A stretch of 64,000 nucleotides of DNA, taken from Lingula anatina (lineage: Eukaryota > Animalia > Brachiopoda). Position 1 is the stretch's first letter. Each line of letters starts with the position of its first letter. Shown here in pieces: positions 1 to 64,000 of the stretch. The notes under the pieces were generated by a model that ran no database searches, was not told the DNA's origin, and saw only the letters and a list, made by a program, of their open reading frames with translations. The stretch lies in the NCBI GenBank assembly GCA_051362555.1, contig CM120648.1:19030587-19094586 (forward strand), written 5' to 3'. A program made the position numbers and the translations under genes.

Positions 1-296
1 TGTGCTGTCACCTACTGATCATCTGTACAAGTATAAGGGCAGCAGAGAAGGCAGTGAACTGAGGTTTCCAAGTGGAGTGTGCACAGACAGCTATGGTCAC
101 ATCTTCATTGCTGACAGTGGTAACAACAGGATAGTGGCACTGAGTCCACAGGGACAGTTTATCAGATACATTGTCACTGAGGATGATGGGTTGAAGTTTC
201 CCATTGCAGTAGTCATCAACCCTGCTACTGGTCAGCTGGTGGTGGGAGAGGGGAGAGACAATGTTAAGACATTCCAGTACATTGAACTGAAACAAG
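1..296 (+). CDS. NHL-repeat beta-propeller exon (last blades, TRIM2/3-like NHL); 5' part outside window; probably spliced onto the Roc-COR-caspase exons
   Basis: ORF 2..304 has NHL consensus (LRFPSGVCTDSYGHIFIADSGNNRIV; LKFPIAVVIN). Strong donor CAAG|GTAAGT after 296, phase 1, matching the phase-1 acceptor at 4010. Confidence 0.85.
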
Positions 297-1113
297 GTAA
301 GTAACATGTATTAACTGTGGATAGATATGATTATTATGTAAATATTTTGAAAGTTAATTAGTCTTACAATGTTTTTATCCATAAATATGTTTGCCTTTAT
401 TTCAATAAAAAACTTTTTAAGCATATTTAAATTCAGTGAGCACACAGCTGTGCTTTAGTAAAAATGTATGTAGAGTGGAGACATTTTCTATAGTTAATAC
501 TTTACTGTTACTGACCAATTTCCATGAACCCATTATAGTGATTAGGATTTTGAATAATGATGAAGAACTCTTTTTAATGGAATTTATAGTATGCTTTATT
601 TGTATTTTTATTAAGTCAGAAGAAAAACATCTTACATTGTTTAATCCCTGAACTTCTTGTCCATTTGTCAGTGAAGAACAACTCAAATCTCACAACAGAA
701 CAGTCCAATTCTTCATATTCTTCATCTTGTAGCTGTTCATGAAAGCTTAGATATACCTAAATTCTCAAATGTACTTTGTCAAGTTTCTTGATGTCTTACC
801 ACTTCTAGATTCAAAGACATTTCATCACCAGTTTGTTGTTAACACACACAAATAAATTAAATGTTGAAGTACTTTGGATGATACCTTATTTTCCTGACTT
901 TGTGGATTGTTCTTTGCAAATAAAACTAGCAGACGACCATTTTTCATGAAATGGAACTACATTTCACAGGAAGTAGTGTATTCATACACAACAGTGACCT
1001 TGGGTTTGGAATACAAAAAAATAGTACATGCATTCATACTGTCACAGCATGTAAATTATAATGAAATATACAAAACTAAACACATTTTTATGTAACACAA
1101 AAAGTTAAATGCA

Positions 1114-1165
<52 letters not shown>

Positions 1166-2580
1166 ATTATTATACTGGATAAAAATGTTGATGAAATGGT
1201 TTTGACCACCTTTTTGGACTTTTTAAACTTCATGCTGATGGACCCACATATTTATGTCAAAGTCCCGGACCAAATCTAGTCCCATGCATAAAAAGCCCAG
1301 ACCCCATGTTTATTACGCCCTGGCTGGGCCCATTCTTAATTGTGTTTGTTTTGTTAACAGCATAGCGGGCAAGTTAATTGACCAAGTTAATTGGCCAAGC
1401 TGCCAGTTTGTTTGTATGGCATGTGCAGGGGATGTCTTATAGAATAATAAAATCAGACAGAATATGCTGTGATTCCTAAATAAAATAGATGGGGGGGGGG
1501 GGGGGGGTAGGAGACACCAAGGGGCTCATGATTATAAATACCATATAGCATTAATAATGATGGTTACATCCCAGATATTTTGCTCCTATGAACAGTGTCT
1601 TTGATATCAGTCTATCGGCAATCTCCAATCATAAATTGTTAATTTATCAGACACTTGTAACATTAACCACATTTAATTGTTCACCCTGATTGTGAAACAG
1701 CCGTTTGCTCCAGATGTTCTTAGTCTTCTCCAAATTAAAAAAAATATATATGGATGTTGATAAAATTTATTCTGAACAGTCTATAAGCCAGGCAGATTCA
1801 GTACAATGGCATATGTATTTGTAGGTTGATAAGTTATTAAATAAAGAAAAAAAAAACTTCATGTAATAATCATAATAGTGATACATAATACATGTATGAT
1901 GATACATTTCACCATGTAATGATGCAAACAACATCAAATGGAAACAAAAATAAACTTGTTATTAAACCAACTCAACAAATGTTTGTGCCAAGCAGATATT
2001 TAGCATTGTACAATGTACATGTATTTCAGGAACTGCTCAGAATTATGCTGATTGCCATTTCAATTCTAAATTAAACAAACATCAACGTTGCCTACAAAAC
2101 TGATACAACTGCACCAAATATCTCTTGCTATATGAAATACTTGTTGAAATGATGTTTTCAATAGAACTTATATTTTGTTTCATTTTTTTTATTTAATCAT
2201 GAGAAAAACATTCTAAAATGTTTAATCCCATTTCTTAGTATTATCATTATGCTTCACATATATATCAAGGCTGTTGCAATGTTTTTTTTTTTTTTTTAAC
2301 TAGTAAGCAAAATCTCTTACACTGCTACAGCACATCATCTACTAGCTACAATTTTTACATCTGATGGTTTTTAAATTAAAACTTACTGTCCCTGTGATTC
2401 ATCAGCTGAGATTTTTTTTTTTTTTGAATAAGTCATATTGTGTAATATTATTCTGTGTTGTTGTTAAAGGGATAACAACTGTTTGTATGATATCCATATT
2501 TACTAATAAATATATTGTAAACAACTCATAAAAATATAACAAATTATGTTTTACCACTAAAATGGCAGTCAACACATTTA

Positions 2581-3545
2581 TTAGTACCACCAGCCTGTAA
2601 GCTGTTGGTACTCCTAATTTTATTCCCGACCCGTCTCATACAGCTCCACTAGCTCCGCATTCTGGAGCTGGATACAAGTCACCATTCTCCTCCTAGACCC
2701 CAAGGACCCATGTCCCCATCTCTTGGATTTAGGTCACATATTATCTCAATTTGAACCCTTTTTTTTGGCTCAGTTGGTGCATTATCCTGGGCATGACGTT
2801 CGTTGAAACGCACCCTTGTCAAAATTTTTGAAAATTCGATGCCAAATATCTCTGAAACCAAAGGAATTATCGGAAAAATTACTATAGAATTTTGACCGAA
2901 AGTCATATTTGTAGATTCCAGCTATGCCCTTGGATTTGACAGTTGACCTTTATCTCAAGGTCAAACAGGCCAAAATCTCCAAAAAATGGGGATTTAAAAA
3001 AATATGTTTGTGCCAATTTTTAGAAACTACACCGACCTAAGTGGGGGGATTACAATTTGGGACTTCTTCGGGAGTTTGGGGTCAATAGGTGCATTTTCAC
3101 AGGAGAGGCAGCCGTTAGATGCCAAAGCTGAAAACTCTCTATTAAACCAGAACCCTAAATACAAGAGACCTCTTGTTTTTTGCATTTCGTAGAGCTTGTC
3201 AAGCTCAATTGATACGTACTGGGGTTGGAATCCATTTTTTTGTTTGTTTTTGATATGTAGGTTAGGAGTTGTGCTATATAAAAAAGTACATTTCAATATT
3301 CAGTAGTGAAGCAAAATGTGAAATACTCAAAAACTGGCAGAGATACACCCATGGTTACTATTGACCTTGAATAAGAAGTCACATACTGGCAGCCAAACTG
3401 TGACCTTGAAATTGACCTTTGACCTACTTTTTCATCTTAAACTAAGTCTTGCAAATTTTTTGCCTCTTTTATCTGCAAAAATGGCAGAGATACACTTATA
3501 GTTACTATTGACCTTGAATAGGAAGTCATATACTGGCAATCTTAC
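2581..3545 (+). mobile_element. Truncated, diverged Helentron-type (HINE/DINE-like) element
   Basis: 5' hairpin GTACCACCAGC..GCTGTTGGTAC, body similar to the 6521 and 13035 copies, about two repeat units, no 3' end. Confidence 0.65.
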
Positions 3546-3854
3546 TCTACGCTGCTTTGTAATCTGGAACATAGTCCATCTTACACGTCAGACTTTGTGT
3601 GCAAATCGACTTTGTGATTTATGAAAAATGTCTGTATACTTCACTTTGTTCTTCAGCAGTGATTCAGTATCCAGATTACACACCCTTTTTATCTATCTGT
3701 CTATTTTACTCGAAGTTTGTTTTACCCTGATATAAATAAAGCACCATAGTATTTTTGGGAATTTCTCAATTCAATTCAAAAATTTAATTAAGCTGCGATT
3801 TATCAACTTTTGTCATCGTGAAAATGTGAGATTTTACATAACACACTGTTACTC

Positions 3855-3965
3855 TCAAGCACATATGCAGGCATCCACCTCTCTAGATTTTCTCTCGCTT
3901 CCTCTCTGCTATCGATCACTTCACAATAAATATAACGTCTGCAAACATCATCGTTCACCTTATCC
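3855..3965 (-). mobile_element. Short RTE-type LINE RT fragment
   Basis: Minus strand reads MMFAD... and, frameshifted, DSREEARENLERW. Confidence 0.45.
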
Positions 3966-4009
3966 ATGAGTCCTTTTGTCAATCTGAAGCATAACATATG
4001 TATTACCAG

Positions 4010-4240
4010 GTGAGTTTAATGAACGGCTTCGCCGATTGTGTGAAAGTGGTAAGATTCCAGTATACCGACAGCGAGTAGCTATTGTTGGACCTTACGGTGT
4101 GGGGAAGACTTATCTCGCCAAGCGCCTCATCCATGAGGAATATATCAAAGAAGAAGATGCAAATACAACTGGCGTGAATATATACCGCCATAGGTGTGTT
4201 GTCCATAAAGCTGGCCGATCCTGTTGGATCAGAGGAAAAG
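4010..4240 (+). CDS. Roc GTPase exon with P-loop (G1) and G2
   Basis: ttaccag|GT GAG..., translation EFNERLRRLCESGKIPVYRQRVAIVGPYGVGKTYLAKRL...NTTGVNI; donor AAAG|GTAAGC, phase 1-1. Confidence 0.88.
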
Positions 4241-4689
4241 GTAAGCAGAATATAGGAAAACGTTAGACACATATGGAATATGTTTATAAAGAATACAAAG
4301 AACAGAAGATAAGACATTTTCAATTTTACCACATAATTCACAATAAGGAATTATACATACGTGTACGTGTGGGTGTCGAAATGTGTCCTTCCCTATCTTA
4401 GTATGGTAGACGAGGGGCTGAGTGAAATAGTACCTAAATAAGTAGTGCCTTTGTATTGTTATCAATCAATTGACATACATGACACTTTACAATCTACTCC
4501 TACAGCCCATTGATTATTTTTTAACTGGGTACAAACACTATAATTTCATTCTTTGTAAAAACACCATGCTTTATTCTACTCAATATTGAATTGAATTTTT
4601 CAACGGTGTAGCCTGATACGTACACTCAGAAAGGGTACATTTAGATACAACGCTTGATCTACCTGTATGATCCTTCCAACTATTCTCAG

Positions 4690-4845
4690 ATGATCCAAAA
4701 GACCAGTTTGCACAAAACATGGCAATTGGAGTACAGAATTCAGATACATTTTGTGAGCCGGACTTAACAGTATTGGACCAAACGCCACTAGAGGAATCCC
4801 CACCAGATTCAGAAGAGAATATTAATAACATGCTGACAAATAGAG
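4690..4845 (+). CDS. Roc insert exon (acidic, low complexity, 52 codons)
   Basis: ttctcag| ... AGAG|gtatt; 156 nt, open in phase 1-1 (DDPKDQFAQNMAIGVQ...EESPPDSEENINNMLTNR). Confidence 0.7.
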
Positions 4846-5059
4846 GTATTGTACATGATTGTCTCGAATAGTTCATCTTGGTGCAATTTAAACAGATATT
4901 TGTAGTTATTCTTCTTTTTTGCCAAGAGATTCCACCTTCTATGTGTTTTTCTTTGGCCATTCCACATATATGTGCCTTGAAAACGTTTTTGTTTTCTTCA
5001 AGGTTGATTCTTTTTCTGTTAGAATGTTGTTTGATATTATTCTTCTCTTTATTCTACAG

Positions 5060-5110
5060 CCGCTTCCCCTGATGACAGTGAATCACCTGCCTCTCCTGAC
5101 AAAGCAGCAG
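5060..5110 (+). CDS. 51-nt micro-exon of the Roc insert
   Basis: Polypyrimidine tract + tacag|, donor CAG|GTAAGT; AASPDDSESPASPDKAA, phase 1-1. Confidence 0.65.
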
Positions 5111-6520
5111 GTAAGTAGTTCACATGTAGTAAAACAAAATTCTCGTGTATTGCTCAGAATGTTCGAGAGTTTTTCTTAGCTTGTTGATAAGGTATGTGAG
5201 TTTCTATCTTCTTATTTTCATCATACTGGGACTTTGAACTCACATGGGCATGAAGCCTGGTGGTAATCAAATTTTCTTAATGTCCATGTTTTTAATAGAA
5301 GATAATTAAAATTTTGTGGTATTTATACAGTTGACCATTATGTTATATTGCATCAAAAACCTACTTTGTGCACTATCACCATAACGTTATAAAAAGAAAA
5401 CTGTTACCTATTTTATATTTACAAAAAATGATTCTTAGGATTGACAAACAGCTTAAATTAGAAAAACCAGCTCTTTTGAATTATCCTTTTTATCGAATTA
5501 TGCATTTTTTGTGAAATTTTTATTTATCTCATTCTGGTGTGAGCTTGAACTCTCATGGGCCTGAAGCCTTATGCTTTTACTTACATCGTTATATACTGTT
5601 GTGCATAATTAAATTTTGGGGTTGACTGTGCAGTTAAGCATTGTATTACATTAGAACTGACAGCCTCCTATTTTGTGCATTATTATTTTCTGCTTTATTA
5701 AAATTGTGACTTAGATATTTCATGGGCCTGAATACCGTTGCTAGTCACATTTGGGTGACAAGCCTCTAATCTTCCATTGGGTAACTACTAGCTAAATTCA
5801 GAGCTATAAGGTCATTTGCCTAAATTAAGTTTCAAGTGGCAATAAAATGAGATCATATAAAACACACATGTTGAGATTCCCTGTAAACTCCCATAGGTTA
5901 AGTTTTCTGCCAGATAACAGTGTCCATAATAGGGAAGCAGTGATAATTATGCAGATAAATGTTGTTTAATTTTGCAAATTAGTTTTCAAAAAATTATTTT
6001 GTATAATGCCAACATTAATGCTAGTTTTAAAAGCAGCTTTACTGAAATGTTTTGTTTTTAATTTTTTTCAAACACTAAGGGTTTCAACTCAATTTTTAAC
6101 TCCCCTCCACCTGAAGCTCTGCACATTTTCTGTTTTCCCACAAAAGCAGTTGTATTGGTATTTATGTATTTCAGCATTATGTATCATTATATTATTCTAT
6201 GCACTGCTTTCATATGTCAAATATTGTGATTTTCATTACTAGTATGTGAATTTGAACTTTCGTGGTCCTGAAACTGTAATCTTATCATAGGGGCAGATTG
6301 GGATCGTCCTCAAGGTTTTCAGGAAGACGGTCAGATTTTAAAGTTAACATTGACGGGTATCTATTTTTTTTGTTGGAAGACCATCTAAAATGGAGGATGG
6401 ATTAACAAAGATATTTTAAAATACTGTCAGAAAATACATTTGGATCCGCTCCTGTTATTGACCATGTTACCTGTTGTGCATGACTTAAATTCAGTGTCGA
6501 TTGACCGTGCTATTACAAGT

Positions 6521-8396
6521 ATTATTGTACCACCAGCATTAGTGCTGGCGGTACACATGGTTTCGGTCCCGTCTGGATCGTTCCGCCGGCTCCGCCGGAC
6601 GGCTACCGTTACCGCTTCTCCTCCTAGACGGTAAGGGCCCCCGTACCCATCTCATGGATTTAGGTCACCTATAATCTCAACTCGTTCCACGTAAAATTTG
6701 GGCTTTGTCGGTATTGGGGTCTGGGTGTGGCACTCATTACAATGCACCCTTGTCTAAAAATGGCAAAATTAAATGCTAATTATCTACCCTATGGAAGGAG
6801 TTATGGGAAAAATTTCTATAGACGGCTTTCCAAAAGTCATATGTGTAGATTTCAAATATACCCTTGGATTTGACCTTTGACCTTTACTTCAAGGTCAAAT
6901 GGGCCAAAATTTTCAAAAAAATGAAATTTTTTACGAAAAATTTTTTTTTTGCCCTGTTATTAAGACACTACACAGACTTAACCAATAATATTATTGGAAA
7001 GTGTTACCCTTCAGGTCATCTTTCATCTCCATGAATTTGTGGTCAATCGGTGCATTTTCACAGGAGTAGCGGCCATAAGATACCGAAACTGAAAACTGTC
7101 TCTAATTCGGGAACCGTTAATGCTAGAGACCCATTCTTTTTTGCATTTTGTAGAGCATGTAAAGCCCAACACTGAATGTGGTCTCGGGTTTTTTTGTATT
7201 CCATACGGTTTTCGAGTAACGCTGTATCAAAAAGTACATATTGGTGGTAAAAGCAAAATGTGCAGTACGGTAATGGATAATAAATTTTGGACTCTGGAAA
7301 AATAAAACATAAGGCTTGGCAAAGCAGACAACTTGTGTTCAAAAATGACATTATTTCATCAAATTTGAACTTATGAAACTTCAGAGCACCTCCTATTTCA
7401 AGAATTTTCACCAAAATGACATTTTCTTTATTTTAAATAATTTTTTCTGTACGAAATTTAAGGCACATTATGGTAACTCCAAAATTATAACATTTAGTCC
7501 CTTATATCCAAAACTGGCAGAGATAGGTCCATAGTTACTATTGAAGTTGAATAGGAAGTCATATACTGGCAATCTTACTGTGACCTTGAAATTGACCTTT
7601 GACCTACTTTTCACCATGAACTGAACTTTGCAAATTTTGCTTCCCTTTCATCTCCAAAACTGGCAGAGATAGGTCCATAGTTACTATTGAACTTGAATAG
7701 GAAGTCATATACTGGCAATCTAAATGTGATCTTAAAATTGACCTTTGACCTACTTTTCACCATGAACTGAATTTTGCAAATTTTGCTTTCCTTTTATCTC
7801 CAAAACTGGCAGAGATAGGTCCGTAGTTACTATTGAACTTGAATAGAAAGTCATATACTGGCAATCTTAATGTGACCTTGAAATTGACCTTTGACCTACT
7901 TTTCACCATGAATTGAACTTTGCAAATTTTGTTTCCCTTTTATCACCAAAACTGGCAGAGATAGGTCCATAGTTACTATTGAACTTGAATAGGAAGTCAT
8001 ATACTGGCAATATAAATGTGACATTAAAATTGACCTTTGACTTACTTTTCACCATAAACTGAACTTTGCAAATTTTGCTTTCCTTTTATCTCCAAAACTG
8101 GCTGAGATAGGTCCGTAGTTACTATTGAACTTGAATAGGAAGTCATATACTGGCAATTTACTGTGACCTTGAAATTGACCCTTGACCTATCTTACGAAGA
8201 ACTTAAATTTGATTGTACCATATATATTTTTTGCAATAGTTTAATAATTCTTGTTGATTGCATTTTTACAGCTTGTCAAGCACAAAACTGGTGGCTGTGT
8301 CCCTTTTTTTGTGTATGTGGGGGTCTATACGAATGCGCTTGCTCCAGCTGGTGGTACAATATTCGGAGGCGGTATCGCCTCTCTGATCCTCTAGTT
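6521..8396 (+). mobile_element. Helentron-type non-autonomous element with about five 146-bp units
   Basis: 5' ATTGTACCACCAGC, 3' sub-terminal inverse GCTGGTGGTACAAT, terminal hairpin GAGGCGGTATCGCCTC and CTAGTT end; units at 7516, 7662, 7808, 7954, 8100. Confidence 0.8.
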
Positions 8397-8478
8397 TATT
8401 ATTGCATCAAAATGAGAAATTAACCTATTTTTTGCATCTTTATTTATTTATTTATTTATTTATTTTGTCTGTAGACTC

Positions 8479-9080
8479 GTCCTTCAAGAAATACATGCCT
8501 TCAAGAAATCGACGAAAACTGGAAGTGCATGTTTTTTGCACTGTTTTTCCTGTCATGCCCATCGTAAACACTGTGTTGTCAAGTAAAAGGAAGCGTCTGA
8601 TACAAAGTATCAAACGCGGCATTGACGTGCTTGCTTGCGATGTGTTCAGTACACTTTGTTTGCACTGACAAGTCGAGGTCAGAAATGCACAATGTTTTTC
8701 TATGTCATTACGCAGTTTCAATTTTGATTAGTGAATTTTCTTTTATCTGCATGGTCATTTTCCGAACATTTGTATAAGCCACGAAATATTTCTCATCGGA
8801 AAATCACCCAGCAGCTTTCCAAGTACAAGCGAGTGACATCATGACGCACTTCCGGTTTTCGTCAAGATCTTGAAGGGATTAGCGTTATGGTTTGCTGCAC
8901 ATTTAAAGCGTTCTGTCTCAAAATGTACTTGACTGCTTGGATTGAAATTTACAGAACTTATTCTTCACATGATATCACACATATGTGCTTAATTTGAGAG
9001 CTTTAACTGTTATATATTTTCTACAGTGCCCATTCAAAATTGAAAAAGAGCTATTTTCCGTCAATTTTTCTTGAAGGGCA
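8479..9080 (+). mobile_element. MITE-like element
   Basis: CCTTCAAGAAA at left, TTTCTTGAAGGGCA at right; related sequence in inverse orientation near 21870-22278. Confidence 0.5.
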
Positions 9081-9468
9081 GGTCTACATTTGACAGATTT
9101 GCTGTCTTGTTTTATCTGGGTACGAACACGACAATTTAATTTTCTGTAAAATAAGTCTTCTTTATATGACTGAGGATTATTTTTCTTTTTGCCAAGGGAT
9201 TCCACCTTCTATGTGTTTTTTGTTGGCCATTATACCTTATGTGCCTTGAAGACTGGGCACTTGATACCAATTATACTTGATCTTATTAGACGCATTTTCG
9301 ATGTAATTTATTTATTTTTATACAATATTTATAGACCAATATCCCAAAGTTATATGTTAAAATTTTGTAAAGAAATTCCTTTATCTTAGCCACGTTTTTG
9401 TTTACTTTAAGATTGAGTCATTTTCTGCTGGAATGGTGTTTGATATTATTCTTCTCTTTATTCTACAG

Positions 9469-9501
9469 CCGCTCCACCTGCCTCTCCTGACAGAGCAGCA
9501 G
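9469..9501 (+). CDS. 33-nt micro-exon, duplicate of 5060..5110
   Basis: Near-identical flanking intron sequence and splice sites; AAPPASPDRAA, phase 1-1. Confidence 0.6.
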
Positions 9502-10333
9502 GTAAGTAGTGCATATGTAGTAAAACAAGATTCCGTCTTTTGCTCATAATCTGCGAGAGTTGTTCTTAGCTTGTCGATTAAGTATGTGAGTTCCTGCATT
9601 CTTATTTTCATCAAACTGTATTAATAATGTTATATTAAAATTGACTATACCTTACAATTTTAATTGATTTTAATGAATGTTAAAACATTCAGTGTTTATC
9701 ACCCAGTTATGTTTTGAGCTTACTCACTTGTATTCAACAGAGAGGATACATTTTTAAGAAAAAAATGTTTTTTTTTTGCAAATTGCCGATAAACCTTCAG
9801 AAACAGATGAAAGCTTCTAATATATTTGATAACTGTTTCACAAAGTTAATTGACACTAAATACATTCAAATTTTGTCAATAATTACGATACTTTTTTATG
9901 CTAAAAAGTTTTATTTTAACCACACTGTTTATTGTACAGTCCTTTTCAAAGGTGAAAGTGGATCTCATACCTCTGGGGAAGAAAACATGAGTAGTATAAG
10001 AATGTTGACGATATGTCGATGTATGAACAGTCCCTGACAAATGAAATAAATTAGATTGAAAGCATGTCTATAAAGATTAAGGTCTAGTCTCTCACAACCC
10101 CCCCCCCCCCTTGAAGAAGGCACATCAGCTGAAAACTCAATTGGGCGCTTGATACCAATTATACTTATTACATGCATTTTCAATCTAATTTATTTATTTT
10201 TATACAATATTTATACAATATACTGCAGGATTAATACGATGATTTGGATAAATATGCACGCATTGCAATACATAACAATATGCATTATGCTAAAATCATT
10301 TAGTTTGGACATAGCTTATTGTATTCATCGCAG

Positions 10334-10463
10334 TGGCAGAAAGGGACCATCTAGATGATATTGACAAGGAGCTATTGGAAAAAATTCAGAAAATTGCCCG
10401 AGGGGAAGATGTGGAGCCAGAGAAACAGGTCACAATTTGGGATTTTGCAGGACAGGATGTCTA
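10334..10463 (+). CDS. Roc G3 exon, 5' half (split by transposon)
   Basis: cgcag| then VAERDHLDDIDKELLEK...KQVTIWDFAGQDVY, the Roc WDFAGQ motif. Confidence 0.88.
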
Positions 10464-12361
10464 CGGTAATGTGCCAAGCATTTCGACCGGCCCAGTCAAT
10501 CCGACCACAAAAATTATTTTATAAAATTAATTTTTCTGGACTCAAACAATTAGTCCATACGTCAAAATCATGGGACAGAATTTTTTTCTTGTTCCGATTG
10601 TTCGACCACATCGTCGACAAGACTCGGTAAATTTTCAAGCCAGTGAAATAGATGCTGCATGCCTCGGCCCTTTGTCAATTGTTGTCCTTTCTATAGCTCT
10701 CGTCAATGAGGAAGAAACAATTAATTGAAGATCTAATCTGGAAGCATGACGTACCTGTCTTTTCCTTTGTCCCCGATGACAATAATAGTGCTTATAGACA
10801 TACAAATTTTGCTATTAAGCAGACTTGCCCTCGCTGACTGATTCATCACGCCCGTAACTGGGGCGAGGGGGGGGGGGGGTTAAAAAAAGGTCTATTCTGG
10901 ATGAAACCAAATATCGACAGTGGGTAAAATACGTCGTAAACACCTTCATATAGACCATATATCGCGTTTGCTAGCAATAAAAAGTTTGGGAAGAAAAAGC
11001 AATTTATTTTCAAGTTCGATTGAAATATATATGCAGATGGGGAAACGTTCTTGAAGTCAACACAGCAAGATCTTACATTTACTACAATCGACCGAAAGAT
11101 CAGCGGGATCGACCGCCCAGACTTCTTGGCGCCAAATACCACGCGCTGTCAAAATCTGACGAACACGTGTCGCTGTTCACCTACATGGATAACTGATTTG
11201 TCAACAATAAAAATGACGTCTTCCTTAACTCCATGGGAGCTTCATAGAGAGTTCCACTGGGTATTTACGTTACCTGTGAGTCACTTTCTATTTCCCTAGA
11301 TGCATGAAATGTTGATAATATTTAGCGTAATCCACGACGAACTCCATTCCTGTGACCCCTCCCCCAAAATGGGACCGTCTTCATTAACATGTGGTTTGCG
11401 CTATGCTGGAACAGACCAGATAAAACCAGTCTCTCATTTCTGCATGTGCTCAATTCTCACGTCAAATTATAAATGCACCTGTTTTGTGAAAATTATGGCA
11501 AGTAAATGCTTTTTTTACGTTCGGGTTGTATCAGTGGGGTTTTCAATATGCACCGTGGTTTGTGCACAGCGAGAGCATATAAGTAAGAAAATCGGAAGAA
11601 TGCCAGCAAAATACTGTATGTCTATCGGCACAGGTACGCTCCGTATTTTGCCTTTACTCAATATGTTTTTATATGACATGCTTTTTAAATAAGATACTTA
11701 ATAGTAATTTGAAGTTACACTGATTTCCGTTTGAGTACCAGTTGGTATGCTTTGATACGGGTGATTGAATTTTCTTCGGAAGTACGTACGTCTACGCCTC
11801 GACGCTGAGCAAGCCTTGCGGGTTGAAAACAACTGATCTCAGACTGGTAAAAAATTTCAGTTCGGTTGATTTCAGTTGTCATATTAAAATTCAAATAGGG
11901 CGTACGTAGATCACATAACTAGTTAAAGTCCACTTAAGCTACCGGTTTCAAATATAAGTGACCGGCCTTTGTTTACAACACCCGTCTCCGGGGAAATACT
12001 CGTCCAACTTGTGAAGCGCATCATGAAAGTGATCGTAGGTGAGGGAAATGTATAATTAAAAATTATAATTGTCGTCTTTTTTAATGTTAAGTAATGTTAG
12101 CACATATTGTACACAGCAAAATAAGTTTTCAGGAGGATAAAACATGCCTGAAACACATGTTAGGCGAAAATTGCGGCTTATCTTGCGTAACACTTCCGGT
12201 AAAATGCAATACTTCCGGAAAGATGGACGTTTTGGCAGATGCCCCTAACAATCCGACGATATCAAAGGTTTCCATTTGCTGTATTTTAATCAATTCGACC
12301 AAACTGACATTTCCATGAAATTAATTAATTAATCTTGGTCGAATTGTTTGGCATATTACCG
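10464..12361. mobile_element. Non-autonomous TIR DNA transposon with TA target duplication (Tc1/mariner-type target), inserted in a coding exon
   Basis: Left end CGGTAATGTGCCAAGCATTTCGACC, right end GGTCGAATTGTTTGGCATATTACCG (imperfect 25-bp TIR). TA at 10462-63 and 12362-63. No transposase ORF seen. Confidence 0.85.
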
Positions 12362-12363
12362 TA

Positions 12364-12479
12364 CTACACCACGCACCAAACATTCCTCTCAGAGCGGATC
12401 ATCTACTTGTTGGTATTCCGACTTGACCAGGACCTCGATGATAAAATCCGTGTATACAGGGGAGAGAAGACGCTGAAAG
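12364..12479 (+). CDS. Roc G3 exon, 3' half
   Basis: Removing the insertion and one TA restores DVYYTTHQTFLSERIIYLLVF; donor AAAG|GTATTG, phase 1. Confidence 0.88.
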
Positions 12480-12743
12480 GTATTGTTGAGCTTTATATCT
12501 TTACATGTATAAGCTACTCAGGGCCCTCATGTAAATAATGGCCTGTCAACTGTGTGTAATTTCTTTATTAAAAGATCCACATTTTTAAATATCTCTATTG
12601 CTCTTAATATATATATATATATAACATTGAGATTTTAGTAGCGTTAATTTTAAATGGTTCCGATGATTGTTTTGGATTTTAATATTCTAGTAATTTTAAG
12701 GATTTTAGTTATATTTACCATTGTAAGCCGCCCAATAAGAAAC

Positions 12744-12774
<31 letters not shown>

Positions 12775-12865
12775 TATTGGCGCTATTTTTTAGCAATGCT
12801 GAGGAGAAAACACTGATTAATATTCATCTTTGCATAAACCTCAAGGCTTTGTATGTATTTTTCAG

Positions 12866-12990
12866 AGTTTATTATGTTTTGGTTAAACTCAATCCATATG
12901 CACACTATTGGAAAATTGAGGGAAGAAGACAAAAATGCCATGCCATACGTCTTGATTATTGGAACTCATAAGGACATGTTATGCCCACAG
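12866..12990 (+). CDS. Roc G4 exon
   Basis: ttcag|; EFIMFWLNSIH...VLIIGTHKD (Roc-type GTHxD); donor CAG|GTGAAA, phase 1 to 0. Confidence 0.88.
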
Positions 12991-13034
12991 GTGAAAACGC
13001 TTTTCTTATCACAATTATTCAATTACTACTGTAC

Positions 13035-16000
13035 TTATTGTACCACCAGCATAGGCGCTGGTGGTACACATGGTTTTAGTCCCGACCCGTATGTTCCGCC
13101 GGTTCCGCCGGCTCCTGCGGCTCCGCTGCCAAGTCACCGTTACCGCTTCTCCTCCTAGACGGTAAGGGCCTCCATACCCATCTCTTGGATTTAGGTCACC
13201 TATAATCTCAACATGTCCACGTAAAATTTGGGCTTTGTCGGTATTGGGGTCTAGGTGTGGCACTTATTGCAATGCACCCTTGTCCAAAAATGGCAAAATT
13301 AAATGCTTATTATCTCCCCTATGGAAGGAATTATGGGAAAAATTTCTACAGACAGCTTTCCAAAAGTCATATGTGTAGATTTCAAATATGCCCTTGGATT
13401 TGACCTTTAGAGTTTCGAGTTACGCTGTATCCAAAAGTACATATTGGTGGTGAAAGCAAAATGTGCAGTACGGTAATGGATAATAAATTTTGAACTCCGG
13501 AAAAATAAAACATAAGGCTTGGCAAAGCAGACAACTTGTGGTCAAAAATGATATTCTTTCATCAAATTTGAACATCTGGAACTTCAGAGCACCTCCCATT
13601 TCAAGAATTTTGACCAAAATGATGTTTTCTTTATTTAAATTAATCTTTTCTGTAGGAAATTTATGGCACATTATGGTAAATCCAAAATTATAACATTTAG
13701 TCCCTTATATCTCCAAAACTGGCAGAGATAGGTCCATAGTTTCTATTAAACTTGAATAGGAAGTCATATACTGGCAATCTACATGTGACCTTAAAATTGA
13801 CCTTTGACCTACTTTTCACCATGAACTGAACATTGCAAATTTTGCTTCCCTTTTATCTCCAAAACTGGCAGAGATAGGTCCATAGTTTCTATTGAACTTG
13901 AATAGGAAGTCATATACTGGCAATCTAAGAGTGACCTTAAAATTGACCTTTGACCTACTTTTCACCATGAACTGAATTTTGCATATTTTGCTTCCCCTTT
14001 ATCTCCAAAACTGGCAGAGATAGGTCCATAGTCTCTATTGAACTTGAATAGGAAGTCATATACTGGCAATCTACATGTGACCTTCAAATTGACCTTTGAC
14101 CTACTTTTCACCATGAACTGAACTTTGCAAATTTTGCTTCCCTTTTATCTCCAAAACTGGCAGAGATAGGTCCATAGTTTCTATTGAACTTGAATAGGAA
14201 GTCATATACTGGCAATCTAAGAGTGACCTTAAAATTGACCTTTGACCTACTTTTCACCATGAACTGAACTTTGCAAATTTTGCTTCCCTTTTATCTCCAA
14301 AGTTACGCTGTATAAAAAAGTACATATTGGTGGTGAAAGCAAAATGTGCAGTACAGTAATGGATAATAAATTTTGAACTCCGGAAAAATAAAACATAAGG
14401 CTTGGCAAAGCAGACAACTTGTGGTCAAAAATGACATTATTTCATCAAATTTGAACCTCTGGAACTTCAGAGCATCTCCCATTTCAAGAATTTTGACCAA
14501 AATGACCTTTTCTTTATTTTAATTAATTTTTTCTGTAGGAAATTTATGGCACATTATGGTAACTCCAAAATTATACCATTTAGTCCCTTATATCTCCAAA
14601 ACTGGCAGAGATAGGTCCATAGTCTCTATTGAACTTGAATAGGAAGTCATATACTGGCAATCTACATGTGACCTTCAAATTGACCTTTGACCTACTTTTC
14701 ACCATGAACTGAACTTTGCAAATTTTGATTCCCTTTTATCTCCAAAACTGGCAGAGATAGGTCCATAGTTACTATTGAAGTTGAATAGGAAGTCATATAC
14801 TGGCAATCTAAATGTGACCTTAAAATTGACCTTTGACCTACTTTTCACCATGAACTGAACTTTGCAAATTTTGCTTACCTTTTATCTCCAAAACTGGCAG
14901 AGATAGGTCTATAGTCTCTATTGAACTTGAATAGGAAGTCATATACTGGCAATCTACATGTGACCTTAAAATTGACCTTTGACCTACTTTTCACCATGAA
15001 CTAAACTTTGCAAATTTTGCTTCCCTTTTATCTCCAAAACTGGCAGAGATAGGTCCATAGTCTCTATTGAACTTGAATAGGAAGTCATATACTGGCAATC
15101 TACATGTGACCTTAAAATTGACCTTAGACCTACTTTTCACCATGAACTAAACTTTGCAAATTTTGCTTTCCTTTTATCTCCAAAACTGGCAGAGATAGGT
15201 CCCTAGTTTCTATTGAACTTGAATAGGAAGTCATATACTGGCAATCTACATGTGACCTTAAAATTGACCTTTGACCTACTTTTCATCATGAACTGAACTT
15301 TGCAAATTTTGCTTCCCTTTTATCTCCAAAACCGGCAGAGATAGGTCCATAGTTTCTATTGAACTTGAATAGGAAGTCATATACTGGCAATCTACATGTG
15401 ACCTTCAAATTGACCTTTGACCTACTTTTCACCATGAACTGAACTTTGCAAATTTTGATTCCCTTTTATCTCCAAAACTGGCAGAGATAGGTCCATAGTT
15501 ACTATTGAAGTTGAATAGGAAGTCATATACTGGCAATCTAAATGTGACCTTAAAATTGACCTTTGACCTACTTTTCACCATGAACTGAACTTTGCAAATT
15601 TTGCTTCCCTTTTATCTCCAAAGTTACACTGTATAAAAAAGTACATATTGGTGGTGAAAGCAAAATGTGCAGTACAGTAATGAATAATAAATTTTGAACT
15701 CCGGAAAAATAAAACATAAGGCTTGGCAAAGCAGACAACTTGTGGTCAAAAATGACATTATTTCATCAAATTTGAACCTCTGGAACTTCAGAGCATCTCC
15801 CATTTCAAGAATTTTGACCAAAATGACCTTTTCTTTATTTTAATTAATTTTTTCTGTAGGAAATTTATGGCACATTATGGTAACTCCAAAATTATACCAT
15901 TTAGTCCCTTATATCTCCAAAACTGGCAGAGATAGGTCCATAGTCTCTATTGAACTTGAATAGGAAGTCATATACTGGCAATCTAAATGTGACCTTAAAA

Positions 16001-17252
16001 TTGACCTTTGACCTACTTTTCACCATGAACTAAACTTTGCAAATTTTGCTTCCCTTTTATCTCCAAAACTGGCAGAGATAGGTCCATAGTCTCTATTGAA
16101 CTTGAATAGGAAGTCATATACTGGCAATCTACATGTGACCTTAAAATTGACCTTTGACCTACTTTTCACCATGAACTAAACTTTGCAAATTTTGCTTTCC
16201 TTTTATCTCCAAAACTGGCAGAGATAGGTCCCTAGTTTCTATTGAACTTGAATAGGAAGTCATATACTGGCAATCTACATGTGACCTTAAAATTGACCTT
16301 TGACCTACTTTTCATCATGAACTGAACTTTGCAAATTTTGCTTCCCTTTTATCTCCAAAACTGGCAGAGATAGGTCCATAGTTTCTATTGAACTTGAATA
16401 GGAAGTCATATACTGGCAATCTACATGTGACCTTCAAATTGACCTTTGACCTACTTTTCACCATGAACTGAACTTTGCAAATTTTGCTTCCCTTTTATCT
16501 CCAAAACTGGCAGAGATAGGTCCATAGTTACTATTGAAGTTGAATAGGAAGTCATATACTGGCAATCTAAATGTGACCTTAATATTGACCTTTGACCTAC
16601 TTTTCACCATGAACTGAATTTTGCAAATTTTGCTTCCCTTTTATCTCCAAAACTGGCAGAGATAGGTCCATAGTCTCTATTGAAGTTGAATAGGAAGTCA
16701 TATACTGGCAATCTAAGAGTGACCTTAAAATTGACCTTTGACATACTTTTCACCATGAACTGAATTTTGCATATTTTGCTTCCCCTTTATCTCCAAAACT
16801 GGCAGAGATAGGTCCATAGTTACTATTGAACGTGAAAGGAAGTCATATACTGGCAATCTAAGTGTGACCTTTAAATTGACCTTTGACCTACTTATTATCA
16901 TGAACTGAACTCTGCTAATTTCTTTCTCTTTTAACTCCAAATCTGGCAGAGATAGGCGAATAGTTACTATTGAAGCTGAATAGGAAGTCATATACTGGCA
17001 ATTTACTGTGACCTTGGAATTGACCTTTGACCTACCTTACGATGAACTTAACTTTGATTGTACCATTTTTAGTTATATATATATTTTTTGCATATTTTGA
17101 AAATTCTTGTTGATTGCATTTTTACAGCTTGTCAAGCACAAGACTGGTGGCTGTGTTCCTTATTTTGTGTATGTGGGGGTCTATACGAATGCGCTTGCTC
17201 CAGCTGGTGGTACAATATTCAGAGGCGATATCGCCTCTCTGATCCTCTAGTT
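13035..17252 (+). mobile_element. Helentron-type element with expanded 146-bp tandem array (about 19 units, higher-order structure)
   Basis: Same termini as the 6521 copy; perfect palindrome AGAGGCGATATCGCCTCT at 17221; 146-bp period (13721, 13867, 14013, 14159...); a ~300-bp block recurs at about 13419, 14302 and 15623. Confidence 0.85.
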
Positions 17253-17583
17253 CTATGTATAATTTGTATCCCTTCAACCATATCATGATTCCTGACGAGT
17301 GACTTAATTATTTAGAAACTTTTCACTATGTGACTATTTGTGGATGGCATGATTTAATGTTGGGGGAAAAGGGTGTCCCTTGCCCACTGTACTCCATCCT
17401 AATTTTATAGGTTCATTGCAGCACACCCATTTTTCAACTTGAACGAAGTGGACTATATCATATACACATATATACATGTACATACACACACCCTGGTAGA
17501 TGTTTTCTTTCGCTCTGACACTTAAGCATTATTATATAGTAGTGAAAAACTACAAAAGAATCTTAACATCTTTTCATTCATAG

Positions 17584-18754
17584 GGCGAGGTTGAAAAGAT
17601 TTTTGATAAACTCAAGAAGTGTCTCGATGACAAGCAGGTACTCAAGGACCACGTCTATCGATATTTTGCCATAAGCAACTTGGCCGAAGACGATGAGGAG
17701 TTTGCTGAAATAAAAAGAGCGATCGAAGATTTGTGCGGTTATAGCAGCGACAGTGAGGCTACCGTTCAACATCTTCCAGTGAGTTGGATTAAATTGGAAA
17801 TGAATTTGGCAAAGAAGAGTGAAGAAACACCCATCATAACTATTGAAAAATTGATGGAAATGGCGCAAAGGGTAGGACTCCCTGATGGAGAATTACAAGA
17901 AAAATTCATTCCTTACCATCACCGTCAAGGCGACATCCTACACTTTAAAATTGATGGACTGGAAAGTGTCGTCATAATAGATCCACTTTGGTTAGCAGTT
18001 GTGTTTTCTGCCATCATGACCCCGGCCAGCATTCACTCTGGATGCAGTCGCGGCCATGTCCTGAAAGATGAGCTTGAAAGAGGAGTCCTAAAAGAGGAGG
18101 TATTTGATGAGTATCTAAAAGAATTCAAGATGGCCGAAAAAAAGACTGAAATCATTCGACTTATGCTGCATTTCGACTTGATGTTAGAAATATCCCAATC
18201 AGTTGAAAACCCTCTGCCTGGACATGGAAAAAGAAGATTCCTCGTACCCAGTATGCTGGTATCAAATAACAGTGCGAATGAGACAAATCCGCAGAAATAT
18301 TTGCTTATCGCATTCCCTCATATTCTGTTTCCTACTGGGTTATTTCATCGTCTGACCATCCGTCTTCTAAGGAAGTATAAAGCTCAGCAATATAAAAATA
18401 ACATCCCAGTTGTTGGGTTTGACAGCGCCTCCTTCCGCCTGGCTGATAAACAGTCGGTGCTGCATCTCGCCATTGAAAATAAGGCCATGAAGTTGTTTAT
18501 AACTAACGCCACTGGACTCCCTCCAAAGACTCACGTGTACTCAGAAGCAAGAAAAACAGTTGAAAATGAGTTGACAGTCCTTCGGGATACATACTGCCCC
18601 AGGATGCATTTTGGCTACAGCATCAGGTTAAAAAATGACGGACCCAATATTCCAATAAATGCGCATGATGTCCAAACAGCCGATTCCATATGTGTGTATG
18701 TAGAGAACTCTGAAGTGTCGGTAGATTTAAGGCCATATCGCGTTTGGTTTTCTG
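17584..18754 (+). CDS. Roc G5 plus COR domain exon
   Basis: tcatag|GGC; YFAISN (G5), then COR motifs LPVSWIKLE, YHHRQGDILHF, VIIDPLWL, LMLHFDL, FLVPSML, FPTGLFHRL; donor TCTG|GTAAGC. Confidence 0.9.
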
Positions 18755-19418
18755 GTAAGCAGTTTGAAATATCACGTAGTGTTGTTGTGAATAGACATTA
18801 CGCCCTATGCTATTTTAACATAGAACATGCATTCCGTGTTAATTGGTTCACAGATCTTAACATTTTAAAAGATCCCTGATTACACATCATGTAATATCTG
18901 AAACCAGATACCATAAGAAAATTTAGGTTTGATTAGTTTTAATTTTCAAAATTATTTATCTGGAAAAAAGTATTAAGGATATTTCTGTTTTGTACATATA
19001 TTTTTGAAAATATTGATTTTTTACACAAACACTAATGACATACAATGTTAGTTATTTCGTATGAATACTCAATTGTATATGCAATAGACTAAAAAATGCT
19101 CAATTAGAAATTAATGGGAAAATTTATATTAATCTACCCTTCTTAAATGAACTAGGTACTTGTTTGTAACATTTTTATTAGAAACAAAAGGCAAGATATC
19201 GTATTCAGATTTTACTCAAACATGTTATGAATTAGCAACCTGTGATAACAAGTCATTAGAAACATGTCAGTGAAAAATAAAACCAAAATTAACAATCATT
19301 TCGGAATGGATTTTGAAAGGAAAAGTACGGCGTATGATAGGACATAAAGTATTTTGATGGGGCCCTAGAGGCCAAGTACCAATATATAATATATATTAGG
19401 CCAATCTTACCATTTTAG

Positions 19419-19468
19419 CAGCCCCAGAGAATCAAGACCGTCGTGCAGCCAAGTGTCCTGAAAACGAG
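19419..19468 (+). CDS. COR-caspase linker exon with GC donor
   Basis: cattttag|CA...GAG|GCAAGT; 50 nt converts phase 1 to phase 0 as required; AAPENQDRRAAKCPENE. Confidence 0.7.
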
Positions 19469-19511
19469 GCAAGTTATGAGCTTTTAAATATGTTTGTGTC
19501 TAAGTACTGCG

Positions 19512-19599
19512 CAGCAAACACAGAACGTTATTATAACGTTACCATATCATATGTCCAAAAACATTTTGGTAACATTATAGGAACGTTCTGTGTTTGCTG
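19512..19599. mobile_element. Tiny foldback element (CACTA/EnSpm-like termini)
   Basis: CAGCAAACACAGAACGTT ... AACGTTCTGTGTTTGCTG, perfect 18-bp inverted repeat. Confidence 0.55.
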
Positions 19600-19790
19600 A
19601 CCATTATCCTCACTTGCACAAGTTTTAGTAAGACCATGAAATTAAATGTACTTGTATATACACAATCATAAGAAAAATTGGATACACTTAGGCATAAATG
19701 AGCACTTTTCACTCTGTTACACTTGCTATATGACCTCTGATATTTCTAATGATAAATTTCACATAAAGAGGGTGTATGTGTGCGTTTCAG

Positions 19791-19961
19791 TACAAGAACG
19801 ATTCCGAACCAAGAGGTCGTGCAGTCATTATCAACAACAAGACATTTTCCGTGGACTGGCTTCCAGAACGTGATGGTACCGAGGTAGATGTTGTTGCCTT
19901 GAGGAAACTATTCCGTTACCTCCATTATGAGACAGACGTTATCAGTAACCTGACTGCAAAT
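19791..19961 (+). CDS. Caspase p20 exon 1
   Basis: YKNDSEPRGRAVIINNKTF...PERDGTEVDVVALRKLFRYLHY...NLTAN; canonical AG/GT. Confidence 0.92.
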
Positions 19962-20282
19962 GTGAGTTCATTAATAAGATCATGGTGTGTTTGTAATAAA
20001 ACGAACATCGTAAAAGCCAAATGGCTTTTAGGTTTCAAAGACTAACATACTTTTTGGTGATATCTAAATATATTTATCAGTGACACAAAGATGATACAAT
20101 TGATACTTGAACCTTTTGGATCAAAACAGGTGTTGTCAAACAAACTTTTCGGTCACATTTTATTATGTTTATCTATTTCACTGCAATATATTTTTCTACT
20201 AAAATGAAGCTTTTCACTCGTTTCTGTTCATTGCATGTATTTGTATTTATATGAGAGATGTACGGTACACTGAATAGTTATA

Positions 20283-20657
20283 CAACATTGGTCAAAAAGG
20301 TTGTCCCACCCCTATTTCCATGTACTTTAAAAACCAACCCCATAAAAACCTGGGCCAAATCCCCCATCTTGTTTAAGAAGAATCGGACAAGTCTTTTCAA
20401 TTTTATAGACATTTCTTTACATCTGTAGAAATCACAGTGAAACAGTCGAATCGAGGGGTACCTCTTATAAATTTAACTAAATGGTATAAAATGTGTATAT
20501 TTTCACCACTATTTTGTTTTTTTTTTAACCATGAATCATCTTAGACACGGTATCCGTAATAAAAAGCACTATTTCTAACAGTTCACAGCTGTGAGGTGAT
20601 CATTTGTAAATAAAAGTACATGGAAATGGGGGTGGGACAACCTTTTGACCAATGTTG
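20283..20657. mobile_element. Tc1/mariner-type MITE
   Basis: TIR CAACATTGGTCAAAAAGGTTGTCCCACCCC.ATTTCCATGTACTTT with its inverse; TA on both sides. Confidence 0.85.
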
Positions 20658-20884
20658 TATACAAACAGACATGGCGTACAATCTACAAATATACCACCAT
20701 ATGTCCGTCCTCGGTGGCTACTGCCTTTCACATTCTCTGTTAGCGTCAAGTATGAATTGATGCTTTACGCTGTCGTTGATAACCCAATTCCGTACGTACC
20801 ACGTCTCTGCAGTCATTGCATGCTATTTCGTTTGAAGTACACTATGTTTTTATGTCACTTCTTCTTTTATTTTAATGTGTAAAG

Positions 20885-21104
20885 GAAATGAAGGAAGAAA
20901 TAGAACAAGAAAGTCAAAGAGACGATCACAAGATCTACGATTCTTTCATCTTGTTTCTACTGAGCCATGGTACCGAGGGTGCTGTTTATGGAACGGATGG
21001 CTATCCTTTACCCTTCAAATATATCAAAGCCATTTTGAATAACAGGAACTGTCTTGGCCTGTCGGGCAAACCGAAAATGATATTTATTCAGGCTTGCCAG
21101 GGAA
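20885..21104 (+). CDS. Caspase p20 exon 2 (catalytic His and Cys)
   Basis: DSFILFLLSHG...LSGKPKMIFIQACQG; donor A|GTAAGT. Confidence 0.95.
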
Positions 21105-21367
21105 GTAAGTTATGGAATGTATTACACAAGCTTGAATACCTGCGATGAAAATAACATGCAAAATTATTAAACAAATGTATTGAGATATTAAACTGTATTA
21201 ACAGTTTGTCTCCTTTAAATTATATTCAGCCACACGAAATGAATGACACTTAGTATTATGTAATTGTTTAATTAGTTAATACTGATATCAATTCTAACTT
21301 ATATGTAAACATGTAATCCACATAAGGGTGTATGGGGTATTTCATTTTTTTTTCCATATTCGCCCAG

Positions 21368-21538
21368 AGATATTGGACAGTGGGACACTCCTGGACGGAC
21401 AAACAGTTCAACAACCACAGCAAGCACCACCTGCAGCAAACCTTGGCGATGAGGTACCCGATGCGCCACACGAGATTCCAAAGCCATCCAATGATCCGAC
21501 AATGTCCGATTTTCTCGAGGTCCATGCGACTTCACCAG
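21368..21538 (+). CDS. Caspase inter-subunit linker and start of p10
   Basis: ccag|; KILDSGTLLDG...DEVPDA...PTMSDFLEVHATSP; phase 1-1. Confidence 0.85.
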
Positions 21539-21869
21539 GTACTTTAACCGTGTTTCTTTGTATGCCATTTTACTTAGGCCTTACAAATGTGTTTTTCATC
21601 AGAAAAAAAAATCAAAATGATAAGGTGCACGTGGTGATGCTGGGATTATGGCATTTTGCCTCAGGTAGAAGATGGTGTGCATTTTGTGGTCTTTTGACAT
21701 ATTGTGGAGAACTGTATTGTACGTGTATACTTTTAAATGCGCACTACATTACTGCACCAGTAAATACTGAAAATGGTGCATGTATTTTTATACAGTATCA
21801 AATAAAATATATGTGCCAAATTTAATTAAAATTTACGTACATTTTTGCCATAATGCTTTTAAAAATGCG

Positions 21870-22278
21870 TTCACGATCACTACGAAAAACGAAAGTGTGT
21901 CGAGACGTTACCTAATTGTATTTGGGAAGCTGTCAGACGATTTCTTTCGATAAAAAAGACTTTGTAGCTTATGCAAATGTTGAGAAAAAAACATGCCGAT
22001 TATGGAAAATTCAATTATCAAAATTTAAACTACGTAATTCGACAGATTTTAATTTAATTTAATTTAATTTAAAAATCGCTATCGTGTATTTCTGACATTG
22101 AATTCTCAGTGTGCACAAAGTATAGGCATCGAAGGCATTCATGAATGTCGACACGTTTGATTCTTTGAATCAGACGCTTCATGTTACTTGATAGCGCAGA
22201 GGCATGCCAGGGAAAACAGAGGAAGAAAAACAAGTTCTGCTTTTTCTTGATTGAAGGCTTCGATTTGTTGAAGGGCAA
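21870..22278 (-). mobile_element. Diverged copy of the 8479-9080 repeat family
   Basis: Reverse complement shares CCTTCAA.AAAT and TCAAGTAA...GAAGCGTCTGAT.CAAAG.ATCAAACG; left boundary approximate. Confidence 0.4.
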
Positions 22279-22748
22279 TTCTGTATAGCCTGGTTTTCAA
22301 AGATGTGGCAGGCATATCAGCAAAACAAAATGCATCGCCAAGGACCCGAATGCCATGGCAAAATGTTTTAAGTTTACTTTGTTATTTTGATACAAATAAG
22401 CTTCCGGTTGACATAGATTTGACTGGTCTCCAACTTTCCATGCTGCACTGTGCCTGACCGAAAAAAACCCTTAAAATGAGTAGTGATTCAGTGTTCCAAT
22501 GATGCCTGCGATGGCTAGAAACGTGACCCGTATTATTGGCCTTTTGGAGATCATTTCAGGTCGGTTCACTGTAACACTATCGGCAAATATACTTTACTAA
22601 TAGTTCCTCGATCTACGCGATTTATGAAATTTGCTTTTCCGCACTCTCCGTGAGACTAAGTACTGTTATATTAACAAAATAAAAATAAACAGTACCGTTG
22701 CATCTACGAGTAAATAATACGTTAAGGCTTCAGTATTTTCTGTTTCAG

Positions 22749-22858
22749 ATTACGTATCTTGGCGACACCCGGGAAAGGGAACATGGTTTGTTCAATCCAT
22801 TGTCGATACATTTTATCGTGAAGCACACAAATATGACGTTTTACAAATGTTGGTGAAT
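22749..22858 (+). CDS. Caspase p10 exon
   Basis: tttcag|; DYVSWRHPGKGTWFVQSIVDTF...DVLQMLVN|gtaag. Not in the ORF track. Confidence 0.92.
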
Positions 22859-23094
22859 GTAAGTACTGAAATAACATGAACTACATTATTTTGCATTGAA
22901 AGTGTGTTAAATTCATTAGAACACCAATCAAATATAAAACATAGCTACCAGAAGAAGTGACATGTCGTAAGAGGTGACTTATGTAAATACAGTCCAACAT
23001 GCACAGACTTTTTAAGAACCAGCGAAATGCTCTTCTGTATATTTTGACAGTTTAATCAGAACTGTTCACTTCATGTAATATTTTATTTCACCAG

Positions 23095-23244
23095 GTGAAT
23101 CACGCGATCTCTCAAAAGCAAACAATAGAGGGCAACAAACAGGCACCAGAGATAGTTACCAGCTTACGAAAGAAAGTTTTCTTCAACATAACTCCAGGTA
23201 AGCAAAAAGAGTCGCATCTTCCCGAGGTGTATTCGGCCGAATAA
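23095..23244 (+). CDS. Caspase p10 terminal exon (stop at 23244 on read-through; alternative donor after 23197)
   Basis: VNHAISQ...KQAPEIVTSLRKKVFF is the caspase C-terminal motif. Confidence 0.85.
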   Translation: MNHAISQKQTIEGNKQAPEIVTSLRKKVFFNITPGKQKESHLPEVYSAE

Positions 23245-23499
23245 TAAAGACTCGAGATCAAAAGTAAGCAAAAACAACGAACCTGGAATGTGTTAAGGTA
23301 CAAACAATGCTGCCAGTCCTGCTGAAGATCTCATCCTTTTATCAAATGTCTCAAATCTCCCACCCAGTTGCAGACCCCACCTACAAAATTTTTTCCCAAC
23401 TTCAATAAATCATTCCCAACTAAAGCTGGAACTTCAAGGTTATGATCTTCATAAGGTTATTTTTCTCATCAATGTTATTTCTATGTGTTTCCACCTAAA

Positions 23500-24800
23500 T
23501 TGCACCACAACTCCCAGCATTCACGCACCTCACATTCATTTATCAGTACTTACTCCTCCTGAAGTGATTTGGGACTACATTGAATCAGGTTATCCTTTGG
23601 GCGGATTGCTGGCACAATTTAGTCTCCTTCTTACAGATTTCAAATATTCAATGTTACATGTTGTCCCTAAATCTGATCTTCACAAAACTCGTGTAATTTA
23701 CGATCTTTTTTTTTATCCCAACCTGGTCTCGGTTGATTCTAACATTCCAAGAGAGTTCTCTGTGGCACTTCATTGATGCTGTTATCGCACATGTCCAACA
23801 TTTTGTTCGTGGTGCTCTTTTAGGTATATCTTATATTCAAGATGTTTTCCACATTTTACTGATTATGAACTGCGTCCATCCCTTAAAGGCCCAGTGGGTC
23901 ACCTGTGACCCACACGTTTGACACGTCCCTACCCATACCACACAAAATGAATCCACTTCATTTTACCATTTCCTATTCCTTATGTACTAGTTTATCCTTG
24001 TTGACCAATTAGAAACTAGATCATTATCCTTCACTTCACTCAAATATGTCTGCCTCCATAAGAAGGAGTTAATGCTATTGTCTAGTGGGTTTTTATGTGT
24101 CTTTATTGTCATCTCAAGGTAAATAATACTTTCAATATTCTGCCTTTTCATTATAAATACAATAGTCTTAAACCACACAGAAATGTTTTATACAGTTGTT
24201 AGCTACGCTTCCAGGTTTAAATTTATTTTTTATGTTGTTATTGTAATAAAAAGAGGTTTGTGATATCTTGAAACTTAGTCATTTGTTTACCTCTAAAGCC
24301 CAGTGGGTCACCGGTGGAACATAACCAAAAACTAGGTCAATGTTGCCCAAAACATTTTTTTCAACATTTATTGATAAATATGCTTATTACAACCCTATTA
24401 CCTAGGTATTAAACTTTTCATGCAAGAAAAACATGTCTTGGGCCTTTAAGGGTTTTTCCTGGAATGATCTGTTTTATTATGAGAAATGTTTGCCAATAGG
24501 TGCAAGTTGTTCGTGCCAGATTTTTTAATCTATGAGTAAAGCTATGCAATGGATTATGTTGGAGAGATTTCATGATTCGGCCATGTCCTGTATACTAGAT
24601 GATATCTGTTTCATTGGACCTCAAAATTCCAAGAAGTGTCAGGTTGATTTTTCTTGTGTTATGCACATGGATAAACATTTCCATTAACGCAGTAAAAACC
24701 TTTAGTCTGACCACTTGTTTAACGTAAACAACCTTTACTCTGACCACTTTTGTTTATTTTATCTCATCGAAATATATTCAATACAAATGAAACCTTGGAT
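23500..24800 (+). mobile_element. Degenerate DIRS/Ngaro-type retrotransposon RT relic
   Basis: Broken frames read ...VVPKSDLHKTRVIYDL...VDSNIPREFS / IDAVIAHVQHFVRGALLG..IQDVF / GFSWNDLFYYEKCLPIGASCS / CILDDICFIGP, matching the order of DIRS RT motifs; boundaries approximate. Confidence 0.7.
23880..24452. mobile_element. MITE with CCC/GGG termini (piggyBac-like) nested in the DIRS relic
   Basis: CCCTTAAAGGCCCA ... TGGGCCTTTAAGGG; TTAA target duplication not evident. Confidence 0.6.
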
Positions 24801-25919
24801 AGGCTTTTAGGGTTTAATCTGAAATAAAATATCAGGCATCGGTCAAACGTGTCTAATTTGGTTCAGTTTTGTTGTGGGATATGGTTGATTGGGCGAGTAA
24901 TGACCCACCCACTTATTGTCCATGTGGTTCAAGTATGGTGATTTTGATGACCAAGGTAACTGCTTACTCCCTTGTTTCATTAAGTTATCTGCTATTCGAG
25001 GTACTCTGTTCGAACCAGAAATCTCATTGTGCAACCTTAAATTACTCCTTATGTGCCCCCTAGTCATGCGATTCCCAGATTGTAACTTACTTTGATGTGT
25101 TTAGGATCTTATTATTTTTTTACTATTAAAAATGATAATTTTCAGTCATATGCACTTTACCTCATTTGCCTTTGAGCAAAAACAGAGCTGCGTTGTGCTA
25201 ATGATCATTTGGCTACATAAAACAGCAATTTAGATAATTGTGTTTATGTAGGGAATGTCTACATCAGTGAGATTTAAGTCATCCAGCTTTTTAGCTGCTT
25301 GATATTTACCCGCATTGTTACGTAGTGCAGTTTAAGCAGCTACACTGGAAGATTACTTGCTTCGTTATTTCATTTTAATTTGGACACATTCCACCTTCCC
25401 CCATCACCCGCCTTAGTCCTTGTGTTTTTCTCTATTTTTTTCTTTTTTCACTAACCAGAGTCTCTATTTCTGCGCCAATAACTATTGTGGTTTCATATCT
25501 ATTTTATTCTGAATTAATCTTGGTTGCACCCATTAAACTATATTATTATTATTATTTATATTATGACATTTATATAGCATGGGGTGTATGATAATCCTCC
25601 ATTTTTGTAAGGTTATATCTCATTATTCTTCGTCATTAATAAATGACAATTTTCAGTCATATGGACTTTATGCTATTTACCTTTGAGCAAAAAGCTGAGC
25701 TTTGTTGTGTTGGTGTGATTATTTGGCTACATGAATAGAATATTTCATCCACAGAGGTGTCTCTTGGCTGTAAGATAATATGAAATAATATTCAAATAAA
25801 TCTGAACTGAAAAAAAAATTAATTAATTCTATAAAACTCAATATTTTGAAGAAACATGTTGTTGTAAAGAACAATTTTCTTGCTGCTGTCGTATCACCTG
25901 GTAATTGTTTGTTTTCTAG

Positions 25920-25951
25920 GTGAAGAAGAGTCAGTCCAAGACCAAAACTAA
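25920..25951 (+). CDS. Possible alternative last exon of the Roco-caspase gene (GEEESVQDQN*)
   Basis: Acceptor gttttctag| is in phase with the donor CCAG|GTAAGC after 23197. Confidence 0.4.
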
Positions 25952-25998
25952 AGACAACTGTCGATGGTTTCATGCACAGAGAGCCCGCAAACGAAGTA

Positions 25999-27421
25999 CA
26001 CACACTGGACAATAGAAGTGTCACCCCCTAAATCAGAGTAATAAAAGTAGGCAGATCTTCGGTACTTATAATGTCTGGTCTACTTATAATGTGACTAATG
26101 AGTATGAAACCGCTATACCATGGAATTGTATTGTTGGTCTTGTACATGTACAGCAAATATTATTCCTGTCTTCCTCCAGTATGGCAAGATACAGGCAATT
26201 ACATAACGGTTATATGCGTCAAGTTTTTAACCTGAAGAGACGGAATATAGGCAATGTCAGAATATCGACACAATTGAATTGTTCAGTCAGAATCGTGCAG
26301 AGGGTCTGGTCTCGGTATGGAAACACTGGATCAAGAGACAAATTGCCTCTGATGGGTTGTCCAAGAAAAACTACTGGTCGTGAAGACCGACGACTGATTT
26401 TGATGTCCAGGTTGTCAAAGTTTGACACTGCTTGTCAGTTGACAACACAGTGGAACAATTTCACACATAAGAATGTGTCTGTGAAAATTGCTATGCGTCG
26501 GTTAAATGCTCAGAGAGTGTATAACAGGGTAGCAAGACAAAAAAACTCTTATATCATTACAAAACAGGCAAGGTAGAGTGAACTAGGGTCAACAGGATCT
26601 GGAACTGGACAGTCCATGGCAATTGGTCCTATATATTTTTTTCTGGTGGGTTTCGCTTTGGTCTGACCTCTGATGACAGATGGGTACGATGCTAGCGAAC
26701 TGCTGGTAAAGCATTTGAAGCACATGCACTGAATTTTTGAACCCGGAGCAGCATATTTATCATGGTGTGGGGCTGCATCAGCATCCATTGCGTAGGCGAA
26801 TTGGTAGTGGTTGATGGAAACATGAATCACTAGAAATATATCGATGTTTTGGAGTCAGGCTTGCTACCATCTATTACTAACATGTTTGGTGACAGGAGTT
26901 ATCCATTTGTTCACCAGGGTGACAATGCTCCTTGTCACAGGCCCAGAGCAGTTGATGATTGGTTTGAACAACAGGACATTCGCAGGTGATGTGGTCTGCC
27001 CAGAGTCCGGATGCACGACCAGATGCAAACATACCTGTAATAGAAAATGTGTGGAATGATATGTCAAAACTTTTGACAAATGTCCGTCTAACCAGTAGAG
27101 AATAATAGTTATATTATATAGAAAATAGTTATATTCAGTGTTTCACGCTTGGGCCAGCATAATCCCTGAACTCATCAGACAATTATATGAATCCTTGCCT
27201 CGTAGGCTGGCACCTATTATTAGGTCACTTGGCTATGCCACAAGGTACTGGACCTGAAAGTGCATATTTTGGTAGAATGTATACTTGGTTCTCATTTTGT
27301 GATTTTTTTTTGTGAAATTTGATGTTAATAAAATGATACCAGGAGCATAATATTCCACAGTCATTTATCTCCCCCATAGTATTGGTGCAGTAGGGGAGAC
27401 ACTGCTATTGTTCAGTGTGTG
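25999..27421 (+). mobile_element. Full-length but degenerate Tc1 transposon
   Basis: TIRs CACACACTGGACAATAG / CTATTGTTCAGTGTGTG with TA flanks; remnants of HTH (GCPRKTTGREDRRL), WGCIS, DNAPCH, QSPD and IENVW with stops and frameshifts. Confidence 0.88.
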
Positions 27422-28029
27422 TACTTGCATTTTTTACTAGATTCTATTTTAAAATGGAGATATTAGGCAGTGCTCTATGAACATTTCATTCGCCTTTGGT
27501 GTAAATATTACAAAGGATTACGCAGTGCAGAGGTCAAATGTCTGATATTAGGGACATTCTGTCCAGCTCTTAAGGAATTTTGGGGTAACATTTCATTAAA
27601 CAGACTTGTAATTATTTCTGAATATATGTCTCGCCGTCTACAGGGGACACATGCAGCACTTAGACATTAGCTTCTACATAACGCAGTCTGATGCGGATAA
27701 AATATATGCTCTTGTTGATAATGTACATAAATTTGGTGATAGTTGGCGGGGTCTTATCACTAAATGAATATTTTTACCTCTCTGGAAATCAATATAGAAT
27801 ATCAGATAAGATGGGCATGAATAATTTAAATCTGCAATGTGGTATAAGATATGGATTTTCACACTGGTATTTTGTTTTATGTACCTTAGCCCATGTTGAT
27901 TACAGTGTCTGCAATAAAAATATTAGAGACAGTTAACAGGTCTGATGCGATCATTTGTAAACGAAAGCACATGCAATTGGAGACGTGAAAACCTTTTTGA
28001 TAAGTGGGTATGTTATAATAGAAATATAA

Positions 28030-29140
28030 GGCCACACTTTTTTATTTTTATGGATGACATCCTCTGGGGACCCCAAAATCGGTGCGAGTGGGCGAAAAAA
28101 AAAAAAACAGTCTAAAAAAAAAAAAACCTGCTTAAGAAAAGTTATGTGTTCAGTACACAGCTGGAAACACTAATTTACCACAGAAACATGTATCAAACTA
28201 ACAATATGTCTTTATCCATGTTCCCAAAATATTAAAGCATTGTGAATATGGCCTACTTCGTAGAAAGGTAAAAAGTCATGAATATACCTTCGTAGAAAGG
28301 TAAAAAGTCATGAATATATATGCTGCATATTACCAAATCTATTAAAGGTTATTTCATGCATTCTGTTGGTATAGCAATCAATAAAACAAATATAATAAAA
28401 TATAATAGCGTGTCTTTATTTGTACTCTCAGAAAATTAAAGCATTGTAATCACTTCACAGAATTGTTAAAAAAAATGAAGCAAAGATAGGCCTATGCTTC
28501 CTACTACCAAATCTAAAAAAGGTAATTTCGGTCGATGCCATTTTGTCTACTTCGACTCACACGTAGCAGCCAACTATCAGGTGGCCTGTCTGACCTTCAG
28601 TCCACCAAATACCACGACGCTCTTGTCGACCCTTTTTTCGCTACAAAAAAACCTGGTATGTGCTGCTTTGGACAGAATGTCACTGAAATTTTCCGGGCGA
28701 TGATCGCTGGCCGCGGCCAGCCTTTCGTATAATTGTAAAAGGGTGATATCTCCATGACAATATCAATGGCAAACCAGTCCAAAACGATGGCCCCGTTCTC
28801 TTTATGACTTTAATTGTCGTGTATTTTGAAATGAATGCTAGAGATGAATTTGACGACAAAGCTGCCATATTTCCACGTGGTGATAATACGCATGCGCAGA
28901 AAGCTCATTTTCTGCACTCGGAACTACTCAGATGTCTCCGCAGTCTACAAGACAGTATGGAGCTTGCGGAATAAGCCGAGGATTGCCGATTGCATTTTCC
29001 GGTAAATTCAATAAAGACGTTTGCGACAACCGACTTCCTTGGGGGGGGGGATTTTTTTTTTTTTTTTTTTTTTTTTTGGAGAATGGACGAAAATCAGTGC
29101 GCGCGCAGGATGTCATCCATAAAATTAAAAAAGTGTGGCC
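28030..29140. mobile_element. PIF/Harbinger (Tourist-like) MITE
   Basis: TIR GGCCACACTTTTT..TTTTATGGATGACATCCT with its inverse; TAA duplicated at 28027-29 and 29141-43. Confidence 0.8.
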
Positions 29141-29723
29141 TAATATACGTACAAAGAAAATTTTGTAATAGACTTGCATAGTTGGTTCTGATTTTTATTC
29201 GAATATTAAAGGTAACAAATGTATTACAAAACATTTGTTTATTTATATAAGCTGTGAATACCTGTAGCTACGATGTAAATTCAAATGTCTGCCGGGCATT
29301 CTATTCATAGGCGTCCGATTTCCAACAACTGTACCAGCACAGCTTTTTCTGACCGTACCATTGGCGAATCCACTGGGGCAAAGTAAGCCCTCTCCCTCAT
29401 TTCTTAGCGACGAAACCACATGTGGGCATGTATTATCCTTACCCCACTCTTTCCCTAACAGACAAAACCAGTCAATATTCCAATTCATGCGCTCTTTATT
29501 ACAATAAAATTGTCCTGGGCTCGGAACCTCAAAAGGATCGCTATGTTGCGCACGCGCTATAGCATGGCTAGCGTGCGCTATCCCGTATCTCGAAAGCTTC
29601 GCAAATCCCGGCCGTGCGCTAATGTCCAAATCGCCATAAGTTTCGAGGCTATTATTTACGGCCATACAAACTAGACGCAAGTGTTTTTACGCATGCGTAC
29701 TTGGTCATTATACTGAAATCGTC

Positions 29724-31397
29724 ATGGCGGCTAGTTTTGTTGTTATAAGAGAAAAATGCCAGGAAAATGCTAAAAGAAGGTGTGTGAGACATAAAGATCC
29801 TATGGTAGAGTTCCAACCCCATATTTTTCATAAGAGATACTGCATGACACAGGAGAATGTGCTCAAACTGACCAATATTATTGAGGAACCTCTGAAAAGA
29901 CCGACTACGAGGTCTTGAGCACTGTCACCCACTACCCAAGTTCTTGCTGCTTTACGTGTACTTGATACTGGGTCAGATCACAAGGTGGTCGGCGACAGCC
30001 TTGATCTGTCACCAATGTCGGTGTCCAGAAGCCTCCATGCTGTGGTAGATTCAATTTTAAACAGCCATGACCCAGCACTGCAGATCCAGTTTCCAACTGA
30101 AGAGGCAGATGTTAGGAGAGTGAAGAAGCAATTTTACGATATTGCAGGCTTCCCTAATGTCATCGGTGCCATCGATGGTTCTCTAATTCCAATAAAAGCT
30201 CCATCCCAAGATGAGAATTTGTTTGTGTGTCGTAAAGGCTTCCACGCTCTTAATATTCAAACAATAGTGGATGCCAAATTGAAGTAAGTTAATTAACATT
30301 TTAAAGGCATTCAGATATTAGAAAAGCCTTTAGATCTACCCTTTGGCTGTTTCATGTTTGTTTCTATAATTAACTTGTTAATTTCATTACATTATATAGG
30401 TAGTGTAATATACTGCATTATTATCCAATGTTATTTTATTACCACTTATCAAACTTATAACTTGAATTATTATTAATTTTAAATACCTCAGAGAAAATTA
30501 AATTTCAATGTACATTAGCTTAAAAATATTATTTATCTCTTTATATATATATATATATATATATTATTGTTATTTTTATTTTCATTATTTTTATTATTTC
30601 AGGTTTACAAATGTAGTTGCAAAATGGCCAGGTTCAACTCATGACAGCTTAATTTTCAATCAATGTGCTATACACGAGATGTACGAAGCAGGAATGCTGC
30701 CAAGGAGTTATCTACTCGGAGACAGTGCATATGCTCTGTCTCCTCTCATGATGACACCAATCCTGCACCCGATCACTGCAGAAGAAGAGGCCTATTCTGA
30801 GAGCCAAAGGAAAACCAGGAGTGTTGTTGAACAGGCACTTGGTGTAACTAAAGGCAGATTCAGGTATGTTTACCCTTTATGGTATATAAATCTAATCCCT
30901 ATTGTGATAACACCCATTAACTAAGTTTGTGTATTTACTTTCATCAATCAGTTCCCAACCTACATTCAATAGGGTGACTCCCCTTTTCACCCACACCCAC
31001 ACATAATTATAAAACCTGGCAAATAATTTTGTTTCAAAAGTCTTGGTTATAAATCATAATAACGTTAACTAGTCAAAAAAAAAAGTCTTATAAATTTGTG
31101 ATTTATTGTTTCCTGTAAGAAATATAATCAAATGTTCTGATACAATAATATCTTCTTTATTTTAGGTGTATATACAAGAATGGTGGCCATCTCTGGTACA
31201 CCCCAGAGATGTGTGGGAGAATCATCATAGTCTGTTGTATCCTGCACAATTTTTGTCAGGAAAACAACGACCCGCACCATGAGGATGAAGATCCTGACAT
31301 TGATGCAGGTGTTCATGACAATGTGTTCGTTGGTCCTGTACTTCCCTCTGGTCTCAGGACCAGGGAAGAAATAATCAGGAACTTCTTTACACATTAG
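29724..31397 (+). pseudogene. Harbinger (HARBI1-like) DDE nuclease, 3 exons (29724-30283, 30603-30863, 31166-31397), one in-frame stop
   Basis: FPNVIGAIDGS, RKGFHALNIQ, WPGSTHDS, LLGDSAY, RSVVEQA, CCILHNF; canonical splice sites; TGA at 29916-18 with the same frame continuing as ALSPTTQVLAALR. Confidence 0.92.
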
Positions 31398-31691
31398 TCA
31401 TGTACACCTGCCTCGATGTCAGGATCTTCAACTCAGCAGCCACATGAATCTGCCTTATGGTACACCAAGAGCCTTTTCAACAACACCTCTGTATTTTGAC
31501 TCTCAGAAAATGCCTCTTCCTCTCAATGATCGGCCCCAGGATTAATGACATCATGATTGGAGACAGTGGAAATACTGCCACTGAGTGGGTAGCCACGTGG
31601 CATTTCCTACCTTGTACATCTCTTGTATGGTACAGATATTGAAAATAAAGCTGTCGTGGGTTGTTAGCCAGCCCACCTTGGAACTACATTT
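31398..31691 (-). repeat. Inverted, diverged copy of the Harbinger nuclease exon 2 and part of exon 3
   Basis: 31398-31430 is the reverse complement of ~31285-31318; ~31445-31690 aligns in reverse to ~30610-30862. Confidence 0.85.
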
Positions 31692-32699
31692 CCACACTTC
31701 CATATTCTCCTGGTATTTTTCTCTAACTCTCAGTTGGATCATTTATGAATCATTGTGGGATGAATACGGATTATTGTTTCATTAAACAAAATAATGAAAA
31801 CTGATGTTCTCTTTAAAATGTCATAATTTATTATATTTTGCATATAATACTAAGAACTGAAATTCAAAATAAGTGTACAAAATGACAAAAGTGTACAAAT
31901 TTGATTTAATATAACAGCTAGTGTTCATGCAGGAAATTTAATAACAAATTCCAGGAATCAAAAAGACTGACACTTTAAGTCAATTACTTTTGAAGTACAC
32001 TTTCAATGCAAATAGGGCAAAATAAAATCACTTTAAAGTTTATGTAAGAAACAAAACAGACGGTCAAGTTATGTTTTACATAATTTTTTATTTCATGAAA
32101 TAATAACATTATGAAAATATAAAAATAATATTATAAACAATTTCCTAAATGTATATTCTTGTCTAAATTAAAGTTAATAAGTACAATATAAAAATAAAGT
32201 CCTTTTCAAGGACAAAAGCAAATGAAATCTATCCCTTCTAAAAGATTTGTAACAAATTCCAGTTCTTTGCCGAGGTCATAAACTTAGTTTAAAATACAGC
32301 ACTGAATGATCAAACTGATTCACATATTTAAAATTTACTGAATGAAAAATACTCAAAATTATCAAAAATAAATTGCATAAATTAAAGGAAAAAAATAATA
32401 CAGTCAAGTTGGCATGTATATCCTTATAATCATTCTTGTACGTAAAAAAATAAGTAACAAAGTTTTATTTTTCATTATATTTGTGGTGGCAGGGTCCACA
32501 ACAGGGATTTTGACAATTTTGATTCAATATAACATAATACTCAACAGCATATTCACTACAAAATTAAAATAATATAAGTATATGTGAAAGTTCACAGTAC
32601 AGGGATGATGACTGCAACAACAGATGCAACTAATGGCTAGTACAGTGATGTACAGTAACATACAGCTAGTATGTGTCTTGGCAAAAACATAAAATATCA

Positions 32700-33990
32700 T
32701 GATCCCAATAAGATGCACTCACTGGTAAGTATCTACAAGAGACTCGCTCTTCAGTACATCCAACTTCATTTCACAGTATTCTGTTATTTTTTCAAATAAC
32801 ACTTAGTTACTTTTGTCAATTTCTAATCTCTCCCTTTCTAATTGTAAACGCTCTTTTTCTACTTTCAACCTCTCCTCCTCTAATGCTAAGCGACCCTTCT
32901 CTACGTTGTAAAGCCTTTCACTTACATCTGAAATTTGAAGATGTAATTAATAATTAAATATAAAAATGATATAATAAGAACTCAATCTTTTCAATATTCT
33001 AAATTTTACAGATACTGTACTTTTAAGTCAATGTGATAATTTTTCATAAATGAACATATTCCTGTTGAGTTGCAGCAACAAAAATGAAAAGCCGACCATC
33101 TGACAATGTTGAACGCTTTCATAAGCTATATGTTTGAAATTACCAATAAAGTTTCATTTGTTAATAGGTATAGAAATAATTAACTCATATGTTTCAACAA
33201 ATTATAGACTGAAAAGCACACCTGGCTGCCCACATATGGTAATGCCTATCACAGCCCTCATTTCCCTGATGAAGTCTGGCTGTAAGCAAACACTATATAC
33301 ATAGGTATATACTCCCCGAACAAATGATTTAAGAGCATTACTTATTCAAACACAAATGTAAATATTAATGTTTATATACCTTGTGATGATGTATGCACCT
33401 TCTTCTTTCTACTGGATGAACCGGTTGCTGAAATCGGCATTTACATGTTAAAATTAGCTGATATAAATAATAATAATCAAAATGCATTTTGATCAAGTGA
33501 TTATGTAATGTCCTAAATTCATGTGTTAAAATGGGTGATGTAATTATACATTAAAATATGCAAGTAATCAGAAGCAGTGAACATTGATTGGAAAACAAAA
33601 TAAATACATATATTTTAATAAAATCTAAAATTAAACATAATAAATACCTCTTCTTTTAAATGGTACATGGCAGGAAATGTTCATAGCTAACAAAGAAAAT
33701 AGCAATACTATATATGAACATATGATGATTACCTTTCCCTGATGTTAACAAATAATATATCTGTATAAGGATGGGTCCCACTCTACAGTGACTCTTGTAA
33801 AGTGTAATCTGCATAACTGAATGACATGCCTCCTCCAGCGGCTACAGGGTACTGAACTTGCATGTGTGCTCAGATTAATTACCTCCTAGGTGTTGAAGAA
33901 GGCAAGTCACACAGTAAAGGTATAAGGATCTCACACAGAGTTGTACCAACCCAACTCAATGTAATAGGCTGTGTTTCCCTGTATGGGGAT
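32700..33990 (-). pseudogene. 3' exons of the probable Harbinger partner gene (Myb/SANT-coiled-coil type), 5' part missing
   Basis: Minus-strand exon from 32927 reads DVSERLYNVEKGRLALEEERLKVEKERLQLERERLEIDK; convergent on the nuclease as in Harbingers. The Myb domain itself was not found. Confidence 0.55.
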
Positions 33991-34065
33991 CTAGGAGATT
34001 GCATTCTTTTAATTTTAATTTCAATGTTTCTCTCAATATGATAATTTATATTGTTTATATTGTTC

Positions 34066-35310
34066 ATAATGTTCAAAAAGGGCAATAGAAAAGACATCAA
34101 GAATTACAGACCCATCTGCCTACTTTCTAACTTGTATAAGATTTACACCAAAATATTGACTGAAAGGCTAACAAGACAACTAGATGAAGCACAGCCAAAG
34201 GAACAAGCAGGTTTCAGAGACCAGTACACCACTACCGATCATATGCACACTGTCAACCAGCTCAAAGAGAAATGTCTCGAGTATAACATTCCACTTTGTG
34301 TAGCATTCGTTGATTATGAAAAAGCCTTCGACTCAGTAGAAACCCAGTATATACTGGCATCCCTGCAAGATCTAGGGATCGAAGATGGATACATAGACGT
34401 CCTCAGAGACATATACACCGATAGCTCTGTAACAGTCAAACTGCACAAAGACCACCAATAAGATCAGGATCAAGAAAGGTGTACGCCAAGGAGATACAAT
34501 CTCTCCTAAACTGTTCACAGCAGCATTGGAACGTATATTCAGGGAGCTGGACTGGCAGGACAAGGGCATAAACATAGATGGTACCAAGCTCAATCACCTT
34601 AGGTTTGCAGACGACATCATAATAGTAGCAGATGATGCAAAAGACCTCGAAGAAATGCTGCAGGCGTTAGCAGATGAAAGAGCAAAAAGTGGGCTAAAGA
34701 TGAACATCAGCAAGACAAAGGTGATGTTTGGACCACTAACCACCCCTTGCACAGTGAAGGTCAATACCAAAGAAATAGAAGCAGTAGAAGAGTATATATA
34801 TACCTTGGGCAACGGTTCAGCCTTAGGGATCGAACACTGGAGAAAGAAATCAAACGAAGGATAAAAGCAGGATGGGCAGCATATGGGAAGCACAATGACA
34901 TCTTCAAGAGCAACCTTCCTACCTGCCTGAAAAAGAAAGTGTTCAATGCATGTGTGCTGCCGGCAATCACCTATGGTTCAGAGACCTGGGCACTGAATGC
35001 CTCCATGGAACACAAGCTACAAGTAGCTCAGAGAAAGATGGAAAGGATTATGTTGAACATCAGTCCAAGAGAGTGGAAAACAAATGTATGGTTACGTGAA
35101 CACACCAAAGTCAAGGACGTACTACTCACAGTTAAAGAAATGAAATGGAGGTGGGCAGGACATGTCAAAAGAATGAAGGACAATAGGTGGACAATCAGGC
35201 TTACAGAATGGACCCCAAGGTATGGACAAAGAAAAAGAGGAAGGCCGGTCAAACGATGGAGGGATGAATTAGATGACTACTGGAAGTCTTGGAAGAATTG
35301 CGCATTGGCC
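34066..35310 (+). mobile_element. 5'-truncated RTE-clade LINE reverse transcriptase with two frameshifts
   Basis: NYRPICLL, EQAGFR, FVDYEKAFDSV, GVRQGDTISP, LRFADD, YIYLG, TYGSETW, KWRWAGHV spread over three frames. Confidence 0.93.
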
Positions 35311-38300
35311 AGGCAAATCGGAGCCAAATTGGAACCCCCCTCGGCCAATCACGTCTCTTCGCTGGTTCCAATTTCACTGAAATTGGAACCTCGATTGACC
35401 AATCAGGTGGCCCCTACGTTCCAATTCTGACAACCGGCCTCGACCTCGTTTCGCGTCATGACACAGCTCGACTTTGGTAATGGTGGACGCTTTTCCTCGC
35501 TTCGCAACTTTTGACGGGCCGTGCAGCTAAACAAGAGGACGATCTCAAGGTAAATCGATCTCATTCGATAGAAAAATTAGGTAACAATGCCATTCGTACT
35601 CGAAAATTGCGTAATCAAGCGAATATCAAAAGTTACGGCGATTTTTAGAGTGGGCAGGGGCTTTCGGGAGGGGGGGCTCTCACTGACAGCTTAGGGTAGT
35701 GTGTGTGTGCGTGCGTGTTCATGTGCTGCGATATGCAGAAAGTAAGGCTAGAAAAAATAGAATATATGTATTTTCACATAGGTACATGTGTGCTTCGAAA
35801 GAATATATAATTAAAATCATGTGCACATGTGCTGTTTACGGTCACGGTAGCCTAAAAGCGGGGGGGGGGGGGTATTAACAATACCAATATTTACTGATGT
35901 CCATATTAACTCGGGTCAAGTGAAAGCAGAATATCATTTTTTTAACATCCATTTAGTGTGATGTTCCCTTGTTAAATTACCCCCTTACTATTAACCGATT
36001 ACAGTGACGTCATATTTGCTCCGTAACACTCGTCCAGCGGCCATTCTGGAGGGAAAGAACGACGGGGAACAGTAGCGTAAATATAGGTGAACCAAATAAA
36101 ATGAAATAATCTTCATATCGTGATCAAGTACACCAAAAGGAAAATAGTATATACATGTGAAAACTTCAGCTGATCAGCGTGATTGACCCATATAAACTCA
36201 AGACAGTCCAAAGACGTGAAATCCTGACCTACCCCTGTATCCCAACATCGTGGAATGTTGTCAGAAGCTACATGTAGTTCAGTTATCTTGTACTTCATTT
36301 TTCTTGTTCATTGGGTAATAAAAGTTATAGCTTTAGAGAGTTTACTGTGTAATCATAAGTTCAACCTTTCATAGAAGCAACTTTGTACATAAAGGATAGA
36401 TATTAGGAGAAATTTGAGCTGACTATCGGGATCAACCCTTACGGACTCAAAGAAGAGAGTATGCAGGGTTGTGACAAGAAATATTGCTGTCAGATATGAT
36501 TTAACTGTACATGAAGCTGTCAGAAATTATTTCAGCATTTTTGTGCTTCATTTTGGTTCATTAAGAAGTATTTGTAACATGACTGTTGTTTGAGAGTTCA
36601 ATATTTTACCATGAATTCAACCATTCACAGTAGCAACATTGTTAGCATTTTATTATTAGTCCAGACCTTCACAGAAGCAATGTATTTTTCAAACTTATGA
36701 CATTCAATGTAACATAACAACAAGTCAGTTCATGAATTGATCTTTATTTGATTGAAAATATAGGAATGCACATTTTGTATGGATAAAAGTAAACATGAAA
36801 TGCAAAACATTGTTGCACAATTCAATGACAGATTATCAGGGTCCCTTTCCTTTTGGTTGATAACACTGACATGAAAAATATTTCCATACTTTTAATGATG
36901 CAATGCAACATGTACATGAGCATATTAAGTCGAATCAAGCCACCATAATTTGAGAAACCTGTTTAGTATATTTTTAATCTATGTCTAGAGAAATGCTTGA
37001 TTGAAGACTCTCAATTGATATGTGCTGTGTGGGTATGTACATATTAGGCCTTAGATGGTGTTACTAAGCAGTTTGTAATTTTATTTAGGAGAATTCCACA
37101 ACTGGTGGTCACAATTTAAAAATGCACAACAGTGACAACCTACATGTACAACAGCCATCTGTTTCTGCATATCAGACCATCTGTGGGAGGTGCACCATAC
37201 AAAATTTTATATTTCTTGCAAACTTTTCCATTTAGCCTTTAAACATATGAGAAAGAAAAAAGTGTTTTCATTTCTTCTTGTGCTTCTGCTCACAATTCTA
37301 AATAAATAGAAAACCTGTCCTTGTTGTATGCAAGCTATCAGGATAACAACTTTAAAACAACAAATGAACAATGAAATAAATAAACAAATCCAATTAAATA
37401 ACTCCTGTCATGCACTGAATTTCACTCTCCTGATGTTCAGATCCTGTCTCCTCAGCTGGTCACAAAGATATAAGAATATTTTTTCGCTGCTTCTACCTTG
37501 TGTGCCATCTAGCTGCCTTTTGTACCTGTCACCTTTTTTTTTTTTTTTTTTTTTTTGATAACCAAGATTTATTTGCACCCAATCATTCAGTGTGGCTTGG
37601 TGGGAAAATTTCAGATCAATTTCCTAAATGTAAATTAACAAAAAAAGGTAACAATAGTTATTTTTATTCATATTGTAACTTGCATCATAATACAGTAGGA
37701 AAACACAGAATTCAACATTTTTCAAATTCATTTCATAAGTTCATTCAATTAAATGGTACCTGAGCTAGAATATATACTTACAAAACAGATTTACTCTTAA
37801 CACAACACTAAATCTAAAATCAAGCCACTAACTTCCAAATACACATGACACAGGTAATTGATTTAATTGGCCCAGCTGAGCTGTGTACATTGTACTGTAG
37901 CCTTGACACTAATTGACAATAATGCTAACCAGGTATTAAAGAGGTAGATGACAGCAGATAAAATCCAAAGAGCACCATAACTGATAACAAATTACACCCA
38001 AGGCAATAAGTGAGTCTTCATAATGAAAGTCAAAACCCTGCCTGGGTATTTCCACAGGTTTTTCTAACACACTCCTCACCAAGACTTTTTGGGCACTACT
38101 AATATGCAGTGTACGTGCGCTCATATCTTATACACCTCGGTCATTGGTTTTCAACTTTTTTTCTTTTATGGTAAAGGCTGCACAGCTGGGTCTTCATTCT
38201 TTGCTGTAAAATAAATTAGTTTTATCCTTTACTTGTCCGATGAGTCTTGATTCAAAGCCACTCCTCAGTCTCTCCTCCGTTTACGGTTTTGGTCCCTACA

Positions 38301-38604
38301 CCTTGGATTGTTACCACTGCAGGCAGTCTGTGAACGCTTGTAAAGTTATTTATCTTCTCTCTATCATATACCCTGCAGTAAATCATCATTTTACTCTGTT
38401 TAATATCTAAGAAAACACAGAAATTAAATGCTAAATTGTACATGTAGACATGATCATGCGCAGCAGACGATTCCGGTCTCCCTCCAGTATGGCTGCCGTT
38501 TGTTTTGATGACGAGGGCTACAATGGGTTAATATTCACCACACTCAGTTTTGATTGACAGTGAGTGTTGTAATTTTTTTACTATTTATTTTTAATTTTGT
38601 TTAT

Positions 38605-39095
38605 TGTTTCCTTATGTTATTGCTTTTTATTTTTTAAATTCTATTTAGTGAATGGCTTGTGCATGTTTAGTTATAGTTGAGCTTCTCTATACAGCATGTT
38701 TTTGAAAAAATCAAATTAATCATACTGATAATTTGGAGGGGGGGTGAACTATATAGGCTCATATGTAGTAAATCTCTTTCCTTATGTTATTGATTTTAAA
38801 TATTCCAATTCTATTTAGTGAATGGCTTGTGCATGCTTAGTTATATTTGAGCTTCTCTATGCTGAAGGTTTTCGCAACTTAATCAAATTAATAATAATGA
38901 AAATTTGGAAGAGGGGGGGGGGGTGAGCTAAAGGCCCATATGTAGTACATCTCTTTCCTTATGTTATTGATTTTAAATATTCCAATTCTATTTAGTGAAT
39001 GGCTTGTGCATGCTTAGTTATATTTGAGCTTCTCTATGCTGAAGGTTTTTAAAACTTTAATCAAATTAATAATAATGATAAATGGGGGAGGGGGG
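38605..39095. repeat. Three tandem copies of a ~170-178 bp unit
   Basis: TTTCCTTATGTTATTG...CTATTTAGTGAATGGCTTGTGCATG recurs at about 38607, 38777 and 38955. Confidence 0.8.
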
Positions 39096-40748
39096 TCACA
39101 GCAATTTCCCACAATGTGTACATGGATTTGTTTTGGATAAGGTTGTTTCCTTCTTATGATTGCTCACATAGGGTCAATTAACCCTAGGGAACCATGCGGG
39201 AAAACACACTTTGTGTCTTCCCCATAGTTTTAATCCTTTGTAAGTACATCCCCTTGTTATGTTATCTGTTCATCTGCCTGTGACCCCCCTCCAAGTGCAG
39301 CTGCTGATGTGCTGGGAAATGTTTCAGGCAATGAAAAACAAACAATGGGTTTAAATTACATTGTGTGAGTAGGAGCCTTACTTCCTTCACATCTTGTGAT
39401 CTTACAGTTGTTTAGTGGTAAATCTTGCACTGTGTGAATTTGTATATTGATGAATGGTGGCATATGTGTACAAGTGTGTGATCAATTACACCAGTCTATT
39501 GTGTCCCCCCCCCCTCTTCTGTATGGATAACACCTAATTATTGCACCCCAGAACTACCTGTTGACAGTTAATGGTCACCTGTGTGCCTTTCTTTTCTTAG
39601 AAGGGTGTTTGTTAATTGCTTTGTTAAGGTACCATCTCTTAATTCTATCTTGGCAAGGTGAACAGAGCCTATTCCTTGGATTTATTTAAATGTCCAGAGA
39701 TTCAGTTAACTGCAGTGCCTTAATTTGAAATTTATATTATAGATTAATACTATAATTAAGTCACTATATGCCTTTTCTGACTCAACTTAAAATTGTTTGA
39801 AAGGATAGTCTTTTTCTTGCATATTTAAAATGAATATTTGTTATAATTGATATTAATGAATATAAATTATTGCTATGAATGAATAAATTGATAACATTAC
39901 ATTAGGGATAATTATGCTGGAACTGAGATTGAGTAATTTGTTTATGTGTTACTTAAGTAATTATATTTTTCTTTAAATTACAGATGAATCCAGTTTTTAC
40001 TAGACTTAGCGATAGACGACTTACAGTAGTAATAAAAATTAAGTTTCCGTTGTACGACGTTTTAAAAACGTCAGAAAGGTTTTAATCCCTATACTATGAA
40101 TAGAAGGGGGCGGACAAACAATGGAGAGCCGTCTAATCCCTTCAAAATTCGAACGCCAAAACACAATAGTTTAGACGTAATAACACACAATACCTTAGGC
40201 GAGTGAACCCCATGACGCCTGTTTCTGTGGTCCAGCGCGAGCACGACAATCCGCTGTGACTAGGTGTAATTAACAGCAGGATACATCAGCCAGAAAGTGC
40301 CCATTGTTTGTTGCGGCGATAGGATTATACTCCCGTGGCCACCTATCCTTTTGTTCACTAGCTTGGCACGCGCAGCTGATCATGTTTTAAGTGTTGCAAG
40401 AAAACTGCTAGTTTAATTTAGTATCAGTTTTTTAATTCAACATGAAGTGTTCTGTGGTCAAAAATTAAATTTGATAGACATGCATCAGCATCGTACATCA
40501 GCATGATCAACAAATCACCCCGTCTCAAAAAGTTTAAAGATGCTCCGTACACAAATTTCCATCATCGCTACCTGTGTAAAAATACATTACTGTTTAGAGA
40601 TAACAAAGAAACATTATTAAAACAATTTATTCACATTACAAGCTGGCGTGTTGCCTCAATTACTACATTAAGTTACATTTAATATAAAATAATAGAGCGA
40701 ATCCGTAAAAGGATAATAATAGAAAGTCTTAATAAATAAATATATAAA

Positions 40749-40914
40749 CAGGCCCGCAGCCAGGGGGAGTTCGGGAGGTTCGAAAAACCCCCTTTTGCTT
40801 AAAAAAGGCCCACTCTGGGTAAAATTTGACATAAATACATGGGGATTTTTCGGTAAAAGGTCCAATTTTTCAGAAAAAGACACTCCCTCTTTAAAATTGC
40901 TGGCTACGGGCTTG
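40749..40914. mobile_element. Short hAT-like MITE
   Basis: CAGGCCCGCAGCCAG ... CTGGCTACGGGCTTG inverted termini; no clean TSD. Confidence 0.55.
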
Positions 40915-43761
40915 ATAAATAAATAAATAAAAATATTATTTAAAGAATAAAGTAAATAATTAGGTTACATTAAGAATCAAATAAAAAATAGATAAAAATT
41001 AGATGATTTAAATCATTAAATTAAATTAATAAATAATAAATAAATAATGATTTAATAATTGAATGAATTAATCGCTGTGAAGAAATAATCATTGTCGCAG
41101 CTAACGCGGTGAGTGTCAACCCACATAACTTATAACTCAACGTACTTTCATAAACATGTAGTGTGACCACACTGTCAGCCACCCCCCTTGTTGCACGTTG
41201 CAAGCGATTTGTCTCATAACTATGACAAGGCGTTCTTTTTTCTTGTTGTTGTTTAAAAACGGACCACTTTGTCAAGGCTAATTGCTTAGCTCCCTGCGCG
41301 TCATATGTACTTAGCTCTTTGCGCGACCTATGTAAACGCTAAGATATGAATGTTAGACCGGGTAGTTGATTGTTTTGCCCGGGCGCCGCACTTATGCTTT
41401 CTTACTAGAGCGATCTAGAACAAGTCGCTAGTTTGCCCTGTTTGTAACTAAAGCAAAATATGTTCGACATGCCGTTTCTGCACGACAGCCGGAGACACAG
41501 TAATTGTATAAGGCATGGTTTAAGCTTGTTCGAGAGATAATAACAGTCGCGTTTAACAAAAGATGGTAAGAACCCCTCCTCTTTAACTGATGTCTTACAC
41601 TGTTAATATTGACCGCACTTTCATATATTATGTAATACACTGTCAGACTTTCCCCTGTTGCACGTTGGCGTTGGATTGTACTGGTGCCTCTGTCAATGCA
41701 CCTCATTTAGTTTAAATATTTTTACCGCATAAACCTTTGTGGTTAAGAGTTATTAGTTTAGTAGTAGAAATAGGATGCTTGGACAAAACGCTTCTAGTCA
41801 ACTCGCTAAGACCTAGGGTGTGATGCTGCTATCATCCGAGGAAACACCTACACTGAATCCTCTACCTGAAGTCCCCCTAGCTGAAACAAAAAATGCCCCT
41901 TGAACCGGTCCATTTTTAAAGCGTCGAATCATTTTTGATATCATTGAGCGTTAAAGCGTAGGTTTATTCAACATGACCTATTTTGTAAACAATACTTGCC
42001 TAGATTTTACTTGGATTGATCATAGTCACTGTTTGGCTACTCGCCTATAATGCGTGCTGAATGACAGACAACTTATAAATATTATCTGTGTTACTGTGTT
42101 TATGACCACGTTAAGTTAAAATAGAACGGTATCGGTGATTTAATCCATCCAACATATTTATATTTCTTCTTTTAAATCCAGTGTTAGGTTAACATCAAGT
42201 CAAAGCAAGCCTTGCAGATTGATTTTGTTTAAATTTTCGTAAATTAAGTAAAGCTAAGTAAAGCCTGTTTCTAGTTCATCCACACTATAAAACTGCATGA
42301 AGGATAACAAGTCTCTGAAGCCAATTAACTTTCACAATGCCCTGTGCTTTAGAGTCCCATGTTATACTGTACAATAAAATGAGTATGGCCTGAGAGAAAT
42401 ATAAATATGAGGCCGTGTATGAAGATGTTTCAAATAATAAAAATCAAGAATTTATACATGTTAGGTACATGCACATCACTTGATAAGCCATTTCACAAAA
42501 ATGGCATCTAATTTTTCAGATAAACCCCCACTTTTATCGATCTCAACGCCTTGTCTGATGTTTAAATGTGGGCGTATACTCCAATATTAATTGCGAACAA
42601 TATCAATAGCGACTCGAGATCGTTGCCTGTTTTTCACACTTTTACACAAACTCATGAAGGGTTAATAAAAGGATTCGCGTTGCGACATCTATCTCTTTCT
42701 TTCGAACAAGCAAATTAAGGGCTGACCCGAAGTAAGCTTTCATAACTAATTTCTCTTTGACTGTACAGGGGTATATTGTAATTACTCCACTTGGTCGCCT
42801 CCATTGTCTTGTAACATTGACAAAGAATGTGTTTTCACACGCTAGTTTACATAACTCCTTTGCCTTGTGTCTTTATCAAGGTTATAATCAGTTTGAATAG
42901 GTTGTCTTGCCTCACTTAAAAAGGGAGTTGTTCTTCACACTGGTTGTTGCCTACATTTGTGTAACTTATGCTAACCTACTTTGTACAAATATGGTTTTAA
43001 TAAATCGCCAAAACTATGACACTAGTGAACATTGTGTATCAAACATTTTGATACGATTAAATAAATGTGCAAGAAGGATTACGGAATGAGTTACTATTTA
43101 CCTCCCCCCCACGCGCCCTTCAAAAAATGCTCTTTTGATTTCGAAATGAATTTGTTTTTAACGCAAAGAAGTCCAATACCCCTTTCACGACTCAGTCATT
43201 GTACAGCATGTTATATTACTCTTTACCCTTTTTATTTGACACTGTCTCTGTTTCTCTCCCCTTTTACTTTCTCTTGTTAGAAGGAGGGCAAATAATTAAG
43301 CATTCAAAATATGCATCACCAATCTTCAGAAAAGAATGAGTGAATGAACCATTGGGCTGGCCCACAACGTCCGACACAGCAGAATAAATTCAATAACAGC
43401 TTTCACAGATTTAACTGCAGTTAGCTGTACAGCGTCACTATATACATAATCCGCTGCACGCGCGAAGCTGTTGAACAAAAGGGTAGTTCTCTAGGGAAGA
43501 CCTTTTGTTTACATAAGTACTCTAAGGGGGCGTGCCTAACCAGGCGACAAGAGGATTAGGCTAGTCACTATATTCCGTCAAATTCGTTTAGCGACCCTAT
43601 CATTATCACACTCCCTCTATTGTATTTTCTGACGTTATAATTGTATCTAATCTTCTTATGGTAGATGGAAAAAATGCACACATATATAATCTTATGACTG
43701 TAGACTAGCAGATTCAGTAGAAGCTAGATCAGTAGAAAGTAGGAACAAGATAGCACCTGTA

Positions 43762-46700
43762 GTGAAGAGCTTGAGTGGGAAAGAGGTGGCAGCAAAGGCG
43801 GAGGCATCTGTGAGGGAGAAGGGGGGTGATCCCAGGAATCGCACTGCTGTACTGGGGCAGCACGTGCTACAGTTTGGTAAATACAGGGGCCAGACCTTCC
43901 TTTGGCTGCTAGAGAACAGCCTTGGTTATGCTGCCTGGATTGTGTCCTCGACAGGCAGGGAAACCAAGACAGACACACCTCTCAGTGAGAATAAATTTAG
44001 TTTGAAGGTATGACAAAGAGACCTATGAAATGTTATTAAGAAATATATGTGATATTTTAAAATATAAGGTACCCAGTGACTGTAAATTTATGTTTAACTT
44101 AGCTAGGTGGATAGATATTGTTATTTGAAAATTGATTTTTTTTTTTGCATTTGTTTATTTGTCTTTGATTGATTGAAATGAGGATATGTTTAGTGACATA
44201 TTGTGTATACTTTTTATTATGTGGAAATGAGGTGTAGATGGCCTCTAACATTTTAGAACTCTATATGGTTATGATTAATTTTTCTTATTATATGAACAGC
44301 ATCATATCAGCACTTTAAACACTGAATCAATTTCTTTAGGAATACATGGAATCCTTTCCTGAGGGAAAAGAGGCAATTGAATTGAAGAAAGAAGAGCAGC
44401 TGAAGAGGCGTGCAGCAGTTAACCCAGGGGTTGTGAAGCTGCCACGCCTTGATACACCAAACATTGTAGAAGGTAATATTTAAAATTGTAAAAATTATTT
44501 TGATATGAGCCAACATTTTTCTATTATTAAGTAAGCTCTGTGAATAGGCAGATATTCTTATGTGTGAAATAATAATCTCCCAATAACACCTATTGTGATA
44601 AATAAAGGTTTTAAACATTGTTTCACTCGAATATTGTAAATATTTTTTTCATTTATTTGTATTATTTAATTTTGTAGAACAAGAGGTGACTGACGAGGAA
44701 TTGCTGGCAATTCCAGAGCCACAGGCAACATGTATGTATTGCTGATTAATTTAAGCAGTCTCCCTGCAAGTTCTTTTGAATATTATAATCTTTATGATAC
44801 AGTACTGTGTATACATATCCTGCCTGTAATTGGATTGAAAATTGGTAGTTTAGGATGTTTAAGACTCTGCTGAGCTGCTTTTTTTATCTAATTTGTTTAA
44901 TGTTACATGTGTGTCATCCTTGATGCCAAGAATATATATATGCTTATTATTATTATTATATTTTTTTCTGTTAGCATCAGCTATTTCCACCTCCACGAGG
45001 GATTTACAAGCCATGACAGTCCGGCGCATGCAGGCACGTGCGTCGGCATCCCAGATGGAGGCAGAAACAGAGGTTAATAAGCATACAAAAATATCTTTGA
45101 AAATTATATGGATGAGATTTTTTAATTCATAATTTTGCCTTCGCAGATTACAGTACACACACACAAACACACACCTAATTGTTAAATATATAAAATCTGT
45201 TTTTTTCTTGTCAGGTGACCTTGCCTAAGGGATGGCAGAACACGCTGCCCCCCCCTGATCAGGCTTGGCTGGCCAAGGTCCTGTTCAGGGTAAATCCTGT
45301 CACTGGAAAGCGGGAGCTGGCTCCTAAGCTGACCATGTGGCATTATCCACCAGAGCCCCTGCAGGTCCACGGGGTTCCTCCATCTTCCCCAGATCCCTAT
45401 TTTCTACGACCATTTTTCCTGTGGGCACCACTTCGTGTGTGGAACCTGAAGCTGAAATGCCACCCAGAGTGTGTTGCTAAGCAGGCAGCAAAGAAGACCA
45501 CGGTTTGTTCACATCAGCATATTTTAATTGATGACTAACCTTAAACACTGCTTAAGTACAAACACAATTTGTTCTCGTTCTTTCCATCATTTGTATATAA
45601 CATGTATATATTTGTTAAGGCTTATATTTATGAAAAATAAAGGTTGTATTTAATGAGATAGAAATATATTAAGTTGAATTTTTAAGGTTGAGTTAATCAG
45701 TGACTGTCCATTTTTTTTTTTTTTTTTTTTTCGAGCACTAAGAAATTACTTAATGTTTTATTTTGTGTTGCAGTATCACCTCACTCTGGCAGGGCTCTAC
45801 CAAACAGTCAGAAAAGTACTAGATGTAGATGGCTGGTACTATATAGGATGCGAGTACCTAGAATGCAAATTCTGCAAAAGGAAGTTTGCAAGCTGGTCCC
45901 CCCTTGTCCTTGACCAGCTAGACCTGGGGCGTAGAAGCTACTTTCCAGCTATGCTGACATTTAGGTAAGATGAGAAGTAATTAGTTTTCTAGTTTAATTG
46001 TTATTTTGTCAGATTGCTCATCATAGGAAGCAGTAATAGTAACTTGCACTGTTTGTTTGTTGACAGTAATAGAAAAAAAACTCTAACCTATGAATGTTGG
46101 GCATGATTTAGACGCAATTTTTGCTGTAACAAAAATTATTTGGATTTCAGGTACACATGCGACTTAAAGGTGGTGCGACTCCTTAGACAGAGGACCCTGG
46201 GCAACTCGGCCACCAAAGTTATGCACCAGGTTGAGGAGCAACACCGAGAGGCACATGCTCTCCGGCAGCTAAGGTATCTGCAGGCTCGGGAGTCATTCCA
46301 GGCAGCTGGGCACATGGTGACGGTTTTCCCTCCCAGTGCTCAGCTTCCAGTGATGCCTCCTGTTCCCAAAGTGCCTTGGTTGCTGGGAGTATACCTCAAA
46401 GATGTTTTCACACGGCTAGATGACAACAAGGCCGAAATCACATCAACTTTTGGTGACGTATTAAAAATGGATTCAACTAAGAAAGTGGGTTATTTATTTT
46501 CCTTGTTTTACCTTCCACTAACATTTTTTGTAATGAAGTAAACTTGACCATGATAAGAGTTTAACCATTTTGTCAAAGCTCATTACTTTAAAGATGTTTC
46601 ATACAGTATACATTTTTTTATTTGTTGTTTTTTAAAGGTGGTTTTGAAAGTTAAATAACTATGATCATTTAAGGCAGATATTGAAGTTTTTCTTAAAAGC

Positions 46701-49700
46701 ATTTATTTTCTATCTTTTAGGAGACCAAAAAGCTTGCTGGACACACCCAGGGAACTGGTCTGCCTCTTAAACAGTATTGTAATATGTGCACCATGACAAA
46801 CTGATTTGATAGTTGATGATAAGTAACAATATTTGTGTGCCTCTAGTAAATGGTTTACTGTAATGTCTTTATATTTTCCTTTTAGGTTGCCAAAAAGCTT
46901 GGTGGACATGCGCGTGGCACGGCATCTTGGGTGACCAATGTGGGGAATGAATTTGGCCAGGTCCTCATGTCTGTCCTTACCGATTCAGAAGGCATTGGCT
47001 TGGATGTGATGGCAGAGGGTCTTATGGGTAGGTATGCAGCAGCAGGAGTTCCACCTCCTTCACTGTTGTATGTAGATCGTGACTGTTGCTCTGAGAGACT
47101 TCGCTTGTCTTTCCACCAGTGGGAGTCACTCAACATTAGATTGGACATTTGGCACTTCATGCGTCGTATTGCAGCTGCCTGCACCTCTGAGAGTCATGCT
47201 CTATATGCCGCTTTCATGGGTCGCCTGTCAGGGTGTATATTTGAGTTTGATCCAGAGGATGTGGCGCGGCTTCGTGCGGCAAAGGAGGCTGAACTCCTCT
47301 CTAGTGGTGTGTGGCGTGCCTCTGAAGCTGATCTTGATCTTCATATTACCAAGAAAGAGCTTCAGTTGCACTGCAAGCGTAGAACTCGAGGGGTTGAACA
47401 GACTCGATCCCTCATAGACAACCTGCTGTCCTCCTTCTCCTCCGAGTCTGGCAAGGACACCATGGGTATACCTGTGCTGGATGCAGACCTAGCAAACCAG
47501 ATCTGGGATGAGCAAAAACGCCATTTGGCGTGTATTCAGGTAGGATAAATTATTATTTGTGCACCATATACAAATTAATTGAAATATACCCTAGATTTTT
47601 CTTTCAGACACCAAACATGACTGTTATATCATATAAGTGGTTAAGTTTGAATTCTCTGCCATTTTTTCAAGTATAATGCATTTGGTTCATGTATTCATTT
47701 TATCTAGATCCTCATTAGTGCAGCTTTTAAAAACTTTGAAGTTCATCTGATGAATTTTTGTAATTCTTTTTCATATCATGATTATGAAGGATCTTGAGGG
47801 CAAGAACCTGTACACACAAATCAGGACAATAAAAAAGGGAGGCATTGAATTGCCCGTGTATCGATGTGCAAGAGGCTCTGTTTCCTTGGAGTCATTTCAC
47901 AACCACATTGTCAGATTCATACCAGGTATGTTATAGGGAAATAAAATTTAAATAAATTCTTATTTTCGTATTATATTGTGTAGATATTGTTTCACTGAAA
48001 TCAAAGGCATTCTTCCTATTTATTTGTACTTTTATTATTAGATTGAAAAAGTTTGAGAGAAACTTTTTGTTTACTTGATAAACTGTATATAAGATAATAA
48101 GATCTATAATGCCAGCTGCTTACATTCACTTGCACTATTCAAACAGGTACAGTCGCCAACGACAGCCATTTCCAAGCATACCTTTTGGAGGGCATTGTGC
48201 GTTGGAATAAAGACAGAGAGCAGGCTGCACAGGGGCGGGAATCTGGGCACTTCTATAACAGTGCTGTTCAGCTGGAACTGAACAGAGCCAGTGCACAGGT
48301 GTATGGTGAGCCTATCGACCCATCTTTCCATCCTCCTTTACAGTACACTGGGGAAATGATAGGGGTGGAGTACCTGTATAACCAAACTGGTAGACGGTGG
48401 ACCTCCACAGTAGTCCTTGATCCTGACACAGTGGACGACATCAAGGAGGATGAAGAAGAGGAAGATGAGGGGTATGAGGAAGAGGAGGAGCAGGATCCCA
48501 CTGTTGGGATCTTAGCTCAGAGGAGAAGGAAAGGTATGCATGATTTGTTTTTGTTGATTTTGATGATTGCAATTTGTTTTGTTATGCAGTCTATTTATCT
48601 TTTGTTCCCTGCATGCAATTGTTTTCAGATTGATAGTGCTGTCTCAGAGTAGCTTATACTATTTGCTTCTAGGTGATGACCCGGTGGAGGGGGAGAGTGG
48701 AGATACTCATGACCCAGAAGCAAATAGAGGGATGGATGAAGGTATGATGATGATAATCATACAGATGATACAGTGATTAAATGTTCACTTGATCATGTTT
48801 TGCTGTTAATGCTTTTTTCCCCGTTTGTCTACTGATTGGCTGATGGGTAATATACTATGCATGCTGTTGCTTATCACAGAAAACATCTTTAAAGTCAGAG
48901 GTCATAAAATAGGGCATATTTATTCTCATTTTCAGGTGATGTGCCACATTTGGAGGAAGTGGCTGGCCACGACCCTACCCATGAAACACAGAGCACAGAG
49001 CAATCAGTGAGTTTACTATCTTAACACAACTTATTTTCAGTTTGTTTTTGATAAATAAGAAACATAAATACAAACATGCTCTATTTTGGAAATTATTTGT
49101 GGAACTTTTTTTTTCATTTATCAATCTTTTATTTAGATTTATTTGTCTTCTTCTTATTATTATTGTTATATTTTTGCAGGAATCCATTGGACCAAAAGGA
49201 GTGGTGGGATGGAAGGCCATCCAAGATCTAGCAAAGGCCTTGTTTGCTCTACATAATGCACCAACTATGACAGAGGCTGCAGCAGACAACCTGATATCTC
49301 TCTGGGGGAAACTGCCTGCAGGTACATGTTGTTCATTTGAGATGGCATTTATAGGCATAAAACACATGATGGAAACAATGCATGTAATGTAGTATTAACA
49401 TTCTCATGACTCTGATCTGGTTATGTGTACAGTAAACTTGTGTGATTTATAGGATTACGTGAAGAAAGGGTGCAGTACCCATCAAGATATAGAGCAGACA
49501 CACAACACTCTGGTCGGTTCAGAAGAAAGAAGCCCTCCCCCAAAAAGCAGTCAGGACAACAGGGAATTGTGAGCTTGAGAAGGTAAGACTTTTTATTGCA
49601 TTTTCTAAATTTCAACATGATGAAGTTATGCACGCAACTAGTTTAAATCCCTTAAAAAATAACTGCAAAAAACTGTCATTTGTGATTAATTTACTTCTTC

Positions 49701-50838
49701 AAAGAGCAAAATTAGGGACAAAATCTTTCCAAATGTGAAAGGAGGATAGTTTATTATTTCCATGTTTTTCCAGAGCAATGGTGGGAGCATCAGCAGGCCC
49801 TGCCACAGCAGTGGATGCTTCTCCACTGGTAGAAGCTTTATGTGTTCACCTTGAGCGTAACAGCCCATCGCCTAAAAAGCAGCGTGGACGACAGTCGGCA
49901 TCAAGATGGAAAGTGATCCTGGATAAATACCACCACATCCGGAACCTTGTCACCTTGCATGATAGACTGATGAGCCAAACCAACATCCAGCTGTATGAAA
50001 TCAACCAGACGACACTGCTGAAATGGTAATAATTTTAAGCATGTACATATTTCAGTTATTTTAAGTGTTTCTTCAGTTGATTTGTCAGTAAAAATACTAC
50101 ATATCAAAAGTGTAATGTGTGGGAACAAATATTACTACTGAAGAGATATTTCAATGCGTTTTTTTTTTTTTTTGTTGTTGTTGTTGTTGTTGTTGTGATT
50201 TTAAATATTTTTCCTTCAGTGTAGGACAGAGCAGTTAAAGAAGATTTTTTGTTATCAATCAATAATTTTGATAACATTCTTTCGTCAGTTTTGTAACTTT
50301 GATTAACCTTATTTCTAGGTGGAATGACAGGCAAAAGGGGCTCGAAAAAAAGGTCCTGCTGCAAGGCTTGCCTCCACCTCCTCCTTTGATGGCAAAGGAG
50401 AAGCTACTGCCTGCCCTCCGGCGTCCAGTGAGCCCAAAGGCAACACCACCAGCACCCACAGAGCTCCTTCCAAGGCTGTTGCCCCAGCCCAGTGCCCCTG
50501 TTCATGTCTTTGCCAGCATACCATCTGTAGCACCCCAGGTGAAGGTAACAACACCAAGTCCCCAGGGTGAAGAAAAGCTGCCAAAGTCCACACTGTTTTA
50601 CCAGCGTAAGATGGCAGCAGCAGGAGAAGGGAAGAGGAGATACGCGAAACATGCTGCATTTACAAAATGCAAACGCTGCAACCAGGCAAAGCGTAAAGAA
50701 ACTGGGCACAGTCGTCACCTTGGACAATTAGGTCTTGATGAGTTCTGTCCTGCCGTCGAGGGTACCCAGTATCCAAGTGTTCAGGCCTGGTTAGCAGCAA
50801 GGAAGTTGGTAAACCCTCCCAAGCCAAAGAAGACATAG
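43762..50838 (+). CDS. Multi-exon DDE transposase-like protein of the DxxH (MULE/hAT/P/Kolobok-related) group, DUF6729-like
   Basis: Exons about 43762-44007, 44340-44472, small exons, 45216-45501, 45774-45964, 46151-46484, 46886-47539, 47790-47925, 48147-48532, ..., 49774-50024, 50319-50838. Motifs LQFGKYRG, KMDSTKK, LYVDRDCC, RLDIWHFMRR, RGSVSLESFH and a C-terminal CxxC..H..C. Start codon not pinned down. Confidence 0.8.
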
Positions 50839-52619
50839 GGCTCTGCAACTTTGGACTTATGTGTATAGATGTGTACATAATTTATTTTACTTATTTTTAA
50901 ATTAATATCATGGTTCATTTCAAGGCATGTTTAAATATAAATTCATTTTGTTGATATTTGATTTATTTATTTATTAATTTTTTTGCTCATATAAATGTTC
51001 AGTAATTTTCATAAATTAAAAATTATCATGCACAAGCTACAAAATTTTATACTACCTTTATCTTATGGCCAACCTGGATGTAGGCCTCGTTTAGTAATGT
51101 ATAATGTATTATGTATATTTATGTTGTACATTTGTATTTTCTGGCACATATCTGAGTACATTTTTACCTTGTGTATATTCTCTTTTATTTACTGTTGCAT
51201 AGTTATTAATTAATTTATTTTTTGTACATATTTGTGCATTGTTACCTGTGTAATGTAGACTTACCTGCAGATGAAGGCAGAACGGCAAAACGGAGAGTAA
51301 ACTCCACTTCAGCTGGACAGAGCATGGAAAAATCCTACCCCCCCCCACTTCCTTCCATACAATTCCCAACATTCATTAAGGGAGTGGGGTTGGGCAGCCC
51401 GCTCGCAGCATTTTCTTGCAGTCTGTCATTTTTTTTTTGTAAGATATTGTAATTTTCTTACTAAAAACTTGTAACTTTAATTGCATTTGTAGAATATATC
51501 ACAGTCTTAGTACATACCAATTACAGTAGTATTTGTCAAGTATAGCATCAGTTGGCCTTTTTTTGTGTCTTTTATTTATTTTATTTATTTACTTTTAATT
51601 TTTTTTTTTGTAAATCTGCATAAATTTCATTCTTTTTTAAGTGAACAAATGAACTTTTGTGTTGGTAGAATACATGTTTATGTACTTACCTTATATTTCT
51701 TTTACATATTTTATTTCATAAGTCAGTCTTTTTGCTAGATATTTTCAATTTGGTTTTTAAAGAGTGGAAATATTTTTTTAAATGGAGGCCTATCAGTACT
51801 GTTATGCTGTACATAAAACTTGTTAATTTTTTTAGTGTAAGTACATTGTTCTTTTTGTATGAAGATAATTTTTTTTAGTTAGCCTACTAGTGAAAATAGT
51901 TTTGTTTGTTTGTTTGTTAAGTGCATGCATGCCACTGTAATATATGTTCTTTATTTGACTGTAATAAACGGTGTTTTTTGGGAAAGAAAGATGTTTGTTC
52001 AGTTGTTGCTCTTTTTCCTCCCTCTACTCTTCTTCCTTTCACTATTAACATATAAAAAATTAATTTATGTGGACTAGGGATTAATATCAATAAGTAGATT
52101 TTCTAACTAAAAATGAAAAAAATAATCATTTAAATTTTCTCAAAGTTAATGGATTATGCTTTATTTTATGAAATGCATTGCAGAAAGATCGTCTGTATAA
52201 TTAACTAGAATTTTATATCAAAATAAAAGTTAAAAAAAATAAACTATATGCTTTTAGTTTAAATTTCTGCTCCAATCAGGTTACTTCAAATGCTGTTAAA
52301 AACTTTCAAATACCTTACTTAAGTTATTTAATAATTTTTAATTATTTTTTGGTGTGAGGAGCCTTTTTTAAAAAGTTTTTAAAACCTATTTATAACCTAG
52401 TGAGACCCCCCCCCCCCCACGGGGAGAGATCGGTCTAAAATCTGTGGGAATGCAGTCTTATTATTTTTTCAAATACGACTGCAGTACCTTTAAATTGTTT
52501 ACCAAATGGTCAAACTACACCAGAATGTGGCAAATTCTATTATTTATCATAATTTTTTTTTTCTTCACTGTTTTTTTTTTTTTTTTCATTTTTTATTTTA
52601 AAAAATGAAAAAAAAAATC

Positions 52620-53225
52620 ACCAGTTTTACGTAATAACTTCCACATAAGTACAACACTGTATCAGCGTTTGGTCAGTTTTGCTTTATTAGCGCATCATTT
52701 TCAGTTGTTTCTTATTTTTCTTTTTTTATTAAAAAAATACTCACCTGTTGTACCTTGGTATTTTGTACCTTGAAACTTCTTCTGTAATTTCATTAAATTG
52801 CAATCATTTCAGACACAAGAACAACACTGTATCAGGGTTCGTAATTTTTGCTTTATTAGCGCTTCATTTTCATTTATTTCTTACTTGGTTTTTCTCATTA
52901 TTTATTTTAAAAAATCTTTTAAAAATCACCAGTTGTACTTTTAGACTTCCACTGTAATTTCTTTAAATTGCAATCATTTCAGTAACCAGAACAACACTTA
53001 TCAGCGTTCGTATCTTTGCTTTATTAGCGTTTTATTTTCATTTATTTCTTATTAGGTTTTTCTCATTTTTTATTTAAAAAAAATCTTTAAAAAATCACCA
53101 GTTGTACTTTAAAACTTCAACTGTAATTTCTTCAAATTGCAATCATGTCAGTAACAAGAACAACACTGGTATTTTTGTATCAGCGTTCGTGTCTTTGCTT
53201 TATTAGCGCTTCATTTTCATTTATT
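52620..53225. repeat. About four tandem copies of a ~170-bp unit
   Basis: ACAACACTG..ATCAGCGTT..TTTGCTTTATTAGCG..TCATTTTCA at about 52650, 52820, 52990 and 53160. Confidence 0.8.
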
Positions 53226-54745
53226 TATTATTTTTTTTTCCTTTCAACTTTCGGTCTTTTCGGTACGTCATGCCCATTATCGCATAGGTCAAGGTCGCGT
53301 TAACCAATTAAGGCCCGTCGGGTGGATCGACCCCCAGGGGGTACTTTGGGGTACTTCTTTTTTTCTTGGGGGCCACTTTCATGGAATTTCCGACGTTACG
53401 GAGGCCCCTTTTTTCGCATTTTTTTTGCGTTTTTTGCGTTTTTTTCCTTCTTTTTTCGTATTTTCCTGGGCTCAAAGATTGCGTGGTATTTTCTACCCAT
53501 GATGACTGCCGAAATTGATAATGCCAAAAGTTTAGCTGGGTCCCCGATCTTAATTGCCCTGAGTGCCAGAAACGTATCATTCTCATCTAAATCGTTAACT
53601 TTAGGCAACTAACCAGAAATATCCGAAAGGCTAACCTTTCTCGCTGATAACAATACATCCATGGTTTAATAATTTTACTTGCTGTCAAAAATATCCAACA
53701 ATAAACACGAGCATAAAAATCCCGCACACTACACTCTCTCCCCGAATGCGCATGCGTACAACTTTTCGTAGCTACTTACAACAAAACGATCGGACTTACG
53801 TGAAAAGTTACAATAATTTGTAAGTTACAACCTTTCGAGAATACGGCCCCAGTTGTTAATAGATGGCGCAGCGAGTAGTTTTTAGAGGACATTGTGTTTT
53901 TGGTGCAAAGATGAAAAACCACCTTCGTCGGGGTTTACAATTGTATTTTTTATGGATTATGCGATATAGGCCTATTTCTATTATTTTCTTTTTACCTACA
54001 CAGTTTGGTAAAATGCTTTTTCTCCTTGATTATATCGGCTTATAGAAATATAAATTTTAAAAAATTGTTTGAAAAAAATGAATGTAAATTTGAATTTTTA
54101 CAAGTGTTAATTTCTATAAACATATACAGTAGGTTCAAGCTCTATTTAAATAAAAGAGAAAAATAACAGGAATAAAAGTTTAAGCAGAGTTTCGAATTGT
54201 TGATATCGAATATAAAAATATAATGGGGGATATTTACTGGTCGTTGATGCTGTTTCCCCTCTCAAGCTCTGACTTAGCGTAGTGGAAACCAGATTTGAAG
54301 AGTGACAAGCCCCCGAGTGTCCAGACCCCGAGGCCCACGCTAAGGAGGCGAGGGCCATTCCCTAAAAACGCCCCCCCCCCACCCCCGGCAAATAACCTGT
54401 ATCGGTCCCTGCGTCCCCCCCCCCCCCCCCCTTCAATGAATCCTGGATCCGCGGGGAAGAGGGGCATGAATCTCTGTCAACTCCTGCCTTCGCTTTCTAT
54501 AATGATCTCTTCACACATCTGGAACCAATTACATTTAGGTGAAAACGGCACAGCAGTCCGATATCTTTTACGTTAATAATTTTGATATTGTCATTTTTTC
54601 ATTCTTACAAAGATTTTTAAAAATACTGTCTCCTAGACATATCTGTTAAATATATCCCGACTTTTCTTTTCTTTTTAAAATTATATAATCTTATATAGAA
54701 ATGAAAAAATGAGTTCAGGAATTAAAGCCGAAAAGTTATTGAATG

Positions 54746-54747
<2 letters not shown>

Positions 54748-54792
<45 letters not shown>
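54748..54792. repeat. (GA)n microsatellite
   Basis: Read directly. Confidence 0.9.
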
Positions 54793-54795
<3 letters not shown>

Positions 54796-55300
54796 GTGTG
54801 TGTGTTTTGCCTTATAACTCCTACCTCCGCTTTCAAAAATAAACTCTCCAGCCGTGTGGTATACATTTGGGAGAAAAGGACACTACAGGTCAGGACATCT
54901 GGTACATTAATATTTTTGATACTTTTCTTTTTTCGCTTTTACAAAAATTTGTAAAAATTGTATCTCCTCGACATACATGTATCTGTTAAATATCCCACTA
55001 AAATATCCCCAAGTTATATAATCTTATAGGCCTATAGAAATGAATTAAATGATTACCCATGATATGATAGATTTTTGTAAGATACTGGGGGGGGGGGGGG
55101 AGAGAGAAGCGGGGCGAAATTGTGCTGGAATTTTGGGTGAACTCGGACTGGCTGTGGTGTAAAAAAAATGGACATCGGACTCAGGTCGGACTTGAAGAAC
55201 AAAACAAACAAGCACAAAACAAGCACGAACGTAATCTCCTCTCAACTCATCTAACACACTCACGTGGTCAAATACACCCCAGGTCAGCCTCCAGGGGTCA

Positions 55301-55527
55301 TGTAGATACTCCCCCGCACCGATAATCCACCTTAGTAATTTTTTGTATTACGTGCATCGATACGACCCCACACCGATAGATCCACGCAACGGTAGCCTAC
55401 ATCCCCACACCGATACTCCCCCGCACCGGTACTTACCCTCAGTAGGCCTATGTTTGTAATTGTGGGGATATAGGCCTACAGTAGGCCTACCGGTGCGGGG
55501 GAGTATCGGTGCGGGGACGTATCGACA
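55301..55527. mobile_element. Foldback/MITE with repeated GATACTCCCCCGCACCG motifs
   Basis: TGTAGATACTCCCCC at left, GGGGACGTATCGACA at right; direct and inverted motif copies inside. Confidence 0.6.
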
Positions 55528-55544
55528 AGTAGGCTAAACCGCCT

Positions 55545-55745
55545 GCCAGATAACATACCACCTGTGGCTATAAACAGCAAACAGCCGCCGGTGGACCACT
55601 GGTGTACCGCTGGTGGTTAGCTGGTGGCAGGTTGCCGTTTATAGCCGACGGTGGACCACTGGTGTAGGGCCTACTGCTGGTGGTTAGCTGGTGGCAGATT
55701 GCCGTTGGTAGGCCTCATGTAGCTGGTGACCGGTCCACCGGTGAC
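55545..55745. repeat. Clustered GGTGG/CCACC repeats, resembling a CACTA/EnSpm sub-terminal region
   Basis: GGTGGACCACTGGTGTA..GCTGGTGGTTAGCTGGTGGCAG occurs twice, upstream of the DUF4806-like relic. Confidence 0.45.
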
Positions 55746-56850
55746 CCATTCGCGATTTTCTCATCGTAATTGTTAAGTGTAGCTTTTTTTTTTTTTTTTT
55801 TTTTTCAAATACGCGTATGTGTATTGTAATAATGTTACCTCATTTCGGCGGAAGTGTTTTTTTTACCTTTGTTAACTCGTTTGGGAGTGCGCAATTTCCT
55901 AGCATTTCATTGGCCTATAAAATTTACGTGACGTAGGCCTACTGCACGCGACGGCTGCACGTGACGTCTGCGTCGACCACTCTACTCCGCCTGACTGCTG
56001 CCACTGGGCTTCCATTTCACTATTATTTCATGTAAAATAGGTAAGCCTAATAATATTTAAATACACTGATTGACAGATCTTTTCAATGTAGGCCTACATG
56101 TAGGAAATATGTTGATTTTTAAAACAGGTTTTTTAAAATAAATTCTGGAAATTAGAACATTGTTATTGAGTGGAAGAAAGAAAACGCGAAAGCTAGAGCT
56201 CCACCTACTATAGCCCTATAAGATATAGGTATGAAAAAAATTATTATAAGATTCGTATTTTGTATTTGAAAGTTTGGTATTTTTTGCCTATTGAAAAGAT
56301 CGAGTCAATTAAAAGGTATACATTTTCAAAGTGTATATATTTTTAAAAAATAAAAATGTGGTGTATCAGTGTGTTATGAAGGGTTTTCTGTGGCTTTTAT
56401 TTACGTAAAATTCATTTTAATAAGAATTAAAATGGAAAAGACCCATAATAGATTTATGCATGATATTGATAACAATTGGAAAAAGTAAAGTTTGTATCTT
56501 AAAATAAACCTTGGAATATAACCAGTGAACATTGGTCCTTTTTCTTTTGTGGTCCTGCCTAGCTAAATATTATTATTAAAATATCGGCAAAACGTCTGAC
56601 ATATGTGATGACTTGAAAACTGCGCTGCACTCTAACGAGACGGAAGAGACTATAATCACTCACTCAATTTGGTAGTTGTGACCGCCACTTTTATTTCTTA
56701 TTTCAATTTAATTTCAATTTATTAAACCTTTGACCCCAACGGCACATCAGAATGAAATACAGTGACATTATAAAGTCATATCAACGAACTACCACTACAA
56801 CAAAAACTACTACTGATACAAATAATAATAACAATAATTTTAATCTTACA

Positions 56851-57060
56851 CCCCATTTCCAGAGATTAGATCGATCTACTTTAGATCGACCTAACTCCCT
56901 GGGGGTTCACGCTAAATAGCTGTCAGCCGGACGGACACGAAAGTTAATTACATCCTTACAGCTTGTAGAAGGCCGGACGGACATTTAAGCCGGATTATCT
57001 GAGAGTAATCTAGTGAGACTCCCCGCGGGAATAGATCGATCTAAAGCTCTGGGAATAGAG
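56851..57060. mobile_element. MITE
   Basis: CCATTTCCAGAGATTAGATCGATCTA ... TAGATCGATCTAAAGCTCTGGGAAT inverted ends; related end fragment near 52420. Confidence 0.6.
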
Positions 57061-57169
57061 CCTTAGCTCCGATGCACATTGTAAGTATTTCCCGAAGTTG
57101 TTTAATTATGACACATTGTTAAGCGATAATAATTTAATTAGTATGAAGACTGCGAGCTTTTTGACCTTT

Positions 57170-57171
<2 letters not shown>

Positions 57172-57210
<39 letters not shown>
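57172..57210. repeat. (CA)n microsatellite
   Basis: Read directly. Confidence 0.9.
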
Positions 57211-57216
<6 letters not shown>

Positions 57217-57363
57217 GATATATGTAGGCCCTATTATATGAAGCCAGGGATGTTCTCTTGAAATAGTATTTATTTCAAAACATTTACACAACACGGTCTC
57301 CTCTGCATTCACAGCAGCGAGGAGGCCCGGCTTGTTAAAATTCTCAAGAGACTCTCTTAAATT

Positions 57364-57396
<33 letters not shown>

Positions 57397-58793
57397 AAAC
57401 AACCCTCGCTGAGATAAATTACTACTAACAGTATTTTTTATTCAGGTTAACTGAAAATTATAAAGATGGTGAAGTAGCCATTCCTACGAATCATGTAGAA
57501 AGGTGATGAATAGAAAATATATGGACAATTGGTCGTTTATAACTGACCAATATCTGAAGAGATATTACAGTTTACATTCAAGTTGTTTTGTGTTCTGACC
57601 ACCAATATCTGACATATGCATATTTGTAATGTTAAGATTTTTCATGTTTTTAAAAAGGCAATTCGGTGTTAATTAAATTAAGACTAGCCATAAGGAAGTG
57701 CACATGTGTAATGAACCTTTTACATATGCCTATGACGAATGTCCTAAACTTATATAATTTTGTACGCTTAATTCAAGCGTGGGCTCGAAATAGGACATTA
57801 CGTTTTCGTCTAACTTAGTGGATAACGCGATCCAAAGACTCCACAGTTCGTGTCAGATTTACGTAAGGTCACTCAAAGAAAACCCAAGTCCACATAATGA
57901 TCAGTTAAATGATTTATTCGTTGACGCTAGGTAACTACATATTCTAAATGAAGCCTGCAACTCTTAACTCGTCAGCTCCGTACTCCGTCGCTTCCAATCT
58001 CCTTCTCCGCTGCTTCCTTCTACGTGTCTCCCTCAATCTCCCCGTTCAAATCTCATCACTTACTTTAAATACTATTTTGTTATCTTTACATGGATCCAGT
58101 GCTGCACTAGTATGAGATTTACGTCAAACCTAAATACCTTTAATTGTGAAGTTAATTTCTTTACCTCGGCGTTATACAAAGAGGCAACCACATTACTTAA
58201 TAACTATTGGACTAATATAACACATTACGTCATATGACTTCGTGTTAAGGTCCACTAAATGCATGTGATGAAATCACTCATTTACATATTATGTTTATAC
58301 AATCAGGCAGCATATTATCATTCACCTTGCTTCAGTCTTGAATGAATATTTATCATCCTCTGTATTGGCATACCTGATAAGTACAACTGATATAACTTTC
58401 TCTCACTTGTTATCTATTGCATTGCAATTAGTATTTAAATGAGTTGCTGCCACTGTGGCATGCAGATAGATTCCCTGTAGATAATGTGTATAAATGCTGA
58501 ATGCTTGGACTTAATAAAGGACTTTTAGACTTGGAACTGAATATGTGAGTCTGTGGTTATATTCCCTCTCCCATGTATCAGTGACAGGTAAAATATTAGA
58601 AGAACCTGGGTAGGGTGGAACATGGACCCCTACATTCGTACGATCTTTATGTCGGACCCGACACATGGTGCATTTTGTGCATTTTGGTAGTCATTTTAAG
58701 GTATTTTCATTAATTCCAATCTGATTTCTTTACCGATAAATTATTCTTATTATGGTTTTCAGATAACGTTTCATCTTCACCACCCTCCTGCAG

Positions 58794-59750
58794 ATTAAAG
58801 CTATGCTGAAGAATAACACTATTGTTCTTACAAGGTTAGAGCAAAAATTGAAATAGAACAGAAGTCCTGATGACAATATTGTCTTAATTGACGAGTTTGC
58901 ATTTCCTATGGAGACAAGGGAAGATGTGGCAAGGGTTGAAAACATACTTAAAGATAAGCATAATGAAATTACTGGTAAGTCAAAAAAATAATAGTATGAT
59001 AAAAATTAATGTAGTGATTGTTGTGCTGAAGCTACATATGGAATAAATAATAAGTTGATTTTTAAAATAGTGGTTATTTTATAAATGATTAAAAAAACAT
59101 TTTAATCTGAACACTTATCATTTGTTGTATGTATATATATAAATGTGCTTTACTTATTAAGAATATTTATATTTATTTCAAAGGTCAAACCACCTTGTCA
59201 CACTGGGAGGGTTTTCCTCCAAGGAAATGGTACAGTGTAGATAGGATCATGTCTACTATTTTTAAAACTAACACATTGCATGCCAGTGTAACTGTATTGG
59301 GAAGTGCGGAAAGGTTGCACTAAAAAACCTGGCCCTTACAAAAGCAATGGAATGTTTGCATTTCGTAATGATCAAATAATGTTTGCTCAGATATATTTTT
59401 ACATATTAATTGTATTATAATGATCCTGAAGTAAAGTTACAGTTCAAAATGTAAAGGTTGTTTCTTCTGAACAACTTTGTCTTTTTATGCTTTTTACATA
59501 TATTCTCTTAAGGATAAACGCATATCAACCTATTTCTGTCCTTTGGTGAGACCATTCCGTTTTGTAACTCCTGTTTGAACCATTTTTGTTTACTGTCCAA
59601 TTTAGCACTGTTAAGATAGGAGGATTAAGTTAAGTTTTTTATATTTTCACAGATGCAGGTAGATCGAGAGCTACGGAGGCTGAATAAGACATGCATCAAA
59701 TTGTGGCTCAAAAATGCGCATGACAGGGATGGCGGCAGAAAATTGAGGTA
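58794..59750 (+). pseudogene. DUF4806-like gene relic (accessory gene type of CACTA-like transposons)
   Basis: Exon remnants FPMETREDVARVENIL / LVTLGG..RIMSTIF..NCIGKCGK / WLKNAHDRDGGRK, with stops and frameshifts. Confidence 0.6.
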
Positions 59751-59781
59751 AATCAAAACAAGGAAAAAAGGAGGTAAATAA

Positions 59782-59898
59782 ACACACTGGACAAAAGAAG
59801 TGTCACCCCCTGCAGAGTAATGAAAGTTATAATGCCTGGGTCTACTCTTAATATGACTATTGAGTATAAAACCGCTGTACTATGGAATTGTAGGCCTA

Positions 59899-59946
<48 letters not shown>

Positions 59947-60043
59947 TGAATTTTGATGTTTATAAAATGATACCAGGAGCATATCATTCCAGAGTCATTT
60001 ATCTCCCCCAAAGTATTGGTTCACTTCTATTGTCCAGTGTGTG
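59782..60043 (+). mobile_element. Internally deleted derivative of the Tc1 family at 25999
   Basis: Shares CACACTGGACAA.AGAAGTGTCACCCCC and the 3' end ATGATACCAGGAGCAT...TCTATTGTCCAGTGTGTG. Confidence 0.8.
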
Positions 60044-60498
60044 TAACAAAAAAAAAAAAAAATAAATAAAAATAAATAAAATAAAATAAAATAAATAAAT
60101 AAAACACACTGTTAAAGGTGATAACTGTGAAGAGACATATTAGTTTTACGCATATCTTTTTTTATCTGATATTAAATAATTATTTTCCAGTTACCTTTGT
60201 ACGGTATTTCTTTTGCGCGTCTAAAGTTTTGCTATGGAAAAAATACCGGAACTCGTGTTGCGCAAAGGATTATGGTCTATATGAATGAGGCGCCATTTTG
60301 TTCAACAACCAGGAAGTAACAGGACGGAGATTGTGGGATAATGTTGAACATATTTGACAAAGAAAGAGATATGATCTGACCGACTTGTAGGTATATGTAG
60401 CAAGTGTTTATGTTACTGTGATCTCCAAGCTGCAGCACCAGAAGTAAACATAAAGTTTAGCAATCACTGACAGAAATATTACAGGATCTACTGTCGGA

Positions 60499-60847
60499 AT
60501 GGAAGCCATGTTAGGGCAGTCTAGACGAGGTGTAAATCCAAGATCAGGACAGGTGACAGTACAGACACAACCTCCATTAGCTGAACAGGAAACAAATACA
60601 ACATCAGCTACACATCCTCCTGTTTTCTTAGAGAAGGCAGAATGTGTGCGTTCCTTCAGTGCTAAACTGGAAGATGATAGAGGAATACTCATAACTGGGT
60701 TAGCCATAGATAAGGAACACATGTTTGTTGTGGATAATTGGAACAACAGAACAAAAGTATTCACACATGAAGGACAATTTAAGTTTGACATTAAAGTAAA
60801 CAAACCATATGATGTGGCTGTGTCACAGACTGGTCACCTGTATATAA
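60499..60847 (+). pseudogene. Second NHL-repeat gene fragment, cut by an LTR retrotransposon
   Basis: ITGLAIDKEHMFVVDNWNNRTKVF...KPYDVAVSQTGHLYI ends at TGTTG (LTR start); in-frame stops just upstream (about 60445). Confidence 0.75.
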
Positions 60848-61550
60848 TGTTGTGATCGAAGTTTTTTCCTTCCTCCACCTGGTCTGCTCTTCATGTGCCA
60901 AGATAGGCCACCTCAGGTGAGTGAGCTAGGCCAGGTGGGGACAGCACGCCCCCTGCAGGAGATCGTCACTATTGTGACATCACAACTGTCACAGATCATT
61001 GTCTAATATTCTGCACTCCGTACCGGACGTGTCTAGATTGACGATCCATCTACAATTCTATCAAAGAGCATAACAATAGACAGCGATCACTCACCAATTC
61101 AGTAAGTAGACACAGTGAATACTTTATTGGCGACAAGGCATTCGTAACTTGTATATTTGCGGGCCTAAAGCTTAGTTTTCGCTGCGATCTAGCTGAAAGT
61201 AGTTTGCGCGGGAAATTCCTTTGTCTAACATCCATTTGAATAATTGGGTGGAGCGGCGGTCAAAATTGTTGTTTCAATTTTGGATCGTAAAGGTCACCGC
61301 ATCAGGAGACACTGATTTTCCTGCACATCTACGTTATTTTTCAGTACTTACGTGAAAAGGTCGGTGATATAAAGGAGACGTTGGTCTCATTATCCTGTGC
61401 ATTGTTACGATCTCTACCGAAATTTTCCAAGACTAAGGTGCACACGTAATACTTTGGTTTCTTTGTTTATTTAGTTTATTTAAAGAATAAAATACTGACT
61501 TCTGTGTTGTTGTTATTTATTCTTTTGTATTTTAGGCGGAATTCTGAACA
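60848..61550 (+). mobile_element. Probable 5' LTR of a Gypsy-type retrotransposon
   Basis: Starts TGTT exactly where NHL similarity stops; AATAAA at about 61486; candidate end AACA at 61550. 3' boundary and PBS uncertain. Confidence 0.55.
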
Positions 61551-61731
61551 GAATTTCTGTCTGATTTCAATTTATTGCGTTGTGTACCAAAGTCTTTGTT
61601 TTCCAAATTTGAACTCATTGTACGTTTTGGGAATCTATTTATAGCGAATTTCACTATAAGCTTGGTAGTGTATTGTGCTTTGATAAGTGAAATTATTTTG
61701 AATCAATTTATTTTTTGCTTTCAAATGTACA

Positions 61732-63630
61732 ATGGCGAGTGCATCAAGGTTGCAGGTCAATCGTGCTACTTACGATGAGCTCGTTACGCTGCCAGGTATA
61801 GGTCCTAAACGTGCAGAAAGGATAATATATGCTAGAGAACATGGGATCCCCGTGACCAGATCCAACATTTTGGAGATTTGTGGATCCAATCTTGGATCAA
61901 ATGTAATTGAAAATCTCTCTTTTGGCAGTACTCACAGAAGTGAATTTGAATCTGAAGTCGACGTGGGTGACCTCGATACTAGCACATTATCCACCGAAAA
62001 AAGTCAAAAACCCAAAATGAAAACTTCTAAAGTGACTTCCTACATTCATAATGAAGGAAGAGCGGCTGCTGAAAGCTATAGGGCAGAATTTGAAAGAATT
62101 CTCAAAGTGGGTGAGGAAATTAATCAACAAGAAAAAATTTCACGCAGTAAAAACATTCAAAAAGCTGCAACTTATTCTCCACCAACATATTTAAAATTAA
62201 AAGCTCGTTCAAAATCAACAACTGAGCAGCAATTTATCAAACCAAAAACAAAATTACGTTCTCACTCAGCTTTGGACCCCAGAACTTTCACTTCGCAGCC
62301 AGCCACTTTAGACCCTGAATACGATCTTTTTGCTCTGCCTATTGAGAGGCTGCGTGTCGATAACAAAGATCATACAACTTCTTCCGCGCATATAAAGCCT
62401 CCAGGCCGTGTCATAAATTCCGAGACTGTTACTACTTTACCGACTGGTAGGGAAAGTAGTCGGCGACCAGCTCCGTCTGTCCATCGGGTTGTTTCGAATT
62501 ATGATCTGCCACAGATTCATGTTCCTACGCCCGGACGGCGGCAACTTAACGTTGAGCATAATGTTGCTGATACAGTCGAACGTAAACATGATTACCGGCC
62601 GAGTTCAATAGAGAAACATCATACGCGCCATAGAATTTCGTCTCCCGTTTTCCGCGACGAACCACTTCTTCCCGAAAGCGATGAAAGTGAAAATGAATAT
62701 TTTACAGTACCAAAACCAGTACGTCCTAAACCTAAAAAGGACAGAGGGGACCCCAGTGATTTACCCAAAAAATTGTCTTTTGACGGAAATTGTGAAAACT
62801 GGGAGTCTTTTAAAAACAGATTTGACAGTTATCGCCAAGTGAAAGAGTGGTCGGAAAATGAGTGTCTAGATTACCTTTTATGGAGTCTGGAAGGCGAGGC
62901 TTTGGCTTTGTATAACACCAATCTCAGAGCAAATAAAAACATGACGTATTCAGCCTTAATGAGTGAAATGGATTCAGTATTCGGAATTAAAAAACATCCC
63001 GATTCAGCTCGTTTGGCATTTCATACAGCAGTTCAATCTCCCAACGAAACCTTGAATAAATGGCTGTGCCGTGTTTTGTTATTGGCCAAAGATGCTTATC
63101 CTGATGAATCAGAATCCTTTAGAACAAAAGAAACAATATCTAAATTTTGTCAGGGCTGCATTGATCAGGATGCCGGGCGTTACACTCGTTTAAAACATCC
63201 AGCAAGCATCAGCGAGGCAATGACCTACATGGTGGATTATCAGCAAGTCTACAAATCATCACATATTCAAAAACCAACACGAAAAAATCGTGATGAATTA
63301 CAAATTAGTTCTCTAAATCTAACAGCTGATGAAAATCAGCAATTTCCAACTGAAAATGTAGAACAACTTGTTGAATCCATCGTGGAAAAACGCGTTAGCC
63401 AGTCACCTAAATTGAATACAATTCAGTTTAATTCAATGGCAGAGTTGGAATCTATGGTTGAACGCTTGGTCCGGAAATTCACACCTAAAACAACACCTGT
63501 GTGTTTTTTCTGTAAAGGAAAGGGCCATTTTAAACGAAATTGCCTAAAATATAAAAAATTCTTACAAAGAAAAAATGCTGAAAAACAACAAGCACGGGCT
63601 GATATAACGAATCCAACTCATTTAAACTAG
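61732..63630 (+). CDS. gag: Gypsy-type Gag with N-terminal helix-hairpin-helix and C-terminal CCHC knuckle
   Basis: VNRATYDELVTLPGIGPKRAERII (HhH); FDGNCENWESF..LEGEAL (capsid); CFFCKGKGHFKRNC; 632-aa uninterrupted ORF. Confidence 0.9.
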   Translation: MASASRLQVNRATYDELVTLPGIGPKRAERIIYAREHGIPVTRSNILEICGSNLGSNVIENLSFGSTHRSEFESEVDVGDLDTSTLSTEKSQKPKMKTSKVTSYIHNEGRAAAESYRAEFERILKVGEEINQQEKISRSKNIQKAATYSPPTYLKLKARSKSTTEQQFIKPKTKLRSHSALDPRTFTSQPATLDPEYDLFALPIERLRVDNKDHTTSSAHIKPPGRVINSETVTTLPTGRESSRRPAPSVHRVVSNYDLPQIHVPTPGRRQLNVEHNVADTVERKHDYRPSSIEKHHTRHRISSPVFRDEPLLPESDESENEYFTVPKPVRPKPKKDRGDPSDLPKKLSFDGNCENWESFKNRFDSYRQVKEWSENECLDYLLWSLEGEALALYNTNLRANKNMTYSALMSEMDSVFGIKKHPDSARLAFHTAVQSPNETLNKWLCRVLLLAKDAYPDESESFRTKETISKFCQGCIDQDAGRYTRLKHPASISEAMTYMVDYQQVYKSSHIQKPTRKNRDELQISSLNLTADENQQFPTENVEQLVESIVEKRVSQSPKLNTIQFNSMAELESMVERLVRKFTPKTTPVCFFCKGKGHFKRNCLKYKKFLQRKNAEKQQARADITNPTHLN

Positions 63631-63682
63631 AAGGGTCCAAGGGAAATGACCGTAACCTTGGAAACCCGACTGAAACCGGTCA
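63621..63682 (+). promoter_or_regulatory. -1 programmed ribosomal frameshift signal
   Basis: Slippery T TTA AAC immediately before the gag TAG, followed by pseudoknot-compatible stems. Confidence 0.8.
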
Positions 63683-64000
63683 CAAAACGGGTGAAACCAT
63701 CGTGACTTCATTGTCTCAAACACGAACCGTTGACAATACTATCCCCGTAATGGAAACATTGCATCGTCCTCATCATTCCGAGTTAGAATGTGGTCAAAAT
63801 CCTGTAATTGATGAACTTGGGGTTTTTCGATCTTCATTCGTTCCTTTGGTAGTGGCGGGTGTACATGTAATGGCCAAAGTTGACACCGGTGCGCAAGTTT
63901 CTGTCATGGCTGAAAAAATATTCGAGCAAATAAAAAATAAACCATCGCTCAAGAAATATTACAGTCTTACTCTTGCGGCAGGGGATATACAAATCGAAAC
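63621..64000 (+). CDS. pol: Pol N-terminus (aspartic protease) in the -1 frame, running off the window
   Basis: The -1 frame is open from 63621 and reads VAGVHVMAKVDTGAQVSVM. Confidence 0.88.

What the first reader, a model, noticed from the sequence alone, without database searches (positions are those of the whole stretch)
1..23244. One gene appears to encode NHL propeller - Roc GTPase - COR - caspase: a single-chain apoptosome-like receptor
Seen: 14 exons join with canonical splice sites (one GC donor) and fully consistent phases into an ORF of more than 1050 aa, once the exonic transposon is removed. All Roc motifs (GPYGVGKT, TTGV, WDFAGQ, GTHKD, FAISN), the COR motifs and a complete caspase (RDGT, SHG, QACQG, SWR) are present. 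Established: Roc-COR modules dimerise through COR under nucleotide control, initiator caspases are activated by dimerisation, and NHL propellers bind RNA or protein ligands. Well-known animal Roco proteins (LRRK1/2, DAPK1, MFHAS1) carry kinases, LRRs or death domains rather than a caspase. Inference: this is a sensor-switch-effector receptor analogous to Apaf-1/caspase-9 or NLRs but built on a GTPase, with the protease fused in cis. I do not know a described family with this architecture but cannot confirm novelty.
Basis: partly seen in the sequence, partly recalled or inferred. Interest (0 to 1): 0.92.

Follow-up and report, generated by a model that had tools for sequence, protein, structure and literature searches.

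The report
Brachiopod sensor-GTPase-caspase receptor, transposon-broken copy
A gene of the brachiopod Lingula is predicted to join a fast-changing propeller domain, a GTP switch of the Parkinson-gene (LRRK2) type and a cell-death protease in one chain that likely works as a self-activating immune alarm, but a jumping gene sits inside one of its exons and probably disables this copy.

Summary
Observation confirmed. Fourteen exons give a stop-free 1059-aa NHL-Roc-COR-caspase frame once a 1898-bp TA-flanked transposon is taken out of the Roc exon. The DNA matches Lingula anatina. Three RefSeq models carry the same NHL exon spliced onto Roc; the COR-caspase link rests on one 50-nt GC-donor exon with no RNA or homolog support. 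The transposon probably disables this copy. The family is the real finding. Roc-COR-caspase chains occur in Lingula, Owenia, amphioxus and a sea anemone. Close Lingula paralogues swap caspase for HEPN by recombination inside COR, and the NHL varies almost only on its ligand-binding face (31/42 against 27/221 columns). Likely mechanism: ligand binding drives COR dimerisation and caspase activation, in a lineage reported to lack Apaf-1. The logic is known: bacterial LRR-Roc-COR-caspase is described, a bacterial Roc-COR-CHAT cuts gasdermin, and one Owenia ROC-caspase is in print. I found no description of the NHL form or of the animal family. The scan noted similar Roco layouts before on other DNA (Trichoplax, a protist, a cyanobacterium), but not this gene.

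The parts
2..296 (+). 3' end of the NHL six-bladed propeller exon (blades 5-6); phase-1 donor; a TAA follows at 302-304 if unspliced
   Evidence: Pfam NHL 1e-9; 86-87% identical to P0006, P0008, P0030; donor GTAAGT score 8.7
4010..4240 (+). Roc exon with P-loop (G1) and G2 threonine
   Evidence: Pfam Roc 4.4e-6; 100% identical to P0006
4690..4845 (+). Acidic insert within Roc, exon 3
   Evidence: 100% identical to P0006 387-438; junctions 21/21
5060..5110 (+). Ser/Pro-rich mini-exon of the Roc insert
   Evidence: matches P0006, P0007; duplicated at 9392-9618 (self-match)
9469..9501 (+). Duplicated, shortened Ser/Pro mini-exon
   Evidence: phase 1-1, strong splice sites; P0008 also has two copies
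10334..10463 (+). 5' half of the Roc G3 exon (WDFAGQ)
   Evidence: 98% identical to P0008
10464..12361 (.). Non-autonomous DNA transposon, 1898 bp, TA target duplication, about 25-bp imperfect terminal inverted repeats, inserted just after the G3 motif
   Evidence: longest stop-free frame 130 aa with no Pfam match; absent from all paralogue models. 'Tc1/mariner-like' is my recalled label from the TA duplication
12362..12479 (+). 3' half of the Roc G3 exon (switch II helix)
   Evidence: empty site 21/21 with P0008, P0010
12866..12990 (+). Roc exon with G4 (GTHKD)
   Evidence: 93% identical to P0001, P0008
17584..18754 (+). Large exon: end of Roc (G5), N-COR and C-COR; holds a recombination breakpoint near the start of C-COR
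   Evidence: Pfam COR-A 2.5e-21; 82% to P0001, 77% to P0002; max-chi 35.4, permutation p<=0.0005
19419..19468 (+). 50-nt COR-caspase linker exon with GC donor; the least supported link
   Evidence: of 66 stop-free phase 1-to-0 candidates, the five best all use this donor (7.9; next donor -0.6); no homolog support
19791..19961 (+). Caspase large subunit, exon 1 (RDGT)
   Evidence: Pfam Peptidase_C14 2.1e-9
20885..21104 (+). Caspase large subunit, exon 2 (catalytic SHG and QACQG)
   Evidence: Pfam 1.5e-18; 84% to P0009
21368..21538 (+). Caspase inter-subunit linker with candidate Asp cleavage sites, and start of the small subunit
   Evidence: 79% to P0009; alignment to P0016, P0045; the cleavage sites are inferred
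22749..22858 (+). Caspase small subunit exon (SWR)
   Evidence: Pfam 1.2e-5
23095..23244 (+). Last exon with stop; an AATAAA overlaps the stop at 23243
   Evidence: collinear with P0016 to the end of the domain
60499..60846 (+). Start of a second copy of the same NHL exon, cut off by an LTR retroelement: the locus is a tandem cluster
   Evidence: 94% to P0006 1-116; Gag-like ORF 61702-63630 and aspartyl protease 63603-63998

Best explanation
This is a Lingula gene predicted to encode one NHL-Roc-COR-caspase chain that likely acts as an innate-immune cell-death receptor, and a transposon inside its Roc exon probably disables this copy. Shown: the exons, motifs, transposon, family members, mosaic COR and the variation on the NHL top face. 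Inferred steps: (1) the NHL top face binds a variable foreign or damage ligand, protein or RNA; (2) binding or clustering shifts Roc from the GTP-bound monomer to the GDP or nucleotide-free dimer held by C-COR, as in the Chlorobium Roco protein; (3) the two caspase domains are forced together 26 residues behind COR, dimerise, cut their own linker and cut downstream death substrates. The family diversifies by phase-1 exon shuffling of the sensor and by recombination that moves C-COR together with the effector (caspase or HEPN nuclease; both act as dimers, recalled).
For: Stop-free 1059-aa model. NHL-Roc junction 20/21 identical in P0006 and P0008. The same NHL exon is also spliced to a distant Roc-COR (P0030; NHL 90%, Roc-COR 31%) and to a CARD-like tail (P0167), whereas in 15 of 15 TRIM-type Lingula relatives the protein ends with the NHL. 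8 of the best 150 hits carry Roc-COR-caspase on one chain: Lingula x3, Owenia, Branchiostoma, Exaiptasia, 2 unnamed. NHL top-face columns vary 31/42 against 27/221 elsewhere and 3/44 in bottom loops. All four combinations of two Roc/N-COR types and two C-COR+effector types exist among window, P0001, P0002 and P0003. The caspase keeps His, Cys and the Asp-pocket Arg, Gln, Arg. A stand-in paralogue folds like LRRK1/2 and CtRoco. Lingula is reported to lack Apaf-1 and caspase-2 (PMC11463336).
Against: No RNA reads were seen. No database protein holds all four domains (0 of 150; 0 of 46; 0 of 5). The linker exon has no homolog (12/21 and 8/21). The RefSeq models are predictions and some are visibly wrong (P0010 fuses two neighbours; P0006 and P0008 are truncated). 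The NHL test uses 6 sequences, 2 of them partial, that may include alleles; positions were defined after I had seen the alignment; no dN/dS could be computed. The neighbouring related caspase P0009 has lost its catalytic Cys and the second NHL copy is broken, so the cluster decays quickly. No GTP control of any Roc-fused protease appeared in the passages read.
Confidence: 0.6

Rival explanations
1. Decaying shuffle product: recent exon shuffling in a transposon-rich tandem cluster made this four-domain chimera, which never had, or has lost, a function.
For: Transposon in a coding exon; second NHL copy broken by an LTR element; the nearest caspase P0009 lacks the catalytic Cys; no four-domain protein in the databases.
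Against: Apart from the one insertion there is no stop or frameshift in 3180 nt, and all catalytic motifs are kept. The window's caspase has a short end branch (0.09 against 0.38 for P0009). The Roc-COR-caspase layout is shared by Lingula and Owenia orthologues (40% over 1351 columns).
Confidence: 0.17
2. Two or three separate genes: the NHL exon ends at its own TAA (302-304), or COR reads through to the stop at 18879 and the caspase is transcribed apart.
For: In-frame stops follow both donors; AATAAA motifs lie in both introns; the linker exon needs a GC donor and has no homolog; RefSeq annotates the related caspase P0009 as a separate short gene.
Against: Strong donor at 296 and the same junction in P0006, P0008 and P0030. 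The P-loop and first caspase exons begin with acceptors and no own start was seen. Only 1036 bp lie between COR and caspase, and they hold one clear in-phase exon. P0002 (78% in Roc-COR) has COR fused to a caspase.
Confidence: 0.1
3. A real single chain, but not a ligand-gated death switch: Roc acts as a GTP-level sensor or scaffold, NHL localises the protein on RNA, and the caspase is activated by other means or has non-lethal substrates.
For: Roco proteins may be GTP sensors and their cycle is disputed (PMC6337361); TRIM-NHL propellers bind host RNA (PMC4015489); Krasovec et al. read the Owenia ROC prodomain as a link to kinases.
Against: A fixed host ligand should conserve the top face, yet it is the most variable part, with mixed charge and many aromatic residues. 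The paralogues swap in HEPN, and relatives carry death, TIR, DED or OTU domains.
Confidence: 0.13

Closest known systems
Prokaryotic AP-GTPase (Roc)-COR counter-invader proteins, Kaur et al. 2021 eLife (PMC8195603, section 15 read whole)
   Same: Variable N-terminal repeat sensor, Roc-COR, and an exchangeable C-terminal effector that can be a caspase; several paralogues per genome with different effectors.
   Different: Bacterial, with an LRR sensor, and predicted only. Here it is an animal gene with a TRIM-derived NHL propeller and a true Asp-type metazoan caspase, diversified through exons.
Runella Roc-COR-CHAT protease of bacterial gasdermin systems, Johnson et al. (bioRxiv 10.1101/2021.06.07.447441, passages)
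   Same: Roc-COR fused to a caspase-clan protease that was purified and cuts a death effector.
   Different: CHAT protease, cut after Leu, substrate encoded next door; no GTP dependence appeared in the passages read; no gasdermin was seen in this window.
Owenia fusiformis caspase-Y with ROC prodomain, Krasovec et al. 2024 (PMC11463336, passages and supplement search)
   Same: Animal ROC plus caspase in the lophotrochozoan clade; the window's caspase groups with P0016, P0017 and CARD and PARP caspases (support 91).
   Different: Reported as one species-specific oddity (CAH1787638.1), without COR, sensor or receptor model, and with the caveat of possible gene-prediction error. The 3 Lingula accessions I searched for are absent from its supplement.
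Apaf-1/caspase-9 apoptosome and NLR inflammasomes (recalled)
   Same: Repeat sensor, nucleotide switch and proximity activation of a caspase.
   Different: They use a STAND ATPase that forms a wheel and recruits the caspase in trans through CARD; here a small-GTPase-type Roc with a COR dimer module carries the caspase in cis.
Expanded ROCO repertoires of brown algae (PMC11378527), Trichoplax (PMC4104024), Aplysia (PMC9334734); Lingula caspase-RLR grafts (PMC8998645)
   Same: Roco proteins proposed as diversified immune receptors; domain grafting of caspases onto sensors in Lingula.
   Different: LRR, TPR, TIR, CARD or death partners; no NHL sensor or caspase effector on Roc-COR in the passages read.

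Membership tests
Roco family | Roc GTPase with G1-G5 motifs directly followed by COR | tested here: met
   Motifs in order; Pfam Roc and COR-A
Roco family | Roc-COR fold | tested here: met
   Stand-in paralogue P0005 (64% in Roc-COR; model pLDDT 72.7) hits LRRK1, CtRoco 3DPU and LRRK2 at E 1e-19 to 1e-17; the window's own chain was not folded
Roco family | GTP hydrolysis and nucleotide-dependent monomer-dimer cycle | not testable with these tools
   Known for CtRoco (PMC6337361); needs biochemistry
Caspases (C14A) | His-Cys dyad and Asp-binding Arg/Gln/Arg pocket | tested here: met
   RDGT, SHG, QACQG, SWR present; collinear with P0016 and P0045; pocket roles recalled
Caspase-Y clade (Krasovec et al.) | Groups with lophotrochozoan CARD caspase-Y, PARP-caspase and ROC-caspase | tested here: inconclusive
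   11-row group with P0016, P0017, P0027, P0045, P0049, P0087 at SH-aLRT 91 in a quick tree of 43 rows (30 of 73 background caspases used); no named caspase-Y reference included
TRIM-NHL | RING, B-box and coiled coil before a terminal NHL | tested here: not met
   P0006, P0008, P0030, P0167 start at the same Met without RING or B-box and continue after the NHL; the NHL derives from the Lingula TRIM2/3-like expansion (44-72% identity). The window's own 5' end lies outside the window
NLR / Apaf-1 (STAND) | NACHT or NB-ARC ATPase | tested here: not met
   Only P-loop-length matches far below cut-off (NACHT E 0.013, NB-ARC E 0.03); Roc is the best hit
AP-GTPase-COR counter-invader systems (Kaur 2021) | Rapidly varying N-terminal repeat sensor | tested here: met
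   NHL 85-90% between copies while the next exon is 99% identical; top-face enrichment p 1.5e-15; NHL instead of LRR
AP-GTPase-COR counter-invader systems (Kaur 2021) | Exchangeable C-terminal effector among paralogues | tested here: met
   Caspase (window, P0002), HEPN (P0001, P0003), low-complexity tail with weak RHIM match (P0004), N-terminal HEPN (P0005); breakpoints
AP-GTPase-COR counter-invader systems (Kaur 2021) | Activation by an invader | not testable with these tools
   No expression or infection data seen

The most novel reading that the evidence does not exclude
Marine invertebrates have an unrecognised class of single-chain death receptors, a GTPase-switched counterpart of NLRs and the apoptosome, in which Roc-COR dimerisation fires a fused caspase or HEPN nuclease. 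In Lingula a hypervariable NHL exon serves as a portable antigen-binding cassette, and a Bcl-2-like-Roc-COR-caspase shared with Owenia could be the missing initiator in lineages that lost Apaf-1.
Probability: 0.35. Interest if true: 0.85.

Novelty: new variant of a known kind. Interest (0 to 1): 0.62.

Why it matters
Roco proteins such as LRRK2 have a disputed nucleotide and dimer cycle. A natural Roc-COR-caspase fusion would be a built-in reporter of which state is 'on', because the caspase needs a dimer. Molluscs, annelids and brachiopods are reported to lack Apaf-1, and how their initiator caspases fire is open; fused Roc-COR-caspases give a testable route. The hypervariable NHL face suggests that invertebrates use this propeller as a diversified immune sensor.

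Tried and rejected
No genome is held for the window, so paralogues could not be counted, no dN/dS was computed and the 5' end could not be read. No RNA reads were obtained, so every junction remains a prediction. A two-copy fold of the COR exon gave no verdict (score 0.00, mark 0.32, alignment not used); it is not evidence either way. My first exon-3 start (4630) was rejected for 4690, which the RefSeq models use. A candidate mini-exon at 9940 was dropped because no model uses it. A direct COR-to-caspase splice needs a weak acceptor at 19771 and was judged less likely. The caspase tree is the quick one (careful search unfinished), and the Roc-COR tree is FastTree on 33 rows picked by motif, which left out P0023, P0029 and P0061. 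They suggest several independent fusions, but long branches meet, so I do not claim a number. The ESM Atlas gave only sub-0.9 leads (bacterial COR-CHAT, mollusc Roc-COR-death). Term searches in the bivalve caspase paper (PMC7836458) and an amphioxus paper (PMC2575513) found 0 mentions of Roc. Gerdol et al. 2018 on Lingula immunity is not held and could already list these genes; the supplements of Kaur 2021 and Johnson 2021 were not read. Scan look-ups by sequence, by genome and with NHL words returned nothing.


Full report
Source and gene model. The COR exon's 5 hits among 2865 candidates are all Lingula anatina RefSeq models at 60-82% identity, and the P-loop exon is 100% identical to one of them, so the window is Lingula anatina or a very close relative. 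No genome is held. Fourteen exons between 2 and 23244 join with AG acceptors, 12 GT donors and one GC donor into 1059 codons plus stop, with no internal stop, if the element at 10464-12361 and one TA are left out. Pfam finds NHL, Roc, COR-A and Peptidase_C14 on the expected exons.

How well each link is supported. Comparing 21-residue windows across each junction with 12 database models: NHL/P-loop 20/21 in P0006 and P0008; the Roc junctions 21, 21, 15, 19, 21 and 20 of 21; the empty transposon site 21/21. P0030 joins the same NHL exon to a Roc-COR only 31% identical to the window's, and P0167 joins it to a tail with a weak CARD match. In all 15 TRIM-type Lingula NHL proteins the protein ends with the propeller, whereas the 4 proteins of this subfamily run on. 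So the NHL-Roc link, which looked weakest, is well supported by predicted models. The caspase exons are collinear with P0016 and other caspases. The weakest link is COR-caspase. It needs the 50-nt exon 19419-19468, which no model shares (12/21 and 8/21). In its favour, among 66 stop-free phase 1-to-0 candidates in that interval the five best all use the donor at 19469 (score 7.9; next donor -0.6), only 1036 bp separate COR from the caspase, and the paralogue P0002 (78% in Roc-COR) carries a caspase in the same place. No RNA reads were seen.

The transposon. It is 1898 bp, flanked by TA on both sides, with ends matching at 22 of 25 bases and no transposase frame. It sits three codons after the G3 motif. 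Retained, it gives a stop at aa 319. Of 7 in-frame ways to splice it out, the best (donor 10466, score 1.7, within the range of real donors of this gene; acceptor 12392) deletes 9 residues that include positions conserved in 90% or more of 41 family members; skipping the exon is also in frame but removes G3. I put about 75% on this copy being non-functional. The insertion looks recent, since nothing else is broken.

The family. A search of 1.84 billion representatives with P0002 returned 9305 hits, of which the best 150 were seen. Local domain calls on the 159 proteins held, checked by Pfam on 32 of them, give 8 of the 150 with Roc-COR-caspase in that order: Lingula P0002, P0014, P0016; Owenia P0017; Branchiostoma P0029; Exaiptasia P0035; unnamed P0023, P0061 (names, which covered 18 proteins). 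Three more have caspase-like parts in front of Roc (P0043, P0108, P0117). One has NHL-Roc-COR (P0030); none has all four domains. Other relatives end in death, DED, TIR or OTU domains and start with ankyrin, SH2, EH, Macro, Neuralized or Med25 domains. P0017 begins with a Bcl-2 domain (5e-23) and P0016 with a weak one (0.0027); the two align at 40% over 1351 columns.

Module exchange. The window's Roc-COR is 86% identical to P0001, which ends in HEPN, and 78% to P0002, whose caspase is only 44% identical to the window's. Informative sites switch from P0001-like (57 to 8) to P0002-like (8 to 22) near the start of C-COR (max-chi 35.4; 0 of 2000 permutations reached it); P0003 shows the mirror switch. 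All four combinations of two Roc/N-COR types with two C-COR+effector types exist, which requires at least one recombination inside the COR exon that moved C-COR with the effector. C-COR is the dimerising half in CtRoco (PMC6337361, passages); caspases and HEPN nucleases both work as dimers (recalled). The NHL/Roc and COR/linker introns are both phase 1.

The sensor. Between P0006 and P0008 the NHL exon is 88% identical while the next exon is 99%. With the top face defined as the loops joining strands d-a and b-c (PMC4015489, passages), 31 of 42 top-face columns vary among 6 sequences (2 partial) against 27 of 221 others and 3 of 44 bottom-loop columns; for three or more states the counts are 22/42, 4/221 and 0/44. 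I set the positions by repeat motif after seeing the alignment, and some sequences may be alleles, so the p-values (1e-15 and lower) overstate certainty; the pattern itself is plain. The variable residues have mixed charge and many aromatics, which fits a diversified binding surface better than a fixed RNA site. The propeller's nearest solved relatives are TRIM2, TRIM3 and Brat. A second copy of this NHL exon starts at 60499 and is cut by an LTR element.

Mechanism. Shown: domains, motifs, mosaic structure, top-face variation, and a Roc-COR fold for a stand-in paralogue. Inferred: ligand binding at the NHL top face or clustering moves Roc out of the GTP-bound monomer into the COR dimer; the caspases, 26 residues behind COR, dimerise, cut their linker (candidate Asp sites in exon 21368-21538, one resembling the caspase-9 site, recalled) and trigger death. 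The direction of the switch is borrowed from CtRoco and may differ. Krasovec et al. report that Lingula lacks Apaf-1 and caspase-2 (PMC11463336, passages), which would make fused activators useful, but that link is my inference.

Comparison with what is known. Kaur et al. 2021 describe bacterial LRR-AP-GTPase-COR proteins with at least 24 effectors including caspase (PMC8195603, section 15 read whole; a related passage in PMC7159879). Johnson et al. purified a Runella Roc-COR-CHAT protease that cuts gasdermin (passages; bioRxiv supplements not seen). Krasovec et al. note one Owenia caspase with a ROC prodomain; their supplement lists P0017 with a blank prodomain and none of the 3 Lingula accessions searched. 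Roco proteins as candidate immune receptors are proposed for brown algae, Trichoplax and Aplysia (passages), and caspase grafts on Lingula RLRs are reported (passages). Nine literature searches (listings only, beyond the papers named) showed no description of an NHL-Roc-COR protein or of an animal Roc-COR-caspase family; the library lacks most subscription journals, including Gerdol et al. 2018. Earlier scan notes record similar Roco layouts on other DNA and none on this sequence.

Verdict. A real, correctly read gene; a member of the Roco family and not of the NLR or TRIM-NHL families; a new variant of the known sensor-Roc-COR-effector kind. The animal family, its hypervariable NHL cassette and its effector exchange appear undescribed and are directly testable: interest 0.62.

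Noticed in passing
P0016 (Lingula XP_013407220) and P0017 (Owenia CAH1786849): Orthologous Bcl-2(-like)-Roc-COR-caspase proteins, 40% identical over 1351 columns: a Bcl-2 fold, a GTPase switch and an intact caspase in one chain in two phyla reported to lack Apaf-1. Possibly more interesting than the window gene.
   Followed up: partly
P0167 (Lingula LOC106159462): The same hypervariable NHL exon spliced to a Gln-rich tail with a weak CARD match (E 0.0085) and no Roc: the exon acts as a portable sensor cassette.
   Followed up: partly
P0001, P0003, P0005 (Lingula): Roc-COR with a DZIP3-type HEPN domain behind or in front, 64-86% identical to the window's Roc-COR.
   Followed up: partly
P0009/P0010 (Lingula, next to P0001): A caspase 79-84% identical to the window's, with the catalytic Cys replaced, lies just upstream of a Roc-COR-HEPN gene; an older model fuses the two.
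   Followed up: partly
P0027, P0087, P0043, P0117: Related caspases fused to PARP, to a RIG-I-like helicase, and in front of Roc-COR-death or Roc-COR-OTU; PARP and RLR caspase fusions in Lingula are in print.
   Followed up: no
window 7502-8189 and 13701-17056 (also about 3320-3545): A 146-bp tandem repeat (4.7 and 22.9 copies) inside a repeated mobile-looking element fills three introns of the gene.
   Followed up: no
window 29919-30924, 34045-35430, 43690-50838: DDE_Tnp_4 transposase fragments, a broken LINE reverse transcriptase, and a multi-exon DUF6729 element between the two NHL copies.
   Followed up: no
window 60849-64000: LTR retroelement inserted in the second NHL exon; its 642-aa Gag-like frame begins with a helix-hairpin-helix motif and has PNMA-like and zinc-knuckle matches.
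   Followed up: no
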